Below the pieces are notes generated by a model, which worked only from the letters and a program-made list of their open reading frames with translations, ran no database searches and had not been told where the DNA came from. This document shows, piece by piece, positions 1-64,000 of a DNA stretch of 64,000 nucleotides (positions are counted from its first letter, which is position 1; each line of letters starts with the position of its first letter). The translations under genes and the position numbers were made by a program. Source of the stretch: a candidate division WWE3 bacterium RIFOXYC1_FULL_40_10. GTDB taxonomy: Bacteria; Patescibacteriota; WWE3; UBA101185; UBA10185. The DNA lies in contig MEWB01000001.1 of the NCBI GenBank assembly GCA_001773215.1, positions 69,964-133,963 on the forward strand, in the 5' to 3' direction.

Positions 1-72
1 ATTGTGAGTCCTATGGAGTTTAATTCGATTAAAAAAGCACTTTCGGCGAGTTTATAAGGTACAATTAGAAGC

Positions 73-1044
73 ATGGTCTCGAACAAGGAAAAACCAAAAT
101 TTAAACTGTCATTTTTTAGGGAGATTTCCGGGACAATTAGAGCCATTTCGTCACTCATTTTCCTAATTCTAGGTCTCACCCTCACACACGAAGTATTGTT
201 TGGTAATGGACCAATCATAGGTTTTAACACAGTATTGGAGTTAGTAATTGCCAGTGTGGTTGCAGGTTTTGGGTATTTCATTTTTCCCGATCTTTGTATA
301 GCAGTAAAAAACTGGATCGAAGATATTGTTTACAGTGCCGTTCAAGCAATCGTTTCAGACTTTTGGGAACAGCAAAGTAAGAAGATTACCGAAGTTAGAC
401 GTGAGAAACAGTTGAAGAAATCTCAAGAGGAAGCTGAAAAAAAAGTAAAAGACCTCCAAAACGGGGTCGTGCTTGATACCTCAGTTCTTATTGATGGGAG
501 AATATTAGATATAGCTAAAACAGGGTTCCTGGATAAAAACTACATCGTTCCCCAGTGTGTATTAGCGGAATTACACACACTTTCCGATAGTAAAGACAGC
601 ATCAAAAGGCAGAGAGGAAGAAGAGGCCTGGATGTAGCGAATAAGCTCAAAAAATACGGCCAAGTGACCACCATAGATGATGTGTCGAAAGTAGTAGGGG
701 ATGTAGACAAAAAAGTAACCATGTTAGCAAAGGATAAGGGCATTCCTCTAATGACTTTAGATTTCAATTTGAACAAGGTGGCCAGTATTTCCGGTGTGAA
801 GGTGCTTAATATCAATGAGCTGGTGGATGCTATTAAAACTGTTTTACTGCCCGGAGAGAACGTGATTGTTGAAATAGTTAATCAGGGGAAAACAAATAGT
901 CAGGGAATAGGTTATTTAGGGGATGGAACAATGATCGTGGTCGATGGTGCTAGAGATAAAGTAGGGCAGGAGGTAGCGGCAAAGGTTAAAAAAGTAATCC
1001 AGTCTAAAGCAGGCAGGATGATATTCTGCGAGATATCCCAATAA
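73..1044 (+). CDS. PIN-domain plus C-terminal TRAM-domain protein with N-terminal membrane segment (YacL-like architecture)
   Basis: 323-aa ORF. Hydrophobic N-terminus. Central segment GVVLDTSVLIDGRILDIAKTGFL...YIVPQCVLAELHTLSD is PIN-like with a cluster of acidic residues. C-terminal GENVIVEIVNQGKTNSQGIGYLGDGTMIVVDGARDKVGQEVAAKVKKV resembles a TRAM beta-barrel. Confidence 0.7.
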   Translation: MVSNKEKPKFKLSFFREISGTIRAISSLIFLILGLTLTHEVLFGNGPIIGFNTVLELVIASVVAGFGYFIFPDLCIAVKNWIEDIVYSAVQAIVSDFWEQQSKKITEVRREKQLKKSQEEAEKKVKDLQNGVVLDTSVLIDGRILDIAKTGFLDKNYIVPQCVLAELHTLSDSKDSIKRQRGRRGLDVANKLKKYGQVTTIDDVSKVVGDVDKKVTMLAKDKGIPLMTLDFNLNKVASISGVKVLNINELVDAIKTVLLPGENVIVEIVNQGKTNSQGIGYLGDGTMIVVDGARDKVGQEVAAKVKKVIQSKAGRMIFCEISQ

Positions 1045-1070
1045 GTTAAATCTGTATAACTCTATAAAAA

Positions 1071-1118
1071 GAAAAGACGCCCCGCGAGGGGCGACATAGA
1101 GGGCGGCGACCGCAGTTA
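1071..1118 (+). terminator. GC-rich nested hairpin downstream of the PIN-TRAM gene (terminator-like)
   Basis: aaaagacg / GCCCC-GCGA-GGGGC / ... cgtctttt. Outer arms aaaagacg and cgtctttt are complementary, with a T-rich 3' end. Confidence 0.4.
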
Positions 1119-1376
1119 CGTCTTTTCTTGTCCTTTAGCAAGCTAAAGGCCCGGAAGCGAAATGCAGATAATAAAATCTGCAATAAGTCCATGCTTCAGA
1201 GCAGTCGAAACATGTTAGATACTAATTTAGATCTTTTCAAAATATTAACAAGCTATCACCATTGATAGTTTGAAGGTGTTTTATCGCAGTCAACGATAAA
1301 GAAGCCTTCTAAAACAATGTGCGTTAGTGCTTTATATGTATTTACAGCAATATGGTTATATGGTTAAATTAGCTAT

Positions 1377-1529
1377 ATGATAAAAAAAGAAAGTAGTAAG
1401 ATTAAAACGACTCTGCTGTTGGATAGAACTCTTAAAAAACTTGCCCAGCTGCACGCCTTGCAAAACGATAAAACCTTGCAAGAGGTTGTAGAGGAGGGGT
1501 TAAGGAAGGTTTTGGGGGTAGGGAAATAG
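1377..1529 (+). CDS. Small ribbon-helix-helix (CopG/ParD-like) DNA-binding protein, 50 aa (below the ORF-track length cutoff)
   Basis: ATG at 1377 to TAG at 1527-1529. Translation MIKKESSKIKTTLLLDRTLKKLAQLHALQNDKTLQEVVEEGLRKVLGVGK has the beta-strand (TTLLLD) then two-helix pattern of RHH antitoxin/repressor proteins. Palindromes lie upstream. Confidence 0.45.
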   Translation: MIKKESSKIKTTLLLDRTLKKLAQLHALQNDKTLQEVVEEGLRKVLGVGK

Positions 1530-1560
1530 GCGCCACCTGGCTTTATTTGCCTTTAAGGAC

Positions 1561-1589
1561 TTGACGAAGAGCCTATAGGATGGTAGAAT
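1561..1589 (+). promoter_or_regulatory. Sigma70-like promoter TTGACG-17-TAGAAT upstream of the 1653 CDS
   Basis: ttgacg at 1561-1566, a 17-nt spacer, tagaat at 1584-1589. The SD aaggagac precedes the GTG at 1653. Confidence 0.45.
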
Positions 1590-1652
1590 TGTCGCATATA
1601 AATAATCAACTGCGAGGCTCTGCGTCCCGCACTATTTCAAAAGGAGACAAAA

Positions 1653-1994
1653 GTGAACAACTTAGTTTTGGAAGCACAACGAAACAAAATCCTGGCTGAT
1701 GCTGATGCCCAACGGGCAAAAATTCGTCAGCAAGAGGCTGAGGAGTCTGTACTAGCCGAGTTGCACTATGACCTGGCTGAAAAACTCGAGCAGCTCAAAG
1801 ACCTGGTAGGGCAGATCCAGAGCTTGGATCCCACTTTCAAAAGCCCTCTACAGGTTTCTGCCCCAGCCGTTGATCTTTCGCCCTATGAACGGTCAATCGA
1901 CCATGCAAGTGATCAACTGACCGACCTGGTTCCGGTCATGTCCCTCCCACAGCAACAAGATTTCATTGCTTGGGACAATGCCCGCCCGGCCTAG
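1653..1994 (+). CDS. Hypothetical coiled-coil protein (113 aa, GTG start)
   Basis: ORF with SD aaggagac 6 nt upstream. Heptad-rich N-terminus (EAQRNKILADADAQRAKIRQQEAEE). No recognisable family. Confidence 0.5.
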   Translation: MNNLVLEAQRNKILADADAQRAKIRQQEAEESVLAELHYDLAEKLEQLKDLVGQIQSLDPTFKSPLQVSAPAVDLSPYERSIDHASDQLTDLVPVMSLPQQQDFIAWDNARPA

Positions 1995-2177
1995 TTTCAG
2001 TCATCGTTGGGCCTGAGGAAGTATAGTAATTACTCTCTCAGGCCCGTAAGTTCAAGGATTTAACATTTTACATAGGTAGTGTTGAGCCTTTAAACTTACT
2101 TGGTGTAAGTCCAAGAAGAGCAATATTGAAAAAATAATTTGATTCTAGTCTAGTTTTTGAGAAAAAGGAGATAAACA

Positions 2178-3572
2178 ATGGCTGCAAAAGGTTCTGCGGC
2201 GCGAGTTGTTCGCAACGCTAATCAGAACGTACGTCCCCCTGTTGTTCAACAGCAGGCGGTAACTCACCCCGCTCCTGCCGCACCTCAAGGTGCTCGGCAG
2301 ACCAAGTGGTATCAGAAGCTGCCGAAAATCAAGACTACTCCTAGCGGCTCTGGATGCTGGGCTGCTCTGGCCGTCGCTCTAGGCTTTATGGTTCTAGCGG
2401 CAGTGGTTTTCTTTTTTGCCTTCTTCTCCAACCCCGGTAAAAGCAAAGTACCGGCACCGGTTATCGTGAAGACGCAACCGGTTGAGGTTGAGAAGGAAGT
2501 GGTCAAAGTCGGTGAAGGTGAGGAAGATTCGCAGCCAGAATTGGCTGTGGAAGTTGCTTCCTTGACAGGCCAAGCGAAATACGATGCCATCATGAACAAG
2601 TTCGAACGAGTTGATGGTGGTCAGAATCCTCGTGGTTCTAACCTGAACGATGGTTATGAAATCACGATTGGCGCCGGCATGACTGAGATGGTATTTGGGC
2701 ATGGTGTGTTTTCTTTGGCTGATACCGAAATTGAGGCCAAGCAATTCACAGACGCCGAAAATGGCGTTTATGTGGAGAACATTACCGTTATCCACAATGC
2801 CACCGATTCAGAAGTTGTGTACGTGTTGACACGCGAAACAGCGACTGGACTTTCCTATCATCTTCTGAAGGAAGGGGAATCCCTAACTGAGGAGGACGAG
2901 GAATACTTAGCCCGCTGGCCTGTTGGCAGAGCGCCACACTGTGGAATGACGAATCCACCTGGGTGTTCTTTTGTTGTTCTGGGGCACATTCAGATCATTG
3001 AGGAAGGCCGCCTTAAATCGAGCGACTTGCCTACAGGTAAGAAATTCGAGAAACCAATCGATGCAGGTACAGGTGCTATGGCCAGTATCCAGCTTCTGCC
3101 GAAGGCCGAAACTGGTTGGGATAAAGTTTCTGGTAAAGAAGCATACGCCACAGAATACAGAAAGTTGGCACAGCCAGCCGAGGAGTGGCCAGTTGCAGGA
3201 TCTTTGGATCCCATCACGATTGGTGTCACAAAGGATGCTCCTCATTTGGTAGCTACATGGGGTGTAGTTTCGCTTGAGGGCGTGGAAGTAGGTTCGTTGC
3301 CATCGGAGAAGGGTCACTATGTGGCATTTCTTCTGGTAAACGATACCGAAAATACGGTCACATTCCAAGTGACGAAATTCGCAGGGTCGGGATTTCTTCA
3401 CTACGAGTATGGCTATGGTCAAAAACCTAATCCAGATTTTTGGGCGCGGTATCAGATCAATAGGCTTACCTGGGGTGCTGAGTTGGTTTCAAAAGGTACT
3501 GTTTTGATCATCCGCCTTACGGCGACTGGTATTGAAACGGAGACCTTGGAGTTTACTACGGGCTTGCCCTAA
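2178..3572 (+). CDS. Hypothetical membrane-anchored protein (464 aa) with one TM helix and a large C-terminal domain
   Basis: Strong SD (aaaggagataaacaATG). TM segment WAALAVALGFMVLAAVVFFFAFF. GC-rich codon usage unlike its neighbours. No family recognised. Confidence 0.6.
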   Translation: MAAKGSAARVVRNANQNVRPPVVQQQAVTHPAPAAPQGARQTKWYQKLPKIKTTPSGSGCWAALAVALGFMVLAAVVFFFAFFSNPGKSKVPAPVIVKTQPVEVEKEVVKVGEGEEDSQPELAVEVASLTGQAKYDAIMNKFERVDGGQNPRGSNLNDGYEITIGAGMTEMVFGHGVFSLADTEIEAKQFTDAENGVYVENITVIHNATDSEVVYVLTRETATGLSYHLLKEGESLTEEDEEYLARWPVGRAPHCGMTNPPGCSFVVLGHIQIIEEGRLKSSDLPTGKKFEKPIDAGTGAMASIQLLPKAETGWDKVSGKEAYATEYRKLAQPAEEWPVAGSLDPITIGVTKDAPHLVATWGVVSLEGVEVGSLPSEKGHYVAFLLVNDTENTVTFQVTKFAGSGFLHYEYGYGQKPNPDFWARYQINRLTWGAELVSKGTVLIIRLTATGIETETLEFTTGLP

Positions 3573-3594
3573 AGACTCCTGAACATGTTCGCTG

Positions 3595-3642
3595 AGCGGC
3601 ACAAAAAGTTTACCAAAACTTGAGTGCCGCTTTTTCTTTTTC
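3595..3642 (+). terminator. Rho-independent terminator after the 2178-3572 gene
   Basis: Stem agcggcac (3595-3602) pairs with gtgccgct (3624-3631). The loop has its own inner stem. It is followed by ttttctttttc. The ORF-track start at 3624 lies inside this hairpin. Confidence 0.65.
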
Positions 3643-3674
3643 TCCCCTCAAGTATCTGCTATCATTTAATCCAG

Positions 3675-5954
3675 ATGACAAACATAAGGAAATTATTATT
3701 TTCTAAATACGCTTGGCTGGTTTTGTTATTGTGTGTTTTCCACGTAACAATTAACATAGTATGGCATAGATTGAATACAGCACCGCCTACTTGGGATAGT
3801 GCAGGTCATCTAACTTTGTCATTTATACTTAAGGACAGATTTACTTATCTATTTAAAGGTGAGCTATCTCCTGTAGTTATCCTTCAGACTTCTTCATACT
3901 ACCCGCCTTTGATTCATATTCTCGGGTCTGGGGTTATTGCAATTTTCGGCAGACACTATGAGTATCCTATACTTTTAGGAACTGCATTTTTTATAATGGC
4001 AATAATCTACCTATTCAAACTTGTTAATCACTATTTTAAAGACGATAAGTTAGCTTTCTTCACAGTTTTAATATTTTCGTTTTTCCCTCAAATTTGGGAG
4101 CAGAGTAGGCATTTCCATTTAGATATCCCATTGCTTGCCTTTTTGCTGGCTTCTTTTTATCACCTTACAAATTCAGATGTGCTTAAAAAGCCTGGTCACA
4201 CATTGGCATTCTTTTTGTACTTTTCCTTAGCTCAGCTAACAAAGTGGTATGGATTCGTCTATTTAGTAGTTCCCTTCGTTTTTGAGGTTGTGATCAGACT
4301 AGTAAGAACTAAAGATTACTTTAATGTACAAAGGATTGTGAATATTGCATTTGGTGTTTTAATGGTTGTAGTTGTAGCTTTTCCTTGGTATGTGATCAAT
4401 TATAAAACCATACTTGAAACAACTCGTATTTCTTCTACAGCGGACGCAGGAGATCCGGCTTTGGTGTTAAGTTATGAAAGTTTTATACATTATCTCAAAA
4501 TAATGACAAGCCACCAGATAGGCATCCTTTCTGTATTGCTTTTTCTATTGTCACTAAAATATATTAAGAGAGATAAGGACCTCTTTCTATATGTGTGGTA
4601 TTTGTTTCTACTGCCCTACATAACTTTCACTCTAATTCAAAACAAGGATCTTCGGTACATTTTGCCACTGGTCCCGCTTTTTGCCTTTTGTATAGCGTAT
4701 ATGTTTCTTCATTTGTCAAAAAAATTGTATGTGTTTTTAGGTTTAGGATTTTTCTTATTGTATCTTGTGGTTCTGTATGTGTTTTTGGGTTTTAATCAAT
4801 TTCAGAAGTTGGAAGGCAATTATAAAATATTCGGGACCCTCTTTGCCGGTCCATATAGAGATGCCTGGATAACCAGTCCCTGGGATTACTCCTACAATCC
4901 GACAAATTGGAGAGGGGAAGAGATAATAAAGCGAATACAGAGCTTGGCCGATGATGAGGGATTAAGTTACGATCACTATAAAGTGCTAGAGGTATCAGAT
5001 AACAGATTCTACTCAATTGCCTCTTTTGATTTGTATAAGGTGCAGAACTCTTTTCATAATTTAGATCTTGTGGTGCCTTATTTTAGATTTGATCCCTTCA
5101 CGACTGAGGAATTATCCGATTACTTAGTTCCAATACAATTTGCAGTTGTGCCTTCTTATCCAGGGCCTCCCGGTTTAAGAAATATAGCAGTGTTAAATCA
5201 GCTAGTATCATACTTTAACTCTGATCAAAATAAAGACTTTATTAAACTTGAAGACTTTAGTATGCCTGATGGAAACGTTCTTAGTTTGTACCAAAGACGT
5301 ACTTCTGATATCAGTGTGGAAGGCGAACCACCTTCTGATAGTCTGATCTTAAAAATTAATAACATATTAGTTATTGATAGAGAAGGACTGGGGGGAGACA
5401 GTTTCGATGTTGAACTTTATTCAGACGCTGGAGAAGTAGAAAAAATTCATTTTGGGCCAGAAGGAAGTGCTCAAAAACGAATAGCATTATCTGGCATAAA
5501 GGAAATTAAAATATTACTTCCCCCAGATAAAATTTTCGTAGCATATTCATACGGATGGAGGAAGCAGGGTAGTTCAATATATAGGACTTTTGATAGGGCC
5601 AAAAATATTTCTAGCTTTGCCTTACTAAATTCAAAACTGATTTCTGTTGCCAGTGTTCCAAGCGGTGTGCCAAATTTTCCTTTAAATATTGCCTATAAAG
5701 ACACTACTATTGATATCGAGTTAAAAGATACATCTCAATCTTCGTATGTAGCATGGGCTAGCGAAGGCTGGGTGTGGAGTGGGGTAGAGTTAAATAATTT
5801 AAAGACAAAGATTTCCATTCCTATGGAAGGACTTATTCAATTGGAAACCACCAGCCCCGGACAGAAAATTGAGGGGTTTCCTGAGAATTGGGGGATCTTC
5901 CCTTGTTACAGTGGAAAAGCTGTCTGCATGGTTCCTTTGATTGAGGATCTATAA
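3675..5954 (+). CDS. Polytopic GT-C fold glycosyltransferase (PMT/ArnT-like family 39-type) with a C-terminal soluble domain
   Basis: The 776-aa ORF was trimmed to the ATG at 3675 (MTNIRK), downstream of the terminator. It has at least 10 hydrophobic helices in the first ~420 aa. Loop motifs are typical of ArnT/PMT-like enzymes. A large extracytoplasmic C-terminal domain follows. Confidence 0.55.
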   Translation: MTNIRKLLFSKYAWLVLLLCVFHVTINIVWHRLNTAPPTWDSAGHLTLSFILKDRFTYLFKGELSPVVILQTSSYYPPLIHILGSGVIAIFGRHYEYPILLGTAFFIMAIIYLFKLVNHYFKDDKLAFFTVLIFSFFPQIWEQSRHFHLDIPLLAFLLASFYHLTNSDVLKKPGHTLAFFLYFSLAQLTKWYGFVYLVVPFVFEVVIRLVRTKDYFNVQRIVNIAFGVLMVVVVAFPWYVINYKTILETTRISSTADAGDPALVLSYESFIHYLKIMTSHQIGILSVLLFLLSLKYIKRDKDLFLYVWYLFLLPYITFTLIQNKDLRYILPLVPLFAFCIAYMFLHLSKKLYVFLGLGFFLLYLVVLYVFLGFNQFQKLEGNYKIFGTLFAGPYRDAWITSPWDYSYNPTNWRGEEIIKRIQSLADDEGLSYDHYKVLEVSDNRFYSIASFDLYKVQNSFHNLDLVVPYFRFDPFTTEELSDYLVPIQFAVVPSYPGPPGLRNIAVLNQLVSYFNSDQNKDFIKLEDFSMPDGNVLSLYQRRTSDISVEGEPPSDSLILKINNILVIDREGLGGDSFDVELYSDAGEVEKIHFGPEGSAQKRIALSGIKEIKILLPPDKIFVAYSYGWRKQGSSIYRTFDRAKNISSFALLNSKLISVASVPSGVPNFPLNIAYKDTTIDIELKDTSQSSYVAWASEGWVWSGVELNNLKTKISIPMEGLIQLETTSPGQKIEGFPENWGIFPCYSGKAVCMVPLIEDL

Positions 5955-5976
5955 GTAAGTTATACTTTACATCATT

Positions 5977-8900
5977 ATGCTACCCAGTATTAAAGCTAAA
6001 GTTTTGAAAAGCGTGTTTCCAGCCATTCTAGTACTAGTAACTCTAATTGTTTGTAAGCAGAATTATACTCGAGATACATATCTAACAGGCTGGGATACGT
6101 TGCATCCTGAATTTAACTTTAAGCTTTACTGGTCCAGAATAATAGACGGTGTTTGGCAAGAACACCAAGGGTTAGGTGCTGTTGCATCTCAAGCACATGC
6201 TTCCGAAATTCCAAGAATAATAATTCTGCAGGTGTTTGATTTTTTCCTTCCAACGAATCAACTCCGCTATGCTTACGCGTTTTTGATGTTAGTTTTGGGG
6301 CCTTTGGGTGTGTATGCTTTCTTGTATTTTTGTCTACTTGATAGGAAAAGTACTCTCCCCAGGGCAATGGGAGCCTTTTTAGGAGGTCTTTTTTATTTAT
6401 TTAACTTAGGAACCGTGCAACATTTTTATGTACCACTGGAGATGTTTCTAACCCATTATGGTTTCCTAGGTTGGGTTTTTTTGTCGGCTTCTCTGTATTT
6501 TCAAACAGGTAGAAAAAAACATTTGGTATTATTTCTGCTGTTTTCTATATTTATTATTCCTCAAGCTCATACATCTACCTTGTTTTATTCTTATATCTTG
6601 CTTCTAACTGCCTATCTTGGAGTATTTGGGATAAGTTCTGTTCGTGATAAAGGTATTAAAGTGTCTTTATCTAGATTTGGAATTATTATTCTCTATACAT
6701 TATCGCTAAATTCTTTCTGGCTCTTTCCGAATTTATATTTTGCGGTTAATCATGGAAGGGAGATACAGCAATCCAAAATACACATGCTATTTTCTGAAGA
6801 AGCTTTCCTACAGAACAAGGCCTATGGAAACATAAACGACGTGGCTATAGTTAAAAATTTCTTATTCAATTGGGGTGAATATGTTGGATCCAACCAGTTC
6901 GGGGAATTGCTGGGCGAGTGGAGAACTCACCTTTTACAGAAACATGTTGTAAATATAGGATATGCTCTCTTCATTTTCGTACTACTGGGAGGTATTTTGG
7001 GATCAATAAAGAAAGATACAAAGATAATAGGTCTCTTGGTAGGTGTACTAATGTTATCAGTGTTTTTTCTACTCAATGTAAATCCTCCTTTGGGATTTTT
7101 GTTTAAGTGGATGCAAAGTAATATTCCTTTGTTTAAGGAAGCTTTTAGATTTCCATTTACCAAATTCTCAATAGGTCTTATTTTGGCATACAGCTGTCTA
7201 TTTGGATACTTATTAGGAAATATTTATTCTTCACTTGAGAAATTTTGGACAGGAAGATTCGTTATTTATTTAATAATGTCTTTGTTTATCACTCTGACTT
7301 TCTCCGGAGCCATTGTATATTATGCATTTCCTTTAATAAAAGGCAATTTAATTAGCTCTTCCATGCGGGTATCCATTCCTTCCAGATACTTTAATATGTT
7401 TGATTTTTTCAGCCAACAAAAGCTCTACGGAAGAGTTGCTGATTTTCCAATACATAGCTTCTGGGGATGGACTTATCATTCCTGGGACTCTAGGGGATTG
7501 GGATATCAAGGGGCAGGGTTTTTGTGGTTTGGTATTAAGCAACCTTTGTTAAATAGGGAGTTTGATAGATGGAACATTATTAACGAAAATTATTATCGAG
7601 AGATGACCAAGGCAGTCTATTCCGAGGATGCAGCTGCTTTTGAAAAGGTGTTGAATAAGTATGATATCAGGTGGCTATTAGTTGATGATAGTATCATTGC
7701 TCCTGGGGTAGATCCCAAAGTTTTATTCAAAGAAGAATTGCAAAGTATTATTTCTAGTATGAGTAGTATCCGTATGGCCCAAGACTTTGGCCAAGGGCTA
7801 AAAGTTTATGAATATACACCGACCAAAAATTTTTCCTTAGTGTCTGAAACTAAAGAATACTATATTTCAAATTACAGTACGTATAAAGAGTTTACAGACC
7901 CCGTATACGAGAATTATGGTGATTATGTAAGTATCGCAGAGAATAATTACCCAGGCATTGGAATAACTAACTCGGATGAGAGTGTGTTTGATGGTTTGAT
8001 TGAAGATAAAGAGGATAAATATGTACTTAATTTCGGAAAGCCCGATGATAGCTTGTATTATAAGTATTTTACTATTTACGGGAGGAGAGAACTTAATACT
8101 TTGGTACTAGATATAACCAGGCCTGATGGTGATCCGCGAAGTGTGCTTGAGAGTAGGAAAGTAACATTGGTGGTGGACAAGCATCCAATTCTTAAAGTAA
8201 ATGGTTCGGCGGTTGGAATAAGTGATATGACTAAAGATGAAAAATTGTTAGAAGGTGTTGAGATGAGGAAGAATGAGACACTAAATTTTGATATTCAATA
8301 CGCAGAGTTGAAGTCCATTTCTATTAATGACTCCCATAAGGTGCTCGAATCATGTAGCGATTATAGAGGAGCGGCTGCTTATGCAATTCGCTACGAAACT
8401 AACGGGTTTTCATTGGTAGGAAGAAATGTCGATGCATGCGTAACTGCACCACTGCGACAATATATACCAGAGTATGCCAAAGATGTTGTGCTTACTTATA
8501 AAGTTGCAAGTAGTGGGTCAACAGGTATGGTGTGCGTTTTTAATTCCATTTCTGGTCTTTGTGAAGGTCAAAATTTGTCGGATGGTTCGTATTTCGTAAA
8601 AATAAGTGGGGATCCTGATGATTACTACTTGCGATTTATATCTAATACCCTCACTTCAAGTTCTGAGGAAAGTGTAAGGTTTTTCGATATCCAGATAGGG
8701 GAATCGACTCTGGATTCAAGCTTTATTATTAATCCACTACTTAGTACAGGGTCTTCTTTTGTGGTAGTACCTAAAAATGAGGACAAGGAACTGGCGGATT
8801 TTGTAAGTAGCCCTCGTATTTGTAATTCGGGAAGTACTAGCTTTGAGAACTCGACAGTTCAGAAGCACCCAGATGGAACTATCACTTACGATTCTACTAA

Positions 8901-9483
8901 TGAGTCGGTATGTGATTCTTTCCATTTTCCAGCCATCTCACATAAAAGTGGTGCACTTCTTGAGATTGAGAGCCGCAATATCTCCGGGATGCCTCTTAGA
9001 GTTTGTGTAACCAATGAAATTACAAAGAGGTGCGATTTATATGTTTCTCTAGGAGAATCTTCTCAATATAAGAAAAAATTTTATATTATCCCTCCGCTTG
9101 ATGAAGGTACCGGTTATACCGTGAATATTAGTAATCTGACATTTGGAAATACTAGAGCTGTTAATGAGTTGAAGTATATAAATATGACAGAACTCCCTTA
9201 CAATTATATTAAGAATATGGGAACTAGCCCGGATAAAGGCACAGGTACCCTAATAGAGTATAGTGAGGCCTATGAACCAGGATGGGTGGCAGTGTGCGGA
9301 TGGAGACTATGCCCGGCAGAACATGTCAAGGTAAATAATTGGTCGAATGGGTGGGTTTTTGAGGGAACGGTTGATTTGAGTAAGATACGAATGTATTTTT
9401 GGCCTCAAGCTCTTGAATATTTAGGTTTCATCTTATCAGGACTCAGTATTGCTAGCCTCTTAAATAGGAAGAAAAAAAAGTAG
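5977..9483 (+). CDS. Large polytopic membrane protein, YfhO-like / GT-C-like (1168 aa) with a C-terminal TM anchor
   Basis: Many N-terminal TM helices over ~450 aa, then a long soluble region, then a final TM (YLGFILSGLSIASLL) with a KKKK tail. This topology matches the YfhO family. Confidence 0.5.
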   Translation: MLPSIKAKVLKSVFPAILVLVTLIVCKQNYTRDTYLTGWDTLHPEFNFKLYWSRIIDGVWQEHQGLGAVASQAHASEIPRIIILQVFDFFLPTNQLRYAYAFLMLVLGPLGVYAFLYFCLLDRKSTLPRAMGAFLGGLFYLFNLGTVQHFYVPLEMFLTHYGFLGWVFLSASLYFQTGRKKHLVLFLLFSIFIIPQAHTSTLFYSYILLLTAYLGVFGISSVRDKGIKVSLSRFGIIILYTLSLNSFWLFPNLYFAVNHGREIQQSKIHMLFSEEAFLQNKAYGNINDVAIVKNFLFNWGEYVGSNQFGELLGEWRTHLLQKHVVNIGYALFIFVLLGGILGSIKKDTKIIGLLVGVLMLSVFFLLNVNPPLGFLFKWMQSNIPLFKEAFRFPFTKFSIGLILAYSCLFGYLLGNIYSSLEKFWTGRFVIYLIMSLFITLTFSGAIVYYAFPLIKGNLISSSMRVSIPSRYFNMFDFFSQQKLYGRVADFPIHSFWGWTYHSWDSRGLGYQGAGFLWFGIKQPLLNREFDRWNIINENYYREMTKAVYSEDAAAFEKVLNKYDIRWLLVDDSIIAPGVDPKVLFKEELQSIISSMSSIRMAQDFGQGLKVYEYTPTKNFSLVSETKEYYISNYSTYKEFTDPVYENYGDYVSIAENNYPGIGITNSDESVFDGLIEDKEDKYVLNFGKPDDSLYYKYFTIYGRRELNTLVLDITRPDGDPRSVLESRKVTLVVDKHPILKVNGSAVGISDMTKDEKLLEGVEMRKNETLNFDIQYAELKSISINDSHKVLESCSDYRGAAAYAIRYETNGFSLVGRNVDACVTAPLRQYIPEYAKDVVLTYKVASSGSTGMVCVFNSISGLCEGQNLSDGSYFVKISGDPDDYYLRFISNTLTSSSEESVRFFDIQIGESTLDSSFIINPLLSTGSSFVVVPKNEDKELADFVSSPRICNSGSTSFENSTVQKHPDGTITYDSTNESVCDSFHFPAISHKSGALLEIESRNISGMPLRVCVTNEITKRCDLYVSLGESSQYKKKFYIIPPLDEGTGYTVNISNLTFGNTRAVNELKYINMTELPYNYIKNMGTSPDKGTGTLIEYSEAYEPGWVAVCGWRLCPAEHVKVNNWSNGWVFEGTVDLSKIRMYFWPQALEYLGFILSGLSIASLLNRKKKK

Positions 9484-9511
9484 CTTCCGGGGCTTATTAG
9501 ACCCATAGGGC

Positions 9512-9540
9512 TTGACAACGGTCCCCAAATACCCTATAAT
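9512..9540 (+). promoter_or_regulatory. Consensus sigma70 promoter TTGACA-17-TATAAT upstream of the LPXTG protein gene
   Basis: ttgaca at 9512-9517, an exact 17-nt spacer, tataat at 9535-9540. Confidence 0.6.
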
Positions 9541-9709
9541 ATAGCTATTAAAAGGCTTCGTATAGGCCTTTTTATGATATATAGTGAAAAAAGTCCACCA
9601 GGCTTATTTCCTTATATGACGCCCTTTGTGGCGTGGTAATAAATTGAATACTGTCACATGCAGGTATGCCCATTTAGTGGTTCACACCACGGTAATTGAG
9701 CTTTCTTGT

Positions 9710-10360
9710 ATGATGCCAAAACAAGACATGATAAAGAACACTAAAAAGCTAATAGTTTTAGCCTTATCCGTAGTTTTCTTCATGGCTACCAAGCAGCCCG
9801 TTTTGGCTGATTGCGAGCCTAATTACGGTGGAGGAGAGACTTGTGTAGTTAATAAGAGATTTGAGATTAAGAAAGAAGTAAGACTTGAAGGAGAAGATAC
9901 TTGGAAAGACAAGATTACAGACGTTAAAGAAGGCGATGTAATTGAGTTTAGAATCAAGATCAAAAACCTATCTGATGATGAAGCCGAAGACTTTATCGAC
10001 TTCGACGATATGGAGATGAAAGACATTCTTCCCGATGAGCTATATAGAATAGGGGGAGACCAGTTGAAAGAACAGTTCGATAACTTTAAACCGGGTGAAA
10101 CTGAAGAATTCATCATAAAGGTTAAAGTTGACGAGGCTGAATTTGACACTACTGAGTCCTTTGAGAAGTGTGTTGTAAACAAAGCTGAAATTTATTGGGA
10201 TGATAACTTTGAGGGTGCTGACACTGCCATAGTTTGTTATGGTATTGGAACTCCTCAGGAACTTCCCAAGACCGGTTTTGGATCAACTATGACACTTATC
10301 GGAATAGCCTTAATTGGCACAGGACTTGTTTTATTCAAGTCTAAGAAACTTGCTAGATAA
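9710..10360 (+). CDS. LPXTG-anchored cell-surface protein (sortase substrate), acidic
   Basis: Signal peptide MIKNTKKLIVLALSVVFFMATKQPVLA. C-terminal sorting signal LPKTG followed by a hydrophobic stretch and a KSKKLAR tail. The likely start is ATG 9710 or 9728 rather than the ORF-track start at 9626. Confidence 0.75.
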   Translation: MMPKQDMIKNTKKLIVLALSVVFFMATKQPVLADCEPNYGGGETCVVNKRFEIKKEVRLEGEDTWKDKITDVKEGDVIEFRIKIKNLSDDEAEDFIDFDDMEMKDILPDELYRIGGDQLKEQFDNFKPGETEEFIIKVKVDEAEFDTTESFEKCVVNKAEIYWDDNFEGADTAIVCYGIGTPQELPKTGFGSTMTLIGIALIGTGLVLFKSKKLAR

Positions 10361-10415
10361 TCTAGCCTAATAGGAACGGAGGCCGCGCTACGCGCGGCCT
10401 CATCCTAGCTAAGTT

Positions 10416-10470
10416 CCGGGACAGAATGGTTGGGTTGGGGTAATACCCGTACGCGACCATTCTGTTCTGG
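10416..10470 (+). promoter_or_regulatory. Long imperfect stem-loop (15-bp stem) ending 8 nt before the sortase start codon, preceded by a 9-bp GC hairpin at 10379-10401
   Basis: ccgggacagaatggt (10416-10430) pairs with accattctgttctgg (10456-10470), with 2 G-U pairs. The loop contains a ggg..ccc mini-hairpin. No U-tract. It is a candidate intercistronic attenuator or mRNA-processing structure. Confidence 0.4.
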
Positions 10471-10478
10471 GTCTTAGT

Positions 10479-11192
10479 ATGGCTCCCTCCCTCAAACCTA
10501 TGAAAAAAAGAAGATTTATAAATTTTAGACACCTGTTTTTACCTGCTGTACTGCTAGGGGTCTGTATGCTTTTGTCACTATTTCTCATATGGGATTTTTT
10601 GCCCAAACCTCCTATTGAATCAAATTTAGAAAATAGGCTTAGTATTACGGATTTATCAGTATTTTCTGAATTAACTGAGCCGGTTTATTTTCCTGCTGAA
10701 ATAATTACTATTCCCGGTACAAATATAGCCACTACTTTAGATAGAGTAGGCGTATTAGATGACGGCACTCTTGAGGCGCCTGAGGCATGGAATAAGGGTG
10801 GCTGGCTCTTCTCAAGTTCTAAACCGGGCCAAGTAGGAAATTTAATAATTGATGGCCACTACGATGATAATTTTGGCAAACCTGCTGTTTTTTGGGAGTT
10901 GAAAAAAGTAAAGCCAGGTGATAAAGTGATTGTGACTGATGGTGCAGGTGAGGATTTTGTTTACATTGTTAGCAAGGTATATTTTCTCGACATTGACAGC
11001 TCCGAAAAATCTAGAGTGTTTTCCTCCAACGAGAAGGTGGCTACTATAACTTTGATTACTTGCGGGGGAGTTTGGCTACCAGGGGAGTCAACTTACAGCA
11101 AAAGGCTAATAGTTTCAGGAGTTTTGGATTCCGGCGCAAATGGGTTGGCCAAGGCCTTGATGAGTTATTATGTTGCAAGTTATGTTAATTAA
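10479..11192 (+). CDS. Sortase family transpeptidase
   Basis: N-terminal TM anchor. Catalytic His region (LIIDGHYDD). Signature TLITC Cys motif (ATITLITCGG) and a downstream Arg. Directly downstream of the LPXTG substrate gene. Confidence 0.8.
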   Translation: MAPSLKPMKKRRFINFRHLFLPAVLLGVCMLLSLFLIWDFLPKPPIESNLENRLSITDLSVFSELTEPVYFPAEIITIPGTNIATTLDRVGVLDDGTLEAPEAWNKGGWLFSSSKPGQVGNLIIDGHYDDNFGKPAVFWELKKVKPGDKVIVTDGAGEDFVYIVSKVYFLDIDSSEKSRVFSSNEKVATITLITCGGVWLPGESTYSKRLIVSGVLDSGANGLAKALMSYYVASYVN

Positions 11193-11313
11193 TGTGGATC
11201 ATATCTGAGGCCGGGAGGTAGCTCGGGGCAGTGGCTATCTCCCGACCCTAGATATAGATCCTGCGGTGGTCGCTGGTCCCTTCTAGAGAACGTAAAAATT
11301 TTCCATAATAAAT

Positions 11314-12540
11314 ATGCCAGTAAAAAAACAAAATATGGTTTCCGACTATGATACAAAATTGACTAATGGTCGTTCTAAAAGAAGCATGGACGATAATAAT
11401 AACGGTGACACCCCTTACTATAATGGGGAAGTAATACCTGTAAAGGGGCTACTGGAGGTCCTTACGGACTTTGGTCTTATCAAACAGAATATTAAAGTGG
11501 ATAGCGACCTTCCAAAAGATGTATATATAAGCCATTCGCAGATAAAAAGACTTAATTTAAGAATGGGTGATTTAGTTGAGGGTTTTGCTCGTCCCCCAAA
11601 AGAAGGTGAAAGATATCTTTCCATATTGAGAGTAGAGAAGGTGGAAGGTATTAACCCCGATGAGGCGAGAAGAAGGCCGCGTTTTAAGGATATGACGCCC
11701 ATTTACCCAAATTCTTGGATGAGACTGGAAACTGAAAAGGATATTGTGTCCACCAGGCTTATAGACATAATTTCACCTATAGGAAAAGGACAGAGAGCTA
11801 TGTTGGTAGCCCCGCCTAAAGGTGGAAAAACTTGGTTACTTAGAGATGTGGCCAACGGTATAACCGCAAACTACCCTGATATCATTCTTATGGTTGCTCT
11901 GATAGGTGAGAGACCTGAAGAAGTCACTCACTTTAGTAGGAGTGTTAAAGGTGAGGTTTTTTCAAGTAATTTCGACGAAAGGGCTGAGGACCAAACTAGA
12001 GTTGCCGAGCTTTGCTTGGAAAGAGCTAAGAGATTCGCTGAAGAAGGAAAAGATGTTGTTATACTTATGGACTCTATAACAAGACTTGCGAGGGCTTACA
12101 ATATGGTAGCTCCTCCATCGGGGAGAACCTTAACGGGTGGATTTGACCCTGCAGCCTTGTATCCTGCAAAGCACTTCTTTGGTGCTGCAAGAAACTTTGA
12201 AGAGGGTGGTAGCTTGACAATAATTGCTACGGCTTTGGTGGAAACCGGTTCCAGGATGGACGATGTTATTTTCGAGGAGTTTAAGGGTACCGGAAATATG
12301 GAGCTGAAGTTGGATAGGAATTTAGCCAATAAGAGAGTTTTCCCGGCTATAGATATTAAGAATAGTAGCACCCGTCATGAAGAGTACCTGTTTAATAAGT
12401 CTACTTTGGAAAGTATTTTCAGACTTCGTCGAATGGTCGACTTGCTTGATGACCACGAAGCGACTGAGTTGGTAATAGAACAGTTGAAAAAAACCAAAAA
12501 CAACGATGAATTCCTGAGTAATTTAATTAAAGCTAACTAA
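11314..12540 (+). CDS. rho: Transcription termination factor Rho
   Basis: 408 aa. N-terminal RNA-binding domain. Walker A GQRAMLVAPPKGGKT. Conserved Rho ATPase motifs through the C-terminus. Confidence 0.9.
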   Translation: MPVKKQNMVSDYDTKLTNGRSKRSMDDNNNGDTPYYNGEVIPVKGLLEVLTDFGLIKQNIKVDSDLPKDVYISHSQIKRLNLRMGDLVEGFARPPKEGERYLSILRVEKVEGINPDEARRRPRFKDMTPIYPNSWMRLETEKDIVSTRLIDIISPIGKGQRAMLVAPPKGGKTWLLRDVANGITANYPDIILMVALIGERPEEVTHFSRSVKGEVFSSNFDERAEDQTRVAELCLERAKRFAEEGKDVVILMDSITRLARAYNMVAPPSGRTLTGGFDPAALYPAKHFFGAARNFEEGGSLTIIATALVETGSRMDDVIFEEFKGTGNMELKLDRNLANKRVFPAIDIKNSSTRHEEYLFNKSTLESIFRLRRMVDLLDDHEATELVIEQLKKTKNNDEFLSNLIKAN

Positions 12541-12559
12541 ATTTTAGCCGACATAGAAG

Positions 12560-12589
12560 GTCCCCGCAAAATGCGGGGACTTCTGTTTT
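12560..12589 (+). terminator. Rho-independent terminator after rho
   Basis: gtccccgc (12560-12567) / loop aaaat / gcggggac (12573-12580), then ttctgtttt. The ATG at 12571 used by the ORF track sits in the loop. Confidence 0.7.
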
Positions 12590-12606
12590 GGGGTAGAATA
12601 TACAAC

Positions 12607-13896
12607 ATGACTGGGTCTAATAATAACGCTCTGGATCAGATATCAACACTAAGAGAGAAAACATGGAAGTGGGCAAAAAAGGCCAGAGAAAGTTTAATAT
12701 CAGGAAGCCTATTTACACTTAAAAAACCTGTATCTAAAAGATTTTTTCAACTTGGTTTTGTGAGCTTTAAGCCTGAGGGAAAGTCGAAGATAGAGCAATT
12801 TTTGAACATCTGGCTGGAATTTTTCAAGAGACTGGCCTTATACGGCTGGAACAAGCTTTATGCTTTATTATATATAATCCCCAGGTTGGTTAGATTCCTT
12901 CTGAAGTTTCCTCCTCAATTTAAGGAGTACCTGGTAAGAAAACTCATATGGTCGAGGGGGAAGTTAGGCAGATCGATTGCTACATGGTTTATATTATTGG
13001 TCAGTTTTTCAGTGTTTTTCGTGGGAGAGGTATTCAGCGGATCCACTTTGGTGTTTGAGCAGAAGGTTCAGGCGGACTATTTATCAACTCCAACAGATAT
13101 TATTCCTAAAAAGGAAGTAGCCCTTACAACCGTTCCGGAAGAGAGAAAAAAAGCTGAAGCTTTTATTTATTCTGTTCAATCAGGAGATACGTTGTATTCG
13201 ATTGGTAGTAAATTTAAAATTTCAGTAGACGCTTTGGAGTATGTGAATGGATTGAGTGATATCACCGTATTGAAGGTGGGGCAGGAACTCACAATTCCAC
13301 CTTCCTTGGGATTAATTCACACTGTGAAGTCAGGAGATTCCTTATCTTCAATTGCGCTAAAGTATGACGTTGCTGTACAGGCAATTGCAGATTTCAACTA
13401 TTTGTTTGAGTCTACGGGTTTGGCAGTGGGTACTGAGTTAGTAATACCGGGAGCAAAGATTCCGGTGGCTCCTGTGATAATCCCTGTCACACCATCAAGC
13501 CCCTCAACAACCGTTGGTCCGAATAAGTCCCTGTGTGTATGGCCTACAACAGTTAGATATATATCACAGTATTTCAGCTGGTATCATAATGGTTTGGACA
13601 TAGCCAGTTCAGCGTCGGGTCCTATGCCCCCTTTGCTTACATGTGCCTCTGGGACTGTAGTAAGAGCAGGGTGGGATCCCTTCGGCTTAGGGTTACATGT
13701 TAGGATTGATCATGGAAATGGGTATGAAACGGTGTATGGCCACATGAGTAGAATAGATGTGAGCTATGGGGAAAAGATAAGCAGAGGAGAAGTTATTGGG
13801 TTAATGGGAAGTACCGGAAACTCCACGGGACCTCATATCCACTTTATCGTAAAATATAATGGTGTTGCTCAAAACCCGCTAGATTTCACAAATTAA
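12607..13896 (+). CDS. LysM-domain M23 family metallopeptidase (cell-wall endopeptidase), membrane-anchored
   Basis: Two LysM repeats (YSVQSGDTLYSIGSKFKISVDALEYVNG...; HTVKSGDSLSSIALKYDVAVQAIADFN). C-terminal M23 motifs HNGLDIA ... GSTGNSTGPHIHF. N-terminal TM. Start moved to ATG 12607, downstream of the terminator. Confidence 0.85.
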   Translation: MTGSNNNALDQISTLREKTWKWAKKARESLISGSLFTLKKPVSKRFFQLGFVSFKPEGKSKIEQFLNIWLEFFKRLALYGWNKLYALLYIIPRLVRFLLKFPPQFKEYLVRKLIWSRGKLGRSIATWFILLVSFSVFFVGEVFSGSTLVFEQKVQADYLSTPTDIIPKKEVALTTVPEERKKAEAFIYSVQSGDTLYSIGSKFKISVDALEYVNGLSDITVLKVGQELTIPPSLGLIHTVKSGDSLSSIALKYDVAVQAIADFNYLFESTGLAVGTELVIPGAKIPVAPVIIPVTPSSPSTTVGPNKSLCVWPTTVRYISQYFSWYHNGLDIASSASGPMPPLLTCASGTVVRAGWDPFGLGLHVRIDHGNGYETVYGHMSRIDVSYGEKISRGEVIGLMGSTGNSTGPHIHFIVKYNGVAQNPLDFTN

Positions 13897-13919
13897 CATA
13901 TAAATGGGATAATGCTTGC

Positions 13920-15044
13920 GTGATAGATATTACCGATATCAAAATTAAAGCAGGGGATGGCGGCAATGGGGCAGTAACTTTTAGAAGGGCACGTTTCGTG
14001 CCTAAAGGTGGACCCGATGGTGGAGATGGGGGCAAAGGCGGGGACATCTATTTCATAGCAAGTCATAATATGTCGACGTTATCGGATTTTAGAACCCGGC
14101 GTAAATATTTTGCAGAGCCTGGTAATCCTGGAGCAAAAAAGAACATGTTTGGTAAAGATGGTGTGGATTTATTTATCAAAGTGCCGGTAGGTACTCTTGT
14201 GTATGAAAAGGGGCAAGAAGGTTTTGTATTAGTTTCTGATATGACTACTGCTGACACAAAGTTTTTAGTGGCAAAGGGAGGAAAAGGTGGAAAGGGTAAT
14301 GCACGATTTAAGAGCTCGACAAACCAGGCTCCTACGCAATACACCCCTGGGCAACTTGGGGAGAAAAAGGATATTAGGCTTGAAATTAAGTTGATTGCTG
14401 ACGTTGGGCTTGTAGGTGCGCCTAATGTTGGAAAAAGTACGTTAATTAATCGCGTTACCGGGGCGAAGGCAAAGGTAGCCAATTATCCCTTTACTACACT
14501 GGAGCCTAATCTGGGGGTGTGCAATTATATGGATAGTTTTTCATTTATTATCGCAGATATTCCTGGTTTAATAGAGGGTGCTTCCGAGGGTAAGGGCTTG
14601 GGTGATGACTTTTTAAGGCACGTCGAAAGAACGAGACTGCTAGTTCATTTGATAGATCCGCTGTCGCTTGGGACTGAAGATCTTGTAACTAACTCGATAA
14701 CGTCTTATGAAACAATAAGAAAAGAACTGAAAGAGTATGGTGCATCTCTCGAGGATAAGCCGGAAATTGTATTGGTAAACAAAGTCGATGTCACAGAAAT
14801 CTATGAAAATTTAGAGGCCATAAAGAAAGCTTTTGAAACTAAATTTGGGTTTTCTCCCAGTGGGGTTTCAGCGGTGACGGGGCAGGGAGTAAAGGAGTTG
14901 GTGGACTTAATTGCTGCTAAATTGAAAGCTATTCCTCAGGGGAAGCCTTTCGAATCCGAGAAGCCAGTGAAAATATTCACAATAGGGGATTTACCTAATA
15001 GGCGAATCGTTTTCGGACACACATCGGTATTGGAAAAGGAGTGA
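13920..15044 (+). CDS. obg: GTPase Obg/CgtA
   Basis: N-terminal Obg-fold glycine-rich repeats (AGDGGNGAVTFRRARFVPKGGPDGGDGGKGGDIYF). G1 GAPNVGKST. G3 DIPG. NKVD motif. Confidence 0.9.
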   Translation: MIDITDIKIKAGDGGNGAVTFRRARFVPKGGPDGGDGGKGGDIYFIASHNMSTLSDFRTRRKYFAEPGNPGAKKNMFGKDGVDLFIKVPVGTLVYEKGQEGFVLVSDMTTADTKFLVAKGGKGGKGNARFKSSTNQAPTQYTPGQLGEKKDIRLEIKLIADVGLVGAPNVGKSTLINRVTGAKAKVANYPFTTLEPNLGVCNYMDSFSFIIADIPGLIEGASEGKGLGDDFLRHVERTRLLVHLIDPLSLGTEDLVTNSITSYETIRKELKEYGASLEDKPEIVLVNKVDVTEIYENLEAIKKAFETKFGFSPSGVSAVTGQGVKELVDLIAAKLKAIPQGKPFESEKPVKIFTIGDLPNRRIVFGHTSVLEKE

Positions 15045-15070
15045 TCATTTGGTATAAATAAGTATTGCTT

Positions 15071-15146
15071 GGGCCGTTAGCTTAGTTGGTAGAGCGCTTC
15101 CATGGCATGGAAGAGGTCAGCGGTTCGAATCCGCTACGGTCCACCA
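15071..15146 (+). tRNA. tRNA-Ala (anticodon GGC)
   Basis: Cloverleaf folded by hand. Acceptor gggccgt / acggtcc with the G3:U70 identity pair. Anticodon loop atGGCat. T-arm cggttcgaatccg. Encoded CCA. Confidence 0.85.
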
Positions 15147-15195
15147 ATTACCAAAATCAGTATTTACTCTTGGAACTGAATTAGAAGTAAGAGAG

Positions 15196-15426
15196 TTAGA
15201 AAGCGTAAGTTCTAGATGATATGGGAAGTGGTTTTCTACATTTAGGACACACATATACACTGTGTTCTGTGATAAATCCTCCTTTAACAGGTATCTCTTC
15301 TATCTCGATAATCTCAACACCACAATAAGGACACGAAAACTTTGCTTCTTTAGATTTCGCTACATTTATTTTGTTCATGAGACAATCATACTCGGGTATA
15401 ATACTGGAAACAATTGGTTCCGACAT
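15196..15426 (-). CDS. Small zinc-ribbon protein (CxxC...CxxC), 76 aa
   Basis: CPYCGVEI...CPKCRKPL. No assignable function. Confidence 0.4.
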   Translation of the reverse strand: MSEPIVSSIIPEYDCLMNKINVAKSKEAKFSCPYCGVEIIEIEEIPVKGGFITEHSVYVCPKCRKPLPISSRTYAF

Positions 15427-15453
15427 AGTCCAGAATGTCTCACCATTAAATAA

Positions 15454-17667
15454 TCACTTAATTTGATCGATCGATTCTTCTCCGACTTTTACCAATTGTT
15501 CTTGGGGGGCAGTAGACTCTGTGGAGCCTGAAATTTCCTCTACAGTGGGTTTCTGGGTTGTTGCACCTGCTACCTGTTGTAGTTTCTGGTCTATCGCGGC
15601 TAACTCTTCCTGAACCTTTGTAGAGTCTCCGGATTCCGGAGCTACCAGTTTTTGAACAATTTCCATCTCTCTTTTAGCGTTCGCATAGTCCTCAAGCATA
15701 ACCAGGGCTTGGGCAAAGTTGTAGTGCGCATTTGCGTAGTCAGGCTTAAGATTTGTTGCCTGTCTAAATTGGTTAGCCGCCGACAGATAATCCTTTTTTG
15801 AAAAGAAAATTCCGCCGATATCCAATCGTATCTTTGGGTTTGTGGGGTCTAGTTGGAGAGCAGTATTGTAAGATTGCAGTGCTAATTCAGCAGCGTTCTC
15901 AGCTGTAGTTGTAAGATTCCTGTAGATGCCGGCTCTTACCAACCATCCCTGTGAATTGAAAGGATTCGTTTTCTCGGTTGCATTCTGAGAGCTTTTTATT
16001 GCTTGGGATACTAAGTTTTTAATTGTGTTTTCGTCCTCACTTGATAAGCTTTCCTTTCCCGCTATAACGTTTGCAAGCAAAATGTTTGTTTGAGCATATG
16101 ACAGCTGGTAGTTTTCCCTTTTTGGGTTTAGGATTATCGCTTTTTGTTGAGAATCATACATTTTTGAAGCGTCATTTTGAGTGGCAGCTACAACAGACTT
16201 TCTCATATAGTATTCCGCTGAATAAGCTTTGATCTGCAGAAATCCAAAGTAGCCGGTTAGGGCTAGCAGGGGAGCCATTACTATGTATTTAAAGTGTTCC
16301 TTTCTTATAATTGCTTCACTATCCTGCCATAAAGATGATGTATTGGCCAGCATGGTGAGTTCCATAGAAAATCCCCTGACAGTTTCTATATTTCCTGCTA
16401 AGGCATAACTTGCTATTAATTGTCCTAAGAGACCAAGGAGTAAAAATGTGTTGAGTACTGTTGCATAAGTAAACATAAAAGATATAGCTATTACGACACT
16501 CAATACGGTTGGAATTACTAGTTCATCCTGTGATCTGGCAAGGCTGATACCTTCTTTCAATATTTTTATAAGTGCCAAGGAGAACAGTATTAGAGCCAGC
16601 AATCCAAGTAGCCCAAAATTTCCTAATACGTTCAATACCTCGTTTGCAGGTTTATCGAAATTGACCATCCAGTTTGAGCTCATATTTTGCGATAAGCTCT
16701 TGTATCTCGGATAGTTAAGATAGAAAGTAGAAGGGCCTGTTCCCAATAGGGGATAGTCTCTTACTGTGGCAGTAGTTATTCCCCAGCTCTCTTTTAGATT
16801 TAGTTGTATCTCTTTTGGAAAGTTAGAATTTATCATCACCGAACGAGTAGTAGGAACCAAAGTAATAGCCATGATTCCAAAGATAACACCGGCTGTTAGG
16901 AGGAAGGAAAACGTATTTCCGGGGGACTTTCTAAGCTTCATGGTAACTGTTAATGCTAATACACCGACTATGCTCAAAATCCAGCCAAAAGTAGTTCCGG
17001 TAATAGCTAGGTAGAAGAAGTTGATAATAATTGCGGTTACGGAACTTACCTTATCCGGAAGCTTTCGGCCCGTATTTAAGAACACCAGCCCTGAAATAAA
17101 CCCAATTGTTGCAAGTAAAACAGATGCTGTAATTGAGCCTGCCATACTGAATGCCGGGTTTTTTAGAAACGAAAAATTGGTAGGGTTAATTCCGTAGTAA
17201 CTTAAAACTGAGACAAATGATGATAAAGTTACAGCGGCCAGCAATAATTTGCTCACTGTGGAGACACTTTTAAGACTTTTTATTAAAGGAGTTCCAATGT
17301 AGAAAAAAACCAATAGGGTGATTCCGGAGAAAAGGCCGGGAAACCAGCGACCGTACTCGCCATAGATGCTAGAGTTTTTGTCCAGTGAGAAGATAGTAGC
17401 CAGTATTAAGATGGAGAGAGCGAGGACAATAGGGAAGTCTAGAGGAGACTTTATTAATTCGACCTTGTCTCCAAGTGCAGCTCTCACTGCAGTTAAGATC
17501 ACTAGAAGAATAACAGATGCTATCAATAGATAAAGCTTGTTAAATTCAAAAAACTCTGTAGTTATAGGCAGGAAGAATATCGGGATTAGTGCGAACAGCA
17601 TGGTATACACAACAGTGGAGACCCTTCTTAGTGCAACTATGATGGTATGGGAAGTGGATGTATTCAT
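15454..17667 (-). CDS. O-antigen ligase-like (Wzy_C-type) polytopic membrane protein with C-terminal TPR repeats
   Basis: About 12 TM helices. C-terminal TPR-like repeats (AAELALQSYNTALQLDPTNPKIRLDIGGIFFSKKDYLSAANQFRQATNLKPDYANAHYNFAQALVMLEDYANA). Confidence 0.6.
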   Translation of the reverse strand: MNTSTSHTIIVALRRVSTVVYTMLFALIPIFFLPITTEFFEFNKLYLLIASVILLVILTAVRAALGDKVELIKSPLDFPIVLALSILILATIFSLDKNSSIYGEYGRWFPGLFSGITLLVFFYIGTPLIKSLKSVSTVSKLLLAAVTLSSFVSVLSYYGINPTNFSFLKNPAFSMAGSITASVLLATIGFISGLVFLNTGRKLPDKVSSVTAIIINFFYLAITGTTFGWILSIVGVLALTVTMKLRKSPGNTFSFLLTAGVIFGIMAITLVPTTRSVMINSNFPKEIQLNLKESWGITTATVRDYPLLGTGPSTFYLNYPRYKSLSQNMSSNWMVNFDKPANEVLNVLGNFGLLGLLALILFSLALIKILKEGISLARSQDELVIPTVLSVVIAISFMFTYATVLNTFLLLGLLGQLIASYALAGNIETVRGFSMELTMLANTSSLWQDSEAIIRKEHFKYIVMAPLLALTGYFGFLQIKAYSAEYYMRKSVVAATQNDASKMYDSQQKAIILNPKRENYQLSYAQTNILLANVIAGKESLSSEDENTIKNLVSQAIKSSQNATEKTNPFNSQGWLVRAGIYRNLTTTAENAAELALQSYNTALQLDPTNPKIRLDIGGIFFSKKDYLSAANQFRQATNLKPDYANAHYNFAQALVMLEDYANAKREMEIVQKLVAPESGDSTKVQEELAAIDQKLQQVAGATTQKPTVEEISGSTESTAPQEQLVKVGEESIDQIK

Positions 17668-17756
17668 ATGAGGTTAATCATATGTTTGTGAAAGTGTTTG
17701 AGTCAATAGGTAGTTTCCTTTAACGGGAAAAAGCGTAGTTTTACTTTTATTAGAGG

Positions 17757-18416
17757 CTATTTAGTAACCCACCAGTTAAATGAGGTATCAGAATATACCT
17801 TTGTATCAAGTTTTACTACGAACCCTGATTTGTTCTCAGGTTTTTCAACCCAGTACCTGGCGGCAGGGGAGTAATTGTCAAGAAATGTCACATGAACAAA
17901 GCTTGAAGCCGAACTATTAGGGAGCTCAATATAAACCTCGTTTCTATCTTTGGGTACAAAGGATGTTCCATTTTGAAGTATTACACCAAAATTTTGCACA
18001 GGGTTTGGAATTGATTTTGAATATGATTTTCCTATTTTTACTAGTCCTGATTCTGCTAGTAGAACTAAGATGATAATTAGAGCTACTAAAGATACTTTTG
18101 CACTTTTTTGGAATTCCGAGGAATGAAAAATGGATTTAATTCCTTGAGTTTGGTGAAATGATTTAATGTAGGTTCCTATTTTGTCGTTTGCAATATTTTG
18201 TTTTTTTAGTTTCGCGATCTTTTTTAATAGTTCGAGAGCTTCAATAGGGTAGTGGCCTTTTATATGTCCCGTTGAGTTTTTTACTCGTTTCATATTCGGT
18301 AACCAACCCATTTTGGTGAAGTAACGGAGTCTGTTGTAGGCTGTACCTTTTCCTAAATCTATTCCTGCCTTTTCAGCTTCTTCTATAAGTTTGTCCACCT
18401 CAATGAGTTTTTCCAT
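17757..18416 (-). CDS. Membrane protein with N-terminal MerR-type HTH, one TM helix and an extracytoplasmic C-terminal domain
   Basis: N-terminal GKGTAYNRLRYFTKMGWLPNMKR...GHIKGHY resembles the MerR HTH. TM segment VSLVALIIILVLLA. Beta-rich C-terminus. Confidence 0.5.
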   Translation of the reverse strand: MEKLIEVDKLIEEAEKAGIDLGKGTAYNRLRYFTKMGWLPNMKRVKNSTGHIKGHYPIEALELLKKIAKLKKQNIANDKIGTYIKSFHQTQGIKSIFHSSEFQKSAKVSLVALIIILVLLAESGLVKIGKSYSKSIPNPVQNFGVILQNGTSFVPKDRNEVYIELPNSSASSFVHVTFLDNYSPAARYWVEKPENKSGFVVKLDTKVYSDTSFNWWVTK

Positions 18417-18459
18417 ATCCCCTGATTATATAACATAGCCCGCCTTTATTTCTGGAAAC

Positions 18460-18488
18460 TTGTCATATCGCAATTAATGTTGTATATT
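18460..18488 (+). promoter_or_regulatory. Sigma70-like promoter TTGTCA-17-TATATT placed so that the ArsR-family gene would be near-leaderless
   Basis: ttgtca at 18460-18465, a 17-nt spacer, tatatt at 18483-18488. The ATG at 18497 is only ~9 nt past the -10 and no SD is present. Confidence 0.4.
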
Positions 18489-18496
18489 CTGTCAGT

Positions 18497-18790
18497 ATGA
18501 AGCTAGAAAAAATATCAAAAGCTTTGTCGGACAAGAATAGGCTTAAAATTATAGAGTTCCTAAGTGAGGGGCAAAAAAATGTAAGTTCCGTTGCCGACAA
18601 ACTGAATGTTGAAGAAAATCTTGCATCCCACCATCTACGAGTATTGTCTGCATTAGGTTTTTTAAAGAGTGATAAGAAAGGTAGGGAAGTGTTTTACAAG
18701 ATAAACGACACCCGACTTATCGCCCTACTTAGAGACCTAAAGAAAAATCAAGCTTTTAGAGAGATTTTAGTTAAGTCGTTAGAAGAATAA
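18497..18790 (+). CDS. ArsR/SmtB-family transcriptional regulator
   Basis: 97 aa. LSDKNRLKIIEFLSEGQKNVSSVADKLNVEENLASHHLRVLSALGFL is the canonical ArsR winged-HTH. Confidence 0.85.
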   Translation: MKLEKISKALSDKNRLKIIEFLSEGQKNVSSVADKLNVEENLASHHLRVLSALGFLKSDKKGREVFYKINDTRLIALLRDLKKNQAFREILVKSLEE

Positions 18791-18980
18791 CCTTATCACC
18801 CACGTGTTAATAATCCATTTAAGTTAGCTACTCCTGTCTGTACGAGTTTTTTCGATCATATTATTGCGGGAATAGTGCGTTAAATATTCTCATAATACTT
18901 ATAAAACAAGCATAAGTCGGGTAGAGATTGCGTTAAATATACGGTAATAAGAGTATTCCAGGGGTAATGGAAATAGCTCT

Positions 18981-19637
18981 ATGGAAGAGAAAGTATTCCG
19001 GTTGTATAAGGGAATAATGCTAGTCTCTATTAGGGAGTTCTTGAATAAAGAGAAGTATCTGGTAGTTGGACTATTGTGTATAAGTTGCCTATTCATGGGG
19101 TACTATATTAAAAGTTATTTACAGCCTGATTCCTGTGTAATAGACATCGCAAATAATGACATCGTTTCAGGTAACAATCTCATTGCCGAGCTGTCGGGGG
19201 CAGTAGTCAAACCAGGTGTGTATGAACTAAGTGATGGGTCCAGATTGTCAGATCTTGTCAAGCAAGGGCAAGGTTTCACTTTTGAAACTTCGGCAGGGTG
19301 GGTGGCCCATAATATTAACCTGGCTGAGAAGTTAACCGATGGAGTAAAAGTATATATTCCGTTTGAGTGGGAAATTTATGCTCCTGCAAATATAACAGTT
19401 AAAGAAATGCCCCTTGGCAGTTTGTTGGAGAAACCTGATGTCGTTGAAACCAGTTCTTCGATATCAGTCAACAGCGCATCTGAGTTGGACTTGGATAAAC
19501 TGCCTGGAGTAGGGGAATCATACGTTAAGAAAATCACCGGTGCACGACCTTATTTGAATTTGGAGGATTTTAAATCTCGATCGGGTTTGCCGACATCCTT
19601 GATAGATAAAATTAGTTCGTTAATAGATTTTTTGTGA
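18981..19637 (+). CDS. comEA: ComEA-like competence protein (membrane-anchored DNA receptor, SLBB plus helix-hairpin-helix)
   Basis: TM anchor. C-terminal HhH motif VNSASELDLDKLPGVGESYVKKITGARPY. The exact start is uncertain; an internal ATG is possible. Confidence 0.75.
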   Translation: MEEKVFRLYKGIMLVSIREFLNKEKYLVVGLLCISCLFMGYYIKSYLQPDSCVIDIANNDIVSGNNLIAELSGAVVKPGVYELSDGSRLSDLVKQGQGFTFETSAGWVAHNINLAEKLTDGVKVYIPFEWEIYAPANITVKEMPLGSLLEKPDVVETSSSISVNSASELDLDKLPGVGESYVKKITGARPYLNLEDFKSRSGLPTSLIDKISSLIDFL

Positions 19638-20602
19638 TAGGTAGATACAAGATCCTCCTTTTGTTGTTTCTAGTATGTGCCGGAAGATATATCTATACAT
19701 GTAGACTTGCCTATTGTCCTCAGGAGAAGTCAGCTATTCCTGCCCAAATAAGTTCAATCCATGAAATACTTACACAGAATGTCAGAGCATTTTTACCTAG
19801 TCCTCACGCCGAGCTGGCCCTGGGTATGACGTTTGGTATAGATAATTTTGCCGATATTCCTAAATTCAAGCAGAAGCTTAGAGATACAGGCACTATCCAT
19901 GTAGTGGTCGTATCTGGATTTAATATCAGCTTAGTTAGCGGATTATTGTTGTCGGCGGTAGGCTCTAAATATAAGCCCGGAAATCTGATCCGAGTTCTTT
20001 TGCTGACTTTGGGTTATGCGGTATTTACAGGCTTTGAACCCCCCGTAATCAGAGCGTGGATTATGTCAACAATACTGTTAGTGGGGTCTTTCTATGGGAG
20101 AGTGATAAGCACCATTCAAGTGCTTGTGTTTGCAGGATTAGTCATGGTTTTATACAAGCCAAGTTATCTGGAAAGCCTGAGTTTCCAGCTCAGTTTTGCA
20201 GCAACATTAGGTCTGCTTACAATTACGCCTTTGCTCGATAAGCTTGTAACTCTGCCTAAGGATATTAGCAGTTCCGTGGCTGCCCAAGCAGCCGTTTGGC
20301 CGCTAATTTCATATAATTTTGGCACATTCAGTATCGCAGGGTTGTTTCTTAATCCTTTGATCCTTTGGGTAGTTCCCATAATTACAGTGCTATGCTTCCC
20401 TTTGGCATTCATGGGTTTGCTTCTTGGAGAGTGGGGTAGATTTAGTTATATGGTAGTGTACCCATTGTTAAATTACTTTGTATTGAGCGTTGAATTCTTT
20501 TCTAGAATAATTTTTTCATCAATAACTCTGAAAATATCAGCTCCGGTTTTACTGGCATATTATGTTCTGTTAATTTTTTTCATAGCGAGGCACTATGTTT
20601 AG
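19634..20602 (+). CDS. comEC: ComEC/Rec2 competence channel, membrane (competence) domain only
   Basis: GTG start overlapping the comEA stop. Multi-TM. Conserved core IHVVVVSGFNISLVSGLL. Confidence 0.75.
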   Translation: MIGRYKILLLLFLVCAGRYIYTCRLAYCPQEKSAIPAQISSIHEILTQNVRAFLPSPHAELALGMTFGIDNFADIPKFKQKLRDTGTIHVVVVSGFNISLVSGLLLSAVGSKYKPGNLIRVLLLTLGYAVFTGFEPPVIRAWIMSTILLVGSFYGRVISTIQVLVFAGLVMVLYKPSYLESLSFQLSFAATLGLLTITPLLDKLVTLPKDISSSVAAQAAVWPLISYNFGTFSIAGLFLNPLILWVVPIITVLCFPLAFMGLLLGEWGRFSYMVVYPLLNYFVLSVEFFSRIIFSSITLKISAPVLLAYYVLLIFFIARHYV

Positions 20603-21434
20603 AAAATATGTTTTACTTGCCTTTGTAAGCCTTGCTTATATATTTTCCGACAATTTGTACCGGCAGGTGAGAGTAAGGAAGCAAATGTTCGAACTCGATG
20701 TGATTGATGTAGGGCAGGGAGATGCAATCCTGATTACTTCAAATAAGGGTCGGAGAGTATTAGTGGATGGTGGGGACGGGTATGATCTGGATGCATATAT
20801 TAATAAGGTTACACCGGTGCCTTTTTGCAGGATAGACTTTATCATTATGACACATACTCATGCAGACCACTGGGAGGGATTAGATAGAATTATGAAAAGG
20901 TGTGATGTAAGAGTTTTTACATTTAACGACGTGGCATCGGACAGTGCCACATACTTAAAATTTGTGCAAAATATTCCTGAAAATAAGAAGTTAAAACTTT
21001 ATTCCGACAGTAAAATAAAAGTAGATAACATAATAATAACAATCTTGTGGCCAGATATTGCGGTTTTGAAAACCCAGGAATTATCTTCAGATGCGAATTT
21101 TCTATCTACGGTGGCGTTGGTTAGCTACAGGGACTTTGACATACTTTTGACTGGGGATGCCCCTGCAGGAGTATTGGATAAAATATGGGCAGAAAAAGAG
21201 AGTATGCTACAGAATGACAAAGTAGACGTATTTAAAGTTCCCCACCACGGTTCCATAACAGGCTTGAGCGAAAAATTCCTAACAAACCTCTCCCCTACTT
21301 ACTGTGTTATTAGCGTGGGAGAAGGAAATAGCTATGGTTTGCCGGATGAGGATGTACTTTCATTTTTGGCCGAAATAAAATGTGAGGTTTATCGAACAGA
21401 TAGTGATGGAAATATTGAATTCAAAGCAAAATAA
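20595..21434 (+). CDS. ComEC C-terminal metallo-beta-lactamase domain, encoded as a separate overlapping ORF
   Basis: DVIDVGQGDAILI...HTHADHWEGL...KVPHHGS (MBL motifs). Overlaps the upstream ORF by 8 nt in a different frame. Confidence 0.75.
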   Translation: MFRKYVLLAFVSLAYIFSDNLYRQVRVRKQMFELDVIDVGQGDAILITSNKGRRVLVDGGDGYDLDAYINKVTPVPFCRIDFIIMTHTHADHWEGLDRIMKRCDVRVFTFNDVASDSATYLKFVQNIPENKKLKLYSDSKIKVDNIIITILWPDIAVLKTQELSSDANFLSTVALVSYRDFDILLTGDAPAGVLDKIWAEKESMLQNDKVDVFKVPHHGSITGLSEKFLTNLSPTYCVISVGEGNSYGLPDEDVLSFLAEIKCEVYRTDSDGNIEFKAK

Positions 21435-21448
21435 GGCATAATATCGGT

Positions 21449-23326
21449 ATGTATTATTTACCGGAGCTTCTAAGACAAAAGATCGGGGAAGTTTTTAACA
21501 ATCTGTACTCGATAGAAATTACTGATTTTTCTATAGAGCATCCTACCCATGCTAACTTTGGAAATTATTCTACAAATGTAGCTATGATAGGAGCAAAGTT
21601 GGTAAAGGAGTCTCCCATGGAAATTGCCGAGAAGTTAGCAGTTAAGTTAAAATCATTACCAATTACGTTCGACTACAACTCTGCTGTCTATAACGTATTT
21701 TCCGAAGTAACAGTGGCCGGTCCTGGCTTTGTTAATTTTCACTTTTCTTTAGACTGGATCAAGTACGTACTTTCCCAAACTTTGGGTGCTAAAAACTGCC
21801 TTAATGCGTCCTCTATTAGCACGGTATATTCGAATAAGGTGGTTATGTTTGAATACACGGATCCTAACCCTTTTAAGGTATTCCATATTGGTCACTTAAT
21901 GAGTAATTCCATAGGTGAAGCTCTCTCAAGGTTAATTGAGTATCAGGGGGCCAAGGTGATTAGGGTCAACTATCAAGGAGATGTAGGAATGCATGTGGCT
22001 ATGTCCCTTTGGGGTTTAATGAAAAGAATGGAAGAAGATAAGAGAAGTATAGCCGATTTAAGGATACTATCCTTGGCGGAAAGGATGTCATATTTAGGCA
22101 AAGCGTACGCTTTGGGTGCTACCCGATTTAAAGAAGACGCTGACAGCTCTTCGGAAATTAAAGAGTTGAACAAATACATCTACGTAGTGTCTCAAAAGAG
22201 GATGGTGATGGATGATCAGTGGACGCCTAAAATAAATTTTACATCTAGAATTGAAGACATAGACAACAAGCTGATGGAGAAAATTGACACGCTGTATAAG
22301 GAAGGAAGAAGTTGGAGCATAGAATACTTTGAAACATTGTATAAAAAGCTAGGTACTAGATTTGATTCCTACTTTTTTGAAAGCGGGGTCGCCGAGTATG
22401 GCTACCAGTGTGTAAAGGACAATATTGCAACGGGCATATTTGAAGAAAGTGATGGTGCAATTGTGTTTAAAGGTGACAAATACGGTCTTCATACCCGAGT
22501 ATTTATTAATTCTCAAGACCTACCTACCTATGAGGCTAAGGATTTGGGTCTTGCTTTCATTAAATATGACAAACACCCCTATGACTTTTCGTTTGTGATC
22601 ACAGCTAACGAGATAAATGAGTATTTTAAAGTAGTTCTGAAAGCGATGAGTTTGATAAACCCAGAATTGTCGAAGAAAACTACGCATTTAGGGCATGGAA
22701 TGATGAAACTGACCTCGGGAAAGATGTCGTCCAGGACTGGGAAAATAATCGCTGGGGATGAGCTACTTAACTCTGTAAAAGAAGCAGTTTTAGGACAAAT
22801 TAAGATACAGAACGTAGTTTTTGGCGAACACGCTCAGGATATTACTGCAGATAAAATAGCGGTAGCGTCTATAAAGTATTCGATACTGCAAAAAAATATA
22901 GGAGACGATATTGTTTATGACCCCGAAAAGTCCCTAGAGCTAACGGGCAATACGGGCCCTTATATTTTGTATACAAATGCCAGGGCAGCATCCGTATTAG
23001 AGAAAGCCGGAGCCTGTCGCTACTCCGTCGATGAGTTGTTTGGCATGGGTTTTGAAGTAAGAGACGAGGAAAAAGCAATTGTATCGCTACTTGGCGAGTT
23101 CGAAGAATATGCATTGAAAGCCGGATCCGAGCTAAGTCCGCATGTCCTTTCGGGTTATTTATACAGTGTGTGCCAAAAGTTTAATTCGTATTACTCTGAA
23201 GTTTCTATTTCTTCAGAAAAAGATGAGTGTATTAAAAGTTTTCGACTTCATATGACCAATTGTGTCACAAAGGTACTTTCTGCAGGTATGTACCTGCTTG
23301 GAATACCTATTGTTGATAAAATGTAG
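21449..23326 (+). CDS. argS: Arginine--tRNA ligase
   Basis: 625 aa. HIGH motif (FHIGHLMSNSIGEA). Class I core. C-terminal DALR-type anticodon-binding domain. Confidence 0.9.
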   Translation: MYYLPELLRQKIGEVFNNLYSIEITDFSIEHPTHANFGNYSTNVAMIGAKLVKESPMEIAEKLAVKLKSLPITFDYNSAVYNVFSEVTVAGPGFVNFHFSLDWIKYVLSQTLGAKNCLNASSISTVYSNKVVMFEYTDPNPFKVFHIGHLMSNSIGEALSRLIEYQGAKVIRVNYQGDVGMHVAMSLWGLMKRMEEDKRSIADLRILSLAERMSYLGKAYALGATRFKEDADSSSEIKELNKYIYVVSQKRMVMDDQWTPKINFTSRIEDIDNKLMEKIDTLYKEGRSWSIEYFETLYKKLGTRFDSYFFESGVAEYGYQCVKDNIATGIFEESDGAIVFKGDKYGLHTRVFINSQDLPTYEAKDLGLAFIKYDKHPYDFSFVITANEINEYFKVVLKAMSLINPELSKKTTHLGHGMMKLTSGKMSSRTGKIIAGDELLNSVKEAVLGQIKIQNVVFGEHAQDITADKIAVASIKYSILQKNIGDDIVYDPEKSLELTGNTGPYILYTNARAASVLEKAGACRYSVDELFGMGFEVRDEEKAIVSLLGEFEEYALKAGSELSPHVLSGYLYSVCQKFNSYYSEVSISSEKDECIKSFRLHMTNCVTKVLSAGMYLLGIPIVDKM

Positions 23327-23349
23327 TAGGAGAAAATATAATAAACACA

Positions 23350-24390
23350 ATGACTGCCAAGATAAAAAATAAATCGAAAGTACCAGGTCTGCTCAAGAAC
23401 TTGTTAAAACCTGTGCTTTCAATAGTGATACTTAGCACTTTTGTGCTAATTATTTTCACGATAGTGCAAAACTTATGGGACCTTGATGTGAGTAAGTTTA
23501 TGCGGATTACGGACAAAGCCTTAAATAAGGTAAACATCGACATTGATGAAAATAAGGTGGGGGAAGTAGCCGGCAAGTTTGTAGAGAGAATCTCTCAAAC
23601 TGACTTGGGCTCGGGAGTTAGTGACTTTAGACCCGCCAAGGAGGAGGTTCTAAAAATAGGGATACTGTCCGATATCCATGAGGATGAGAAAAACTTGAAT
23701 AGCGCGATTGAAAGAATTAAGCAACTAAACATCACTACTGTGTTTTTCCTAGGAGATGCAACAAACTATGGAGATCAACCTGCATTAAGGCTTGAGAAGG
23801 AGATGTTAGATAAATTTGGACTTGAATACTATATACTTCCGGGAGATCACGACTTGGCACAGTCCGCTGGTCCTGAGAACTTTCAGTCGGTGTTTGGAGG
23901 TTCCAATAGGGTTTTATCCCTTAAGGGAGTTAGTTTCGTATTATTTAACAACAGCGCAAATTTTACAAAGTTAGAACAAAAAGACATGGATTGGCTAACT
24001 TCTTCATTGAACGGGGCTGATTTCTTGGTGTTGTCGCAGCCTATCTATGCAGACGATTTACTTCCTCCTTTTAACAAGTTATTTATGGGGAGTACAAATG
24101 GTGAAGTTCCTCAAGAAAAGATAGTGTTACAAGAAGATGTGAGAGCCCAAAGAGATCAAATATTGGATCTCGTTAGACATAGTAACGTGAGAGCACTAAT
24201 ATCCGGAGACCATCATAAATCAAGCAACAAGATTGATCCTGCAAACGACAAATTAAGCCATCTAGTTGTCGGGGCAGTATCAGGCGAAATAAATGGCTAT
24301 TCTCAGAATGTTATTCAATCGCCCAGGGTTGCAACACTCACAGTGTATGAAGATAAATCCTATATATTTGAAGATGTTGTACTAGATTAG
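23350..24390 (+). CDS. Membrane-anchored calcineurin-like metallophosphoesterase
   Basis: N-terminal TM. Motifs GILSDIHED, FLGDATNYGD, GDHD, GDHH. Confidence 0.7.
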   Translation: MTAKIKNKSKVPGLLKNLLKPVLSIVILSTFVLIIFTIVQNLWDLDVSKFMRITDKALNKVNIDIDENKVGEVAGKFVERISQTDLGSGVSDFRPAKEEVLKIGILSDIHEDEKNLNSAIERIKQLNITTVFFLGDATNYGDQPALRLEKEMLDKFGLEYYILPGDHDLAQSAGPENFQSVFGGSNRVLSLKGVSFVLFNNSANFTKLEQKDMDWLTSSLNGADFLVLSQPIYADDLLPPFNKLFMGSTNGEVPQEKIVLQEDVRAQRDQILDLVRHSNVRALISGDHHKSSNKIDPANDKLSHLVVGAVSGEINGYSQNVIQSPRVATLTVYEDKSYIFEDVVLD

Positions 24391-24413
24391 TAGTTATTGT
24401 ATATTCTATCGCT

Positions 24414-24995
24414 ATGATACAAAGAAGTTTAGTGTTAATGAAGCCGGATGCAGTGAAGCGGGGTATAGTTGGCGAAATATTACATAGGTTTGAAAGATCA
24501 GGTTTAAAAATGATTGCTGTTAAGCTAGTACAGGCTGATGAGAACTTAGCTTCACGCCATTATCCCGACAGTGATGAGTGGAAAACAAAGGTGGGGCAAA
24601 GAACCCTGGATGATTGTGAAAAATACGGTATAGACGTAATGGCGAATATGGGAACTAAAGACCCACTCGAAGTCGGAGGCATAGTTAAGAAATGGAATAT
24701 GGAATTCTTGATGTCGGGGCCTGTCCTAGCCATAGTTTTCGAAGGTGTGAATGCTATCGAAAGAGTAAGATCTTTGGTAGGAGATACCGTTCCTACTAAA
24801 GCATCTGCGGGTACCATCAGAGGAGACTTTTCTCTGGATTCTGCAATAGCTGCCAACAGACGAGGAAGGACAATCTATAATCTTATACACGCATCAGGAT
24901 CTGAGGATGAAGCAAAGGATGAAATCCTCATGTGGTTTAAGGAAGAACCGATGATTTCTTACAAAAGAGTTCACGATGATCTATACTCATACTAG
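24414..24995 (+). CDS. ndk: Nucleoside diphosphate kinase
   Basis: MIQRSLVLMKPDAV...NLIHASGSEDEAKDEI. Active-site His context conserved. At 193 aa it carries an internal insertion relative to the ~140-aa canonical enzyme. Confidence 0.85.
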   Translation: MIQRSLVLMKPDAVKRGIVGEILHRFERSGLKMIAVKLVQADENLASRHYPDSDEWKTKVGQRTLDDCEKYGIDVMANMGTKDPLEVGGIVKKWNMEFLMSGPVLAIVFEGVNAIERVRSLVGDTVPTKASAGTIRGDFSLDSAIAANRRGRTIYNLIHASGSEDEAKDEILMWFKEEPMISYKRVHDDLYSY

Positions 24996-24998
24996 TTT

Positions 24999-26075
24999 AT
25001 GACAAGTAATTACTATAACTCAAAAGTACTTTCCACGGGTAAGAGTTATGATTTAAGCAATCCATCAGACAGGCATTCATATTGGCATGATAAGGCAGGA
25101 AAAAAAATAGAGGAGCTGAAGGAGTTTTTGGAGCATAATTCTTTTATGGCCTTTTTGGTTGCTAAGAAGCAGGCGGGAAAGGGTACATATGCCAAGATGA
25201 TAGAAGAGTTATTGGGTCAGGAGAGGTTCACGCATATTTCGGTGGGGGATGTGGTTAGAAAGGTTGAAAAGGATCTCAAAAATGCTTATAAAGCCAAGGA
25301 GATTACAGACTATCTTAAGAGAGAATATCGCGGTTTCATCAGCATAGAGGACGCCCTTACTGAGCTTAGAAACAGAACCTCTGATAAAGTTAGTGTTCCA
25401 ACGGAATTAGTTTTAACCCTGTTGAAGAAGGAGATTAAGAGTAGTGGAAACAAGGGAATATTTTTGGACGGCCTTCCCAGGACAATGGATCAAGTGTCAT
25501 ACTCGTTGTATTTTAGGGATCTAGTGGGTTCGCGTTATGAGAAAGATTTTTTCATACTTATCGATGTCCCACTGGAGTTAATTAAAATTAGAATGTCTGG
25601 GAGAAGAGTATGCCCGCAGTGCGGAACCTCGAGAAGTTTAGTATTGAATCCGACCAAATTTGTTCGATTTAGTAATGCACGCAAGGATGGTGATCAGTTT
25701 TATTTTTTATGTGATAACAGTGGTTGTGCCGGATATCAGACTGCTGAATATATTGCCAAAGAAGGCGACGATGGTGGTGTAGAACTGATAGAAGATAGAA
25801 TGAGGCTAGATAATGAACTTATGTCCACGGTTGCTAATCTGCATGGGGTACCTAACATTTTGCTAAACGGCTGTTACCCTAAAGATATTATCAGTAATTA
25901 TCTTGAGGAGTACGAAATCCAGACAAGATATGATTATCAGTATGTTAACGGTAGCGTAAAAGTAACTGAGGCGCCTTTGTATTTTAGGGATGAGAAGGGT
26001 CAGGAAGTGGGGGTTATGAGAGCGGCAGTATTCGTTCTGTGTCTAATCGACCAAATGCACTCGTTATTGATATAA
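24999..26075 (+). CDS. Adenylate-kinase-family nucleoside monophosphate kinase, atypically long (358 aa) with a Cys4 zinc LID
   Basis: P-loop-like AKKQAGKGTYA. NMP-binding GIFLDGLPRTMDQV (compare GFLLDGFPRT). LID CPQCG...CDNSGC. Extra N- and C-terminal extensions. Confidence 0.55.
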   Translation: MTSNYYNSKVLSTGKSYDLSNPSDRHSYWHDKAGKKIEELKEFLEHNSFMAFLVAKKQAGKGTYAKMIEELLGQERFTHISVGDVVRKVEKDLKNAYKAKEITDYLKREYRGFISIEDALTELRNRTSDKVSVPTELVLTLLKKEIKSSGNKGIFLDGLPRTMDQVSYSLYFRDLVGSRYEKDFFILIDVPLELIKIRMSGRRVCPQCGTSRSLVLNPTKFVRFSNARKDGDQFYFLCDNSGCAGYQTAEYIAKEGDDGGVELIEDRMRLDNELMSTVANLHGVPNILLNGCYPKDIISNYLEEYEIQTRYDYQYVNGSVKVTEAPLYFRDEKGQEVGVMRAAVFVLCLIDQMHSLLI

Positions 26076-26088
26076 TGCACTATGTTGT

Positions 26089-26175
26089 GGAGGGATGGCC
26101 GAGTGGTTTATGGCGCTGGTCTTGAAAACCAGTGGGAGCAATCCCGCGTGGGTTCGAATCCCACTCCCTCCGCCA
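26089..26175 (+). tRNA. tRNA-Ser (anticodon TGA), long variable arm
   Basis: Acceptor ggaggga/tccctcc. Anticodon loop ctTGAaa. Long extra arm. T-arm gggttcgaatccc. CCA encoded. Confidence 0.85.
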
Positions 26176-26224
26176 TCAAAAAAGCCAATATCAATTTCTG
26201 TGATACTGGCATTGTTTGTTAACC

Positions 26225-26725
26225 TTAGTCGTTATATGTCAGTGTTCCATCTTCTGCAACGGTATAATTTCTATCTATTTCCCAGGAGTTATAACATAGG
26301 GGAAGTAACTTCCCAATGATCCACACAGGTAATTGGATTGGAAACATGAAGGATTCATTATACTTGTTCCATTGGCCATTTTCATATGGAGTTATTCCTC
26401 CATCCCTGATAGACTCAGTGTCCATGTGAATATACTTGCGGGAAAAGTTTCCCATGTTGATGCAACAATATGCCCGTAATCCCAATCTCATACCTGAAAT
26501 AGTAACTACCTCTGAAGCAGCAACAAATACCTCCCTGTGGGTTGCTGTGCCGTTTTCATTTTTTAACATCTTGATAATCACCCGTCCTGGTTTTATTGAG
26601 TCGGCATTCTTGATCTTGAACAAACGATTAGAAAATATCCGTGTGAAGAAATAGAAGAAGATGGTACACATCAAAGCCTCCTTTACTGTCACTATAATGT
26701 GACTATAGAGCGTCGTTTCACGCAT
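26225..26725 (-). CDS. Hypothetical protein (166 aa), no recognisable family
   Basis: ORF only; no convincing SD. Lies between tRNA genes. Confidence 0.3.
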   Translation of the reverse strand: MRETTLYSHIIVTVKEALMCTIFFYFFTRIFSNRLFKIKNADSIKPGRVIIKMLKNENGTATHREVFVAASEVVTISGMRLGLRAYCCINMGNFSRKYIHMDTESIRDGGITPYENGQWNKYNESFMFPIQLPVWIIGKLLPLCYNSWEIDRNYTVAEDGTLTYND

Positions 26726-26772
26726 TATAGCACAGGTATGCTAGAATATGACTAACGTTCACAGGAGGCAGT

Positions 26773-27126
26773 ATGTTTCTTAATGAATTCGTAAATACTT
26801 TGAGAGAGTTTCTGCATGTCTACGGTATCACTGCAGATGTACCAACCTGGTCCGACTGCGCTCTTGGCGGAAGATTTAGGGTGATATTTTTCTCTGGCGA
26901 AGGGATGTGTGCACTTATCCCCGATAGAACTTCCGAGGGTATTGTGCCGGTGCTTACGGTGGAAGACTTTTTTGAACAAAGGGGAGTTCCACTTGAGCTG
27001 AAGCCGTTAACCGGTAAGGGGAGAAAACGTATTCTTATTTTAGGGAGTAAGAAATATATATTGCGCTGCAGGCTAGAAAGACCGATGCCGAAGTGGTGGA
27101 ACATTGAAGTCGAACCCCTGCCATAG
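26773..27126 (+). CDS. Hypothetical protein (117 aa)
   Basis: Strong SD aggagg 7 nt upstream of the ATG. No family recognised. The antisense ORF 26820-27263 is judged spurious. Confidence 0.45.
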   Translation: MFLNEFVNTLREFLHVYGITADVPTWSDCALGGRFRVIFFSGEGMCALIPDRTSEGIVPVLTVEDFFEQRGVPLELKPLTGKGRKRILILGSKKYILRCRLERPMPKWWNIEVEPLP

Positions 27127-27206
27127 TATGCTGTAATAGCCCGTTTGATTGAGAGTTTCTCTAATCGAACGGGTCTTTCTTTTGTGATAAAATAAGCCAT
27201 CGGCAC

Positions 27207-27281
27207 GCCCTCATAGTTAAACGGATATAACAGGCCTCTCCTAAGGGCCAATTGCAGGTTCAATTCCTACTGGGGGCACCA
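27207..27281 (+). tRNA. Putative tRNA-Arg (anticodon CCT), 9 nt upstream of tRNA-Pro
   Basis: Hand-folded. Acceptor gccctca/tgggggc (7 bp including one G-U). D-stem gtta/taac with GG in the loop. Anticodon stem ggcct/gggcc with loop ctCCTaa. T-loop ttcaatt, with one C-A mismatch in the T-stem. CCA encoded. Confidence 0.55.
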
Positions 27282-27290
27282 GTAACTCTT

Positions 27291-27367
27291 CGGGGTATAG
27301 CTCAGTTGGCTAGAGCGCACGGTTCGGGACCGTGAGGCCGCCCGTTCAAGTCGGGCTACCCCGACCA
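27291..27367 (+). tRNA. tRNA-Pro (anticodon CGG)
   Basis: Acceptor cggggta/taccccg (C1:G72). Anticodon stem cacgg/ccgtg with loop ttCGGga. T-arm gcccgttcaagtcgggc. CCA encoded. Confidence 0.85.
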
Positions 27368-27391
27368 GCATATATTAGTTATAATTAATAG

Positions 27392-28093
27392 GTGAACTTA
27401 ACTACTCTCAAAAAGCATTACTTTAGTACCTTACCTTTTTTATTCATATTAATAGGTCTCACACTTCTGTTTTTGTCGCTTGGACCGCTAATTGGATCGG
27501 AGATATTATATTATCTAGGAGAGTTAACCTCGCGAAAGTACATTTTGGACGAAAACGCTGCTCACGCGAATGATGAGGAACAAAGCGTATTTTCAAATTT
27601 ACTTGGCAATCAAATTACTTATGTCACACCCCCAAACAAGGATTTTTCTTTGGTCATAGAACGGCTTAATATTTCAGCTCCTGTGGTTAAAGATGTCACA
27701 GTTTTTGATAGGGATTCGTACAATGAGGCTCTTAAAGGGGGTATTGCCCACTCTATTTCTTCTAATTATCCCTCTTCCGATCCCGGAAATGTATATCTTT
27801 TTGCACATGCCTCGCTTAATTTTTGGGAACTTGGAAAATATGCTACTGTGTTCAATCTCTTAAGGAAAGTGAGAACAGAAGATTTGATTCATGTTTTTTA
27901 TAAAGGTGATGACTACATTTATAAAGTCATAGATAAAGAGGTATACAAAGGATGGGATGTGAGGCCGCTAACAAGGTTGTATATCGAGCCCATTTTGACT
28001 TTGCAAACCTGTGACCCGCCGGGAACAACACTGAATAGGCTTGTTGTGACTGCCAAGTTGATGGAAATTAAGAAATTATCTGATACTAACTGA
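27392..28093 (+). CDS. Sortase family transpeptidase (second copy)
   Basis: N-terminal TM. Catalytic His context VYLFAHASLNF. TLQTC Cys motif (ILTLQTCDPPG). Downstream Arg. Confidence 0.75.
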   Translation: MNLTTLKKHYFSTLPFLFILIGLTLLFLSLGPLIGSEILYYLGELTSRKYILDENAAHANDEEQSVFSNLLGNQITYVTPPNKDFSLVIERLNISAPVVKDVTVFDRDSYNEALKGGIAHSISSNYPSSDPGNVYLFAHASLNFWELGKYATVFNLLRKVRTEDLIHVFYKGDDYIYKVIDKEVYKGWDVRPLTRLYIEPILTLQTCDPPGTTLNRLVVTAKLMEIKKLSDTN

Positions 28094-29236
28094 ATATAGG
28101 TCTGTTTGTCCGCTTGACTTGAATGAAGTGATTATTAATATTCTATCCCCACTGGGTGAGCTAAATACCAAGTCACTGTATAAAGTGTTATTGTAGATCT
28201 CAGTCTTGTTTGTACCATCTATTCTGACTAAGCTAATCGTCCCCTTTTTGTTATTCAGAATGTCTCCTTCCACTACGACAAAGTGGTAACTATCCGGGTA
28301 CCACACAAGCTTGGGTTGTGGGTCGGAGGCTTTTAGACTCATTACTGTCGTTTCTCTGTTTTCTCCTATCGGAAGAGGTTTTTCAAGGTTGTACACATAA
28401 TAGGACATCATGTCGCCGGATTGGACTGTATACATAAATTTCTTTTGATCCGGAGACCACTCAGATTTGGGAGAAAGTGCAATATTTCTAACATTGTCTG
28501 GTATATCTATCTTTTCGACGAAGGCAGTACGTTTCTTATCGAGTTCTGATATCCACGTGTCACGAGCAATCTGGGGGCTTGTTGTAGTTTCAGCAGTATT
28601 GTTAACCAAATCCGCCATGTAGTTTACTCCGTTTGGGCCTTCTATAATCAAGTTTTTGTCATCATACGACCATTCAATACTCTTAGCTCCCGAATATTTC
28701 ACACGAGTTGTATCAACTAAAACTATGCTTGAGTTAGGTCTAAATATGCTTAAAGTATAATTTCCTATCTGCATAACCCACACTCCGTTTGTCTCTTCCC
28801 CGCTGGTTGTGTACGCGACTTTATCCATAGAATTTGATAGGGACGCCGAACTTATTCCGGTATTTGTTAAGGGTTCAATTCTTGGAGTTTGGGAAATTAA
28901 AACCGCTGTAATGTCAGTTACAAGCTCTGGGAAAACTTCCAGTTCTTTTTCCCATTCTACAAACCCCTTTTTCACGATTTTCAATCGGTGTTTACCCGGT
29001 TCAATTCCGGATATCGTATCATTCGTGGCTGTTGCTACTTTGCCGTCAAGAAACACAGTTGCACCTTCCGGCAAGGACTTCGCACTTATCATACCTGTTT
29101 TGGATAGGTCGATTGTATTAGTTGAAGTTCTATTTATCCTGTATCCGGATGTGTATAAATACAGCACAGTAGTAGTGCTGAAAATAATTAAAAGTGTAAA
29201 AAGCGTTTCGAATAGTGGAAATTTGCGTATATCCAT
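28076..29236 (-). CDS. Membrane-anchored PEGA-domain protein with C-terminal TolB-like beta-propeller repeats
   Basis: TM at the N-terminus. PEGA motif SLPEGATVFLDGKVATATNDTISGIEPGKHRLKIVKKGF. Repeated WSPD/SPSGD propeller blade motifs. Start taken at the internal ATG (MDIRKF); the ORF-track start is 29272. Confidence 0.55.
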   Translation of the reverse strand: MDIRKFPLFETLFTLLIIFSTTTVLYLYTSGYRINRTSTNTIDLSKTGMISAKSLPEGATVFLDGKVATATNDTISGIEPGKHRLKIVKKGFVEWEKELEVFPELVTDITAVLISQTPRIEPLTNTGISSASLSNSMDKVAYTTSGEETNGVWVMQIGNYTLSIFRPNSSIVLVDTTRVKYSGAKSIEWSYDDKNLIIEGPNGVNYMADLVNNTAETTTSPQIARDTWISELDKKRTAFVEKIDIPDNVRNIALSPKSEWSPDQKKFMYTVQSGDMMSYYVYNLEKPLPIGENRETTVMSLKASDPQPKLVWYPDSYHFVVVEGDILNNKKGTISLVRIDGTNKTEIYNNTLYSDLVFSSPSGDRILIITSFKSSGQTDLYSVSIR

Positions 29237-29270
29237 GGAAGTAATTTTAACACACAGGTATAATGCATGC

Positions 29271-30191
29271 ATGGAATATCAAATCGAGTCAGAAAATATA
29301 TTGGGAGTTAGAGTCGATTTCGGTCTTAATATGTCTTCGGCAGTAAACTACATAGAAAAAAAACTTCTATCAAACGGTAGCTGTAATTTGATAAGCACAA
29401 CAAATCCCGAGTTTATAATGGATGCTCAAAAGGATAGAGATTTTCAGAATATTGTTAACAAGTCAGCACTTTCACTGCCGGATGGAGTCGGGGTCTTGAT
29501 GGCTAAGAACTTTATAGATAAAACAAAATTAATAGAAAGAGGTCCGGCTACTATTTTTAAAATGATAGCAGCGGGGGTTTCATGTGGTGTCTTCCCGCTT
29601 GATTCTGCCTTACAAAGGATAAACGGTATTTCCTTGGTATTTAACCTGTGCTCACTGTCGGCGCAAAAAGGGTACTCAGTCTTTTTTCTTGGGGGACGCA
29701 AAAGAAACCGAACAGGGAGAATAACTGACCAAAGCACTGAAGAAGACTTTTCGGTAAAAGCCTCCGAAAGGATGGGTGAATATTATCCGGGCCTGAATAT
29801 TGCAGGGGCTACATCTAAATTCTCGCCTAGGGAAGCAGATGATGAGATAACTGTAACGTACATAAAAGAATGCATGAGAAAGAAGAACTTGTCTACCATT
29901 GACTTCCTTTTCGTGGCGTACGGGCACCCTAAACAAGAAAAATGGATTATCAGAAACGCGCACAAACTTCCTGCAAAAGTGTGTATAGGGGTGGGCGGAA
30001 CTTTTGATTATATATTGGAGAGTAGAAATTCTACGGTAGCCAAAAACAACCAAGAAAAATATAGGTGGCTCAGCAAACTTGTAAAAGAGCCGTGGCGCTT
30101 TACTAGGGTAGTTAAAGCGTTTCCTCTGTTTCCACTAAAGCTTTTTGTACAGGAATTTCGCTCTTCTTCCACAATACATACTGAGTCATAA
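29271..30191 (+). CDS. WecB/TagA/CpsF (GT26) family glycosyltransferase
   Basis: NILGVRVD near the N-terminus and a ...LPDGVGVLMA motif are characteristic of GT26 enzymes. The ORF-track start at 28809 runs antisense through the neighbouring gene, so it was trimmed to ATG 29271. Confidence 0.7.
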   Translation: MEYQIESENILGVRVDFGLNMSSAVNYIEKKLLSNGSCNLISTTNPEFIMDAQKDRDFQNIVNKSALSLPDGVGVLMAKNFIDKTKLIERGPATIFKMIAAGVSCGVFPLDSALQRINGISLVFNLCSLSAQKGYSVFFLGGRKRNRTGRITDQSTEEDFSVKASERMGEYYPGLNIAGATSKFSPREADDEITVTYIKECMRKKNLSTIDFLFVAYGHPKQEKWIIRNAHKLPAKVCIGVGGTFDYILESRNSTVAKNNQEKYRWLSKLVKEPWRFTRVVKAFPLFPLKLFVQEFRSSSTIHTES

Positions 30192-30237
30192 CAATAAACC
30201 TATTGACACACTTTTGTAGTAGTGCAATCATTTAGTC

Positions 30238-31146
30238 ATGATAGAACTCAAAGACAGATTATATACTTCCACCGAAGTAGCAGAAGTTTTGGGAGTCAGT
30301 TTGAGGTCCGTGTACAGGTATCTCGAGGAGGGAAAATTGAATGCTGAGGTAAAGACTGCAACAGGCAGACATAGGTTTACAAAGCAGAACATAGTTGATT
30401 TTTTGTATCCTGATGGTGAGAAAAAAGTACAAGCCCGACCTAAAGTTTTGGATACTTCCATCATAAGCGAAGAGGAGCCCAAGGCTCCTATAGTTGCTGA
30501 GGAAGAAGCAGAAGAAGTAATCGAAGTTGAACAGGAGCCAGCTAAAAAAGAGGCTAAAGAGGAAACCGTAGACTGGCTGTCTAAATTCAGGGAGGCCGCC
30601 AAAAAGTTTGAAGAAGAAAGAATAAGTGCGCAAAAAGAAGAAGATCCGGAAGTAGAAAAACAACAGAAAGTTACCCCTGAAAAAACGGACAATATCAGTG
30701 ATTTGCTTAGTGAAGAAAGTGAGCCGGAGGAGAAGGAAGAAAAAGCGGCAGAACCTTCAGTAACCCCATTGTACTACCGAAGTAAATTGGGAGGACTTAA
30801 AGACGTAGCGCAGAGTTTAGATAAAAACGCTAGAGAGTCGGGCCTCAAGTACGCGTTCACCTTAAATGCCGGATTGTCACTATTTAAGCCGATAAAACCA
30901 TTTTCGACATTGCATTCCTATGTGACATCTGGAGATCAGGAGTTTTTCGAGAGGACACTTATGCTTGTACCTTCTGACGAAGCCAATGCCCAGCTGTGTT
31001 TGCTCATTTCTGATAATAACAGTCTTTATGCCGATAGAGTAGAATTGCATGGTCTACAAGTAGTATCTAGAGAGCAGCTGCTTCAGGACGTCAGGCAGTA
31101 TGGTGACGAGGTTCTACTGTCAGAAGCAGAGTCGGTGCTCGGGTGA
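30238..31146 (+). CDS. DNA-binding protein with N-terminal excisionase/MerR-like HTH (HTH_17-type), acidic low-complexity linker and C-terminal domain
   Basis: LYTSTEVAEVLGVSLRSVYRYLEEGKLNAEVKTATGRHRF matches the HTH_17 pattern. An E/K-rich ~100-aa linker follows. Confidence 0.55.
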   Translation: MIELKDRLYTSTEVAEVLGVSLRSVYRYLEEGKLNAEVKTATGRHRFTKQNIVDFLYPDGEKKVQARPKVLDTSIISEEEPKAPIVAEEEAEEVIEVEQEPAKKEAKEETVDWLSKFREAAKKFEEERISAQKEEDPEVEKQQKVTPEKTDNISDLLSEESEPEEKEEKAAEPSVTPLYYRSKLGGLKDVAQSLDKNARESGLKYAFTLNAGLSLFKPIKPFSTLHSYVTSGDQEFFERTLMLVPSDEANAQLCLLISDNNSLYADRVELHGLQVVSREQLLQDVRQYGDEVLLSEAESVLG

Positions 31147-31173
31147 TAGACTAACGATTTGGTATCAAGAGAA

Positions 31174-31198
31174 GGCGTCCCCCAGGGGACGCCTTTTT
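31174..31198 (+). terminator. Rho-independent terminator
   Basis: ggcgtcccc / ggggacgcc stem followed by ttttt. Confidence 0.75.
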
Positions 31199-31203
31199 AC
31201 ATA

Positions 31204-31232
31204 TTGACAGCCCTATAAGATTTTGATAAACT
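31204..31232 (+). promoter_or_regulatory. Sigma70-like promoter TTGACA-17-TAAACT
   Basis: ttgaca at 31204-31209, a 17-nt spacer, taaact at 31227-31232. Confidence 0.45.
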
Positions 31233-31367
31233 CGTGCCCACAAAGAGGATCTTGTTCGGGATAGACGCTAAAGTTTCTTATGCTGTGGGCAGGAGCATAT
31301 GAGACTGTCTATTCCGAATTAGGTCCTTTTTTTGACAGTTTGTGGTTTTTTCTGCATAATTCAGTTT

Positions 31368-32390
31368 GTGAAACTCGGATTACTTATTACTATTCATGAA
31401 TCGTCACTGTTGGACGAAAGAGCCTTTAGGACTTTAGTTGAAGAATGTTACACACCCCTTTTTAGACTAATTAAAAACAACCATAGACACAGGTTCTCAA
31501 TTAGCATCGATTTCAGCTTTCTCCAGCTATTGAATACTTACGGCTATTTGGAACTGCTAGCAACAATAAAGCAGCTTTATAGCATGGAGAGGGTGGAGTT
31601 GGTTGGGTCAGTTGCCCATGGGGCTTTATTGGCTGACTTATCTGAGGATCTATTATCCGCACAAATTGTCTTAAATGAGTATGCACTGGCACACTTTTTT
31701 GGGTCTCATCAATCCTTTGAGGGTGATAAAGGGTATATGATAAAAAACATCGCGGGTTTTTATCCCACTAAATTTGTAATAGATGAGGACAAAGCTCGCC
31801 AAATATTAGAAATGGGCTATGAGTGGATACCTGTAAAGTCAACTTCCGCTGATTTCGGAGTTAGATACGAGCTGAAAGCTGAATCGGGGGCTTTAGTATC
31901 CCTAGATGATACTCTTTCGGATCTGATAGCAGGTGATATATCCAAGGTAGCTGACTATCTAAAAATGAAAGGAGATTCATATTGTGGCTTCGCTTGTGTA
32001 GATAGCCAAGCCTTTTGGTTTAGAAATAAAGAGGGTGTAGCGTACCTGGATTTGCTGCTGACCTGGTTACTGGAGAAAAATATAGAATTGAGTACAGTGT
32101 CTTCTCTCGTTGGTTCATTAAAATCAGGTCAACTAAGCGAGTTTTCGAGTATAGCTGATGCTGGTATTAGTGAAAGACGTAAGCAATTTCTGCAAATTCA
32201 GCAGGACTTAACAGAAAAATTCGGTGATGGCTTATTAGTGTTGGAGGAACAGGAGATACAGGATTATTTTGAGAAAAAACCTGCCACATTGGTTCTAAAT
32301 ATGCACCAGGCTCTTTCCGGAGATAGGTATGAGGATAGTTTAGCAAAAGCCTATTTCGATTTATTTACCCAAATATCATTAGGTCTTTGA
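31368..32390 (+). CDS. Hypothetical protein; weak resemblance to the N-terminal region of GH57 / DUF1957-type glycoside hydrolases
   Basis: The ORF has no in-frame ATG near its 5' end; a GTG at 31368 or a TTG at 31332 is the likely start. VELVGSVAHGALLADL is reminiscent of the GH57 E(L/I)xGSxYxHxILPL block. The function call is low confidence. Confidence 0.35.
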   Translation: MKLGLLITIHESSLLDERAFRTLVEECYTPLFRLIKNNHRHRFSISIDFSFLQLLNTYGYLELLATIKQLYSMERVELVGSVAHGALLADLSEDLLSAQIVLNEYALAHFFGSHQSFEGDKGYMIKNIAGFYPTKFVIDEDKARQILEMGYEWIPVKSTSADFGVRYELKAESGALVSLDDTLSDLIAGDISKVADYLKMKGDSYCGFACVDSQAFWFRNKEGVAYLDLLLTWLLEKNIELSTVSSLVGSLKSGQLSEFSSIADAGISERRKQFLQIQQDLTEKFGDGLLVLEEQEIQDYFEKKPATLVLNMHQALSGDRYEDSLAKAYFDLFTQISLGL

Positions 32391-32400
32391 CCAGTAACAG

Positions 32401-32422
32401 AAAAGCCCCGTTTGTGGGGCTT
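32401..32422. terminator. Bidirectional intrinsic terminator between convergent genes
   Basis: aaagcccc / ggggcttt with loop gtttgt. A-tract on one side and T-tract on the other. Confidence 0.6.
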
Positions 32423-32450
32423 TCCATACTTTCCGATTTAAATGGAAACT

Positions 32451-32843
32451 TTACTTTAATTCTACCTTTGCTCCTGCATCTTCAAGTTTCTTTTTAGCTG
32501 TTTGTGCATCCGCTTTTTTGGCGCTCTCTAGGATTGTTTTAGGAGCTGATTCTACTAAGCCCTTTGCATCAACTAAGCCTAGTGAGGGAACCAGTTCTCT
32601 AACTACTTTAATTACTGCAATTTTGTTGGCTCCTGCGTCTGCTAGTACTACGTCAAACTCGTCCTTCTCTTCCTCGACAGGTGCTGATGTTCCTGCAGCT
32701 GCTACTGCTCCCATCATTACTGGGGCTGCTGCTGACACTCCAAACTTTTCTTCCAAAGCTTTCACTAAGTCGTTAAGTTCCAAAACTGTCATTTTTTCTA
32801 CCATGTCCATTACTTTTTGTGCGTTACTCGATAATTCTGCCAT
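32451..32843 (-). CDS. rplL: 50S ribosomal protein L7/L12
   Basis: 130 aa. N-terminal dimerisation helix. Ala-rich flexible hinge. C-terminal domain ending KVELK. Confidence 0.9.
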
Positions 32844-32858
32844 TGTTAATACACCTCC

Positions 32859-33380
32859 TCACTTTCTTTTATCCGCTACTGCGGCCAGTGTTCGTACAAA
32901 TTTTGATTGTACACCACCTAAAGTTCTTACAAACCCCGATATAGGGCTACTTAATAATCCTACAATCTGTCCAATCATCTGCTCTCTAGAAGGTAGCTGG
33001 CTCAATATATCAATTTGGTCTGCGCTAGTATACGTGCCTTCTATCAGTGCAGACTTTATTTTGAAGCTTCCCATTTCTTTAGCAGCTGCAACTAAGGACT
33101 TAAGAGGCAATACTATGTCGGAAAATGAAAATACTGCCACATTCTTACCTTTTAAATCACTTTCCAGTTGCTCCGTATTTTGGCCACTGCCTTTTAAGGC
33201 AACCTTAAGTAATGTGTTTTTTGCTACAACAATTTCAGCATCGGCACTTCTAATCTTCTGTCGGAGATCGTTCAGGCTGGTGGCACTTACACCTGTATAG
33301 TCGGCGATTGTTACAGCCTTTGATCTTGAAAGTTTTTCTTTTAGATCTTCTACTATATTTTTGTTTTTCGTATTAGGCAT
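32859..33380 (-). CDS. rplJ: 50S ribosomal protein L10
   Basis: Start at MPNTKNK with SD aaaggaac upstream. The L10 fold is recognisable and the gene lies immediately upstream of rplL. Confidence 0.85.
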   Translation of the reverse strand: MPNTKNKNIVEDLKEKLSRSKAVTIADYTGVSATSLNDLRQKIRSADAEIVVAKNTLLKVALKGSGQNTEQLESDLKGKNVAVFSFSDIVLPLKSLVAAAKEMGSFKIKSALIEGTYTSADQIDILSQLPSREQMIGQIVGLLSSPISGFVRTLGGVQSKFVRTLAAVADKRK

Positions 33381-33522
33381 TATTTGTTCCTTTAAATAAA
33401 AAAACACTCACCGATATGAAAGGTGAGTAAATCAGTTTTTACTAAATTTTCACCTCGGCAAGATTTTTAATTCCGCTAAACGGAACCTTGCTATCTACGG
33501 CACGTTAAACAGTATAAGTGTT

Positions 33523-34401
33523 TTGATTTCTTTGTCAAGTCAATATATCCAATATCACTGGAAAATGGGGGCTTCCAATTTTGTACCAAAATTATATAAA
33601 TATCGCATGACTATCCCATCGCAGCTTTTGAAGATTCGGCCCAAAGTACAGCATCTGTACTATCGGGGGGAATATGACGAAAGCATTTTTAATAAATGTA
33701 TTGCTGTTGTGGGAAGTAGACGTATGACAGCCTATGGAAAGAGAGTACTGGAGAAAATCATACCGTGTCTGGTTGAGGAGGGGGTGACCATAGTGTCAGG
33801 TTATATGTATGGGACTGACAAAGAAGCACATAAGATAACGCTAGATTGTGGTGGGAAAACAATTGCAGTATTAGGCTGGGGTATTGATTGGAATCCCGAA
33901 GTTCCCTCGAAAAACCTGCTGTTTGTCAGTGAATATCCAAATGATTTGAAGCCGCAATTATGGATGTTCCCTAAACGAAATCGAATAGTAGCGGGTCTTA
34001 GTTTGGGAGTAATAGTTATTGAGGCTTCGGAAGATTCTGGAAGCTTAATCACTGCCGATATGGCTAAAAAGTTTGGCCGGAAAGTGTTTTGTATTCCTGG
34101 GCCCATCACCTCCACCGTATCCAAGGGTTCGAACACCTATATTCGGGACGGTCTGGCATCCATTGTCACCGACGTTAATGACATTACTCAGTTTTTTAAT
34201 TGGAAGATTGCCGAGAAGCATCCTTCCAACGGCAAACAATTGGCTTTACTCGACTTTCTTGATGTGGAACCTCTAACGATGGATGAGATTTCCGAGAAGA
34301 TGTGCCGAAAAGTGAGTGATGTGTCAGCTGAGCTTTCTTTGCTTCAGCTTAAGGGGGAAGTTATAGAGGAAGGAGGAAAGTACTATGTTAGCAAAGGTTA
34401 A
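33523..34401 (+). CDS. dprA: DNA processing protein DprA (Smf)
   Basis: Rossmann-like core IAVVGSRRMTAYGKRVLE...VSGYMYGTDKEAH...VIVIEASEDSGSLITA. C-terminal winged-helix. Confidence 0.85.
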   Translation: MISLSSQYIQYHWKMGASNFVPKLYKYRMTIPSQLLKIRPKVQHLYYRGEYDESIFNKCIAVVGSRRMTAYGKRVLEKIIPCLVEEGVTIVSGYMYGTDKEAHKITLDCGGKTIAVLGWGIDWNPEVPSKNLLFVSEYPNDLKPQLWMFPKRNRIVAGLSLGVIVIEASEDSGSLITADMAKKFGRKVFCIPGPITSTVSKGSNTYIRDGLASIVTDVNDITQFFNWKIAEKHPSNGKQLALLDFLDVEPLTMDEISEKMCRKVSDVSAELSLLQLKGEVIEEGGKYYVSKG

Positions 34402-35908
34402 GACGTGTGCCATTGTAGGACTTAGTGGGGTCTTAGTGGAGGTTGAAGTGGATATTGCTTCAAGGGGTTTGCCTTCATTTAACATAGTAGGTTTTTCAGG
34501 CAAGGCAGTAGAAGAAGCTCGGGAAAGAGTGAAGACTGCTTTGGTGAATTCGGGCTTTGCCTTTCCTCTTAAGAAGATCACAGTAAACTTAGCACCCTCG
34601 GACATACTCAAGGAAGGAGGAAGCTATGATTTGCCGATAGCAATTGGAATATTAAAAGCATGCGGGGAGATAGACGAGACTGAAAATAACGAGCTGTTTT
34701 ACGGAGAATTGTCTTTAGACGGCAAGGTTAGGCATACCAAAGGAGTTTTATTAGTCAGCATTTTTGCAAAAGAATGCGGTTATATAAACGAGATATACGT
34801 TCCAAAGGACTCCTCTAAGGAAGGTGCTATTGTGGAAGACACTACTGTGTTTCCTGTATCCAATATTCAAGAGCTCGTGAACCATTTAAGGGGTAGTAAA
34901 AAGATACTGCCTCAGGGAGTTATCAATATAGATACTGATCTTAATCGCGGAAAATTTGAGTTTGATTTCTGCGAGGTGATAGGGCAAGAACAAGCCAAGA
35001 GAGCCCTAACTATAGCGGCTGCCGGTGGGCATAATATAATGCTTAGCGGACCTCCGGGATCTGGAAAAACTATGTTAGCTAGAGCCCTTCCTTCCATACT
35101 TCCTATGTTATCTGCTAGGGAGGTCCTAGAGGTTACAAAGGTATACTCAGTTGCAGGGTTACTAAGTCCCGGGGAGTCTTACATAAAGAATCGATCCTTT
35201 CGAGCTCCTCACCATTCCATGTCTTTAGTTGGGCTAATTGGTGGCGGATCCCATCCCGTACCGGGCGAAGTAAGTTTGTCTCATCTTGGCGTATTATTTC
35301 TAGATGAAATGGCGGAGTTTCCGCGTTCTGTCTTGGAGTCAATGAGACAACCCATGGAGGATGGCAAGGTTGTGATATCCAGAGCTTTGGGTAGGGTAGA
35401 GTACCCTGCGAATTTTACGCTGGTCGCCGCAGTCAATCCTTGTCCGTGCGGATATAATGGACATCCACGTAAGGTATGTAGTTGTACACCAACGCAAATT
35501 ATCCGGTACAAAAAGAGAATTTCCGGTCCAATTATGGACAGAATCGATATTCATGTTCATGTGCCGTTTGTTGAGCCTTCCCTGCTGGACAATACTGCTG
35601 CCCAAGTTAGATCTGAGCAAATCCTCGAAGAAGTTAAGAGTGCTAGAAAATTACAGTATGAAAGACTTATGCATTGGGAGAATATGTATACTAATTCGCA
35701 GATGAGAAACAAGCAGGTAACGACTTATTGTAGCTTATCCCCCGAGAGTGTAAGACTTGTTAGGACAGCCGTTGAAAAATACGATTTGTCTACCAGGGGA
35801 TATTTTCGATTGCTTAAGGTAGCAAGAACAATTGCTGATCTGGCACACAGCTCGGATATACTGATAGCCCATCTGGCAGAGGCACTGCAATACAGGATAA
35901 AGGGGTAA
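34385..35908 (+). CDS. comM: YifB/ComM family Mg-chelatase-like AAA+ ATPase
   Basis: N-terminal Lon-like domain. Walker A LSGPPGSGKTMLARALPSILP. Mg-chelatase ChlI-like core. C-terminal domain. Confidence 0.9.
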   Translation: MLAKVKTCAIVGLSGVLVEVEVDIASRGLPSFNIVGFSGKAVEEARERVKTALVNSGFAFPLKKITVNLAPSDILKEGGSYDLPIAIGILKACGEIDETENNELFYGELSLDGKVRHTKGVLLVSIFAKECGYINEIYVPKDSSKEGAIVEDTTVFPVSNIQELVNHLRGSKKILPQGVINIDTDLNRGKFEFDFCEVIGQEQAKRALTIAAAGGHNIMLSGPPGSGKTMLARALPSILPMLSAREVLEVTKVYSVAGLLSPGESYIKNRSFRAPHHSMSLVGLIGGGSHPVPGEVSLSHLGVLFLDEMAEFPRSVLESMRQPMEDGKVVISRALGRVEYPANFTLVAAVNPCPCGYNGHPRKVCSCTPTQIIRYKKRISGPIMDRIDIHVHVPFVEPSLLDNTAAQVRSEQILEEVKSARKLQYERLMHWENMYTNSQMRNKQVTTYCSLSPESVRLVRTAVEKYDLSTRGYFRLLKVARTIADLAHSSDILIAHLAEALQYRIKG

Positions 35909-35921
35909 AAAGTACGATGTT

Positions 35922-38900
35922 TCATTCCTCAAAGTTTATTGCCCCATTGTTGTACTCAATTTTTGCCTGAGTAGCTGTTAACGTGTAGGTCCAAATTTTG
36001 ACGTCGTCCATATCGCCTTCAAGATTTCCCATTCCTTCGATTCTGCCTATATCAAAATCTGTTGCGCTTAGGGAAGTTGCAGTTGAGATTACCACGTGTT
36101 GCCATATTCCTGCAGATAATGTGGTTGATGGAATCCCGTTTACAAATATTGTGGGCGATGAAAAGCCCTGAGCGGTGATAGTTCCGCCGTTAATCCACAC
36201 ATATGCGGAACCGTTTAGGTCAATTGGGTATTCTGTTGCGGAGGTTGGGTTAATCCAAAATGAAATGGAGTTAACCACATTGGGTCCTGCTCCTATATCA
36301 ACATAACCGTCTGAGCCGTTGAAGGTGTATCCATAGTTTAACTTGCCATTTGTTAGTAAAGTGACACCATTTGTCAAGGTTCCATTTATTCCGTTGCCGC
36401 TGGCATCGTAGGACACCGTGCCTGTAGTCTCATCCATTCTCCACCAGCCCCTTGGTCCTCCTTGGTTATAGTCCCAAGCAACTTGCGCGGGAGTACGGGC
36501 ATAATCGTAAATTCGGACCTGGTCAATCCCACCATCCCATTCACTGGAACCTGTTGATAGTTGGGAGCCTATATTAGCGAGTGTTTCATCGATACTACCT
36601 GTCCATGTACCCAAAGAACTAACTGTGCTTCCTTCCTGTTTTCCATTTATGTAAGCTCTGACTGCGTCGGAGGATTTGCTCCATGTGATAACTGCATGTG
36701 TCCAATCCGTGTAACTTGATGAGGACGTTGATACCCCTGAATTTGTTCCCCCGGCAATGTAATAGAACTGTAACTGGTTGTCCAGGGTGGATTTATGCAG
36801 CGTTACTCGATTATCGGTGTCTGCAGCTATGTATAGGAGTCTGTGGTTTACACCATCTGTCCAAATGCTGCTATTGGCTTTGAACCACAATTCTGCAGTT
36901 CCTTCTGATGTATCGAAAGCGTTAGCAAAGTTCGCGCTGTAAATATTAACAGAGGTGTTGAGTGCCGAATCGAACTCCAGAGCCTTGCCGAATTTGCCTG
37001 GAGACCAGGACGGGGAATTTACTAAGATCCCGTCGTAGCTGTTTCCACTTTTGTCATAAGCAGTGCTTCCGGCCCCGTCGTCAAAATTCCATTCTGCAAT
37101 TGGGTCAGAGCACGATGATGTATCACCGGGGACACAGTACCCACGATCTGCCGAATTATCTGGGGTTGCCCCATCTCCATCTGTGGAGAGAGCTCCAAAG
37201 CTTTGTGCCGTTCCATGGTTGTATTCAGTTTTTACTTGTTCTGCGGATAGTGCAAAGTTGTATATTTTTACTTCGTCAAGAATTCCGCTGAAAGGATTGG
37301 TTCCGGGGACATTGTTGGAATAGTGAGCACCGACTAAAATTCTGTCAGTTGGGTTTGCGTATATATTACATGTATCATAATCTGCCAAGTTGCCGTCGAC
37401 ATATATCGAATAAGTGCCGGAGGGGTTTATAGTAGCCACAGCGTGATGCCAATCACCGTCGTTATATCCGATCCCCGAAGCTGAGGAGCATGCAACTCCG
37501 TCGAATAGCATTACCATACCACTACTGTGTATTTGTAGAATGGGACCTGCTCTAACAGGGATATTTTCGTTTGAAATCAAAGTCTGTGTGCTTAAAGACG
37601 ATGTCTTAAACCAAGTTGAAAAAGTCAGTTCAGCCGATAAGTCTGCTGCTGTATTGACTTGAACATAATCTCCGTCTCCGTCAAAGCTTAAAGCCTTCCC
37701 ATACTTTCCCGAATTACTCCATGTGGCGTTTGACAATGTGCCATTAAGCGACGAGCCACCATTGCCTGAATTATTAGATGATGTTAAGTAACCCTCATCA
37801 AACTTGTAGTGGACAAGGGCAGAGGGGGTAGGAGATCCTGGTGCAGCATGTCCAGCATTCATGTCAGCAATTACTTGCTTTTCAGAACGCGCGTAGTTAT
37901 AAATTCGAACATCATCAGTAGCTCCGCTTAAGTAGGCACTTCCCTCAGTATATTTCCCGATTAGTAAGGGAGTGCTATCGGATCCAGTTGAGGTTGGTAC
38001 TGTGCCACTAAAAGTAAGAGTTTGTAGAGCACCATTAAAGTACAGTTTCAATCTGTTAGCGTTGCCTGTTTGCGCCCCGTCAAAAACCATAGCAACGTGA
38101 TGCCAAATGTTATTTGTTAGAATGTTTCCGGTAGTGTAGGCGTAAGGGTTGGAGCCGTCGTTGATTCTCACAAAAATATCGTCATTCCCGCCCAAACCGC
38201 CTGCTCGTAGTAAATCTATTTTCATGTTTTTAGAGATTATGCCTTCATATTGTGTCCCTGCGCCATCAACCTTAACCCAGGCTTCTGCTGTTAGGGCGCC
38301 CTGACTTTCAACTGAACTTATGTCACCTGCTGTCACATAATCATCGTTTCCGTCAAATTTAATTCCTTTTCCAAATTTGCCCTTTGTCCAGGTTGGTAGG
38401 TGAGTGGCTCCCGTTAATGTGCCGGTGTTTCCGTTACCTGATGAATCATTTGCTGAAATTCCTGTTCCTTCATCAAAATTCCAATGTGCTACAGGAGCCG
38501 GTGCCCAGCTGTAGAGCTGATCGATTTCAGCACCCGAAAGGGCTCGGTTGTAGATACGAACATCATCTAAGCGAGCATTTATAGAAAAAGCGTCATTATT
38601 TGGATAGGCTCTACCAAACCTATCGAAGCGGATACCGGAGCCATTTGATCCCGGATTTGAGCTTCCCTTGTACTCACCATTCAAGTACATCTTTACTAAA
38701 CCAGTGCCGTCTGCAACTGCTGTAACTAGATACCAGGTGGTGTTATTCATAGTTACAGTTACATCGGTAGGTGACTGGCTGTCGCGGTTTCTTGCGCCAA
38801 TCTTACTGGAAGCCCCGTTTACATAGGTGTATATATAACTGCCTTGTAAATTTACACCCAGGGGGATATTGTTTTTTACGTCATTCGGATAAATCCAATA

Positions 38901-41900
38901 TGATGTCGACCACGGGGCACCGTGTGCAAAATATATTTCAGAAGTAAATTGAACGTAATCGTCGGTTACAAGGTCGCCGGAATTTCCAAATTTACCTACA
39001 ACGCCACCAGAGGGGCCGGTGCTGTTAGGGCAAGCTTTGCCATTGTTTGCATTTCCGGAGGCATCCAAAACGGAGTATGTGGAACAGTCTACAGTCCAGC
39101 TTGCTTCATTCATCTTCCACCATCCCACCAACCCATCTGTCAAATTATCATTTTCTCTAGTGCCTATGGATACTGCAACCTGCTGTCCTAAATTGTCGGT
39201 CAAAACTTGTGCTGCCGAGCGTGCGTAAGGGTAAATGCTGACCTCATCAATATACCCAGTCCAAGGATTAGCAGTTCCATCACTATCAATACCTATATAT
39301 ATGGGGTTGTTGCCGTTGACTGTTGCCGGGGCAGCACGTGCCAGCTCAACTGCTGGGGTGCCATCTATGTATAGTGTAAGTGAAGCCGAGGATCTCACGG
39401 CTGAAAAACTATGCCACTTGCTGTCTGCGTAGCTAGTGGTAATACAGGCCGAGTCGCTATTTACGGAAAAGCACATATATCCTGAACTGTCCATATATAT
39501 TTTGTAGCCTGTTGTACCCGACTGACGGGACAAGACTGTGTCAGTTCCTGAAATAGTAGAGGGGTGCTTGAACAATCCGGAAAGGGTAAACTCGTTTGAA
39601 CCAAAATCGAAGTCTCTGTCAAAGTTTCTATAAGCAAAGTCGTTAGTGCCGTCATATGACAAGTAGCTGTTATTAGCATTTCTTGTCCAAGTGGCTCCAC
39701 TTGTAGTTAAATGATTTAAGTTTATGGATGAATCGTTAGCAGTGGTTCCATATCCTTCATCAAAATGCCACACCGAAGTAATATCTTGTCCTTTGTTGTC
39801 ACTAAACCTGTCTATTGTGATAGAACCGGCTGTTTCGCTTCTACTAACAAGTCCCGCACTGTACAAATCGGCAACTTGTGTTGAAGTTAGTGCCGCGTTG
39901 TAAATTCGTAAATCCGACATTGTTGCGTCGGATGGTCCGCCGTTTCCGCTTGGGTTGTACCCAACCCCAAAGTTTGTTGTATCAAATCCGAAGGCGGTTG
40001 TTTGGGGGGTTCCGGCGCTTCCGTTTACATAAATGGTTGATGTGCCTGCCGATCCGTCTCTTACGGCGGTTACGAAATACCATTTGTCCAGGGTCATTGT
40101 GGCCGAGGTGTATGTGGCAATGGTTGCCCCCGAGTTGTCAAAAAAGGCAAATCCTCCTACAGCAGGTTGAAATCTAATGGAAGGTCCTGTTTGACCGCTG
40201 GTGGGATCAATAAATTGTCTTACCTGTGTAGCGGTTCCTGAAACGGCTTTTGTCCAGAAGCCCAGGCTAAATGTGGTAGTACTTATATTATTTTCCACTG
40301 CATACTGCAATGTATCTGCAGTTCTTGTACTCGTACTCTCATGTCCTGTATCCGTCCACGCATATCCGGTTCCCAAAGTTCCATCCGCATAACTTGTTGC
40401 ATAAGTTTTTTCCTCTAGTTGCATTCCGTCCACATACATAGTTTTGTCAGCAGCTACAGCGACTCCATAATCGTTGCTTGCATCGCTTGTGGCATGAGAG
40501 TAGGTGATTCTGTACCATCCGCCCCCAACGTCTGTGTAAATGGCACCATCGCTTGTGGCATCCACCGTGCCTCCTTCCCAAACCAATCGTGCATTGCTTT
40601 CGGTAATGGGGCTTCCTATTTCGCCCGTAGTTCCATTAAAGACATATGCTGACAAAGTATGTGTAGTTATACCTCCGGGGCTTACGGCAGTTGAATATTC
40701 GGCAGTTGGTTGTGCCAAAGCGAATGTTATGTCGGTTAACAATCCCGAGTATTGGGCATAAACATAATTCCCGCTTGTTGCATCCATTCGAATATCCAGT
40801 TCATTGGCAACTGCAGGCATGCCGGCTGCAATGTCCCCGCTTGTAGTTCGTGTGTAGGATGTAGGAGTAATGTTAATGTTGGAACTTGTTACTGTGGCCG
40901 CAGTTGAAACATTGTACAGATCTATGTTGCCGTCACTCGCGGACACTTTAGCATAAGCTTGAAAGTATCTTGCGACAGCAGAGGTACCTGCCCAGTTAGC
41001 TGGATCAAAGCTAAGTAACCCATACTTTCTATCATAATTATTGTCGACCTCAGAAGTGGGTATATGCGAGGCATAGTGCATTAGCTGGGTTTCCAGTATT
41101 GTTGAGTTTTGCTCCAAGATTAGTTTGGCGCTGACAATTCTTGCCTGTTTCATTTCAAAAACATATTCCTTGCCGGTTGTAAGTGTAAATCCCGCACTTC
41201 TAAGCCGCCTTAGGCCTGTGGTTGTTGTAGTTGTTTCAGAAGCCGCCACTGATGCTCCGGTAGTTTTGTCATACAAGCCTATCGAACCTGTTGCACCCGC
41301 ATTGGGAAGATTTGCAATCTGAATAAGTATCGTAGACTGCGAAATGGATGCCGTTCCTCCGGATGTGGGTCTAAATCTTGTTATGTAAGACCGCGTATTG
41401 AAAGGTAAATCAAGATACAGATCTCCGGTTGTTTGCCGTGTCCATATTATTGCGTTAGTTGATTGTTCCGAGCCTGTTATTACAGCTGCGGTAATCGTGC
41501 TTATCGCTTGTTTATAAAAATCGGTATATGTTGATTCACCGGCATCCGAAGTTTTTACCACCACTTCGTGTTTAACAGTTGGGCGTGTGCCATAAGCTTC
41601 ATTATCAAAATAGAACGGGTATTCTATGCCATCTCCGTAGCTGGGATCCACCGATGTCTTATAATTATTTACAAGGGTAATGGGTATTTCCAAATCGGTA
41701 ATGCCCCCGACAGCCGACTGAACGAGAACTACCTTAGCACTTGCCACCACCGCATTTTTGAGTCTCATGGTATAGGTCTTTGCGGTAGTTAATGTAATTG
41801 CACTGCTTCTTACCGTTTGCCACCCTTTGGTAGCGCTGGTAACTTCCGAATCGGCAACAGAAGCAGTATCGGTGTAGTTGTACAGTTCCACGCCACCCGC

Positions 41901-44900
41901 AGTCCCTCCGGTGGGTATATTTTGTAGTTGTAAAACCACGCTTGTATTGCTAAAAGAGCCCGTCCCACCAGAAGTTGTGTTTTTTATTCTGGTAGCTATA
42001 TCAAGAGGGTTTTTTGGCATAACAGCTGATAGCTCAGGTGAGCGCAACTGTACATACGAAGTGGAGGTAGTTGTCAGTTCAGATTCCGTAATGTAAGCAT
42101 CCCCGTCGCTGCCCACTGGATCCACATGGAATGTACTGAAGGCGGTTTTGCCTGTGGTGGTTTTTTGAGTTGTGTCCAAATACACTATGGGTGCTACACC
42201 ATATTCCATTGGGTTGAAGGAATAAACATGCCCTGTTGTTGCATAACTTGTTGACACTGTTGTTACCAAAGTATTATCCAATGTGTGTACCAACTCTAGT
42301 TTAGTGATACCTCCGGCATCCGTTTGTTCGTGAATGATTTTAGCGTTGCTAACTTTTGCAGTGTTGGCAGAAGTTTTCATACATACCATATAGCTTGCGC
42401 TGTCCGAAAGGGTAATTGCGCTACTTCTTACCCTGGCCCACGTTGTTCCTACTACAGTTATCTCGCTGCTTGCCACTTCCGTTACACATGTGGCTGCATT
42501 TTCATACAGAGCAAGCGAAGTGGTTTGGCCAGCGGTATCATTTGCTATAGTAGCCTCAAAGTAGGTAGTAGGTGCAGGGGCGTATACATCAGCATCATAG
42601 GTATAGATTTTTTTATCCGTCAACTGTGTATACGCGGTTTGAGTAGAGGTTTCATTATTGCCGACTTCAATATAGGTTTGAGTAGTTGTAAGTTTAGTCG
42701 TTCCTGTTTGAACAACTATTAGTCTGGCCGACTTGATAAGTGTTGTTTGTCCGGCCACTGTGTTTTTGACTCGCACAGAATAATCGGTGCCATCGATAAG
42801 AGAAATCGCAGTGCTGCTTCGTTTTCTTACGTAAACTCCTCCGGGTTTGCTACCGGTCACGGCTGATCCGTCAACTTCTTCTCCAAGAGTGTTGTACAAT
42901 GCGGCACTGCAATCTCCCGATCCGGTTTCAGTAAAGGAGACTTCAAAAAATACTTCCACAGAATCTGCCGGAAATTTATCCGCATCCCAGTTAATTAGGC
43001 CGAGAGAGTTATCTGTTGGTACGGCCGTTCCGCTTGTGGTTGAGTACACCTGATCCATGATGTTTATTTGTTGAGTCACTTTTGCCTCTGCAGGTCTAAA
43101 TGAAGCTTCAAAGTATGTCGTTGGGGTAGGGGAGAATACGCTTGAGTCGTAGTAGTAAAGTTTTGGGTAACTTGGTGTTATGTAAGTAGCACTGCTTGTA
43201 TTTTCTGCAGATCCTACTTCAGCCAACGTTTCGGTGTCTGTAATTTTGGTTGTATCACTTTGCACTACCACCAAACTTGCTGAGCGGAGAAAGGACCACG
43301 CTCCCACAGAATCATTTCTTAGCCGTACAGTGTAAGCAGTTCCATCCACAAGTGTTAACGCAGTGCTTCTTTTTGTTACATACACACCTCCCGGCTCTCC
43401 TCCTGCGATTTCGTTCGAAATAAGTGTACCATCGGTGTCATATAAGGCAGCAAAACAATCTCCGTTTCCGTTTTCGGTCATTACTACCTCTAAATATACT
43501 GTTTCTCCTGAATATTTTGTCGAGTCCCAATGTACAACTCCTAGTGAATTATCCCCGGGTAGGAATACATGAGTGTCTCCATTATCTTCATCTGCGCCCG
43601 CCATCTTATAATCCTGATTGAGAATGTTTATTTTCTGCTCAATCTTTGGTTCGGCCACATCCACGGTAGCTTCGACGTATGCAGTTGGGATTGGGTCAAA
43701 TTTGCTTGAATCGTAGTAATATGCCTTTTGTGATGTAAGCTGCGTGAAAGTGTCATTGCTTGTAGCTTCAGGGTATCCCAATTCCATGTTGGATTGGCTT
43801 GTTGTAATTCCGTCTTCTTTTGTTTGCACAATAACCAGCCTCGCTTCCTTAATTGCCGTGCGACCGGTCGTGGAGTTGCTTATTCTCACCGTGTAATCAG
43901 TATTGTCTGCCAGTGTTAATGCGTCACTTCTGTATCTTGTGTACACACCATCAGATCCGGCGTAAGAGAGCAGTGAAGGTCCCAAAGGGTCTCCAGCTGC
44001 TGTATACAATTGTGCCTCGGCGGAACCGCTGGTATCGGTTTCCATCATAACGACTTCAAAATAGACTGCGGAATCTGGATATTTATCTGCGTCCCAGTAA
44101 ACCAAGCCCAGCGAATTATCTGTTGGTACTGCTGAGTTTCCTCTTGTTTCGAAAACCTGCGAAATAATTTCCAAATGGTGTTCCATAGTGGGGTTTCCTT
44201 CACCGCCCCCACCACCACCGCCATCAAGTGCACCGGCATCGCTAGCTGCGACTAGCTGTGCCGATTTACTACCGAATTTATAAAAAGGAGCTGTTGTATT
44301 TTCAGCAGGTGTAACTGTAGAAGTTGCTGTCCAACCTGTGTTGTAAGTGGCATGGTCAAAGGAGGGGTTGGTGATTTTGTTTGTTGTACCTTCTTCCATA
44401 AAAACCCCACCGTGTCCGGCATAACTTCCGGAACTTTCATAACCTGTCGTAGTTGAGGAGTTATCCACTCCAACTAACCCTGCTATATACTTTGCTCCTG
44501 TTATCGTACCGTGATTTCCGTTTCCGCTGTCGTCAATTGCCTTACCTGTGTTACGTGGGTCGTCTCCGTTTTCGTCAAAGTGAAGTAGGAGTTTGGTGTA
44601 TTCGTCGCGGATGAATGGGGTTGTGGTGGGGGTGAAGTTACCGGTATAACGCTTGATGTTGGAGATTCTATATTCATCAATAATGGAATTCAATTGCCTT
44701 TCGGTATATGTAGCACTTCCAATGGCTTTATTATATGCAGCATCAGAATTGTAAGTGCCCGTTGCGGGGACTGGAGAGGCTACTTGGCTAACACCATTAA
44801 TATATATTTGAGCAGTTTTGGCGGTGGCGTTCCACACTATAGCCAGGTGTTGCCATTGGTCTAGGGTTAGCCCTGTGGCGCTGGTAAAGCTGTAGGTTCC

Positions 44901-45773
44901 GCCTGTTGTAAAGATTGTGAAAGACGGTTGTCTGGCTGAGACATGCCAGTATAAATAATATCCAACAGAGGTACCCGATTTAACTCCAGAAAGATAAGAA
45001 TAATAGGCATAGGGGGTTTTAGGGTAAATCCAGGTCTCAATTGTAAAGTCAGCGTTTGGTAAATCATCTAAGGACGGATTTGAACCCAGGTCAACTTCTT
45101 TTGGGTAACCAGATATGTCTAGGGCACTTTTGGAAGTGCTGTAGCGGAGGGCGCCTGTGGCGGTGGATGGTGTTTCGCCTGCCGCACAGGTAGTAGCACC
45201 CTCAAAGGGGCAAACAAGCAATGCGTCAATAGCTCCTATGTCAAAAGCATCAGGAGTATTAGTAGGGGATGTTGCCTGTTGGTTTCCGAAATACACATAA
45301 TAGCTTGTTGCTGTTCCTGCTGAGGATAATGAGGCTTGAAGTGGGAAATATACTTTTGTAGCTGTACTTGTGCCGCAAGTTTCACCGCTTGGATAAACTA
45401 TATGACGATTGAGGACAGTGTTAGTAGTATCGTTTGGTTGATACGCTATACGTAGGTCTGAACAATCGGGCTTAATTTTTGCCTGTGCTGCAAGGGTTTT
45501 TGTATCTACCGTGATCGCGATTGTTGTATTTGCCGAAAGGGAAACTGCGGAAGTGTTCACAATATTTAGCTGCTGTCTCTGAGCCCAGTCAGCCAGAGTA
45601 GGGGACCATATAGCTTGTGTGTTACCTGGGTTTCTGAACAAGATATAGATAATGGGGGTTAGAATTACCAAGGTGCCAACAAAAAAGGGAAGTAACGTTT
45701 TCTTTAATCTTTTTACGATAGGCAAGTACTTTTCAATCACAGCAATAACCTTACCAAATCTTTTTGCTCCCAT
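35922..45773 (-). CDS. Giant N-terminally membrane-anchored surface protein (3283 aa) built from repeated LamG/ConA-like (Laminin_G_3-type) jelly-roll domains plus N-terminal CBM-like repeats
   Basis: Uninterrupted 9.85-kb ORF. Signal-anchor VGTLVILTPIIYILF. At least 8 occurrences of the Laminin_G_3 signature (for example DDVRIYNRALSGAEIDQLY, LDEVKIYNFALSAEQV, MSDLRIYNAALTSTQVADLY, IDQVRIYDYARTPAQV). N-terminal ~170-aa repeats (VYFEVVMMETDTSGSAEAQLY / VYLEVVMTENGNGDCFAALY / VFFEVSFTETGSGDCSAALY). A Gly7 tract. Confidence 0.85.
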   Translation of the reverse strand: MGAKRFGKVIAVIEKYLPIVKRLKKTLLPFFVGTLVILTPIIYILFRNPGNTQAIWSPTLADWAQRQQLNIVNTSAVSLSANTTIAITVDTKTLAAQAKIKPDCSDLRIAYQPNDTTNTVLNRHIVYPSGETCGTSTATKVYFPLQASLSSAGTATSYYVYFGNQQATSPTNTPDAFDIGAIDALLVCPFEGATTCAAGETPSTATGALRYSTSKSALDISGYPKEVDLGSNPSLDDLPNADFTIETWIYPKTPYAYYSYLSGVKSGTSVGYYLYWHVSARQPSFTIFTTGGTYSFTSATGLTLDQWQHLAIVWNATAKTAQIYINGVSQVASPVPATGTYNSDAAYNKAIGSATYTERQLNSIIDEYRISNIKRYTGNFTPTTTPFIRDEYTKLLLHFDENGDDPRNTGKAIDDSGNGNHGTITGAKYIAGLVGVDNSSTTTGYESSGSYAGHGGVFMEEGTTNKITNPSFDHATYNTGWTATSTVTPAENTTAPFYKFGSKSAQLVAASDAGALDGGGGGGGEGNPTMEHHLEIISQVFETRGNSAVPTDNSLGLVYWDADKYPDSAVYFEVVMMETDTSGSAEAQLYTAAGDPLGPSLLSYAGSDGVYTRYRSDALTLADNTDYTVRISNSTTGRTAIKEARLVIVQTKEDGITTSQSNMELGYPEATSNDTFTQLTSQKAYYYDSSKFDPIPTAYVEATVDVAEPKIEQKINILNQDYKMAGADEDNGDTHVFLPGDNSLGVVHWDSTKYSGETVYLEVVMTENGNGDCFAALYDTDGTLISNEIAGGEPGGVYVTKRSTALTLVDGTAYTVRLRNDSVGAWSFLRSASLVVVQSDTTKITDTETLAEVGSAENTSSATYITPSYPKLYYYDSSVFSPTPTTYFEASFRPAEAKVTQQINIMDQVYSTTSGTAVPTDNSLGLINWDADKFPADSVEVFFEVSFTETGSGDCSAALYNTLGEEVDGSAVTGSKPGGVYVRKRSSTAISLIDGTDYSVRVKNTVAGQTTLIKSARLIVVQTGTTKLTTTQTYIEVGNNETSTQTAYTQLTDKKIYTYDADVYAPAPTTYFEATIANDTAGQTTSLALYENAATCVTEVASSEITVVGTTWARVRSSAITLSDSASYMVCMKTSANTAKVSNAKIIHEQTDAGGITKLELVHTLDNTLVTTVSTSYATTGHVYSFNPMEYGVAPIVYLDTTQKTTTGKTAFSTFHVDPVGSDGDAYITESELTTTSTSYVQLRSPELSAVMPKNPLDIATRIKNTTSGGTGSFSNTSVVLQLQNIPTGGTAGGVELYNYTDTASVADSEVTSATKGWQTVRSSAITLTTAKTYTMRLKNAVVASAKVVLVQSAVGGITDLEIPITLVNNYKTSVDPSYGDGIEYPFYFDNEAYGTRPTVKHEVVVKTSDAGESTYTDFYKQAISTITAAVITGSEQSTNAIIWTRQTTGDLYLDLPFNTRSYITRFRPTSGGTASISQSTILIQIANLPNAGATGSIGLYDKTTGASVAASETTTTTTGLRRLRSAGFTLTTGKEYVFEMKQARIVSAKLILEQNSTILETQLMHYASHIPTSEVDNNYDRKYGLLSFDPANWAGTSAVARYFQAYAKVSASDGNIDLYNVSTAATVTSSNINITPTSYTRTTSGDIAAGMPAVANELDIRMDATSGNYVYAQYSGLLTDITFALAQPTAEYSTAVSPGGITTHTLSAYVFNGTTGEIGSPITESNARLVWEGGTVDATSDGAIYTDVGGGWYRITYSHATSDASNDYGVAVAADKTMYVDGMQLEEKTYATSYADGTLGTGYAWTDTGHESTSTRTADTLQYAVENNISTTTFSLGFWTKAVSGTATQVRQFIDPTSGQTGPSIRFQPAVGGFAFFDNSGATIATYTSATMTLDKWYFVTAVRDGSAGTSTIYVNGSAGTPQTTAFGFDTTNFGVGYNPSGNGGPSDATMSDLRIYNAALTSTQVADLYSAGLVSRSETAGSITIDRFSDNKGQDITSVWHFDEGYGTTANDSSINLNHLTTSGATWTRNANNSYLSYDGTNDFAYRNFDRDFDFGSNEFTLSGLFKHPSTISGTDTVLSRQSGTTGYKIYMDSSGYMCFSVNSDSACITTSYADSKWHSFSAVRSSASLTLYIDGTPAVELARAAPATVNGNNPIYIGIDSDGTANPWTGYIDEVSIYPYARSAAQVLTDNLGQQVAVSIGTRENDNLTDGLVGWWKMNEASWTVDCSTYSVLDASGNANNGKACPNSTGPSGGVVGKFGNSGDLVTDDYVQFTSEIYFAHGAPWSTSYWIYPNDVKNNIPLGVNLQGSYIYTYVNGASSKIGARNRDSQSPTDVTVTMNNTTWYLVTAVADGTGLVKMYLNGEYKGSSNPGSNGSGIRFDRFGRAYPNNDAFSINARLDDVRIYNRALSGAEIDQLYSWAPAPVAHWNFDEGTGISANDSSGNGNTGTLTGATHLPTWTKGKFGKGIKFDGNDDYVTAGDISSVESQGALTAEAWVKVDGAGTQYEGIISKNMKIDLLRAGGLGGNDDIFVRINDGSNPYAYTTGNILTNNIWHHVAMVFDGAQTGNANRLKLYFNGALQTLTFSGTVPTSTGSDSTPLLIGKYTEGSAYLSGATDDVRIYNYARSEKQVIADMNAGHAAPGSPTPSALVHYKFDEGYLTSSNNSGNGGSSLNGTLSNATWSNSGKYGKALSFDGDGDYVQVNTAADLSAELTFSTWFKTSSLSTQTLISNENIPVRAGPILQIHSSGMVMLFDGVACSSASGIGYNDGDWHHAVATINPSGTYSIYVDGNLADYDTCNIYANPTDRILVGAHYSNNVPGTNPFSGILDEVKIYNFALSAEQVKTEYNHGTAQSFGALSTDGDGATPDNSADRGYCVPGDTSSCSDPIAEWNFDDGAGSTAYDKSGNSYDGILVNSPSWSPGKFGKALEFDSALNTSVNIYSANFANAFDTSEGTAELWFKANSSIWTDGVNHRLLYIAADTDNRVTLHKSTLDNQLQFYYIAGGTNSGVSTSSSSYTDWTHAVITWSKSSDAVRAYINGKQEGSTVSSLGTWTGSIDETLANIGSQLSTGSSEWDGGIDQVRIYDYARTPAQVAWDYNQGGPRGWWRMDETTGTVSYDASGNGINGTLTNGVTLLTNGKLNYGYTFNGSDGYVDIGAGPNVVNSISFWINPTSATEYPIDLNGSAYVWINGGTITAQGFSSPTIFVNGIPSTTLSAGIWQHVVISTATSLSATDFDIGRIEGMGNLEGDMDDVKIWTYTLTATQAKIEYNNGAINFEE

Positions 45774-45801
45774 AAATAGGAAAGTTTTTCTTTGTATTTT
45801 T

Positions 45802-48800
45802 TTATTCTCTGTTAACTATTAACCAATCGAATTTTATGTCGGTTCCAAACTCGTTTTCCACCTCAATCGTAAAGGATTCTCCTGCTGTTTTTTCTGAAAC
45901 TATTAGTGATTGGCCGCCTGTTGGTGTTGTAGGGGTGACCATAATTACTGAATTGGCGGATACTTGTTTGGAATTTACTGTTACACTTGTTGAATTAGCC
46001 TGCAGTTCAGAGGATCCCACTGCATCGGATGCATCATCAACAATAATCTCTCCCGCTTTGATAATTGTAGCTTCAACCTGTCCTTCAACTTTAATATTGC
46101 CGTCTGGGGATATGACAATTTTTCCATTGAATATGTCAACGTTCCCCGCCAAGCCTTTTTGTAAATATAGGGTTTGGGTGTCGCACAAGGCTGTGTCGAT
46201 TTTCTCTGTTGCTTGGTTGTAACAAGAAGGTCCAATGATATCAAAAGAGTCTTCCATCGGATCCAGTGACATTAAACCTGCAGACAGCGTGCCGGTCACT
46301 GTTACATCCGAAAAGGTTGCGTTTCCTGTCACGCTCATATCGCTGTTAACTAATAATCCACCATCTGAGGTACTTAGCCCAAGAGCATTACTGAATTCAG
46401 TAAACTCATCATATATTTTCTTCATTTCAGACAAAATGTCGGCAGGTAAAGACTGTGTAGATTGGGTGGTTTGACTTGCTTGTGTTGTGGCATCAAGTTT
46501 AGCTAGTATGTCATCAATAATATTCTGTTGATCTTGAATTGCCTTAACGAGTACCGGTGTTAAACTGCCGTAAGCAATACCCATGGAGCCGTCTTCTCCT
46601 GAAACAACCTCCGGGATTATTTCTTTAACATCTTGTGCAATTAACCCAATGCTGGAGTCCCCGGTTTTTTTGAAATCAAATCTTACCGGGTTCAAGGCCA
46701 AAACTTCTGCCAATCCATAATCCAGTGTTTCCACATTTTCCTTAAAAGCAAGATCAGAGGCATCATTCCAGCAGGTTGTTCCGTCGCAGTATGCTTCGGC
46801 TCCGGAAAGATAAAGTCGATAGGCTCCGGGATCCGTGGTTCCGATTCCTAGATTTCCTAGTTCATCTAGCGTCATTTTTGCTGTTATGTACCCTTCGCTA
46901 CCGTCTCCGCCACCATTCGTGGTTCCAAAAATTAAGTTCCCTGTATAACCCCCTGTAGATGGACTCCAAATTGCTGCAGCGTTATTCACATAATTTTTAA
47001 AGATGATACCTGCCCTGGAATTTGTCGTGGTGCTGTCGTTCGCTATTAACAGACCTGCTGTTACTGATGTTGAGCTATTTGTGTCATACACCGTCAATTT
47101 CTTGGTAAAGGTTGATGTTCCAATACCAGTATTGCCACTTGTGTCAATGGTTAAGAATGCATTTGTCCCCGCAGTCGTGCCATCACCAACCATAAACAGA
47201 TCATCATCATCTCCACCGGCATCCTCCTGCACACCCATCCAAAAGTTTGTGTCCGTAGCGGTTTTTGTATCAAATAAAATGGTGGGGTCCGAGGCAAGCA
47301 GTTGCATATCTCCGGTACCGGATAAATTGAACACCGCATTGCCTGTACCATAAGTTTTGAGAGTAAAGTCATTATTCTCGAAACTTTCGCCCGATATTAT
47401 TGATAGCGGGCCGTATGACTCGATTTGTGATGCTGTCTGATTTGTCATGTTGAGATCATATGCAATAGCCACATCTCCGGCGGCGCTAAATGTTGTTGGG
47501 ACAAAAAATTCAGCTCTTGCCGCTCCTAATGTTGCTATATTAGTTCCCGTGTCAGCAAAAGTAAGATTGCCTGCTGAATCTATTGTAAACGAAGAGTAGT
47601 TTCCTGCATTGTAGCTAAGTCTTAGTTGTTCGGTTGTTCCTAAAATTTCCAGTTTAGATGCGGGAGCAGTTGTTCCTATACCTAATCTATCAGTAGAATC
47701 GGCCCAGAAGAAATTCGTAGCATCCTGTGTCATATATGTTCCGTTACCGAACATAATTCCACCGTTTGTCACAGTTGCTCCATCGAGCATATTTAACTCC
47801 GCCGCTGAGGAAGTGACCTGTGTTCCGCCAAGATATAATGTTGCCAAATAGGCATTTCCATCAACTTCTAAATTACCATACACATATAAATCTTCGTTAA
47901 CAGTACCGTTATCAAACGTGTATCCTGTGTCGGGGGCAATATATGTGTCTCCCCCAACAATATGCATCTGTGAGTCGGGGTCAGTAGTTCCAATTCCTAC
48001 ATTATCTGCTGCATCCGCGACGATAGCGTCATCGGCATATCTAAATAACCCATTGGTATCATCTCGATACCATATCATTTCATCGCCATTTCCTCCGAAA
48101 CCACCAATGCCAACTGACGAAATACTGCCGTTTGAAAAATACACTCCGTTGCTTGCTGTGGTATGTAGGGTAAGGGGTATTTCCGTCGTGTCTCTTCCAA
48201 AAATGGTCTCTCCAGCTACTTCAAAAGCACCTCGGGGTACCGTTGTACCTATACCTACAGATCCGGCATTGTCGATGTACAAGGTCCCCGCGTCAAAGTT
48301 AAAATCAGCGGTGTTAGTGTCCATATTAATTGTAGTAGTGGCATCGAGTGTCATGGTATCGGTAAATTCTGACCAATCAAGGGAGTCTGGGGTAATTCCG
48401 GTAGCACCAATTGTTGCCCAAGTGAGAGTTCCCGTACCTCCGTTAGTTAGTACGCCGTTTGTAGTATGCCCAGTAGGCCAAGAGTAAGTTAAATTTTTGA
48501 GTTTAATAATGTCCCCATTGGCATCTATTTGAAAAGGTGATGTAGCTCCTATGGAGAATAGGGAAGTGGGGTTAGTTGTTCCAACACCGACATTGCCACC
48601 AAAATAATTGGTTCCGCCTACGGAGTAGATTGCATAATCCAAGCTAGTCCCTGAAGTTTGATCTTCAATGTATAATCCGTAGTTGTTTGCAATAGTGGCA
48701 CCTGAGTAAAGGTAGGGGTTGGCTATATAGATTTGATAAAGATTTGTAGTTACTGCGTTAGTAAAGTAACCTTGATAATCGGAGTAGATACCATATGCGT

Positions 48801-51201
48801 TTGGGATCGATGTAGAATATGTAGCCGCGGCATTTGAGATCAGATTTTTCATTCCGTACATATCTGATACCGTTGTTACACCCGAGCCAGAAGGGAGAGC
48901 ATTTGAAACCGATGTCAGGTTATAAATTCCGGTGGCTTCAGTATGTGTTGTTCCTGGTCCGTATATCCTATTTATGTTTTGTAGAGCGACCGTGCTGTTA
49001 GTATTAACCCCTCCGGAATCTGCACTTCCTGCTTCCAAGAGATTAAATACAGCATAGGAGATACCGCTGTGATTATTATTAGTACCTTTCTTGAGTATCA
49101 GTTCGTTATCTATTCCTGTCGTGGTTCCGTATAATTGGGCATTCGCCCTAACTTTGGTAAGAATCTTTTCACCCGTTGCATCTCCTCCTCCGTTTGTGTC
49201 TGTAAAGTCGTAGTCTTCCGAGTGCGCAAAGATATCGGATCCTGTAGCAGTATAGTCTGTATTTATAAGCAAACTAGATCCCGAGTCTGGACCGTAAATC
49301 ATTACGTTTCCGTTGGAAGTTGTTGTGCCATTGGATTCAATAGTGAAGTACCCATCTCCTACCGTAAGAAGCGCGTTAGGTGCAGTTGTACCTACTCCTA
49401 CGTACCCCGTATCCAAGATAGTCATTAGCCCACTATTACCATACCTTACAGCGCCTATATCCGGATCATATACGGCCAGGGTGACATTAGCAGAAGAATC
49501 ATACAAACCAAACTCCCCGTCAGTGAAGATGCCACCGTTACCCAGATACCCGCCACTTCCAGTTAGTGGACCGATTGAGATAGGTATCTCGTTTCCACCC
49601 AGGTATGAATCCCCATTTACCTCGAAGGTAAATAGCCCTGGTGCCGATACACCTATTCCTACTGCTCCTCCGCTTGGATTGAGGACGACGTCCCCACGAC
49701 TCCCAAAGCCTCTAGGGGCTCCGCCACTTATAAATACATCTCCGCCGCTGGAGCCAAACGCCATAAATGCGCCCGCATAGCTTCCCGTTATATATAAATC
49801 GGTCCCACTTCCGAATCCGGGCGTATCCGTCATTTTGATGGTTCTGTTTGCTGATCCATCCAGATATGTATCTCCTGCTATTGTCAATGTCGCTGTTGGT
49901 GCAGTTGTACCTATACCCACATATCCGGCATTATCAATATATAGTGTTCCTGCATCAAAATTAAAATCCGCGGAGTTGGTATCCATGTCAATGGTAGTAG
50001 TTGCATCTAATGTCATTATATCTTTGAACTCCGACCAGTCCAAAGAGTCAGCGGTAATTCCTCCGGCACCTATGGTTCCCCAAGAAAGAGTTCCCGTTCC
50101 ATTGTTAGTTAAAATTCCGCTCGATACATGGGAAGTCGGCCATGAGTATGTTAAGTTCTTTAATTTAATTATATCTCCGTTTGTATCAATCTGAAATTGC
50201 GAACTTGCTCCAACTGATAGGGGAGAAGTTGGGGTATTCGTTCCAATTCCGAATCTGTAGTTGGTATTGTCCCAGTATAAATTTGTGACATTCTGTGCAA
50301 ATTTGCTACCGTTCCCGAACAGTATTCCTCCGGCGGTTGCTGTTGATCCGTTCAAATAACTCAATTCCTGGGCAGTTGTACTTATTGTGGTTCCGCCTAT
50401 ACTCCAGTCTTCTGGGAGATCTACACTGCCCTCAAGTATTAAGTCACCACCGTAGGTTATCTCATCTGCTAAGTGCTCCTCAGTAATTATTCCGGATTTA
50501 ATTTTCACATCATTTAGTCCGGTCCCGACAAGGTCTCCGTTAATATCTAGTGCAGTTTCCAGAGTGGTTTCCGTTACTGTGTCGATTCCCCCGAGCCTGT
50601 TCATTTGTCCTATTGTGACTGTTCCAGTCCCAAAGTTTCCGGAGGCCCCTTGCGTGTCTAACCCTCCTTTTAAAGTTGCTATGCCTTCGGCACTTAGTGT
50701 TTTTGCGAAGTTCGAGTCCACTGTCACCGCGAAGAGGTAGTCTTTTATCGAGTCACTTGCTTGAAGAACATTAGCGAGGGAATTTGAGCGATTTTTTACC
50801 GGGTTTTTTTCCTTACCGGCCGCTGCTCCAAAGATCAAAAGAAATACTATGAAGATAGTAAATGCTAAACTCGTTAGTCTGAAAGCTCTGGATAAGTTGC
50901 TTAAAGGTTTAATCAGAATGTTTTTCTCAACTATTTGTACCCTTGGTGACGAAGAATACGTTGTCACTTTAGTTTGTTGTTTGCTTGCAGCCAGTTTTTC
51001 TTGAAGCTGTAGGATGTCCCCTAGGCCAAAGACCCTATATCCGTTATCCAATCTTTTTGAGTTTATCAGTTTGAGAGATTCATGCCTTCTTAGTGAAGAC
51101 GTTGACATACCAAGCAAAGATGCTGCTTCAGACACACTTAGTTGCGTTCTGTTTTTTATATTCGATATGTCATTAGAGTTCTGTTGGGCAGGAACTTCCA
51201 T
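45802..51201 (-). CDS. Giant membrane-tethered fibre-like protein (1799 aa): N-terminal HTH_17-like domain, single TM, tail-fibre-like repeats, intramolecular chaperone (peptidase S74-like) domain, ~230-aa C-terminal domain
   Basis: N-terminal LSVSEAASLLGMSTSSLRRHESLKLINSKRLDNGYRVF (HTH). TM LTSLAFTIFIVFLLIFGAAAG. Repeated GIGTT(A/N/D)P motifs. Segment SDLAFKENVETLDYGLAEVLALNPVRFDFKK...IGLIAQDVKEIIPEVV matches the tail-fibre/endosialidase auto-chaperone domain. Confidence 0.85.
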   Translation of the reverse strand: MEVPAQQNSNDISNIKNRTQLSVSEAASLLGMSTSSLRRHESLKLINSKRLDNGYRVFGLGDILQLQEKLAASKQQTKVTTYSSSPRVQIVEKNILIKPLSNLSRAFRLTSLAFTIFIVFLLIFGAAAGKEKNPVKNRSNSLANVLQASDSIKDYLFAVTVDSNFAKTLSAEGIATLKGGLDTQGASGNFGTGTVTIGQMNRLGGIDTVTETTLETALDINGDLVGTGLNDVKIKSGIITEEHLADEITYGGDLILEGSVDLPEDWSIGGTTISTTAQELSYLNGSTATAGGILFGNGSKFAQNVTNLYWDNTNYRFGIGTNTPTSPLSVGASSQFQIDTNGDIIKLKNLTYSWPTSHVSSGILTNNGTGTLSWGTIGAGGITADSLDWSEFKDIMTLDATTTIDMDTNSADFNFDAGTLYIDNAGYVGIGTTAPTATLTIAGDTYLDGSANRTIKMTDTPGFGSGTDLYITGSYAGAFMAFGSSGGDVFISGGAPRGFGSRGDVVLNPSGGAVGIGVSAPGLFTFEVNGDSYLGGNEIPISIGPLTGSGGYLGNGGIFTDGEFGLYDSSANVTLAVYDPDIGAVRYGNSGLMTILDTGYVGVGTTAPNALLTVGDGYFTIESNGTTTSNGNVMIYGPDSGSSLLINTDYTATGSDIFAHSEDYDFTDTNGGGDATGEKILTKVRANAQLYGTTTGIDNELILKKGTNNNHSGISYAVFNLLEAGSADSGGVNTNSTVALQNINRIYGPGTTHTEATGIYNLTSVSNALPSGSGVTTVSDMYGMKNLISNAAATYSTSIPNAYGIYSDYQGYFTNAVTTNLYQIYIANPYLYSGATIANNYGLYIEDQTSGTSLDYAIYSVGGTNYFGGNVGVGTTNPTSLFSIGATSPFQIDANGDIIKLKNLTYSWPTGHTTNGVLTNGGTGTLTWATIGATGITPDSLDWSEFTDTMTLDATTTINMDTNTADFNFDAGTLYIDNAGSVGIGTTVPRGAFEVAGETIFGRDTTEIPLTLHTTASNGVYFSNGSISSVGIGGFGGNGDEMIWYRDDTNGLFRYADDAIVADAADNVGIGTTDPDSQMHIVGGDTYIAPDTGYTFDNGTVNEDLYVYGNLEVDGNAYLATLYLGGTQVTSSAAELNMLDGATVTNGGIMFGNGTYMTQDATNFFWADSTDRLGIGTTAPASKLEILGTTEQLRLSYNAGNYSSFTIDSAGNLTFADTGTNIATLGAARAEFFVPTTFSAAGDVAIAYDLNMTNQTASQIESYGPLSIISGESFENNDFTLKTYGTGNAVFNLSGTGDMQLLASDPTILFDTKTATDTNFWMGVQEDAGGDDDDLFMVGDGTTAGTNAFLTIDTSGNTGIGTSTFTKKLTVYDTNSSTSVTAGLLIANDSTTTNSRAGIIFKNYVNNAAAIWSPSTGGYTGNLIFGTTNGGGDGSEGYITAKMTLDELGNLGIGTTDPGAYRLYLSGAEAYCDGTTCWNDASDLAFKENVETLDYGLAEVLALNPVRFDFKKTGDSSIGLIAQDVKEIIPEVVSGEDGSMGIAYGSLTPVLVKAIQDQQNIIDDILAKLDATTQASQTTQSTQSLPADILSEMKKIYDEFTEFSNALGLSTSDGGLLVNSDMSVTGNATFSDVTVTGTLSAGLMSLDPMEDSFDIIGPSCYNQATEKIDTALCDTQTLYLQKGLAGNVDIFNGKIVISPDGNIKVEGQVEATIIKAGEIIVDDASDAVGSSELQANSTSVTVNSKQVSANSVIMVTPTTPTGGQSLIVSEKTAGESFTIEVENEFGTDIKFDWLIVNRE
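47900..48560 (-). repeat. Internal repeat copy A within the 1799-aa gene (partner at 49830-50240), ~75-80% nt identity by eye
   Basis: Encoded protein segments are near-identical (...IKLKNLTYSWPTSHVSSGILTNNGTGTLSWGTIGAGGITADSLDWSEF... vs ...IKLKNLTYSWPTGHTTNGVLTNGGTGTLTWATIGATGITPDSLDWSEF...). Antisense six-frame ORFs 47918-48487 and 49835-50194 mirror each other. Confidence 0.6.
49830..50240 (-). repeat. Internal repeat copy B within the 1799-aa gene
   Basis: See copy A. Confidence 0.6.
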
Positions 51202-51221
51202 ATTTATCCTTGTAATTTCCT

Positions 51222-51281
51222 ACTATATCAATGTTTAGTAAGGATTACACTGTTAATTTTAGAAACCAACTATATCAATGT
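51222..51281. promoter_or_regulatory. Two 13-nt direct repeats ACTATATCAATGT (51222-51234 and 51269-51281) in the divergent control region
   Basis: Exact 13-mer repeated 47 nt apart. One copy overlaps the -35/spacer of the minus-strand promoter; the other lies in the predicted 5' UTR of the giant-gene transcript. Confidence 0.5.
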
Positions 51282-51284
51282 CAA
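51256..51284 (-). promoter_or_regulatory. Near-consensus sigma70 promoter (TTGACA-17-TAAAAT) driving the giant-gene pair
   Basis: On the minus strand, ttgaca is the reverse complement of 51279-51284, the spacer is 17 nt, and taaaat is the reverse complement of 51256-51261. The predicted TSS is about 47 nt upstream of the start codon at 51201. Confidence 0.55.
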
Positions 51285-51305
51285 TAGAATGTTTTTAGGA
51301 ATAAT

Positions 51306-52115
<810 letters not shown>

Positions 52116-52133
52116 CCTGTTACAATTATTTGT

Positions 52134-52739
52134 ATGAACCTGCCCTTAATAGTGTTACTCATAATACTTGGATCAGCCTTGGTTTTAGCGTTATTTTTTT
52201 TGGTAGTTGATCTATTTCTATTCAAAAAAGAATCTCCTACCGAGCTCAACTCTTCGCTAAAGGTTATTGAAAATGCAAAAATAAAGTCTTTGCAAATAAT
52301 TACGAGTGCTTATGAGGATGCCAGAAAAAATATGAGGGTTTCTGACACCATCGGTAAAGAGGCTAAGACAGAGATGGAAGATATCCTTGAGAGGTCTTTT
52401 GAAAAGATGATCGTGACACTTGATACAGTAGGGGGGAATGTCATAAACAACTATCAAGCCACACTCAATAAGTCCCTTGATGTAGCGGCCATACAACTTG
52501 AGAAAAAAATGGAGGAAGCTACACACACTATTTCATCACATGTTACCGATAGTTATGAAAGGGGGGAGGAGGCAGTTGCGGACTTTGTAAAAAAGCGCAC
52601 AAGAGAAGCTGCGGCTCGGATTAGCTCAGAGTTACCACGCGTCATTGAGGAGTACCTATCTGAGAATCTAACGCTTGAAGTTAAGGAGGAAATAATTATG
52701 CGCATGGTAGAGGAGCGTCTCAAAAAGGTTGGTCTATGA
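52134..52739 (+). CDS. atpF: F-type ATPase subunit b-like (single N-terminal TM plus long charged helix)
   Basis: 201 aa. TM LIVLLIILGSALVLALFFLVV then an extended E/K-rich helix. Operon position; ATGA overlap with the next gene. Confidence 0.55.
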   Translation: MNLPLIVLLIILGSALVLALFFLVVDLFLFKKESPTELNSSLKVIENAKIKSLQIITSAYEDARKNMRVSDTIGKEAKTEMEDILERSFEKMIVTLDTVGGNVINNYQATLNKSLDVAAIQLEKKMEEATHTISSHVTDSYERGEEAVADFVKKRTREAAARISSELPRVIEEYLSENLTLEVKEEIIMRMVEERLKKVGL

Positions 52740-53122
52740 AATCCGAGTATAGTGAGATACTAGTAAATTTTAAGACTACTTCAAGATTGTGGGAACATAT
52801 AAAGATGCTTGAGGCCCATTACACTGGAACTTCCCTACAACACAAACCCGATGCTAAATTTATCGACGGGCTGAGACAATATATGAGTAGAGTACCTGTA
52901 ATTCACTTCGCCTGTAGTTTTGAGGTTAGTGAGCGGTTTATCAATCGTTTATACGACTTGATAACAGGGAGATTAGCCAGTGACCTTGTTATTGATGTTC
53001 AACCACTGTTGTGCAAAGGGCTGAAATTTGGTCTGGTATATGACGGGAAAATAGTGGAAGGATCCTTTGGGGATATTTTGGCTGATAAATTGGAACTTAG
53101 TATAGGGGGTATAGGGGAATGA
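52736..53122 (+). CDS. atpH: F-type ATPase delta (OSCP)-like subunit, short (128 aa)
   Basis: C-terminal block DVQPLLCKGLKFGLVYDGKIVEGSFGDILADKLE resembles the conserved delta C-terminus (VDPSLIGG...IDGSV). The N-terminal domain is shortened. Confidence 0.5.
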   Translation: MKSEYSEILVNFKTTSRLWEHIKMLEAHYTGTSLQHKPDAKFIDGLRQYMSRVPVIHFACSFEVSERFINRLYDLITGRLASDLVIDVQPLLCKGLKFGLVYDGKIVEGSFGDILADKLELSIGGIGE

Positions 53123-54571
53123 ATAAGGGAATATTCGAGAAGTACAAGGCGAAGTACTCAGAAGTTGGTTACGTCACTCAGCTTCAAATGCCTGTGGTCT
53201 ACGTTGAAGGGCTTCCTGGAGCAGCAATAGGGGAGTTAGTAGTATTTGATTCAGGGCAACTTGGGTACGTTAGTAGCCTTCAAAGAAGGCTTTGTGGAGT
53301 ACTTTTACTTAGTGACTTACCTGTGGGTGTTGGGTCGGTTGTAAGTAGAACCGGATCAGGAATAAAGATAAATGTTGAACGGGAGTTGTTAGGTACGGTG
53401 GTGTGCAGTTTGTTGAATGTGCTTTGCATCGACTCGGAAGATAGAAATGCCAGATATATCGAGAGTGAAATTCCACTGTTGTCAGTTCGCCGACGGGTAT
53501 CGAAGCCCTTTTTTACAGGTGTGACAAAGATTGATATGCTGGTGCCTCTTGGGGAAGGACAAAGGGAGTTAATATTGGGTGATAGAAACACAGGTAAAAC
53601 TGCTTTTGCCTTACAGGTATTAGCAACCCGCGCTTCCTTAGGCGATATTTGCATTTACGCCGGTATCGGAAAAAAGAAGAGCGATTTAATTAAGGTAAAG
53701 AGTTATCTTGAAAAGTCGGGAGCTTATAATAACTCGGTTATTCTTTTCTTTGATGCGTCCTCGCCCTCGACGGAAATTTACCTGGCACCTTACGTGGCTA
53801 TGACCATTGCAGAGCATTTTAGAGATTTAGGACATAAAGTGACATTGATTTTGGATGATCTTACTACGCACGCTAAGTATTACAGAGAAATATCATTAGT
53901 ATCTGGTGATTACCCCGGACGGGATTCCTATCCGGGGAACATTTTTCATATTCATGCTCGACTTCTCGAAAGAGCGGGGGCTTTTATTAGTCCTGACGGA
54001 AAGGAGACCTCAATTACCTGCTTGCCGATCGCTGAAACAGTAAACAGCGATTTTTCAGGATTTATTCAAACCAATCTCATGTCTATGACAGACGGTCATA
54101 TTTTCTTTGACAGCGCATTCTTTGGAAATGGGTATAGGCCACCAATAAATAATTTTCTTAGTGTAACTAGAGTCGGTAGGCAAACTCAAACATCCTTAAG
54201 GTGGGGGGTAAATAGAGAGTGTGCTTCATTTTTGCTCCTTAACCAAAAGACTGAAAAATTCGTACACTTTGGTACAGAGCTAAACTCTGGAATAGGGGCT
54301 ACGTTAAAAATGAACGAGCTTATACAACAATTATTCACGCAGGAAGAGGACTTTCTAGTCCCAATGAGTGTACAACTAATTACGTTCGCACTAGTATGGA
54401 TAGGTGCATTAAAGTCATCGGTACATACATATATATGTCTATCAAAGGACAAGTATATACGAGAGGACACATACCGTACTTTAACGGATACTCTGGTCAC
54501 TTCCTCGGAATCCCTTAATGATTTCTTGGGTAAAGTTTCGGCCAAAAAGGTTGAATTATTATTAGAAGGAG

Positions 54572-54591
<20 letters not shown>
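53119..54591 (+). CDS. atpA: F-type ATPase alpha subunit
   Basis: Walker A GQRELILGDRNTGKT (alpha-type). The conserved block YLAPYVAMTIAEHFRDLGHKVTLILDDLTTHAKYYREISLVSGDYPGRDSYPGNIFHIHARLLERAG aligns with the alpha catalytic-site region. Confidence 0.85.
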
Positions 54592-56829
<2,238 letters not shown>

Positions 56830-57090
56830 ATGTATAAAAGCAAGACAAACTTTTTATCAGTTATCGTTAAGGACCGACAGGGAGTTGTATTTGATGGTAC
56901 TGCAGCCTCTGTCAGTTCTAAGAATACCTTGGGAACTTTTGATATCTTAAGCGGACACGCTAATTTCATCACTCTCATCTCGGGTTTTCTTATTGTCGAT
57001 AAGGGCAAATTATCTGAGAAAACGATTACACTTGAAAAGGGTATACTGTCAGTTTATGAAAATGCTGTAACCGTATATCTTGGGATTTAA
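56830..57090 (+). CDS. atpC: F-type ATPase epsilon subunit, beta-sandwich domain only (86 aa)
   Basis: LSVIVKDRQGVVFDGTAASVSSKNTLGTFDILSGHANFITLI matches the epsilon N-terminal domain. There is no C-terminal helical hairpin. Confidence 0.65.
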   Translation: MYKSKTNFLSVIVKDRQGVVFDGTAASVSSKNTLGTFDILSGHANFITLISGFLIVDKGKLSEKTITLEKGILSVYENAVTVYLGI

Positions 57091-57098
57091 AATCTGAT

Positions 57099-57743
57099 TT
57101 ATTCCCCAGAAAATTTTAGTTGATAAGATCTACCCATTGAGGAACAAACTGCAATACCTTTGATCCAGTCCGGTTTTACCTTTGACGGACGGTTGGCTTT
57201 TAAAGAAGATATTACACTCGATATGTTCTCTGTAAGGTCAGCTTCTGAAAAAGACAGCTTACCTACAATTGTATGAACAAGTGGAGCATCCTTTTCAGTT
57301 CTGACTTCTACTTTTCCCTTTTTAACCTCTTCGATTGCCAATGCGATGTTATTCGTAACTGTCCCTGTTTTAGGATTTGGCATCATGCCAAGTGGCCCCA
57401 GAATCTTTGCAGCTTTGGCTATCTTTGGCATAAATCCGGGTTCTGTGATTATCACATCGAAGTCCACTTTTGGTTTTAGCGACCCCGTCTCGATTTTTTG
57501 GATGTCTTGCTCTGAAAGTTCAATGTCAGCCTCTGGATATTTTCCGATCGATAGTACAGCTATCTTAACTTTTTTACCGGTCCCTTTAGGTAAAACCACT
57601 GTGTATCTTAGTTGCTGATTTGCTTGTTTTACGTCTAAATCCAAATTGATATGAATTTCCACCGTAGGGTCAAAATTTCTTTTCTTTTCTTCCTTCATTA
57701 ACTTAATGGCTTCTTCTATTGTATATGAGGTTGTGTTTGTCAT
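57099..57743 (-). CDS. rplA: 50S ribosomal protein L1
   Basis: 214 aa. Conserved L1 blocks (KGTGKKVKIAVL...ILGPLGMMPNPKTGTV). Confidence 0.9.
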   Translation of the reverse strand: MTNTTSYTIEEAIKLMKEEKKRNFDPTVEIHINLDLDVKQANQQLRYTVVLPKGTGKKVKIAVLSIGKYPEADIELSEQDIQKIETGSLKPKVDFDVIITEPGFMPKIAKAAKILGPLGMMPNPKTGTVTNNIALAIEEVKKGKVEVRTEKDAPLVHTIVGKLSFSEADLTENISSVISSLKANRPSKVKPDWIKGIAVCSSMGRSYQLKFSGE

Positions 57744-57745
57744 AG

Positions 57746-58177
57746 TTATTTCTCTATTATTACTCCCATAGATCTCGCAGTACCCGCTACTATTTTTTTA
57801 GCCTGATCAATACTCGAAGTATTTAAGTCTTTTAATTTTATGCTGGCTATTTTATCCAGATCTGATGTACTTAATGTTCCTACTTTGTCCTTATTTGGGG
57901 TAGCGGAACCCTTAGCAACTTTTATTGCCTTTTTTATTAAATGTGACGTAACAGGTGTTTTTGTGATAAAAGTGAATGTTCTGTCTTCGTAAGCAGTCAA
58001 AATCACTGGAATTACATCATCGCCCATGCTTTGAGTTTTTGAGTTAAACTCTTTACAGAAATCCATGATAGGAACTCCATGTTGACCCAATGCAGGGCCT
58101 ATTGGAGGAGCTGGGTTTGCTTGCCCTGCTTTGATTGCCAATTTTACTATTGCTTTAATTTTTTTTACTTTAGCCAT
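57746..58177 (-). CDS. rplK: 50S ribosomal protein L11
   Basis: [35 protein letters not shown] is the canonical L11 N-terminus. Confidence 0.9.
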
Positions 58178-58196
58178 ATTTCCTTATTTATAAATT

Positions 58197-58808
58197 TTAT
58201 AGGCGGGATACTTGCGCAAAGTCAAGTTCTACAGGTGTTTCTCTGCCAAAAACTGATATTAATACACGCACCTTACCTTGGTTTTCATTCACTTCGTCCA
58301 CTTTACCCAACATATCTTTAAACGGACCCTCGATTATTTTTACCGAATCTTCGACTGAAAACTTTGCTTCATATTTAGGCGCTTCCATCTTGGCAAATTT
58401 CATCAACGATTTTACCTCACTTTCGGCTAATGGAGTAGGGGTAGTCCCCATTCCTACAAAGCCTGTCACCCCTGGTGTAGATCTAACAATATACCAGGTA
58501 TCGTCATCCATTAACATATTTACCATTAAGTATCCTGGAAAAAGTTTCTCATCTACTGATCTCTTTTTTCCTTCCGAAACCACTATCTTTTGTTGATGAG
58601 GTACGAATAGCTTAAAAACTCTATCTGTATATCCACCGGCTTCTATTCTTTGCTTAAGAGTAATAGCAACTTTGTTTTCATGGCCGGAGTAAGTGTGAAC
58701 AACGTACCACTTGGCATTTTCAGAACCGTCTTTGTTGATTACAACGACATTATCGTTGTCTTCGTCAGTATTCACTTGTGTAGCATCTAGGTTTTTATCT
58801 TGATCCAT
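58197..58808 (-). CDS. nusG: Transcription antitermination factor NusG
   Basis: KWYVVHTYSGHENKV (NGN domain) and a C-terminal KOW (GKVDEVNENQGKVRVLISVFGRETPVELDF). Acidic N-terminal extension. Confidence 0.9.
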   Translation of the reverse strand: MDQDKNLDATQVNTDEDNDNVVVINKDGSENAKWYVVHTYSGHENKVAITLKQRIEAGGYTDRVFKLFVPHQQKIVVSEGKKRSVDEKLFPGYLMVNMLMDDDTWYIVRSTPGVTGFVGMGTTPTPLAESEVKSLMKFAKMEAPKYEAKFSVEDSVKIIEGPFKDMLGKVDEVNENQGKVRVLISVFGRETPVELDFAQVSRL

Positions 58809-58809
58809 A

Positions 58810-59034
58810 TTATCCTTTGTAGCTTAAAACTATGTTAAGTATTGTAGCAAAGATGTAATCAAAAAACATCACGAAAAGTCCTATGACTAAGCTTGCACCG
58901 ATTACATAAGCAGTTAATCTTTTTACCTCAGTTCTTGAGGGCCATTGTACCTTTCTTAGCTCTTCCAAAGAGCTTTTTGCATACTCAGCTATTTTCACGC
59001 AGCAAATTGTAACACTTTTATGTTGCGATAACAA
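58810..59034 (-). CDS. secE: Preprotein translocase subunit SecE
   Basis: Single C-terminal TM (LTAYVIGASLVIGLFVMFF) preceded by KVQWPSRTEVK. Standard position upstream of nusG. TTG start at 59034, or an internal GTG. Confidence 0.7.
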   Translation of the reverse strand: MLSQHKSVTICCVKIAEYAKSSLEELRKVQWPSRTEVKRLTAYVIGASLVIGLFVMFFDYIFATILNIVLSYKG

Positions 59035-59068
59035 TAATATAACTATTTTAAGGTATAATATTTGAACT

Positions 59069-59671
59069 ATGCTAATTAATCTACTTTTTCAAAGTCCTTT
59101 GTTGTTTATTCTGCTTGCCGGAATATTAGTACTGTCACTTAGCATCCATGAATTTTCTCATGCTTATGTGGCAAGTTTACTGGGTGACGATACGGCAAAG
59201 TTTCAGGGCAGAGTTAGTTTGGATCCCAGGAAACATTTAGATCCTATCGGAACTTTGGCACTACTATTTTTGGGGTTTGGCTGGGGCAAACCTGTGCCGT
59301 TTGATCCTTCCCGGCTATCTAATCCAAAAAGAGATTCGGCTCTTATATCTGTAGCAGGGCCTTTATCTAACTTACTATTAGCAATTGCCATGTCAATGGC
59401 TGCCAAGTTCTCCGGAGGAATCGTGTTAAGCATTTTAGCCACTGCTGTGTATGTGAACCTGGCCTTAGCATTTTTTAACCTGCTGCCCATACATCCTCTC
59501 GATGGTTTTAAAGCAGTTCTTGGTCTCTTGCCCAACAGCCTAGCAATTCAATGGTTGGAATTGCAGGATTATGGGGTTTATATATTAATGCTTCTGATTA
59601 TCACCGGATATGTTGAAAAGATAATAAATCCTCTTGTTCATTATTCTTCCCTCCTTTTAGGTATAGCATAA
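59069..59671 (+). CDS. Peptidase M50 (site-2 protease) family membrane metalloprotease
   Basis: HEFSHA (HExxH) in TM1. LLPIHPLDGFK (LDG motif) in a later TM. Four TM helices. Confidence 0.7.
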   Translation: MLINLLFQSPLLFILLAGILVLSLSIHEFSHAYVASLLGDDTAKFQGRVSLDPRKHLDPIGTLALLFLGFGWGKPVPFDPSRLSNPKRDSALISVAGPLSNLLLAIAMSMAAKFSGGIVLSILATAVYVNLALAFFNLLPIHPLDGFKAVLGLLPNSLAIQWLELQDYGVYILMLLIITGYVEKIINPLVHYSSLLLGIA

Positions 59672-59944
59672 AGTGCCATTGCCTTTTACTTTTTCCACTT
59701 GACTAACTTGGATCCAAAAGTTAGTATTTAGATACACATAGATGCAAATCTCTGTGGAGAGAATCCTGATGTGTTTGTGTTCAAGTTAGAGGTCTGGAGA
59801 ATCCTGAACTATTTTCTCCTTTTGGGTTTTTAAAATGACCAAAGATTAAATGCTTCGGTCTAGAACCCACCTAAATTTGAGGAGGGATCCGCTCTAACAA
59901 AGCAGCACATCGGGTTGTAATCATAAATATTCAAACATACGCTA

Positions 59945-59975
59945 AAGCGGGTCACTTAGACCCGCTTAGCTTTTT
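59945..59975 (+). terminator. Rho-independent terminator immediately upstream of folD
   Basis: aagcgggtc / loop actta / gacccgctt followed by agcttttt. Confidence 0.55.
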
Positions 59976-59991
59976 GTGTATAATCAACAAC

Positions 59992-60768
59992 ATGCAGCTT
60001 TTTGACGGTAATTACCAGGGGTCACTCCTAGATCAACAAATAAAAAAACATATACAGAGTTTTCCATGCAGAAACAGGCTTGGGATTGTTCAAATAGGTG
60101 ACAATTCTTCGTCAACCAAGTATGTGTTTCTTAAAAAGAAGAAGTGTGAGGAATTAGGAATTGAGTGCCTGGTATTTAAGTATGATTCGGAGCTATCTAT
60201 GGAAGAGCTCAAAAGTCATGTAGAAATTATTGCAAAAGATCCTTATATTTCTGGATTTATAATTCAGCTGCCCTTGCCGTTGGGGAAATACGATTTTCTA
60301 ATAAAACTGATCCCCTCCGAGAAGGACATCGACAATTTAACTAACTCTTTAACTTTCGATTCTCCGGTAGTCAGGGCGCTTGGGTATTTCTTAGACTGGG
60401 GAAAAATATCACTGAAAAACAATGAAGTATGTGTCATCGGTGATGGAAACTTAGTCGGAAAGCCGTTGGCTAAATACTGCGAAAAAAAGGGAGCGGGGGT
60501 AACTGTTAATACCAACTACAAAACGGGTGACAAAATAACAGCAGACTTGATAATAGTTGGAGTTGGAATTCCGGGATTAGTAAAAGGTGAGGATGTTAAG
60601 CAAGGGGCTAACGTGGTGGATTTTGGTTCGGCAGTTGTTGAGGGTAGAGTAATGGGGGATTTTGATGTTGCCTCACATTTATCACACCTTGGCATAATTT
60701 CCCCATCTCCAGGGGGTCTGGGGCCTTTAGTGGTAAGATACCTGATAATGAATTTTCTAGGTATTTAG
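59992..60768 (+). CDS. folD: Bifunctional methylenetetrahydrofolate dehydrogenase/cyclohydrolase
   Basis: LGIVQIGDNSSSTKYVFLKKKKCEELGIEC, GFIIQLPLP and SPSPGGLGPLVVRYLIMN align with the FolD conserved blocks. ATG at 59992, downstream of the TTG used by the ORF track. Confidence 0.85.
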   Translation: MQLFDGNYQGSLLDQQIKKHIQSFPCRNRLGIVQIGDNSSSTKYVFLKKKKCEELGIECLVFKYDSELSMEELKSHVEIIAKDPYISGFIIQLPLPLGKYDFLIKLIPSEKDIDNLTNSLTFDSPVVRALGYFLDWGKISLKNNEVCVIGDGNLVGKPLAKYCEKKGAGVTVNTNYKTGDKITADLIIVGVGIPGLVKGEDVKQGANVVDFGSAVVEGRVMGDFDVASHLSHLGIISPSPGGLGPLVVRYLIMNFLGI

Positions 60769-60770
60769 GC

Positions 60771-61202
60771 TTACCTGGTAATTTCCAAAAGCAGGCCATT
60801 TTCAGCCAAAGGGGCAGTGAGTGTTATAAAACTGCCGTTTTCCGAGTGAACCCAATAGCCCGACCCGTTTACCGAGGTTGAGGAGGGATCTACAGGAATT
60901 GCACTAATATATTTGGAAACCCTCACTAGGGAGCCTAAATCTAATAATCCCGAGCATGCCATACTGTCACTTCTACAGATTTCAATAGGTGTGGGAGTTA
61001 TTCCCGTAGGCAAACTTCCCTTATCGATAGCGTACTGTGAAATTGTTAACGAAATTGAATGTAAATCAACCCTACGCCTTGTGTTTCTGGAGTCACCGAG
61101 ATATTTCTGAGGATTGATGACCATTAATGCCAATCCGGCTAGTATTCCTATAATAGTTATAACTACCAGAAGTTCTATTAATGTGAAGGCAGGTTTTTTC
61201 AT
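60771..61202 (-). CDS. Type IV pilin / pseudopilin with class III signal (prepilin peptidase site)
   Basis: MKKPAFTLIELLVVITIIGILAGLALMV is the canonical G-F/A-T-L-I-E-LLVV N-methylation motif followed by a hydrophobic helix. Confidence 0.8.
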   Translation of the reverse strand: MKKPAFTLIELLVVITIIGILAGLALMVINPQKYLGDSRNTRRRVDLHSISLTISQYAIDKGSLPTGITPTPIEICRSDSMACSGLLDLGSLVRVSKYISAIPVDPSSTSVNGSGYWVHSENGSFITLTAPLAENGLLLEITR

Positions 61203-61261
61203 GTGTGTAGATTCTATCAAAAAAATAGCCCCCCATAAATAAATACAGGGGGCATTTCAGA

Positions 61262-61957
61262 TTATCCGTCAACCCTCAAATACCAAGGAGCCATTTCTTT
61301 CCAATGAATTAATTTGGTAGCCGTATCGTAGAAAGGATCATCCCCAATGGTGTCCCGGATCCAATTGACAATCGAACTAAGTGCTTTGGGATTGCGGCTG
61401 GATCTGATGATATATGGATACTGAGTCGAAAGACTGTCCAATGTAGTCGATGGCCGTGTAAACTGAAGGCGCTTTTTGTCGGATGGGTCAAAATAGAAGT
61501 GGGCGACACCCCAATCCCCAGAGGTTTCTCCCTCGTACTCACAACCCAGTGCTTTTGCAAAAGCATCCGCCAGGCTCATTCTAAATACGTTCGCAGAGAA
61601 ATGATCAAATGACGGTTCTTTGGCTGGAGTAGAAACGAGCTCCAAGGACATGGCATCCTGGAAGTTGATGAAAACCTTTGATCCTGCTGGTTCAAATTGC
61701 AGGGTAATGCCCCGTTCGAACCCCCATGTAACTAATCTTGAGAGTGTTTCAGATAATTTTGGTACACGAATTCCCAAGTGATAGCCTGTTAAAGATGGTG
61801 CTGATCCTATTTCTCTAGCAACTTTGACTACACTTACCATGCCTCTGTCGTACCAATTTGGCCAAATCTCGGTAAGTACAGCCAGCGCAGCGGACTTGGG
61901 TTCCATATAGAACTGAGGAACAATAGCTACCTCCAACTTCGATAAACTGTTAGTCAT
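61262..61957 (-). CDS. Hypothetical protein (231 aa), GC-richer than its surroundings
   Basis: Long ORF with protein-like composition. No family recognised. Confidence 0.45.
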   Translation of the reverse strand: MTNSLSKLEVAIVPQFYMEPKSAALAVLTEIWPNWYDRGMVSVVKVAREIGSAPSLTGYHLGIRVPKLSETLSRLVTWGFERGITLQFEPAGSKVFINFQDAMSLELVSTPAKEPSFDHFSANVFRMSLADAFAKALGCEYEGETSGDWGVAHFYFDPSDKKRLQFTRPSTTLDSLSTQYPYIIRSSRNPKALSSIVNWIRDTIGDDPFYDTATKLIHWKEMAPWYLRVDG

Positions 61958-62095
61958 AATAGTCTCCTTTTTTTTATGACGGTGCTTTGTTCGGGCAATT
62001 ATACTACAGGATCACTGTATTTTCCATATTGACTGTATCTGTCATTAAGCATATCTTCTTAATAAGTTTGTCATATGAATTAAAGGAGAAAAAAA

Positions 62096-62548
62096 ATGAA
62101 ACATTTCCACAGAGTTCTACCGTTTGTAAATGCCCTAGTGATTTGGCATACGAACCATATCCTGATTGGTCGCACCACTAGCTCACCCGTCAAACCCTAC
62201 CCGCGCTTTTGGGACCTTCCTGGTGGGAAGGTGTCTCGTGAGGAGCAGCCCGACGAAGCTATTATGAGGGAACTTCGGGAGGAGTTGGGGATTGAAGCCG
62301 TGCTGGGAAAAGGTGTCTTTGCTAGTTTTCACCATAACGGTTTTGTTCGTTTGCCGGAATGTACGAACGAGGTTCCTGGTTTAGGGTTATGTTACTTGGT
62401 TAAGGAGTGGGCTGGGGAAATAGTAGGGGTTGAGCAGGAAGAAGTACATTTTGCGGATGAATTTGAACTGAAAAGTTTATATGCCACAATGACCCCCTGG
62501 TCTGCGTATTTCATCAGAAGATACTTATATGAATTGGGAACCAGCTAG
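62096..62548 (+). CDS. NUDIX hydrolase
   Basis: Nudix box GKVSREEQPDEAIMRELREELGIEA (Gx5Ex7REUxEExGU). Confidence 0.8.
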   Translation: MKHFHRVLPFVNALVIWHTNHILIGRTTSSPVKPYPRFWDLPGGKVSREEQPDEAIMRELREELGIEAVLGKGVFASFHHNGFVRLPECTNEVPGLGLCYLVKEWAGEIVGVEQEEVHFADEFELKSLYATMTPWSAYFIRRYLYELGTS

Positions 62549-62595
62549 TAACCAACCCGGAACTGTGGTACAACGCTAAAAGAGGAGATGATTAA

Positions 62596-63039
62596 ATGGA
62601 TAGTAACCGACTAAGGCAACTGATTTTGGAAACGATTTCTGAGGCTTTCGTGAGCGATAACTCTTATCCGAATGGTCCTACTATTTGGAAGACCTTGAGA
62701 GAGAAGGGAATTGAGGTCGCACCCGAGGAACTTGTATCTATGTTAAACCTCCTCGAGAGGGAAGGTGAGATCGGAAGAGCAGGGCATTATTTCAGATTGA
62801 AGGCCAGTAGAGATACTGAACGTGGGTCAACTTGTCCGAAATGTGGTGGGCATGTCATCAATTTGGGCAGAATGAATGTATACACACCGCATGGGAATGT
62901 GTCAGCCGATGTTTTCATGTGCGAGACGTGCGTTCATGAGGTACCGTATCCTGAAGAAGGGTGCACTTGGCCTCTTGAGTTTGCATTCATCAACGGGAAG
63001 GTGGTTTATCTGAGGCCTTCCGCAAGCGAGTTCGCCTAA
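62596..63039 (+). CDS. Hypothetical protein with a C-terminal Cys4 zinc ribbon
   Basis: SD aaaagaggag upstream. CPKCGG...CETCVHE. Confidence 0.5.
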   Translation: MDSNRLRQLILETISEAFVSDNSYPNGPTIWKTLREKGIEVAPEELVSMLNLLEREGEIGRAGHYFRLKASRDTERGSTCPKCGGHVINLGRMNVYTPHGNVSADVFMCETCVHEVPYPEEGCTWPLEFAFINGKVVYLRPSASEFA

Positions 63040-63053
63040 CACAAGGAGGTCAT

Positions 63054-63278
63054 ATGTCAGCTAACTGTCCTCACTGTGGATGTGTACCAATGGAGAATGT
63101 TGGTAGAGAAGGTAAGTGCCCTAAATGTGGGAGACCGCTAAGAAGGAACATCTTCTATTCAGCCAATTCGAGTACAGCTGTTTGCCCGTCTTGTGCGAGC
63201 AGAATTAGTTTATCTATAGAAGAGTTTTTTGATTGTTCCAATTGTGGTGCTGCTCTGCAGAAGACTGAGATTCTTTGA
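63054..63278 (+). CDS. Small double zinc-ribbon protein (four CxxC pairs)
   Basis: CPHCGC...CPKCGR...CPSCAS...CSNCGA. SD caaggaggt upstream. Confidence 0.5.
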   Translation: MSANCPHCGCVPMENVGREGKCPKCGRPLRRNIFYSANSSTAVCPSCASRISLSIEEFFDCSNCGAALQKTEIL

Positions 63279-63391
63279 TAGTTTGTCATATAACCTAAGT
63301 GTTTTTCTCCCTGCACTTAGGTTTTTTATTTCCCGGATAATATACCTTCATGTTAAGATATTCTAAATAATAAGTTTAAAGGAGAAAATTT

Positions 63392-63601
63392 GTGAAAACA
63401 TACCGGATATATATTAAACCCTACGATCCAAGAGCTTCAGTTGTTATTAGTTCAGTAACAAATAGAGAATCTACGGGTAAAGACACTGGCGACGGGGGAA
63501 TTATGACATGTATCTGTGAAGAGGTGCAATTGTATAAGGTTGTACAAGCTTTAGAGACATCTGATATTTTGTCTTTGGAGAAGGTAGTTGTATTACCTTA
63601 G
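63392..63601 (+). CDS. Hypothetical small protein (69 aa, GTG start)
   Basis: SD aaaggagaaaa before the GTG. No family recognised. Confidence 0.35.
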   Translation: MKTYRIYIKPYDPRASVVISSVTNRESTGKDTGDGGIMTCICEEVQLYKVVQALETSDILSLEKVVVLP

Positions 63602-63659
63602 ATTTTTTAGATATATAAAAGGTCAGCAAACTCAGCCGGCCTTTTCGTTTATCATAACT

Positions 63660-63733
63660 TGGCAGGGACGAGGCGAATCGAACGCCTGTTATCGGTTTTG
63701 GAGACCGAAGTCCTACCACTGAACGACGTCCCT
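63660..63733 (-). tRNA. tRNA-Trp (anticodon CCA)
   Basis: The reverse complement folds as agggacg (acceptor) ... anticodon stem tcggt/accga with loop ctCCAaa ... T-arm ggcgttcgattcgcc ... cgtccct-g-CCA. Confidence 0.8.
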
Positions 63734-63828
63734 ATGGTGTTACGTATTGGATTATAACCACCAATGATTTACAACACAAGAAGCGACCTTTCGGCCGCTT
63801 CAAGTTTTTATTATTTCCTATTCAGAAA

Positions 63829-64000
63829 TTAACGATCCTCTCTCATTGGTCTTGCTACGTTAATGTTCAATGGTCTTCCACTGAAGTCTGTGCCATTTAG
63901 TTTAGCTATAGCGTCTTGAGCTTTAGAGTCGTCTTCTAATTCGACGAATCCGAATCCTTTACTTCTTCCAGTTGCCTTATCGGAAATTATTGTGCTTGAT
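63829..64000 (-). CDS. RRM-domain RNA-binding protein, C-terminal part (gene continues beyond the window end)
   Basis: The minus-strand translation ...ISDKATGRSKGFGFVELEDDSKAQDAIAKLNGTDFSGRPLNINVARPMREDR* contains the RNP-1 octamer KGFGFVEL. Stop at 63829-63831. Confidence 0.7.
   Translation of the reverse strand, partial: SSTIISDKATGRSKGFGFVELEDDSKAQDAIAKLNGTDFSGRPLNINVARPMREDR

What the first reader, a model, noticed from the sequence alone, without database searches (positions are those of the whole stretch)
35922..51284. Tandem pair of giant surface-protein genes (5.4 kb + 9.85 kb) forming a probable two-gene operon with its own near-consensus promoter
Two uninterrupted minus-strand ORFs of 1799 and 3283 codons sit 28 nt apart. 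They are driven by a TTGACA-17-TAAAAT promoter at 51256-51284 and together occupy 24% of the window. The upstream protein combines a cytoplasmic HTH, one TM helix, tail-fibre-like repeats and a phage-type intramolecular-chaperone domain. The downstream protein is an N-anchored array of LamG/ConA-like lectin-fold domains. In a small-genome, envelope-focused organism, such a pair is a strong candidate for a dedicated host- or partner-attachment apparatus. The domain combination of HTH + TM + fibre + auto-chaperone, followed by a lectin-repeat partner, is not an architecture I recognise as described.
Basis: partly seen in the sequence, partly recalled or inferred. Interest (0 to 1): 0.8.

Follow-up and report, generated by a model that had tools for sequence, protein, structure and literature searches.

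The report
Membrane-anchored fibre and lectin adhesin pair
Two giant neighbouring genes of a tiny candidate-phylum (WWE3) bacterium encode a phage-tail-fibre-like surface fibre whose inner end carries a DNA-binding domain, plus a chain of sugar-binding-type domains; this is probably gear for sticking to other cells, and the fibre-to-DNA link is the unusual, untested part.

Summary
ORFs of 1799 aa (45802-51201, -) and 3283 aa (35922-45773, -) lie 28 nt apart behind TTGACA-17-TAAAAT (51284-51256). The exact proteins occur on 11 and 8 public contigs of candidate division WWE3 (CPR, 0.9 Mb), named only "hypothetical protein".

**Gene A:**
- a basic BldC/MerR-like winged HTH with no dimerisation helix;
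- one TM helix;
- a 1350-aa acidic fibre with VGIGTTxPxxxL motifs;
- a Peptidase_S74 chaperone with an intact S1482/K1487 dyad;
- a coiled coil and a tailspike-type C-terminal beta-sandwich.

An A-like gene lies next to a multi-LamG gene in 5 of 6 independent Patescibacteria loci.

The closest known relatives are the Bdellovibrio MAT fibre adhesins and transmembrane transcription regulators. The new element is their fusion. The HTH-TM anchor heads a large family: 1,563 representative proteins at E<=1e-10, up to 4,594 aa. I found no paper describing it.

S74 cleavage happens outside the cell, so it cannot release the HTH. A 16-nt direct repeat flanking the promoter suggests self-binding, but this is inference.

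Verdict: a new variant of known kinds, of moderate to high interest. Adhesion and DNA binding are both untested.

The parts
51256..51284 (-). Sigma-70-like promoter TTGACA-17-TAAAAT
   Evidence: Read directly. It is the only 11/12 match in 35.5-51.6 kb. Function is not tested.
51266..51281 (-). Direct repeat copy 1 (ACATTGATATAGTTGG). It overlaps the -35 hexamer and the spacer. Candidate operator, or an extended -10 element (TGATATAGT).
   Evidence: The 13-nt exact core occurs only twice in the 64 kb window, both times here. A repeat of 13 nt or more appears in 0.055% of shuffles of the 140-bp intergenic region.
51219..51234 (-). Direct repeat copy 2 (ACATTGATATAGTAGG). It lies 47 bp downstream of copy 1, between the predicted transcription start and the AAGGA ribosome-binding site.
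45802..51201 (-). Gene A (A3K34_00615), 1799 aa: HTH-TM-fibre-S74-CTD protein
50977..51159 (-). A aa 15-75: cytoplasmic BldC/MerR-like winged HTH. Only about 14 helical residues follow the wing, so there is no MerR coiled-coil dimerisation helix.
   Evidence: Pfam MerR 25.5 bits. A profile of 9 homologues hits BldC 6amk/6ama at E 3e-9, then BrlR, CueR, SoxR and RacA. The N-terminal 104 aa have pI 10.0.
50809..50889 (-). A aa 105-131: the single TM helix (signal anchor, N-in)
   Evidence: Hydropathy scan. The N-domain is basic and the ectodomain acidic, pI 4.05.
46759..50808 (-). A aa 132-1481: extracellular fibre. It has 8-9 VGIGTTxPxxxL motifs and an internal duplication (aa 313-445 / 864-999).
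   Evidence: PHROG tail-fibre families. Motif count. Internal repeats. Repeat DNA is 69% identical with mismatches mostly at third codon positions. Homology to a Pseudobdellovibrio tail-fibre-domain protein.
46432..46758 (-). A aa 1482-1590: Peptidase_S74 intramolecular chaperone. The predicted self-cleavage is immediately before Ser1482 (S1482-D-L-A-F-K1487).
   Evidence: Pfam 44.8 bits, above GA 22. The SDxxxK motif is present, and S, D and K are invariant in 10 homologues.
45805..46431 (-). A aa 1591-1799: the post-S74 module, made of a coiled coil, beta domains and a terminal beta-sandwich of about 75 aa (CTD, K1-lyase_C-like)
   Evidence: Alignment. K1-lyase_C scores 29.7 bits, above GA 27, when scanned alone. 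The AF2 last domain has pLDDT about 88. Foldseek best match is the cyanophage Pam1 tailspike C-terminus, 31% identity, E 5e-4, followed by K1 lyase, R-pyocin fibre and H-type lectin.
45774..45801 (-). 28-nt A-rich A/B spacer without a terminator
35922..45773 (-). Gene B (A3K34_00610), 3283 aa: N-anchored multi-lectin-fold protein
45630..45698 (-). B aa 26-48: TM signal anchor after a tail with 8 K/R in 25 residues
44634..45629 (-). B aa 49-380: weak DUF2341-like region plus LamG domain 1 (aa 236-380)
   Evidence: Homologues carry clear DUF2341 hits.
40674..44192 (-). B aa 528-1700: six beta-rich repeats, three of about 185 aa (T1) and three of about 205 aa (T2), with a jelly-roll fold
   Evidence: Self-comparison. 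The family occurs in Patescibacteria proteins. The AF2 model has pLDDT 76 and pTM 0.70. Foldseek matches are TNF-like lectins PLTL and BC2L-C, Chlamydia Pgp3, Bdellovibrio MAT tip Bd2734 and CBMs, at TM only 0.36-0.46.
35964..40295 (-). B aa 1827-3270: seven LamG/ConA-like domains
   Evidence: Pfam Laminin_G_3 430 bits. Domain map.

Best explanation
This is a chromosomal two-gene operon of a WWE3 (Patescibacteria) cell that builds a surface adhesion apparatus.

**Gene A.** Its product inserts N-in/C-out through one TM helix. Its roughly 1,700-residue ectodomain is exported. By analogy with phage endosialidase and T5 fibres and with Bdellovibrio MAT fibres, it folds from the C-terminus into a homotrimeric fibre nucleated by the S74 chaperone. 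The chaperone then cuts before Ser1482.

This leaves a fibre of about 1,350 residues tethered to the membrane. The 318-residue C-terminal piece is either released or stays loosely bound. That piece consists of the S74 domain, a coiled coil and a tailspike-like beta-sandwich.

**Gene B.** It is co-transcribed with A. Its product is a membrane-anchored string of about 16 beta-sandwich lectin-type domains, which supplies multivalent glycan binding.

**The cytoplasmic end.** Each A chain carries a BldC-like MerR-type HTH at its cytoplasmic end. Trimerisation would therefore present three HTHs at the inner face of the membrane. I infer that they bind DNA. The likeliest target is the 16-nt direct repeats that bracket A's own promoter. 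That would give assembly-dependent autoregulation and/or hold the locus at the membrane for coupled transcription, translation and insertion of these very long proteins.

**Shown versus inferred.** Shown: the domain anatomy, the intact catalytic dyad, the conserved A + LamG gene neighbourhood, and the family-wide HTH-TM anchor. Inferred: trimer formation, cleavage, adhesion, DNA binding and its target.
For: - **ORFs, promoter and spacer:**
- **S74:** above the Pfam cutoff, with an invariant S/D/K motif.
- **Fibre character:** tail-fibre PHROG hits and 8 VGIGTTxPxxxL motifs. A aligns with a Pseudobdellovibrio tail-fibre-domain protein over the S74-proximal 217 residues and over the repeat modules.
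- **Precedent:** MAT fibres are experimentally surface-located adhesins that self-cleave at SDxxxK (PMC10769870).
- **HTH:** the profile hits BldC at E 3e-9, then canonical MerR proteins and RacA. BldC lacks a dimerisation helix and binds direct repeats as head-to-tail multimers (PMC5859096).
- **Topology:** basic N-domain (pI 10) and acidic ectodomains (pI 4.05 and 4.56).
- **Gene-pair conservation:** window, L002, L003/L004, L007 and L008, five of six independent loci.
- **Lectin-type folds:** the CTD and the B repeats, plus 8 LamG domains.
- **Direct repeat at the promoter:** unique in the window and rare in shuffles.
- **Membrane-bound regulators acting from the membrane:** these are established (PMC10269533). 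Capture of a locus for transertion has been argued for Vibrio T3SS2 (PMC9977878, abstract).
Against: - No experiment or expression data exist for this organism.
- The AF2 monomer of the C-terminal 358 aa is poor, pLDDT 58, so the trimer is not modelled.
- Only two repeat copies exist, 47 bp apart, rather than adjacent sites as with BldC. Each copy also reads as an extended -10 element (TGATATAGT).
- No comparable repeat motif was recognisable upstream of the A-like genes in L001, L002 and L003.
- No diverged orthologue was available to test promoter conservation, because L013 is 100% identical.
- Some A-like fibres have a plain signal peptide and no HTH (P0028), so the HTH is dispensable for fibre function.
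- A possible receptor-binding beta-sandwich placed after the cleavage site is odd for an adhesin.
- The Nomurabacteria loci (L001/L006) have no LamG partner.
Confidence: 0.6

Rival explanations
1. The HTH does no DNA-related work. It is a basic, folded cytoplasmic plug or topogenic cap. It fixes the N-in orientation and keeps a single-helix anchor from being pulled out when the long fibre is under load. The pair is simply two adhesins.
For: - Family members use unrelated N-terminal folds in the same position: MerR/HTH_17, or the phage-integrase SAM-like domain in P0013, P0018 and P0055.
- Some have only a signal peptide (P0028).
- The N-domain is basic, as the positive-inside rule requires.
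Against: - The alternative N-terminal folds are themselves DNA-binding modules.
- The recognition-helix and wing residues (S-x-S-T-L-R-R-x-E; R38, R39, R50 and R56 invariant) are conserved among homologues that are only 21-39% identical overall.
- 126 of the 144 newly listed top hits carry two tandem HTHs. That fits DNA avidity better than a plug.
- The profile matches experimentally DNA-bound BldC over the whole 52 residues.
Confidence: 0.2
2. A is primarily a sensor, a transmembrane transcription regulator of the ToxR/CadC type. Its huge ectodomain detects host contact or tension and changes expression of other genes. Adhesion is secondary. The HTH might be freed by regulated intramembrane proteolysis after the ectodomain is shed.
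For: - The topology is that of single-pass transmembrane transcription regulators (TTRs) (PMC10269533).
- A 219-aa paralogue in the window (17757-18416) has only HTH + TM + the small CTD, which looks like a minimal sensor. It is conserved next to a Wzy_C/TPR membrane protein.
- The family spans 110 to 4,594 aa with the same head.
- JGI already auto-names 4.4-4.6 kaa members 'MerR regulator'.
Against: - No target genes or signal are known.
- S74 cleavage is extracellular and cannot release the HTH.
- No site-2 protease was linked to the locus; only a weak Peptidase_M50 hit lies near L001.
- The exact repeat motif occurs nowhere else in the 64 kb; only 2-mismatch chance-level matches were found.
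Confidence: 0.15
3. The two genes are a prophage remnant, that is, phage tail-fibre and receptor-binding genes, and not cellular surface proteins.
For: - S74, tail-fibre PHROGs and a tailspike-like C-terminal domain.
- A phage 'virion structural protein' PHROG hit in B.
- GC content slightly above the flanks, 0.44-0.46 against about 0.40.
Against: - Both proteins have N-terminal TM anchors.
- The flanks are the ATP-synthase operon and DprA/ComM, with no other phage genes.
- The same position beside the ATP synthase genes recurs in Nomurabacteria (L001) and in L007.
- The GC excess fits the Gly/Thr/Ala-rich composition.
- The internal duplication shows old, purifying-selection-type divergence.
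Confidence: 0.03

Closest known systems
Bdellovibrio bacteriovorus MAT (mosaic adhesive trimer) fibres, S74 subgroup (Caulton et al. 2024, PMC10769870)
   Same: - Both are cellular, non-phage, very long fibre proteins of a bacterium that lives on other bacteria.
- Both have a C-terminal S74 chaperone/protease with an SDxxxK motif.
- Both show recurrent G-x-G-T-x-x-P-x-x-x-L type loop motifs.
- Sequence similarity to a Pseudobdellovibrio family member was measured directly.
- B's repeats share the TNF-like jelly-roll fold of the MAT tips (8okw).
   Different: [quoted passage not shown] A has a cytoplasmic HTH and a TM anchor instead.
- A is about twice as long.
- A continues for about 210 residues beyond the S74 domain.
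- A is paired with a giant LamG gene.
Phage endosialidase and T5 L-shaped tail-fibre C-terminal intramolecular chaperone domain (Peptidase_S74)
   Same: The Pfam family and the Ser/Lys dyad are the same. The domain is preceded by a fibre or beta-helix-like region that hits tail-fibre PHROGs.
   Different: - A is not a virion protein; it is membrane-anchored.
- The released fragment would be 318 aa, against about 90-130 aa in the plain S74 proteins of the hit list.
Transmembrane transcription regulators (TTRs: ToxR, CadC, TcpP, VtrA; Demey et al. 2023, PMC10269533)
   Same: All have an N-terminal cytoplasmic DNA-binding domain, a single TM helix and an extracytoplasmic C-terminal domain.
   Different: - The known examples use OmpR-type or other HTHs with small sensor domains.
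- Here the HTH is BldC/MerR-like and the 'sensor' is a 1,700-aa self-cleaving fibre.
- Patescibacteria are not mentioned in that survey (0 occurrences).
- Regulation by A is unproven.
BldC (Streptomyces), Xis-type excisionases and RacA: MerR-like DNA-binding domains without the MerR dimerisation helix
   Same: They are the best solved-structure matches of the N-domain profile: BldC at E 3e-9 and RacA at E 1e-4. None has a coiled-coil or effector domain. BldC binds direct repeats, and a direct repeat brackets A's promoter.
   Different: BldC is a free 68-aa protein and RacA reaches the membrane through DivIVA. In A the domain is covalently joined to a TM helix and an ectodomain.
MYRF (eukaryotic myelin regulatory factor)
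   Same: It is the only characterised protein that combines a DNA-binding domain, a TM helix and an S74-type (ICA) self-cleaving trimerisation domain in one chain.
   Different: - The domain order in MYRF is DBD-ICA-TM, so the cut frees the DBD in the cytoplasm. (This order is from my own knowledge; only confirms that MYRF is an S74-containing protein.)
- In A the order is HTH-TM-fibre-ICA, so the cut is outside the cell and leaves the HTH tethered.
- The DBD family also differs: Ndt80-type against MerR-type.
Giant ConA/LamG-bearing surface proteins of CPR episymbionts (for example Absconditicoccaceae; PMC13059738)
   Same: They are very large, TM- or signal-peptide-bearing proteins with concanavalin-A-type domains, proposed to mediate host recognition.
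   Different: That work lists domains only. It does not report the conserved pairing with an S74 fibre gene or the six jelly-roll repeats.

Membership tests
Peptidase_S74 / C-terminal intramolecular chaperone | Profile match above the curated cutoff | tested here: met
   PF13884 scores 44.8 bits against cutoff 22, at aa 1482-1533.
Peptidase_S74 / C-terminal intramolecular chaperone | Catalytic Ser-Lys dyad in an S-D-x-x-x-K motif | tested here: met
   S1482-D-L-A-F-K1487 is present. S, D and K are invariant in a 10-sequence alignment.
Peptidase_S74 / C-terminal intramolecular chaperone | Trimerisation-dependent autoproteolysis that releases the chaperone | not testable with these tools
   This needs expression of wild type against S1482A. 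The AF2 monomer model is uninformative.
MAT fibre superfamily (PMC10769870) | Long fibre with recurring capping-loop motif and an S74 or alternative tip | tested here: met
   A has 8 VGIGTTxPxxxL-type motifs and an S74 domain. BLASTP against a Pseudobdellovibrio tail-fibre-domain protein gives E 2e-15.
MAT fibre superfamily (PMC10769870) | [quoted passage not shown] | tested here: inconclusive
   A has an HTH and a TM anchor in place of a signal peptide. BLASTP gave no N-terminal alignment to P0052, but no Bdellovibrio HD100 MAT sequence was available for a profile test.
MerR family transcription regulators (canonical) | N-terminal winged HTH of MerR type | tested here: met
   The single sequence scores 25.5 bits, below GA 28.2. 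A profile of 9 homologues hits BldC, BrlR, CueR and SoxR at E 3e-9 to 6e-6.
MerR family transcription regulators (canonical) | Long coiled-coil dimerisation helix and C-terminal effector-binding domain | tested here: not met
   After the wing only about 14 helix-prone residues precede an S/T/P-rich linker and the TM helix at aa 105. A is therefore BldC/Xis-like and not a canonical MerR regulator, despite database names such as 'MerR family transcriptional regulator'.
Transmembrane transcription regulators (TTR) | DNA-binding domain plus at least one TM region in one protein | tested here: met
   The definition is in PMC10269533.
Transmembrane transcription regulators (TTR) | Regulates transcription from the membrane | not testable with these tools
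   The only indirect hint is the 16-nt direct repeat at A's own promoter.
MYRF-like self-releasing membrane transcription factor | S74/ICA domain on the same side of the membrane as the DBD, so that cleavage frees the DBD | tested here: not met
   The TM helix at aa 105-131 lies between the HTH (aa 15-75) and the S74 domain (aa 1482 onward).
Laminin_G_3 / ConA-like lectin-glucanase superfamily (gene B) | Profile match above the cutoff, in multiple copies | tested here: met
   429.7 bits in 7 stretches. A locus-specific HMM finds 8 copies.
DUF2341 (gene B N-terminus) | Profile match above the cutoff | tested here: inconclusive
   E 0.059 and 14.3 bits against cutoff 23.4. Homologues with the same layout have recorded DUF2341 hits.
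Diversity-generating retroelement target | VR/TR repeat pair with adenine-specific mismatches, plus a reverse transcriptase nearby | tested here: not met
   The internal repeat of A is 69% identical, with mismatches of all types and mainly at third codon positions. No RT was seen among the Pfam-annotated neighbours.

The most novel reading that the evidence does not exclude
In Patescibacteria, surface adhesins from about 200 aa to over 4,500 aa are built as one-piece 'adhesin-transcription factor' proteins. Trimerisation of the ectodomain, its S74-checked assembly, or host contact and tension on it would set the oligomeric state of BldC-like HTHs at the inner membrane face. This would couple the state of the cell surface directly to DNA, through autoregulation, capture of the locus at the membrane for transertion, or anchoring of the nucleoid at the attachment site. 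That would be a main signalling route in organisms that have few classical two-component systems. Gene A, with its promoter-flanking direct repeats, would be a directly testable example.
Probability: 0.25. Interest if true: 0.8.

Novelty: new variant of a known kind. Interest (0 to 1): 0.6.

Why it matters
CPR/Patescibacteria make up a large share of bacterial diversity. Most appear to live attached to other cells, yet almost nothing is known about how they recognise hosts or sense attachment.

This locus gives a concrete, conserved candidate: a self-cleaving fibre plus a multi-lectin partner. It is homologous to the one experimentally studied predator fibre system, the Bdellovibrio MAT fibres.

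The covalent link between a surface fibre and a DNA-binding domain is widespread. There are 1,563 representative proteins at E<=1e-10, many of them over 2,000 aa. It is absent from the literature I could search, and databases currently mislabel members as 'MerR regulator', 'tail fiber domain-containing protein' or 'hypothetical protein'.

If the HTH binds the repeats at its own promoter, this would be a compact case of surface-assembly feedback or transertion. It could be tested with two recombinant fragments and a 140-bp DNA.

If the HTH is inert, the pair is still a useful but ordinary CPR adhesin operon.

Tried and rejected
- **Prophage origin.** Rejected: the flanks are housekeeping genes, both proteins have TM anchors, and the chromosomal position is conserved.
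- **MYRF-like release of the HTH by S74.** Rejected on topology.
- **DGR-type diversification of A's internal repeat.** Rejected on the mismatch spectrum.
- **Assembly artefact or frameshift.** Rejected for the window, because the exact proteins are on 11 and 8 contigs. One variant contig does carry two frameshifting deletions.
- **A wide survey of loci.**
  - The first genome contigs attempt failed because the alignment was too diverse.
  - The second found only 2 loci.
  - The first metagenome contigs attempt failed.
  - The second found 10 loci, mostly short contigs that add nothing on pairing.
  - The 5-of-6 pairing figure therefore rests on few loci.
- **A conserved operator.** No shared motif or comparable repeat was recognised upstream of the A-like genes in L001-L003. 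The closest 'other strain' (L013) is 100% identical and so uninformative.
- **AF2 monomer of the C-terminal 358 aa.** Poor except for the last domain, so nothing can be said about the beta domains between the coiled coil and the CTD.
- **Direct PDB sequence search with full-length A.** No useful hit.
- **Literature.** Searches for S74 + Patescibacteria, Laminin_G_3 + CPR and MerR + TM + CPR found no description.
- **NCBIfam hits.** TafC at 136 bits against cutoff 410, and GTA_spike_fiber at 36.5 against 36. I treated the TafC hit as generic LamG (beta-sandwich) similarity and did not examine the GTA_spike_fiber hit (aa 1691-1795), which lies just upstream of the LamG array; neither was pursued.

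Full report
**1. The observation**

The window holds two uninterrupted minus-strand ORFs. Gene A is 45802-51201 (1799 aa) and gene B is 35922-45773 (3283 aa). They are separated by 28 A-rich nucleotides with no terminator-like hairpin. Together they cover 23.8% of the window.

TTGACA-17-TAAAAT lies at 51284-51256. At 11/12 it is the best sigma-70-type match in 16 kb. It sits in the only intergenic region (140 bp), which is shared with the divergent ATP-synthase operon. B ends 13 nt from the convergent ComM/DprA genes.

The organism is candidate division WWE3 (Katanobacteria, CPR), strain RIFOXYC1_FULL_40_10. The exact A and B sequences are on 11 and 8 public contigs, the longest 903,723 bp. 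They are annotated as hypothetical proteins A3K34_00615 and A3K34_00610. The intact ORFs are therefore not an assembly accident.

**2. Anatomy of gene A**

- **N-terminal HTH.** Residues 15-75 match MerR HTH models just below threshold (25.5 against 28.2 bits). A profile built from nine homologous N-termini hits solved structures convincingly. The best are BldC (6amk/6ama, E 3e-9), then BrlR, CueR and SoxR, with RacA also listed.
- **No dimerisation helix.** The MerR coiled-coil and effector domain are absent. An S/T/P-rich linker leads to the single TM helix at aa 105-131.
- **Topology.** The N-domain is basic (pI 10.0). Everything after the helix is acidic (pI 4.05) and rich in Gly and Thr. 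This fits an N-in/C-out topology.
- **Fibre.** Residues 132-1481 hit only phage tail-fibre PHROGs. They contain eight VGIGTTxPxxxL-type motifs and an old internal duplication.
- **S74 domain.** Peptidase_S74 is hit above threshold at aa 1482-1533. The catalytic S1482-D-x-x-x-K1487 motif is invariant in relatives.
- **Post-S74 module.** Unlike the plain S74 proteins in the hit list, where 60-130 residues follow the Ser, A and its HTH-bearing relatives carry 318-379 residues after it. These comprise a variable coiled coil, beta-rich segments and a terminal domain of about 75 aa.
- **Terminal domain (CTD).**
  - It passes the K1-lyase_C cutoff when scanned alone (29.7 against 27 bits).
  - It is the only confidently modelled part of the AF2 monomer (pLDDT about 88).
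  - It superposes on the C-terminal beta-sandwich of the cyanophage Pam1 tailspike (31% identity, E 5e-4).
  - It also superposes on Klebsiella-phage depolymerases including K1 lyase, R-pyocin fibres and H-type lectins.

**3. Anatomy of gene B**

- A tail of 25 residues with 8 K/R is followed by a TM anchor at aa 26-48.
- A weak DUF2341-like region follows (E 0.059). DUF2341 is clear in homologues.
- There is one LamG domain at aa 236-380 and seven more at aa 1827-3270.
- With a 22-sequence alignment, the repeat gives an acceptable model (pLDDT 76, pTM 0.70). Its ordered 130 residues form a jelly-roll.
- The best matches are TNF-like lectins (Photorhabdus PLTL, Burkholderia BC2L-C), Chlamydia Pgp3, the Bdellovibrio MAT tip Bd2734 and CBMs. 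TM-scores are only 0.36-0.46, so this is a fold class and not a family assignment.

B is therefore a membrane-anchored string of about 16 lectin-type beta-sandwiches.

**4. Related loci**

Homologues of A are giant Patescibacteria proteins. Several repeat the full MerR/HTH_17 ... S74 layout: P0004 (3141 aa), P0006 (1857 aa), P0007 (2886 aa) and P0019 (2745 aa).

| Locus | A-like gene | Position of the multi-LamG gene |
|---|---|---|
| Window | gene A | 28 nt downstream |
| L002 | P0004 | directly downstream, overlapping by 8 nt; two TM-anchored multi-LamG genes |
| L003/L004 | P0007 | 7 nt downstream (2625 aa) |
| L007 | P0019 | immediately upstream |
| L008 | P0028 | 2 kb downstream |
| L001/L006 (Nomurabacteria) | P0006 | none |

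So 5 of 6 independent loci pair the fibre with a LamG giant. This supports a functional module, although the sample is small. My wider scans returned few usable loci.

The position next to ATP-synthase genes recurs in the window, L001 and L007. This argues for chromosomal inheritance and against a mobile element.

**5. The HTH-TM head is a family trait**

Searching 1.84 billion representative proteins with the N-terminal profile gave 21,361 hits at E<=1e-3 and 1,563 at E<=1e-10. Among the 144 new top hits:

- 100 have a TM helix right after the HTH or HTHs;
- most have two tandem HTHs;
- lengths run from about 110 to 4,594 aa, with 29 of at least 1,000 aa;
- 32 end in the same CTD;
- 9 have an S74 domain.

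JGI auto-annotates 2.9-4.6 kaa members as 'DNA-binding transcriptional MerR regulator'. They lie on contigs of 0.4-1.2 Mb, the size of CPR genomes.

Other relatives have a phage-integrase SAM-like DNA-binding domain in the same place (P0013, P0018, P0055). Others have only a signal peptide (P0028).

The CTD also ends giant proteins that lack S74.

Within the window itself, a 219-aa paralogue (17757-18416, A3K34_00495) consists of just a MerR-like HTH, a TM helix and the CTD. It is conserved, together with a downstream Wzy_C/TPR membrane protein, in other lineages.

The two ends of A, the HTH-TM head and the CTD, thus form a recurring scaffold into which ectodomains of any length are inserted.

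**6. Promoter repeats**

ACATTGATATAGT(T/A)GG occurs twice, at 51266-51281 and 51219-51234, 47 bp apart. One copy overlaps the -35 hexamer and spacer. The other lies between the predicted start site and the ribosome-binding site.

The 13-nt core occurs nowhere else in 64 kb. A repeat that long arises in 0.055% of shuffles of the intergenic region.

BldC-type domains bind direct repeats as head-to-tail multimers (PMC5859096), so self-binding is an attractive reading. However, each copy also reads as an extended -10 element (TGATATAGT). In addition, I could not show conservation: the other strains are identical, and the distant loci show no common motif.

**7. Mechanism**

*Shown.* The domain order and topology, the intact S74 dyad, the conserved pairing, and the family-wide head and tail.

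*Inferred from established family knowledge.* S74 domains drive and proof-read trimerisation of fibres and then cut themselves off, including in the cellular MAT adhesins of Bdellovibrio. By that analogy, A forms a trimeric fibre anchored by three TM helices, with the cut before Ser1482 taking place outside the cell. B would add multivalent glycan binding.

*Speculative.* The three HTHs (six in tandem-HTH relatives) may bind the promoter repeats once the fibre has trimerised. That would give assembly-dependent feedback or hold the locus at the membrane. Membrane-bound regulators are known to work from the membrane (PMC10269533), and transertion has been argued for Vibrio T3SS2 (PMC9977878).

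*Excluded.* A MYRF-style release of the HTH is ruled out, because the TM helix lies between the HTH and the S74 domain.

*Open.* The role of the 318-aa post-cleavage piece is unresolved. Because the CTD also occurs without S74 and directly after the TM helix in the mini-protein, I favour a trimerisation or lectin cap over a disposable chaperone.

**8. Comparison and novelty**

A belongs to the S74 fibre class and is homologous to MAT-type fibres. It also meets the formal definition of a transmembrane transcription regulator. It is not a canonical MerR regulator. B is a LamG-array surface protein of the kind already noted in CPR episymbionts.

The new elements are:

- the fusion of a BldC-like HTH and TM anchor to a self-cleaving fibre;
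- the extended post-S74 module;
- the conserved pairing with a LamG giant;
- the size of the HTH-TM family.

My searches found no paper describing any of these.

I therefore rate it a new variant of known kinds, with interest 0.6. The adhesin reading is unsurprising for CPR specialists. The fibre-to-DNA link is surprising and easy to test.

**9. A variant worth noting**

JGI contig L009 is identical to the window over 17,691 bp with zero mismatches, except for a 22-nt and a 4-nt deletion. Both are inside the 5' third of A (window ~50664-50685 and ~50126-50129). Both are flanked by 2-nt microhomology, and both shift the reading frame.

In that contig the HTH-TM head (173 aa) would be made alone. 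The 1445-aa remainder lacks an export signal.

This is either an assembly error or a loss-of-function (on/off) variant of the fibre in the population. Read mapping would decide.

Noticed in passing
window 17757-18416 (-), with 15454-17667 (-): A 219-aa paralogue (A3K34_00495) consists only of a MerR-like HTH, a TM helix (aa 102-131) and the same C-terminal beta-sandwich as gene A (E 8.6e-12). It is followed by a 737-aa Wzy_C/O-antigen-ligase-like + TPR membrane protein. The pair is conserved at 38-40% identity in other lineages, where it lies next to DprA/ComM (L010-L012).
   Followed up: partly
L009 9481 and 10015 (= window ~50664-50685 and ~50126-50129): In a JGI metagenome contig that is otherwise 100% identical over 17.7 kb, gene A carries 22-nt and 4-nt deletions with 2-nt microhomology. 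They split it into ORFs of 173, 163 and 1445 aa. This is either a population on/off variant of the fibre or an assembly error.
   Followed up: partly
window 30238-31146 (+): A soluble 302-aa protein has an N-terminal HTH_17/MerR_1 domain (E 5e-9) related to the head of gene A. It continues with a long acidic low-complexity linker and an unassigned C-terminal domain.
   Followed up: no
P0225, P0229, P0232, P0234, P0239 (hits): Proteins of 1.5-2 kaa from Woesebacteria-type genomes combine N-terminal HTH domains, a family-2 glycosyltransferase (cellulose-synthase-like) and the same jelly-roll repeats as gene B. This is another case of a DNA-binding head on an envelope protein in CPR.
   Followed up: no
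window 51256-51264 and 51327-51335: A 9-nt perfect inverted repeat (ATTTTAGAA / TTCTAAAAT) places the same TTCTAAAAT -10-like element on both strands. It serves gene A on the minus strand and, only about 7 nt before the listed GTG start at 51342, the divergent ATP-synthase operon. The true start of that first atp gene may lie further downstream.
   Followed up: no
L007 990-1550 and 16520-17047: Two 23S_rRNA_IVP (four-helix-bundle) genes, one just upstream and one about 6 kb downstream of the A-like gene, which there sits between a LamG gene and atpD/atpC.
   Followed up: no
L003 9765-9911: GC-rich direct repeats of 49 nt (82% identity, 68-nt spacing) and 20 nt lie just upstream of the A-like gene of a different Patescibacteria lineage. 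Their nature is unknown.
   Followed up: no
window 3624-5954 (+) and 5977-9483 (+): A 776-aa PMT_2-type glycosyltransferase is followed by a 1168-aa multi-TM protein with no Pfam hit. Together with the Wzy_C-like protein and a sortase (10479-11192), they point to heavy surface glycosylation and anchoring machinery near the Thr/Ser-rich giants.
   Followed up: no
window 33390-33518 (-): An Rfam L10 leader (56.6 bits) lies upstream of the rplJ/rplL genes, directly beside DprA. This is ordinary and is recorded only for the map.
   Followed up: no
P0222: A 1969-aa DUF2341 + LamG + jelly-roll-repeat protein with the same layout as gene B is assigned by NCBI to a 'Candidatus Sifarchaeia archaeon' MAG. 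This is either binning contamination or a transfer between CPR and Asgard archaea.
   Followed up: no

What the first reader, a model, noticed from the sequence alone, without database searches (positions are those of the whole stretch)
45802..51201. Membrane-tethered fibre protein with an N-terminal DNA-binding-type HTH: a possible one-component envelope-to-DNA coupling device
Residues ~20-70 form an excisionase/MerR-like HTH (SEAASLLGMSTSSLRR...NGYRVF). They are followed by a single TM helix (res ~108-128) and ~1650 extracytoplasmic residues of fibre-like repeats. This topology (cytoplasmic HTH, one TM, large outside domain) is that of ToxR/CadC-type membrane-bound transcription factors. Here the outside domain is a tail-fibre-like adhesin, and the gene's own promoter carries 13-nt direct repeats. 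This suggests autoregulation coupled to the surface state of the fibre.
Basis: inference. Interest (0 to 1): 0.75.

Follow-up and report, generated by a model that had tools for sequence, protein, structure and literature searches.

The report
Surface fibre with cytoplasmic DNA-binding tail
A candidate-phyla-radiation (Patescibacteria) bacterium encodes a giant phage-tail-fibre-like surface protein whose short cytoplasmic tail is a BldC/MerR-type DNA-binding domain. This design, its place opposite the ATP synthase operon and a palindromic leader element recur across the phylum, which suggests an undescribed link between a surface fibre and DNA.

Summary
ORF 45802-51201 (-) encodes 1799 aa: a MerR-type winged helix (res 20-70), one TM helix (about 106-129), and an acidic Thr/Gly-rich ectodomain with a Peptidase_S74 tail-fibre chaperone domain (1482-1533). 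An exact 13-nt direct repeat sits in its 140-nt promoter region.

The HTH strengthens under profile search. It passes Pfam thresholds when scanned alone, and its best solved relatives are BldC and RacA.

The architecture is not a one-off:
- 88% of testable relatives have HTH(s) followed by a single TM, with total lengths of 233-7185 aa.
- Homologous giants carry integrase SAM-like or excisionase-type DNA-binding modules in the same position.
- In 19 of 21 assessable Patescibacteria loci the gene is divergent from a 257-aa membrane-protein gene. ATP synthase genes follow that gene in at least 16 loci plus the window.
- Most relatives share a sequence-conserved palindrome starting about +1 of the leader. 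The window's promoter-proximal 13-mer lies inside that element.

The ToxR/CadC comparison is an analogy of topology only. DNA binding and autoregulation remain inferred. I found no description of this architecture in the literature I could search. Verdict: real, interesting, a new variant of membrane-tethered DNA-binding proteins, with function untested.

The parts
45802..51201 (-). Whole gene: 1799-aa HTH - TM - fibre - S74 - C-terminal domain protein
   Evidence: ORF list and translation. Homologues with the same architecture.
50992..51144 (-). Residues 20-70: minimal MerR/BldC-type winged helix-turn-helix, predicted cytoplasmic
   Evidence: Pfam MerR and MerR_1 above the gathering scores when scanned alone. 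Profile hit to BldC 6amk/6ama at E 7e-9. AF2 block-mean pLDDT of about 95 or more. Foldseek matches to RacA and BldC. R39, R50 and R56 are invariant in the family.
51184..51192 (-). CCTGCCCAA, encoding P-A-Q at residues 4-6; the nucleotide motif CTGCCC is conserved near the start of almost all family members
   Evidence: The Ala codon is GCC in nearly every locus that has the motif. In L007 and L019 the nucleotides are kept in another reading frame.
50887..50991 (-). Residues 71-105: helix 60-82 continues into a basic, disordered linker (net +5)
   Evidence: AF2. Charge computation.
50815..50886 (-). Residues 106-129: the single transmembrane helix (signal anchor, N-in)
   Evidence: Only hydropathy peak in the protein. 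AF2 helix 101-131. Family positive-inside bias.
46759..50814 (-). Residues 130-1481: acidic Thr/Gly/Ser/Asn-rich fibre region with eight GIGT..P module starts and a 136-aa internal duplication (res 313-445 = 49867-50265; res 864-999 = 48205-48612)
   Evidence: PHROG tail-fibre families at residues 1284-1582.
46603..46758 (-). Residues 1482-1533: Peptidase_S74 intramolecular chaperone / autocleavage domain. S1482 and K1487 have the Ser-x4-Lys spacing of the catalytic dyad.
   Evidence: Pfam E 1.6e-11. The SDxxxKxN(I/V) motif is shared with homologues. Dyad spacing as in MYRF S578/K583 (PMC3742443).
45805..46602 (-). Residues 1534-1799: coiled-coil-like stretch plus conserved C-terminal beta domain ending in FDWLIVN. 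It has a sub-threshold K1-lyase_C match at 1736-1783. It would be released or retained as a separate trimer after S74 cleavage.
   Evidence: 25.2 bits vs cut-off 27. Conserved C-terminal motif in homologues.
51256..51284 (-). Best sigma-70-type promoter: TTGACA (51284-51279), 17-nt spacer, TAAAAT (51261-51256)
   Evidence: 11 of 12 matches. The same layout is seen in homologous loci.
51269..51281 (-). 13-nt direct repeat copy 1, ACATTGATATAGT, overlapping the -35 hexamer and spacer; 61 nt from the divergent gene's start
51222..51234 (-). 13-nt direct repeat copy 2, between the -10 and the start codon (21 nt before the ATG)
51219..51243 (-). Window version of the family-conserved leader palindrome: CCTTACTA-aacattgata-TAGTAGG. 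It contains repeat copy 2.
   Evidence: Profile of 13 leaders (the window itself is one of the 13, so this hit is partly by construction) hits here at E 1e-8. A half-site matrix built without the window scores 14.6 bits at 51229-51243 (+). Alignment and pair counts. As RNA it is weak in the window: -5 kcal/mol, z -0.66.
51342..52115 (+). Divergent 257-aa membrane protein (p257), first gene of the ATP synthase operon; conserved partner of the HTH-TM gene
   Evidence: tblastn finds it next to the HTH gene in 20 loci. Its ectodomain is homologous to a domain of giant protein P0019.
52134..56829 (+). Rest of the F-type ATP synthase operon (201-aa and 128-aa proteins, alpha, gamma, beta)
   Evidence: Pfam. 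The same order follows p257 in at least 16 other loci.
35922..45773 (-). Downstream gene, 28 nt after the stop: 3283-aa protein with 7 Laminin_G_3 domains and a plain N-terminal TM anchor (no HTH); probably the same operon
   Evidence: The same gene pair is found in loci L027 and L028.

Best explanation
**What the protein is (shown or strongly predicted).**
- It is a type-II (N-in) membrane-anchored surface fibre of a Patescibacteria bacterium.
- The ectodomain is phage-tail-fibre-like. Its S74 intramolecular chaperone domain implies a homotrimer that cleaves itself at S1482.
- The ~100-residue cytoplasmic tail is a minimal BldC/RacA-type MerR winged helix plus a basic linker. It lacks the MerR coiled coil and effector domain.

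**How it most likely works (inferred).**
- The tail binds DNA in the short region shared by its own operon (fibre plus LamG giant) and the divergent p257/ATP-synthase operon.
- Candidate sites there are the two ACATTGATA-type half-sites, which correspond to the family-conserved leader palindrome.
- The protein would therefore act as a membrane-tethered regulator of its own operon, and possibly of the divergent one.
- Single BldC-type domains bind weakly and cooperatively. The number of tails brought together would then set occupancy: three per trimer, and more when fibres cluster or when the HTH is tandemly duplicated, as in most relatives.
- That would couple promoter occupancy to the assembly or clustering state of the fibre.
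- A regulated intramembrane cleavage that releases the tail is a possible variant. Nothing here supports it.
For: - **HTH identity.** Pfam above threshold. Profile hit to BldC at E 7e-9, then CueR, RacA and GlnR. Confident AF2 winged helix superposing on BldC at 1.4 A and on RacA. The base-contacting Arg of BldC and RacA (BldC R30; PMC5859096) aligns with R39, which is invariant in the family.
- **Topology.** One TM. Positive-inside bias in 69 relatives. Tail pI 10.2 vs ectodomain pI 4.05, with family medians 10.0 vs 4.4.
- **Selection for DNA binding as such.** Homologous giants carry Phage_int_SAM or tandem HTH_17 modules before the TM instead of MerR. The HTH is duplicated in 84 of 148 relatives.
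- **Cis-element.** The 13-mer repeat is exact, unique in the window and placed on the promoter and leader. Copy 2 lies in a sequence-conserved palindrome that starts 6-12 nt after the -10 in most relatives.
- **Sequence rather than shape is conserved.** The palindrome shows no covariation above shuffles, and G.U and A.C mismatches are equal (16 vs 13). This fits recognition of a sequence better than a purely structural hairpin.
- **Copy 1 is probably not transcribed.** It lies at the predicted -35, so an RNA role cannot explain it.
- **Classical regulator layout.** The HTH gene is divergent from p257 in 19 of 21 assessable loci, across WWE3, Saccharibacteria, Nomurabacteria and unclassified Patescibacteria. 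ATP synthase genes follow p257 in at least 16 of them. Weaker second palindromes lie 40-145 nt upstream of p257 where the intergenic region is long.
- **Position in the cluster.** The HTH-bearing gene is the first gene of the giant-gene cluster, and neighbouring giants lack an HTH.
Against: - No DNA-binding data exist; everything about the target is inference.
- The 13-nt direct repeat is not conserved in relatives.
- The palindrome folds significantly as RNA in 8 of 13 leaders (z <= -2.1) and sits at the 5' end of the predicted transcript. It could therefore be an mRNA stabiliser or a translational element unrelated to the HTH.
- Interchangeable DNA-binding modules and copy numbers of 1 to about 7-8 look more like general or architectural DNA binding than a co-evolving regulator-operator pair.
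- A threefold-symmetric trimer on a twofold palindrome or a 47-bp-spaced direct repeat is geometrically awkward.
- The promoter spacer is 17 nt, so the classical MerR distortion mechanism does not apply.
- One assembly of the same population has the gene frameshifted.
Confidence: 0.4

Rival explanations
1. Architectural tether rather than regulator. The basic tail binds chromosomal DNA with little specificity, like RacA anchoring the chromosome to the pole. It either staples the nucleoid (or the fibre's own locus during coupled transcription-translation-insertion) to the envelope, or gives a load-bearing fibre a cytoplasmic stopper. Transcriptional effects would be incidental.
For: - RacA is among the best sequence and structure matches.
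- Tails are strongly basic across the family: median pI 10.0, linkers about +8 net charge per 100 aa.
- HTH copy number varies from 1 to about 7-8, and the module type is interchangeable with integrase SAM-like and excisionase-type domains, which are typically architectural binders.
- Ectodomains vary from about 100 to about 7000 aa.
- No conserved direct repeat was found in relatives.
Against: - It does not explain the phylum-wide conservation of position opposite the atp operon.
- It does not explain the sequence-conserved leader palindrome.
- It does not explain why only the first gene of each giant-gene cluster carries the HTH.
Confidence: 0.25
2. The winged helix is not used for DNA. It serves as a protein-interaction or topogenic module, as the HTH of RodZ binds MreB. 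It might dock a chaperone, a secretion factor or the neighbouring p257/ATPase. The conserved leader palindrome would be an independent 5'-terminal mRNA hairpin that stabilises or controls translation of very long transcripts.
For: - There is a precedent for a cytoplasmic HTH-TM protein whose HTH binds protein: RodZ (established knowledge, not tested here).
- The palindrome begins at about +1 and folds with z <= -2.1 in 8 of 13 leaders.
- A conserved nucleotide motif, CTGCCC, just after the start codon hints at RNA-level signals.
- p257 shares a domain with the giant proteins, which suggests a physical system.
Against: - The DNA-contact arginines are invariant.
- Unrelated DNA-binding folds replace the MerR domain in homologues. 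That is hard to explain through one protein partner.
- The palindrome shows neither excess covariation nor a G.U bias.
- In the window the hairpin is weak (z -0.66), yet an exact second copy sits at the -35, which is probably not transcribed.
Confidence: 0.15
3. The fusion is not what functions. One possibility is that signal peptidase cuts after the TM (…FGAAA|GKEK…), so that HTH-TM and fibre part company. The other is that the gene is really split or decaying, as in the JGI contig.
For: - An A-A-A stretch follows the hydrophobic core.
- The JGI contig of the same population carries 22-nt and 4-nt deletions that break the ORF into 173, 163 and 1445 aa.
Against: - The AxA-like motif is not conserved in relatives.
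- A ~100-residue folded n-region is atypical for a cleaved signal peptide.
- All distant homologues keep one continuous ORF.
- In the JGI contig the reading frames continue up to and straight after each deletion, as expected for errors or recent lesions in a single gene.
Confidence: 0.08
4. MYRF-like mechanism: the S74 domain trimerises and self-cleaves to release the DNA-binding domain from the membrane.
For: The protein has the same three ingredients as MYRF: a DNA-binding domain, a TM, and an S74/ICA domain with a Ser-Lys dyad.
Against: - The domain order is wrong. Here S74 lies outside the cell, about 1350 residues beyond the TM.
- Cleavage at S1482 would therefore remove only the C-terminal 318 residues and could not free the HTH.
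Confidence: 0.02

Closest known systems
BldC (Streptomyces; PDB 6AMA/6AMK)
   Same: Both are minimal MerR-type winged helices without the coiled-coil or effector domain. BldC is the best sequence-profile match among solved structures (E 7e-9) and superposes at 1.4 A rmsd. The base-contacting Arg is conserved. BldC binds direct repeats as head-to-tail multimers (PMC5859096), which fits tandem HTHs and the direct repeat seen here.
   Different: BldC is a free 68-aa cytoplasmic protein. Here the domain is the N-terminal tail of a 1799-aa membrane protein. BldC repeats are contiguous 9-bp units (AATTxxxxC). Here the repeats are 13 nt long and 47 bp apart, and relatives have a palindrome.
RacA (Bacillus subtilis chromosome-anchoring protein; PDB 5I41/5I44)
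   Same: RacA also has a MerR-like winged helix and is the top Foldseek hit. It links DNA to the cell envelope.
   Different: RacA is soluble and reaches the membrane through DivIVA by means of a coiled coil. It binds GC-rich inverted repeats as a dimer. It has no TM and no ectodomain.
ToxR / TcpP / CadC membrane-bound one-component regulators
   Same: They share the predicted topology: a cytoplasmic N-terminal DNA-binding domain, one TM and an extracytoplasmic C-terminal domain. They regulate while anchored in the membrane.
   Different: Their DNA-binding domain is an OmpR/PhoB winged helix (Trans_reg_C), which is absent here. Their outside domains are small sensor domains, not a 1650-aa trimeric fibre. 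There is no homology.
MYRF (eukaryotic membrane-bound transcription factor with a phage S74/ICA domain)
   Same: It is a type-II membrane protein that combines a DNA-binding domain, a TM and a trimerising, self-cleaving S74 domain with the same Ser-x4-Lys dyad. Trimerisation controls DNA binding.
   Different: MYRF is ordered DBD-S74-TM, so cleavage frees the DBD. Here the order is DBD-TM-fibre-S74, so cleavage happens outside the cell. The MYRF DBD is Ndt80-like, not MerR-like.
Phage tail fibres / endosialidase tailspikes with a C-terminal intramolecular chaperone (Peptidase_S74)
   Same: Shared features are the S74 domain with its catalytic motif, PHROG tail-fibre matches over residues 1284-1582, and a repetitive fibre upstream of the chaperone.
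   Different: This gene is chromosomal and housekeeping-linked, lying between the ATP synthase operon and dprA/comM. No phage genes are nearby. The N-terminus is anchored in the cell membrane instead of a baseplate. About 270 residues follow the S74 domain.
RodZ
   Same: RodZ also has a cytoplasmic N-terminal HTH, a basic juxtamembrane linker, a single TM and an extracytoplasmic C-terminal region.
   Different: The RodZ HTH is Xre-type and binds MreB rather than DNA. Its outside domain is small.

Membership tests
MerR superfamily HTH (Pfam PF00376 / PF13411) | N-terminal winged HTH matching the family profile above the curated threshold | tested here: met
   Residues 1-100 alone score MerR 30.4 bits (cut-off 28.2) and MerR_1 25.5 (cut-off 21.6). 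In the full-length scan the scores are just below the cut-offs. All 46 scanned relatives match MerR.
Canonical MerR-type regulators | Long C-terminal coiled-coil dimerisation helix plus an effector-binding region | tested here: not met
   After the wing there is only helix 60-82, then a disordered linker and the TM. No effector domain was found in Pfam or NCBIfam.
Canonical MerR-type regulators | Operator dyad inside a promoter with an over-long 19-20 bp spacer | tested here: not met
   The best promoter has a 17-nt spacer. The conserved palindrome lies downstream of the -10.
BldC family | Minimal MerR-like wHTH lacking coiled-coil and effector domains, with the base-contacting Arg on the recognition helix | tested here: met
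   Best PDB profile hit, E 7e-9. Foldseek TM-score (target) 0.7-0.8, rmsd 1.4 A. BldC R30 aligns with the invariant R39.
BldC family | Small free-standing cytoplasmic protein (about 68 aa) | tested here: not met
   The domain is fused to a TM helix and a 1670-aa ectodomain.
BldC family | Cooperative head-to-tail binding to DNA direct repeats | not testable with these tools
   Direct repeats exist in the window, but binding needs EMSA, footprinting or a structure.
ToxR/CadC-type membrane-bound regulators | OmpR/PhoB-type winged helix (Trans_reg_C) as the cytoplasmic DNA-binding domain | tested here: not met
   No Trans_reg_C hit at E <= 0.1. The domain is MerR-type.
ToxR/CadC-type membrane-bound regulators | N-in, single-TM topology with an extracytoplasmic C-terminal domain | tested here: met
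   By prediction only: one hydropathy peak, family positive-inside bias and the pI split.
MYRF-type membrane-bound transcription factors | [quoted passage not shown] | tested here: not met
   The order here is HTH (20-70), TM (106-129), S74 (1482-1533). MYRF order is taken from PMC3742443.
Peptidase_S74 intramolecular-chaperone proteins (tail fibres, endosialidases) | S74 profile match with the Ser-x4-Lys catalytic dyad at its N-terminal edge | tested here: met
   E 1.6e-11, 44.8 bits vs cut-off 22. S1482-D-L-A-F-K1487 lies within the SDxxxKxN(I/V) motif shared with homologues. The dyad is defined in PMC3742443.
Peptidase_S74 intramolecular-chaperone proteins (tail fibres, endosialidases) | Trimerisation and autocleavage actually occur | not testable with these tools
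   Needs expression of the ectodomain with S1482A and K1487A controls.
Phage or prophage structural gene | Location within a phage structural module | tested here: not met
   The neighbours are the ATP synthase operon, NusG/L11/L1, DprA and ComM. The same chromosomal position is kept in 19 other genomes.

The most novel reading that the evidence does not exclude
Patescibacteria possess a phylum-wide, previously undescribed signalling device. A giant host-contact fibre would be the sensor domain of a membrane-tethered BldC-type DNA-binding tail. This tail would act on a conserved palindrome shared with the divergent p257/ATP-synthase operon. Attachment or fibre assembly at the cell surface would then directly set expression of the cell's energy-converting machinery and of its own adhesin operon. 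It would be a bacterial counterpart of Notch/MYRF-style surface-to-DNA coupling, built from phage tail-fibre parts.
Probability: 0.15. Interest if true: 0.9.

Novelty: new variant of a known kind. Interest (0 to 1): 0.74.

Why it matters
Patescibacteria are a large part of bacterial diversity. They live attached to host cells, have tiny genomes with few recognisable regulators, and make giant surface proteins of unknown function.

A conserved protein that joins a host-facing fibre to a DNA-binding domain would give a concrete, testable route from surface events to gene expression or chromosome organisation in these organisms. Its fixed position opposite the ATP synthase operon, and the shared leader element, add to that case.

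Cultivable, genetically tractable Saccharibacteria carry family members, so the idea can be tested now.

It would also extend the BldC family to membrane-anchored forms. And it offers a prokaryotic parallel to MYRF, the eukaryotic membrane-bound factor that also uses a phage S74 domain.

Tried and rejected
- **Word-indexed search, N-terminal 150 aa.** It found only the identical JGI fragment. The exhaustive HMMER search was needed.
- **The search for related loci with two HTH alignments.** Both runs failed because no stretch was conserved enough. A hand-made degenerate DNA pattern worked.
- **Conserved direct repeats upstream of 19 homologues.** None were consistent. The idea that the 13-mer is a family feature is rejected.
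- **Rfam scan of the promoter and leader.** Nothing was found.
- **RNAalifold on 13 leaders.** It predicted no consensus structure. My hand-drawn hairpin pairs in register, but without covariation above shuffles and without a G.U bias. A structured-RNA claim is therefore not supported, and it is not excluded either.
- **Extra matches to the leader motif elsewhere in the loci.** Most look like chance or lie in coding sequence.
- **Half-site matrix.** It gave a 17-bit hit at the start of the downstream LamG gene (expected 0.09 per window). The hit does not recur in L027 or L028, so I kept it only as a note.
- **PDB sequence search with the C-terminal 400 aa.** It gave no useful hit.
- **Prophage origin.** Rejected from the genomic context.
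- **MYRF-like release.** Rejected from the domain order.
- **Literature.** Eight look-ups for this architecture in Patescibacteria found nothing: plus papers checked.
Full report
**1. What is in the window**

The minus-strand ORF 45802..51201 (ATG start, AAGGA 6 nt upstream) encodes 1799 aa.

- **HTH.** Scanned as a whole, the protein matches Peptidase_S74 at 1482-1533 (E 1.6e-11). It also gives just-sub-threshold MerR and MerR_1 matches at 22-67. Scanned alone, residues 1-100 exceed both curated thresholds: MerR 30.4 vs 28.2, and MerR_1 25.5 vs 21.6.
- **TM segment.** A Kyte-Doolittle scan finds a single hydrophobic segment, at residues about 103-131.
- **Ectodomain.** The rest is Thr/Gly/Ser/Asn-rich and very acidic (pI 4.05). 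The first 105 residues are basic (pI 10.2).
- **Fibre features.** PHROG tail-fibre families match residues 1284-1582. There are eight (V/L)G(I/V)G(T/V)..P module starts. Residues 313-445 and 864-999 are a 73%-identical internal duplication.
- **S74 motif.** S1482-D-L-A-F-K1487 has the Ser-x4-Lys spacing of the S74 catalytic dyad (dyad as described for endosialidases and MYRF in PMC3742443). The ectodomain is therefore expected to trimerise and to cut off its last 318 residues.

**2. Promoter and repeats**

The 140-nt region up to the divergent gene at 51342 contains an 11/12 sigma-70-type promoter: TTGACA 51284-51279, a 17-nt spacer, and TAAAAT 51261-51256.

The 13-mer ACATTGATATAGT occurs exactly twice, at 51281-51269 and 51234-51222. 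It does not occur elsewhere in the window beyond chance. None of 200 shuffles of the upstream 200 nt gave a repeat that long. Copy 1 overlaps the -35 and spacer. Copy 2 lies between the -10 and the start codon.

**3. A caveat about the ORF**

A JGI contig of the same population is identical over 20.5 kb except for three deletions of 23, 22 and 4 nt. Two of them lie in this gene, which is there called as 173, 163 and 1445 aa. The frames run up to and resume after each deletion, and all distant homologues have one continuous ORF. I therefore treat the window version as the functional gene. The deletions are either assembly errors or recent lesions.

**4. The HTH under stricter tests**

- A profile of 24 family HTHs finds BldC (6AMK/6AMA) as the best solved relative (E 7e-9). 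CueR, RacA, SoxR and GlnR follow.
- AlphaFold2 on residues 1-140 gives a winged helix over residues 20-59, with block-mean pLDDT of about 95 or more across residues 21-70. It continues as a helix to residue 82, a disordered linker at 83-100, and a TM helix at 101-131.
- Foldseek returns the RacA DNA-binding domain, BldC (rmsd 1.4 A, TM-score on the target 0.7-0.8) and GlnR/TnrA.
- BldC is a MerR-like domain without coiled coil or effector domain. It binds direct repeats head-to-tail (PMC5859096). Its base-contacting R30 aligns with R39, which is invariant in the family, as are R50 and R56.

**5. The architecture is a family trait**

- A full-length search finds many Patescibacteria giants that combine MerR or HTH_17 with Peptidase_S74. 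Examples are P0003, P0005, P0007, P0008, P0018 and P0020.
- An exhaustive HMMER search with residues 1-140 finds 142 cluster representatives.
- Of the 78 with at least 120 residues after the last HTH, 69 (88%) have one TM-like segment 16-203 residues downstream. The K+R count is 3.1 on the N-side flank and 1.8 on the C-side flank. Total lengths range from 233 to 7185 aa.
- The HTH is present twice in 84 of 148 proteins, and up to about 7-8 times in one protein. All 46 scanned members hit MerR.
- Homologous giants P0014, P0019 and P0056 carry Phage_int_SAM domains before the TM instead, above threshold. P0049 carries two HTH_17 domains.

Two or three unrelated DNA-binding folds occupy the same cytoplasmic position. 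This is the best argument that DNA binding itself is what selection keeps.

**6. Organism and distribution**

AtpD is only 51-61% identical to its nearest relatives. The named ones among them are Patescibacteria group and WWE3.

A degenerate DNA pattern for the HTH found 24 loci among species-representative genomes. Twenty are Patescibacteria (WWE3, Saccharibacteria, unclassified). Their ORFs start M-P-x-x-[PS]-A-Q, then HTH, basic linker, TM and a long ORF. The four non-Patescibacteria hits lack a TM segment; three are ordinary soluble tandem MerR proteins and one is a 698-aa Phycisphaera protein with a single HTH.

**7. Conserved surroundings**

The window gene is divergent from a 257-aa membrane protein (p257). 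That gene heads the ATP synthase operon: p257, 201 aa, 128 aa, alpha, gamma, beta.

- tblastn finds p257 next to the HTH gene in 20 other loci. It is divergent in 18 of them. With the window that makes 19 of 21 assessable loci. It is co-directional in L027 and absent in L028.
- atpA, atpG and atpD follow p257 in at least 16 loci plus the window.
- The loci were chosen by the HTH alone, so this linkage is not a selection artefact.
- Downstream, the 3283-aa Laminin_G_3 giant follows after 28 nt. It has a plain TM anchor and no HTH. The same pair occurs in L027 and L028.
- Only one gene per locus carries the HTH.

**8. A conserved leader element**

Lining up the upstream regions shows the same layout in most relatives:

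- TTGACA, 17-18 nt, TAnnAT;
- then 6-12 nt;
- then an imperfect palindrome, CCTTACnAAATGTTG - about 6 nt - CAACATTTGATAAGG;
- then the SD and ATG.

Tests of this element gave the following results.

- In register, 73.8% of cells pair, against 36-49% when the partner is slid.
- Covariation does not exceed column shuffles. G.U mismatches (16) equal A.C mismatches (13). The sequence is therefore conserved, not just the pairing.
- As RNA, 8 of 13 leaders fold with z <= -2.1. The window's does not (-5 kcal/mol, z -0.66).
- A profile of the 13 leaders hits the leaders strongly. It also gives weaker palindromes 40-145 nt upstream of p257 in L012, L014 and L016, where intergenic regions are long.
- Rfam has nothing.

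In the window the element is CCTTACTA-aacattgata-TAGTAGG (51243-51219). The 13-mer corresponds to the family's 3' arm (AACATTTGATAA, with one T fewer). The window thus has two direct copies of that half-site, one in the leader and one on the -35, instead of an inverted pair. The copy at the predicted -35 is probably not transcribed, so at least that one cannot act as RNA.

**9. Interpretation**

*Shown or strongly predicted:* an N-in, single-TM, probably trimeric tail-fibre-like surface protein with a BldC/RacA-type DNA-binding fold as its cytoplasmic tail. It is conserved as a family, as a chromosomal position and with a cis-element.

*Inferred:* the tail binds DNA in the shared control region and regulates its own operon, and perhaps the divergent atp operon. 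Occupancy would depend on how many tails are brought together by trimerisation or clustering. I put this at about 0.4.

*Rivals:*
- A non-specific nucleoid or locus tether, or a mechanical stopper (0.25).
- A non-DNA role for the HTH, with the palindrome acting as an RNA leader (0.15).
- A cleaved or split, non-functional fusion (0.08).
- MYRF-like release (0.02), which the domain order contradicts.

**10. Comparison with known systems**

- It works like ToxR/CadC in topology only and is not a member, because there is no Trans_reg_C domain.
- Its HTH belongs with the BldC-type minimal MerR domains, but it is membrane-fused.
- It shares all three ingredients of MYRF, in a different order.
- Its ectodomain belongs with the S74 tail-fibre proteins, but it is chromosomal and housekeeping-linked.
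- Database names are automatic, for example 'MerR family DNA-binding transcriptional regulator, partial' and 'tail fiber domain-containing protein'.
- I found no paper describing the architecture, the synteny or the leader element. The library does not hold most subscription-journal papers, so this absence is not proof.

**11. Verdict**

This is a real feature. I rate it a new variant of membrane-tethered DNA-binding proteins, with interest about 0.74. The conserved synteny and leader element make the hypothesis directly testable in cultivable Saccharibacteria.

Noticed in passing
window 50662-50683, 50124-50127 and about 59185-59207 vs locus L001: JGI contig Ga0208953_1000674 differs from the window only by three deletions (22, 4 and 23 nt) and has no substitutions over 20.5 kb. 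Two of the deletions frameshift the fibre gene. They could be assembly artefacts, real population variants or pseudogenisation.
   Followed up: partly
window 51184-51192 (-); first 5-35 nt of the ORF in loci L002-L026: The nucleotide motif (C/T)CTGCCC(A/G) is conserved just after the start codon in almost all family members. It usually encodes P-A-Q, with Ala as GCC in nearly all of them despite AT-rich genomes. In L007 and L019 the nucleotides are kept in a different frame, which suggests selection at the RNA or DNA level. CCTGCCC is otherwise rare: 26 occurrences in 276 kb, about half of them these sites.
   Followed up: partly
window 51342-52115 (+): The 257-aa first gene of the ATP synthase operon has no Pfam hit. 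Its C-terminal two-helix hairpin (…EALGRNPLA…) resembles an F-type c subunit but lacks the acidic ion-binding residue. Its ectodomain is homologous to a domain repeated in giant surface protein P0019 (E 1e-11). No recognisable a or c subunit gene lies in the operon.
   Followed up: partly
window 45749-45763 (-), codons 4-8 of the 3283-aa gene: The best match in the whole window to the leader half-site matrix (AAAGATTTGGTAAGG, 17 bits; 0.09 such hits expected per window) lies at the very start of the downstream Laminin_G_3 giant gene. It does not recur at the equivalent genes in L027 or L028.
   Followed up: partly
window 35922-45773 (-): A 3283-aa protein with seven Laminin_G_3 domains plus weak TafC-fimbrial and GTA spike-fibre matches sits 28 nt downstream of the fibre gene. 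The pairing of HTH-S74 fibre with a LamG giant is conserved in two distant loci (L027, L028).
   Followed up: partly
window 30238-31146 (+): A 302-aa soluble protein has an N-terminal excisionase/HTH_17-like domain (weak hit to the family HTH profile, E 3e-5), a long acidic linker and a C-terminal domain. It has no TM. It is a second minimal wHTH protein in the window.
   Followed up: no
window 33523-35908 (+): The competence genes dprA and comM (Mg-chelatase-like) converge on the 3' end of the giant-gene operon. This may be coincidental, but it is notable in organisms thought to depend on DNA uptake.
   Followed up: no
proteins P0014, P0019, P0056 (homologous giants from other metagenomes): One or two Phage_int_SAM (integrase core-binding) domains stand before the single TM helix of giant surface proteins, in place of the MerR HTH. 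I know of no description of such integrase-N-domain / TM / giant ectodomain fusions.
   Followed up: partly
protein P0057 (623 aa) and other hits: P0057 has 8 matched HTH stretches by phmmer against the full N-terminal query, and 7 with the HTH-only query. They lie in tandem before a TM at about residue 501. Most family members have exactly two copies, whereas the window protein has one.
   Followed up: no
window 49867-50265 and 48205-48612 (-): There is a 136-aa internal duplication in the fibre (res 313-445 vs 864-999, 73% identical). It is a possible substrate for recombination or length variation. The 4-nt deletion of the JGI contig falls in the first copy.
   Followed up: no
loci L012 4568-4618, L014 4245-4289, L016 1239-1288: Where the intergenic region is long (700-800 nt), a second, weaker copy of the leader palindrome lies 40-145 nt upstream of the divergent p257 gene. 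This hints that both transcription units carry the element.
   Followed up: partly
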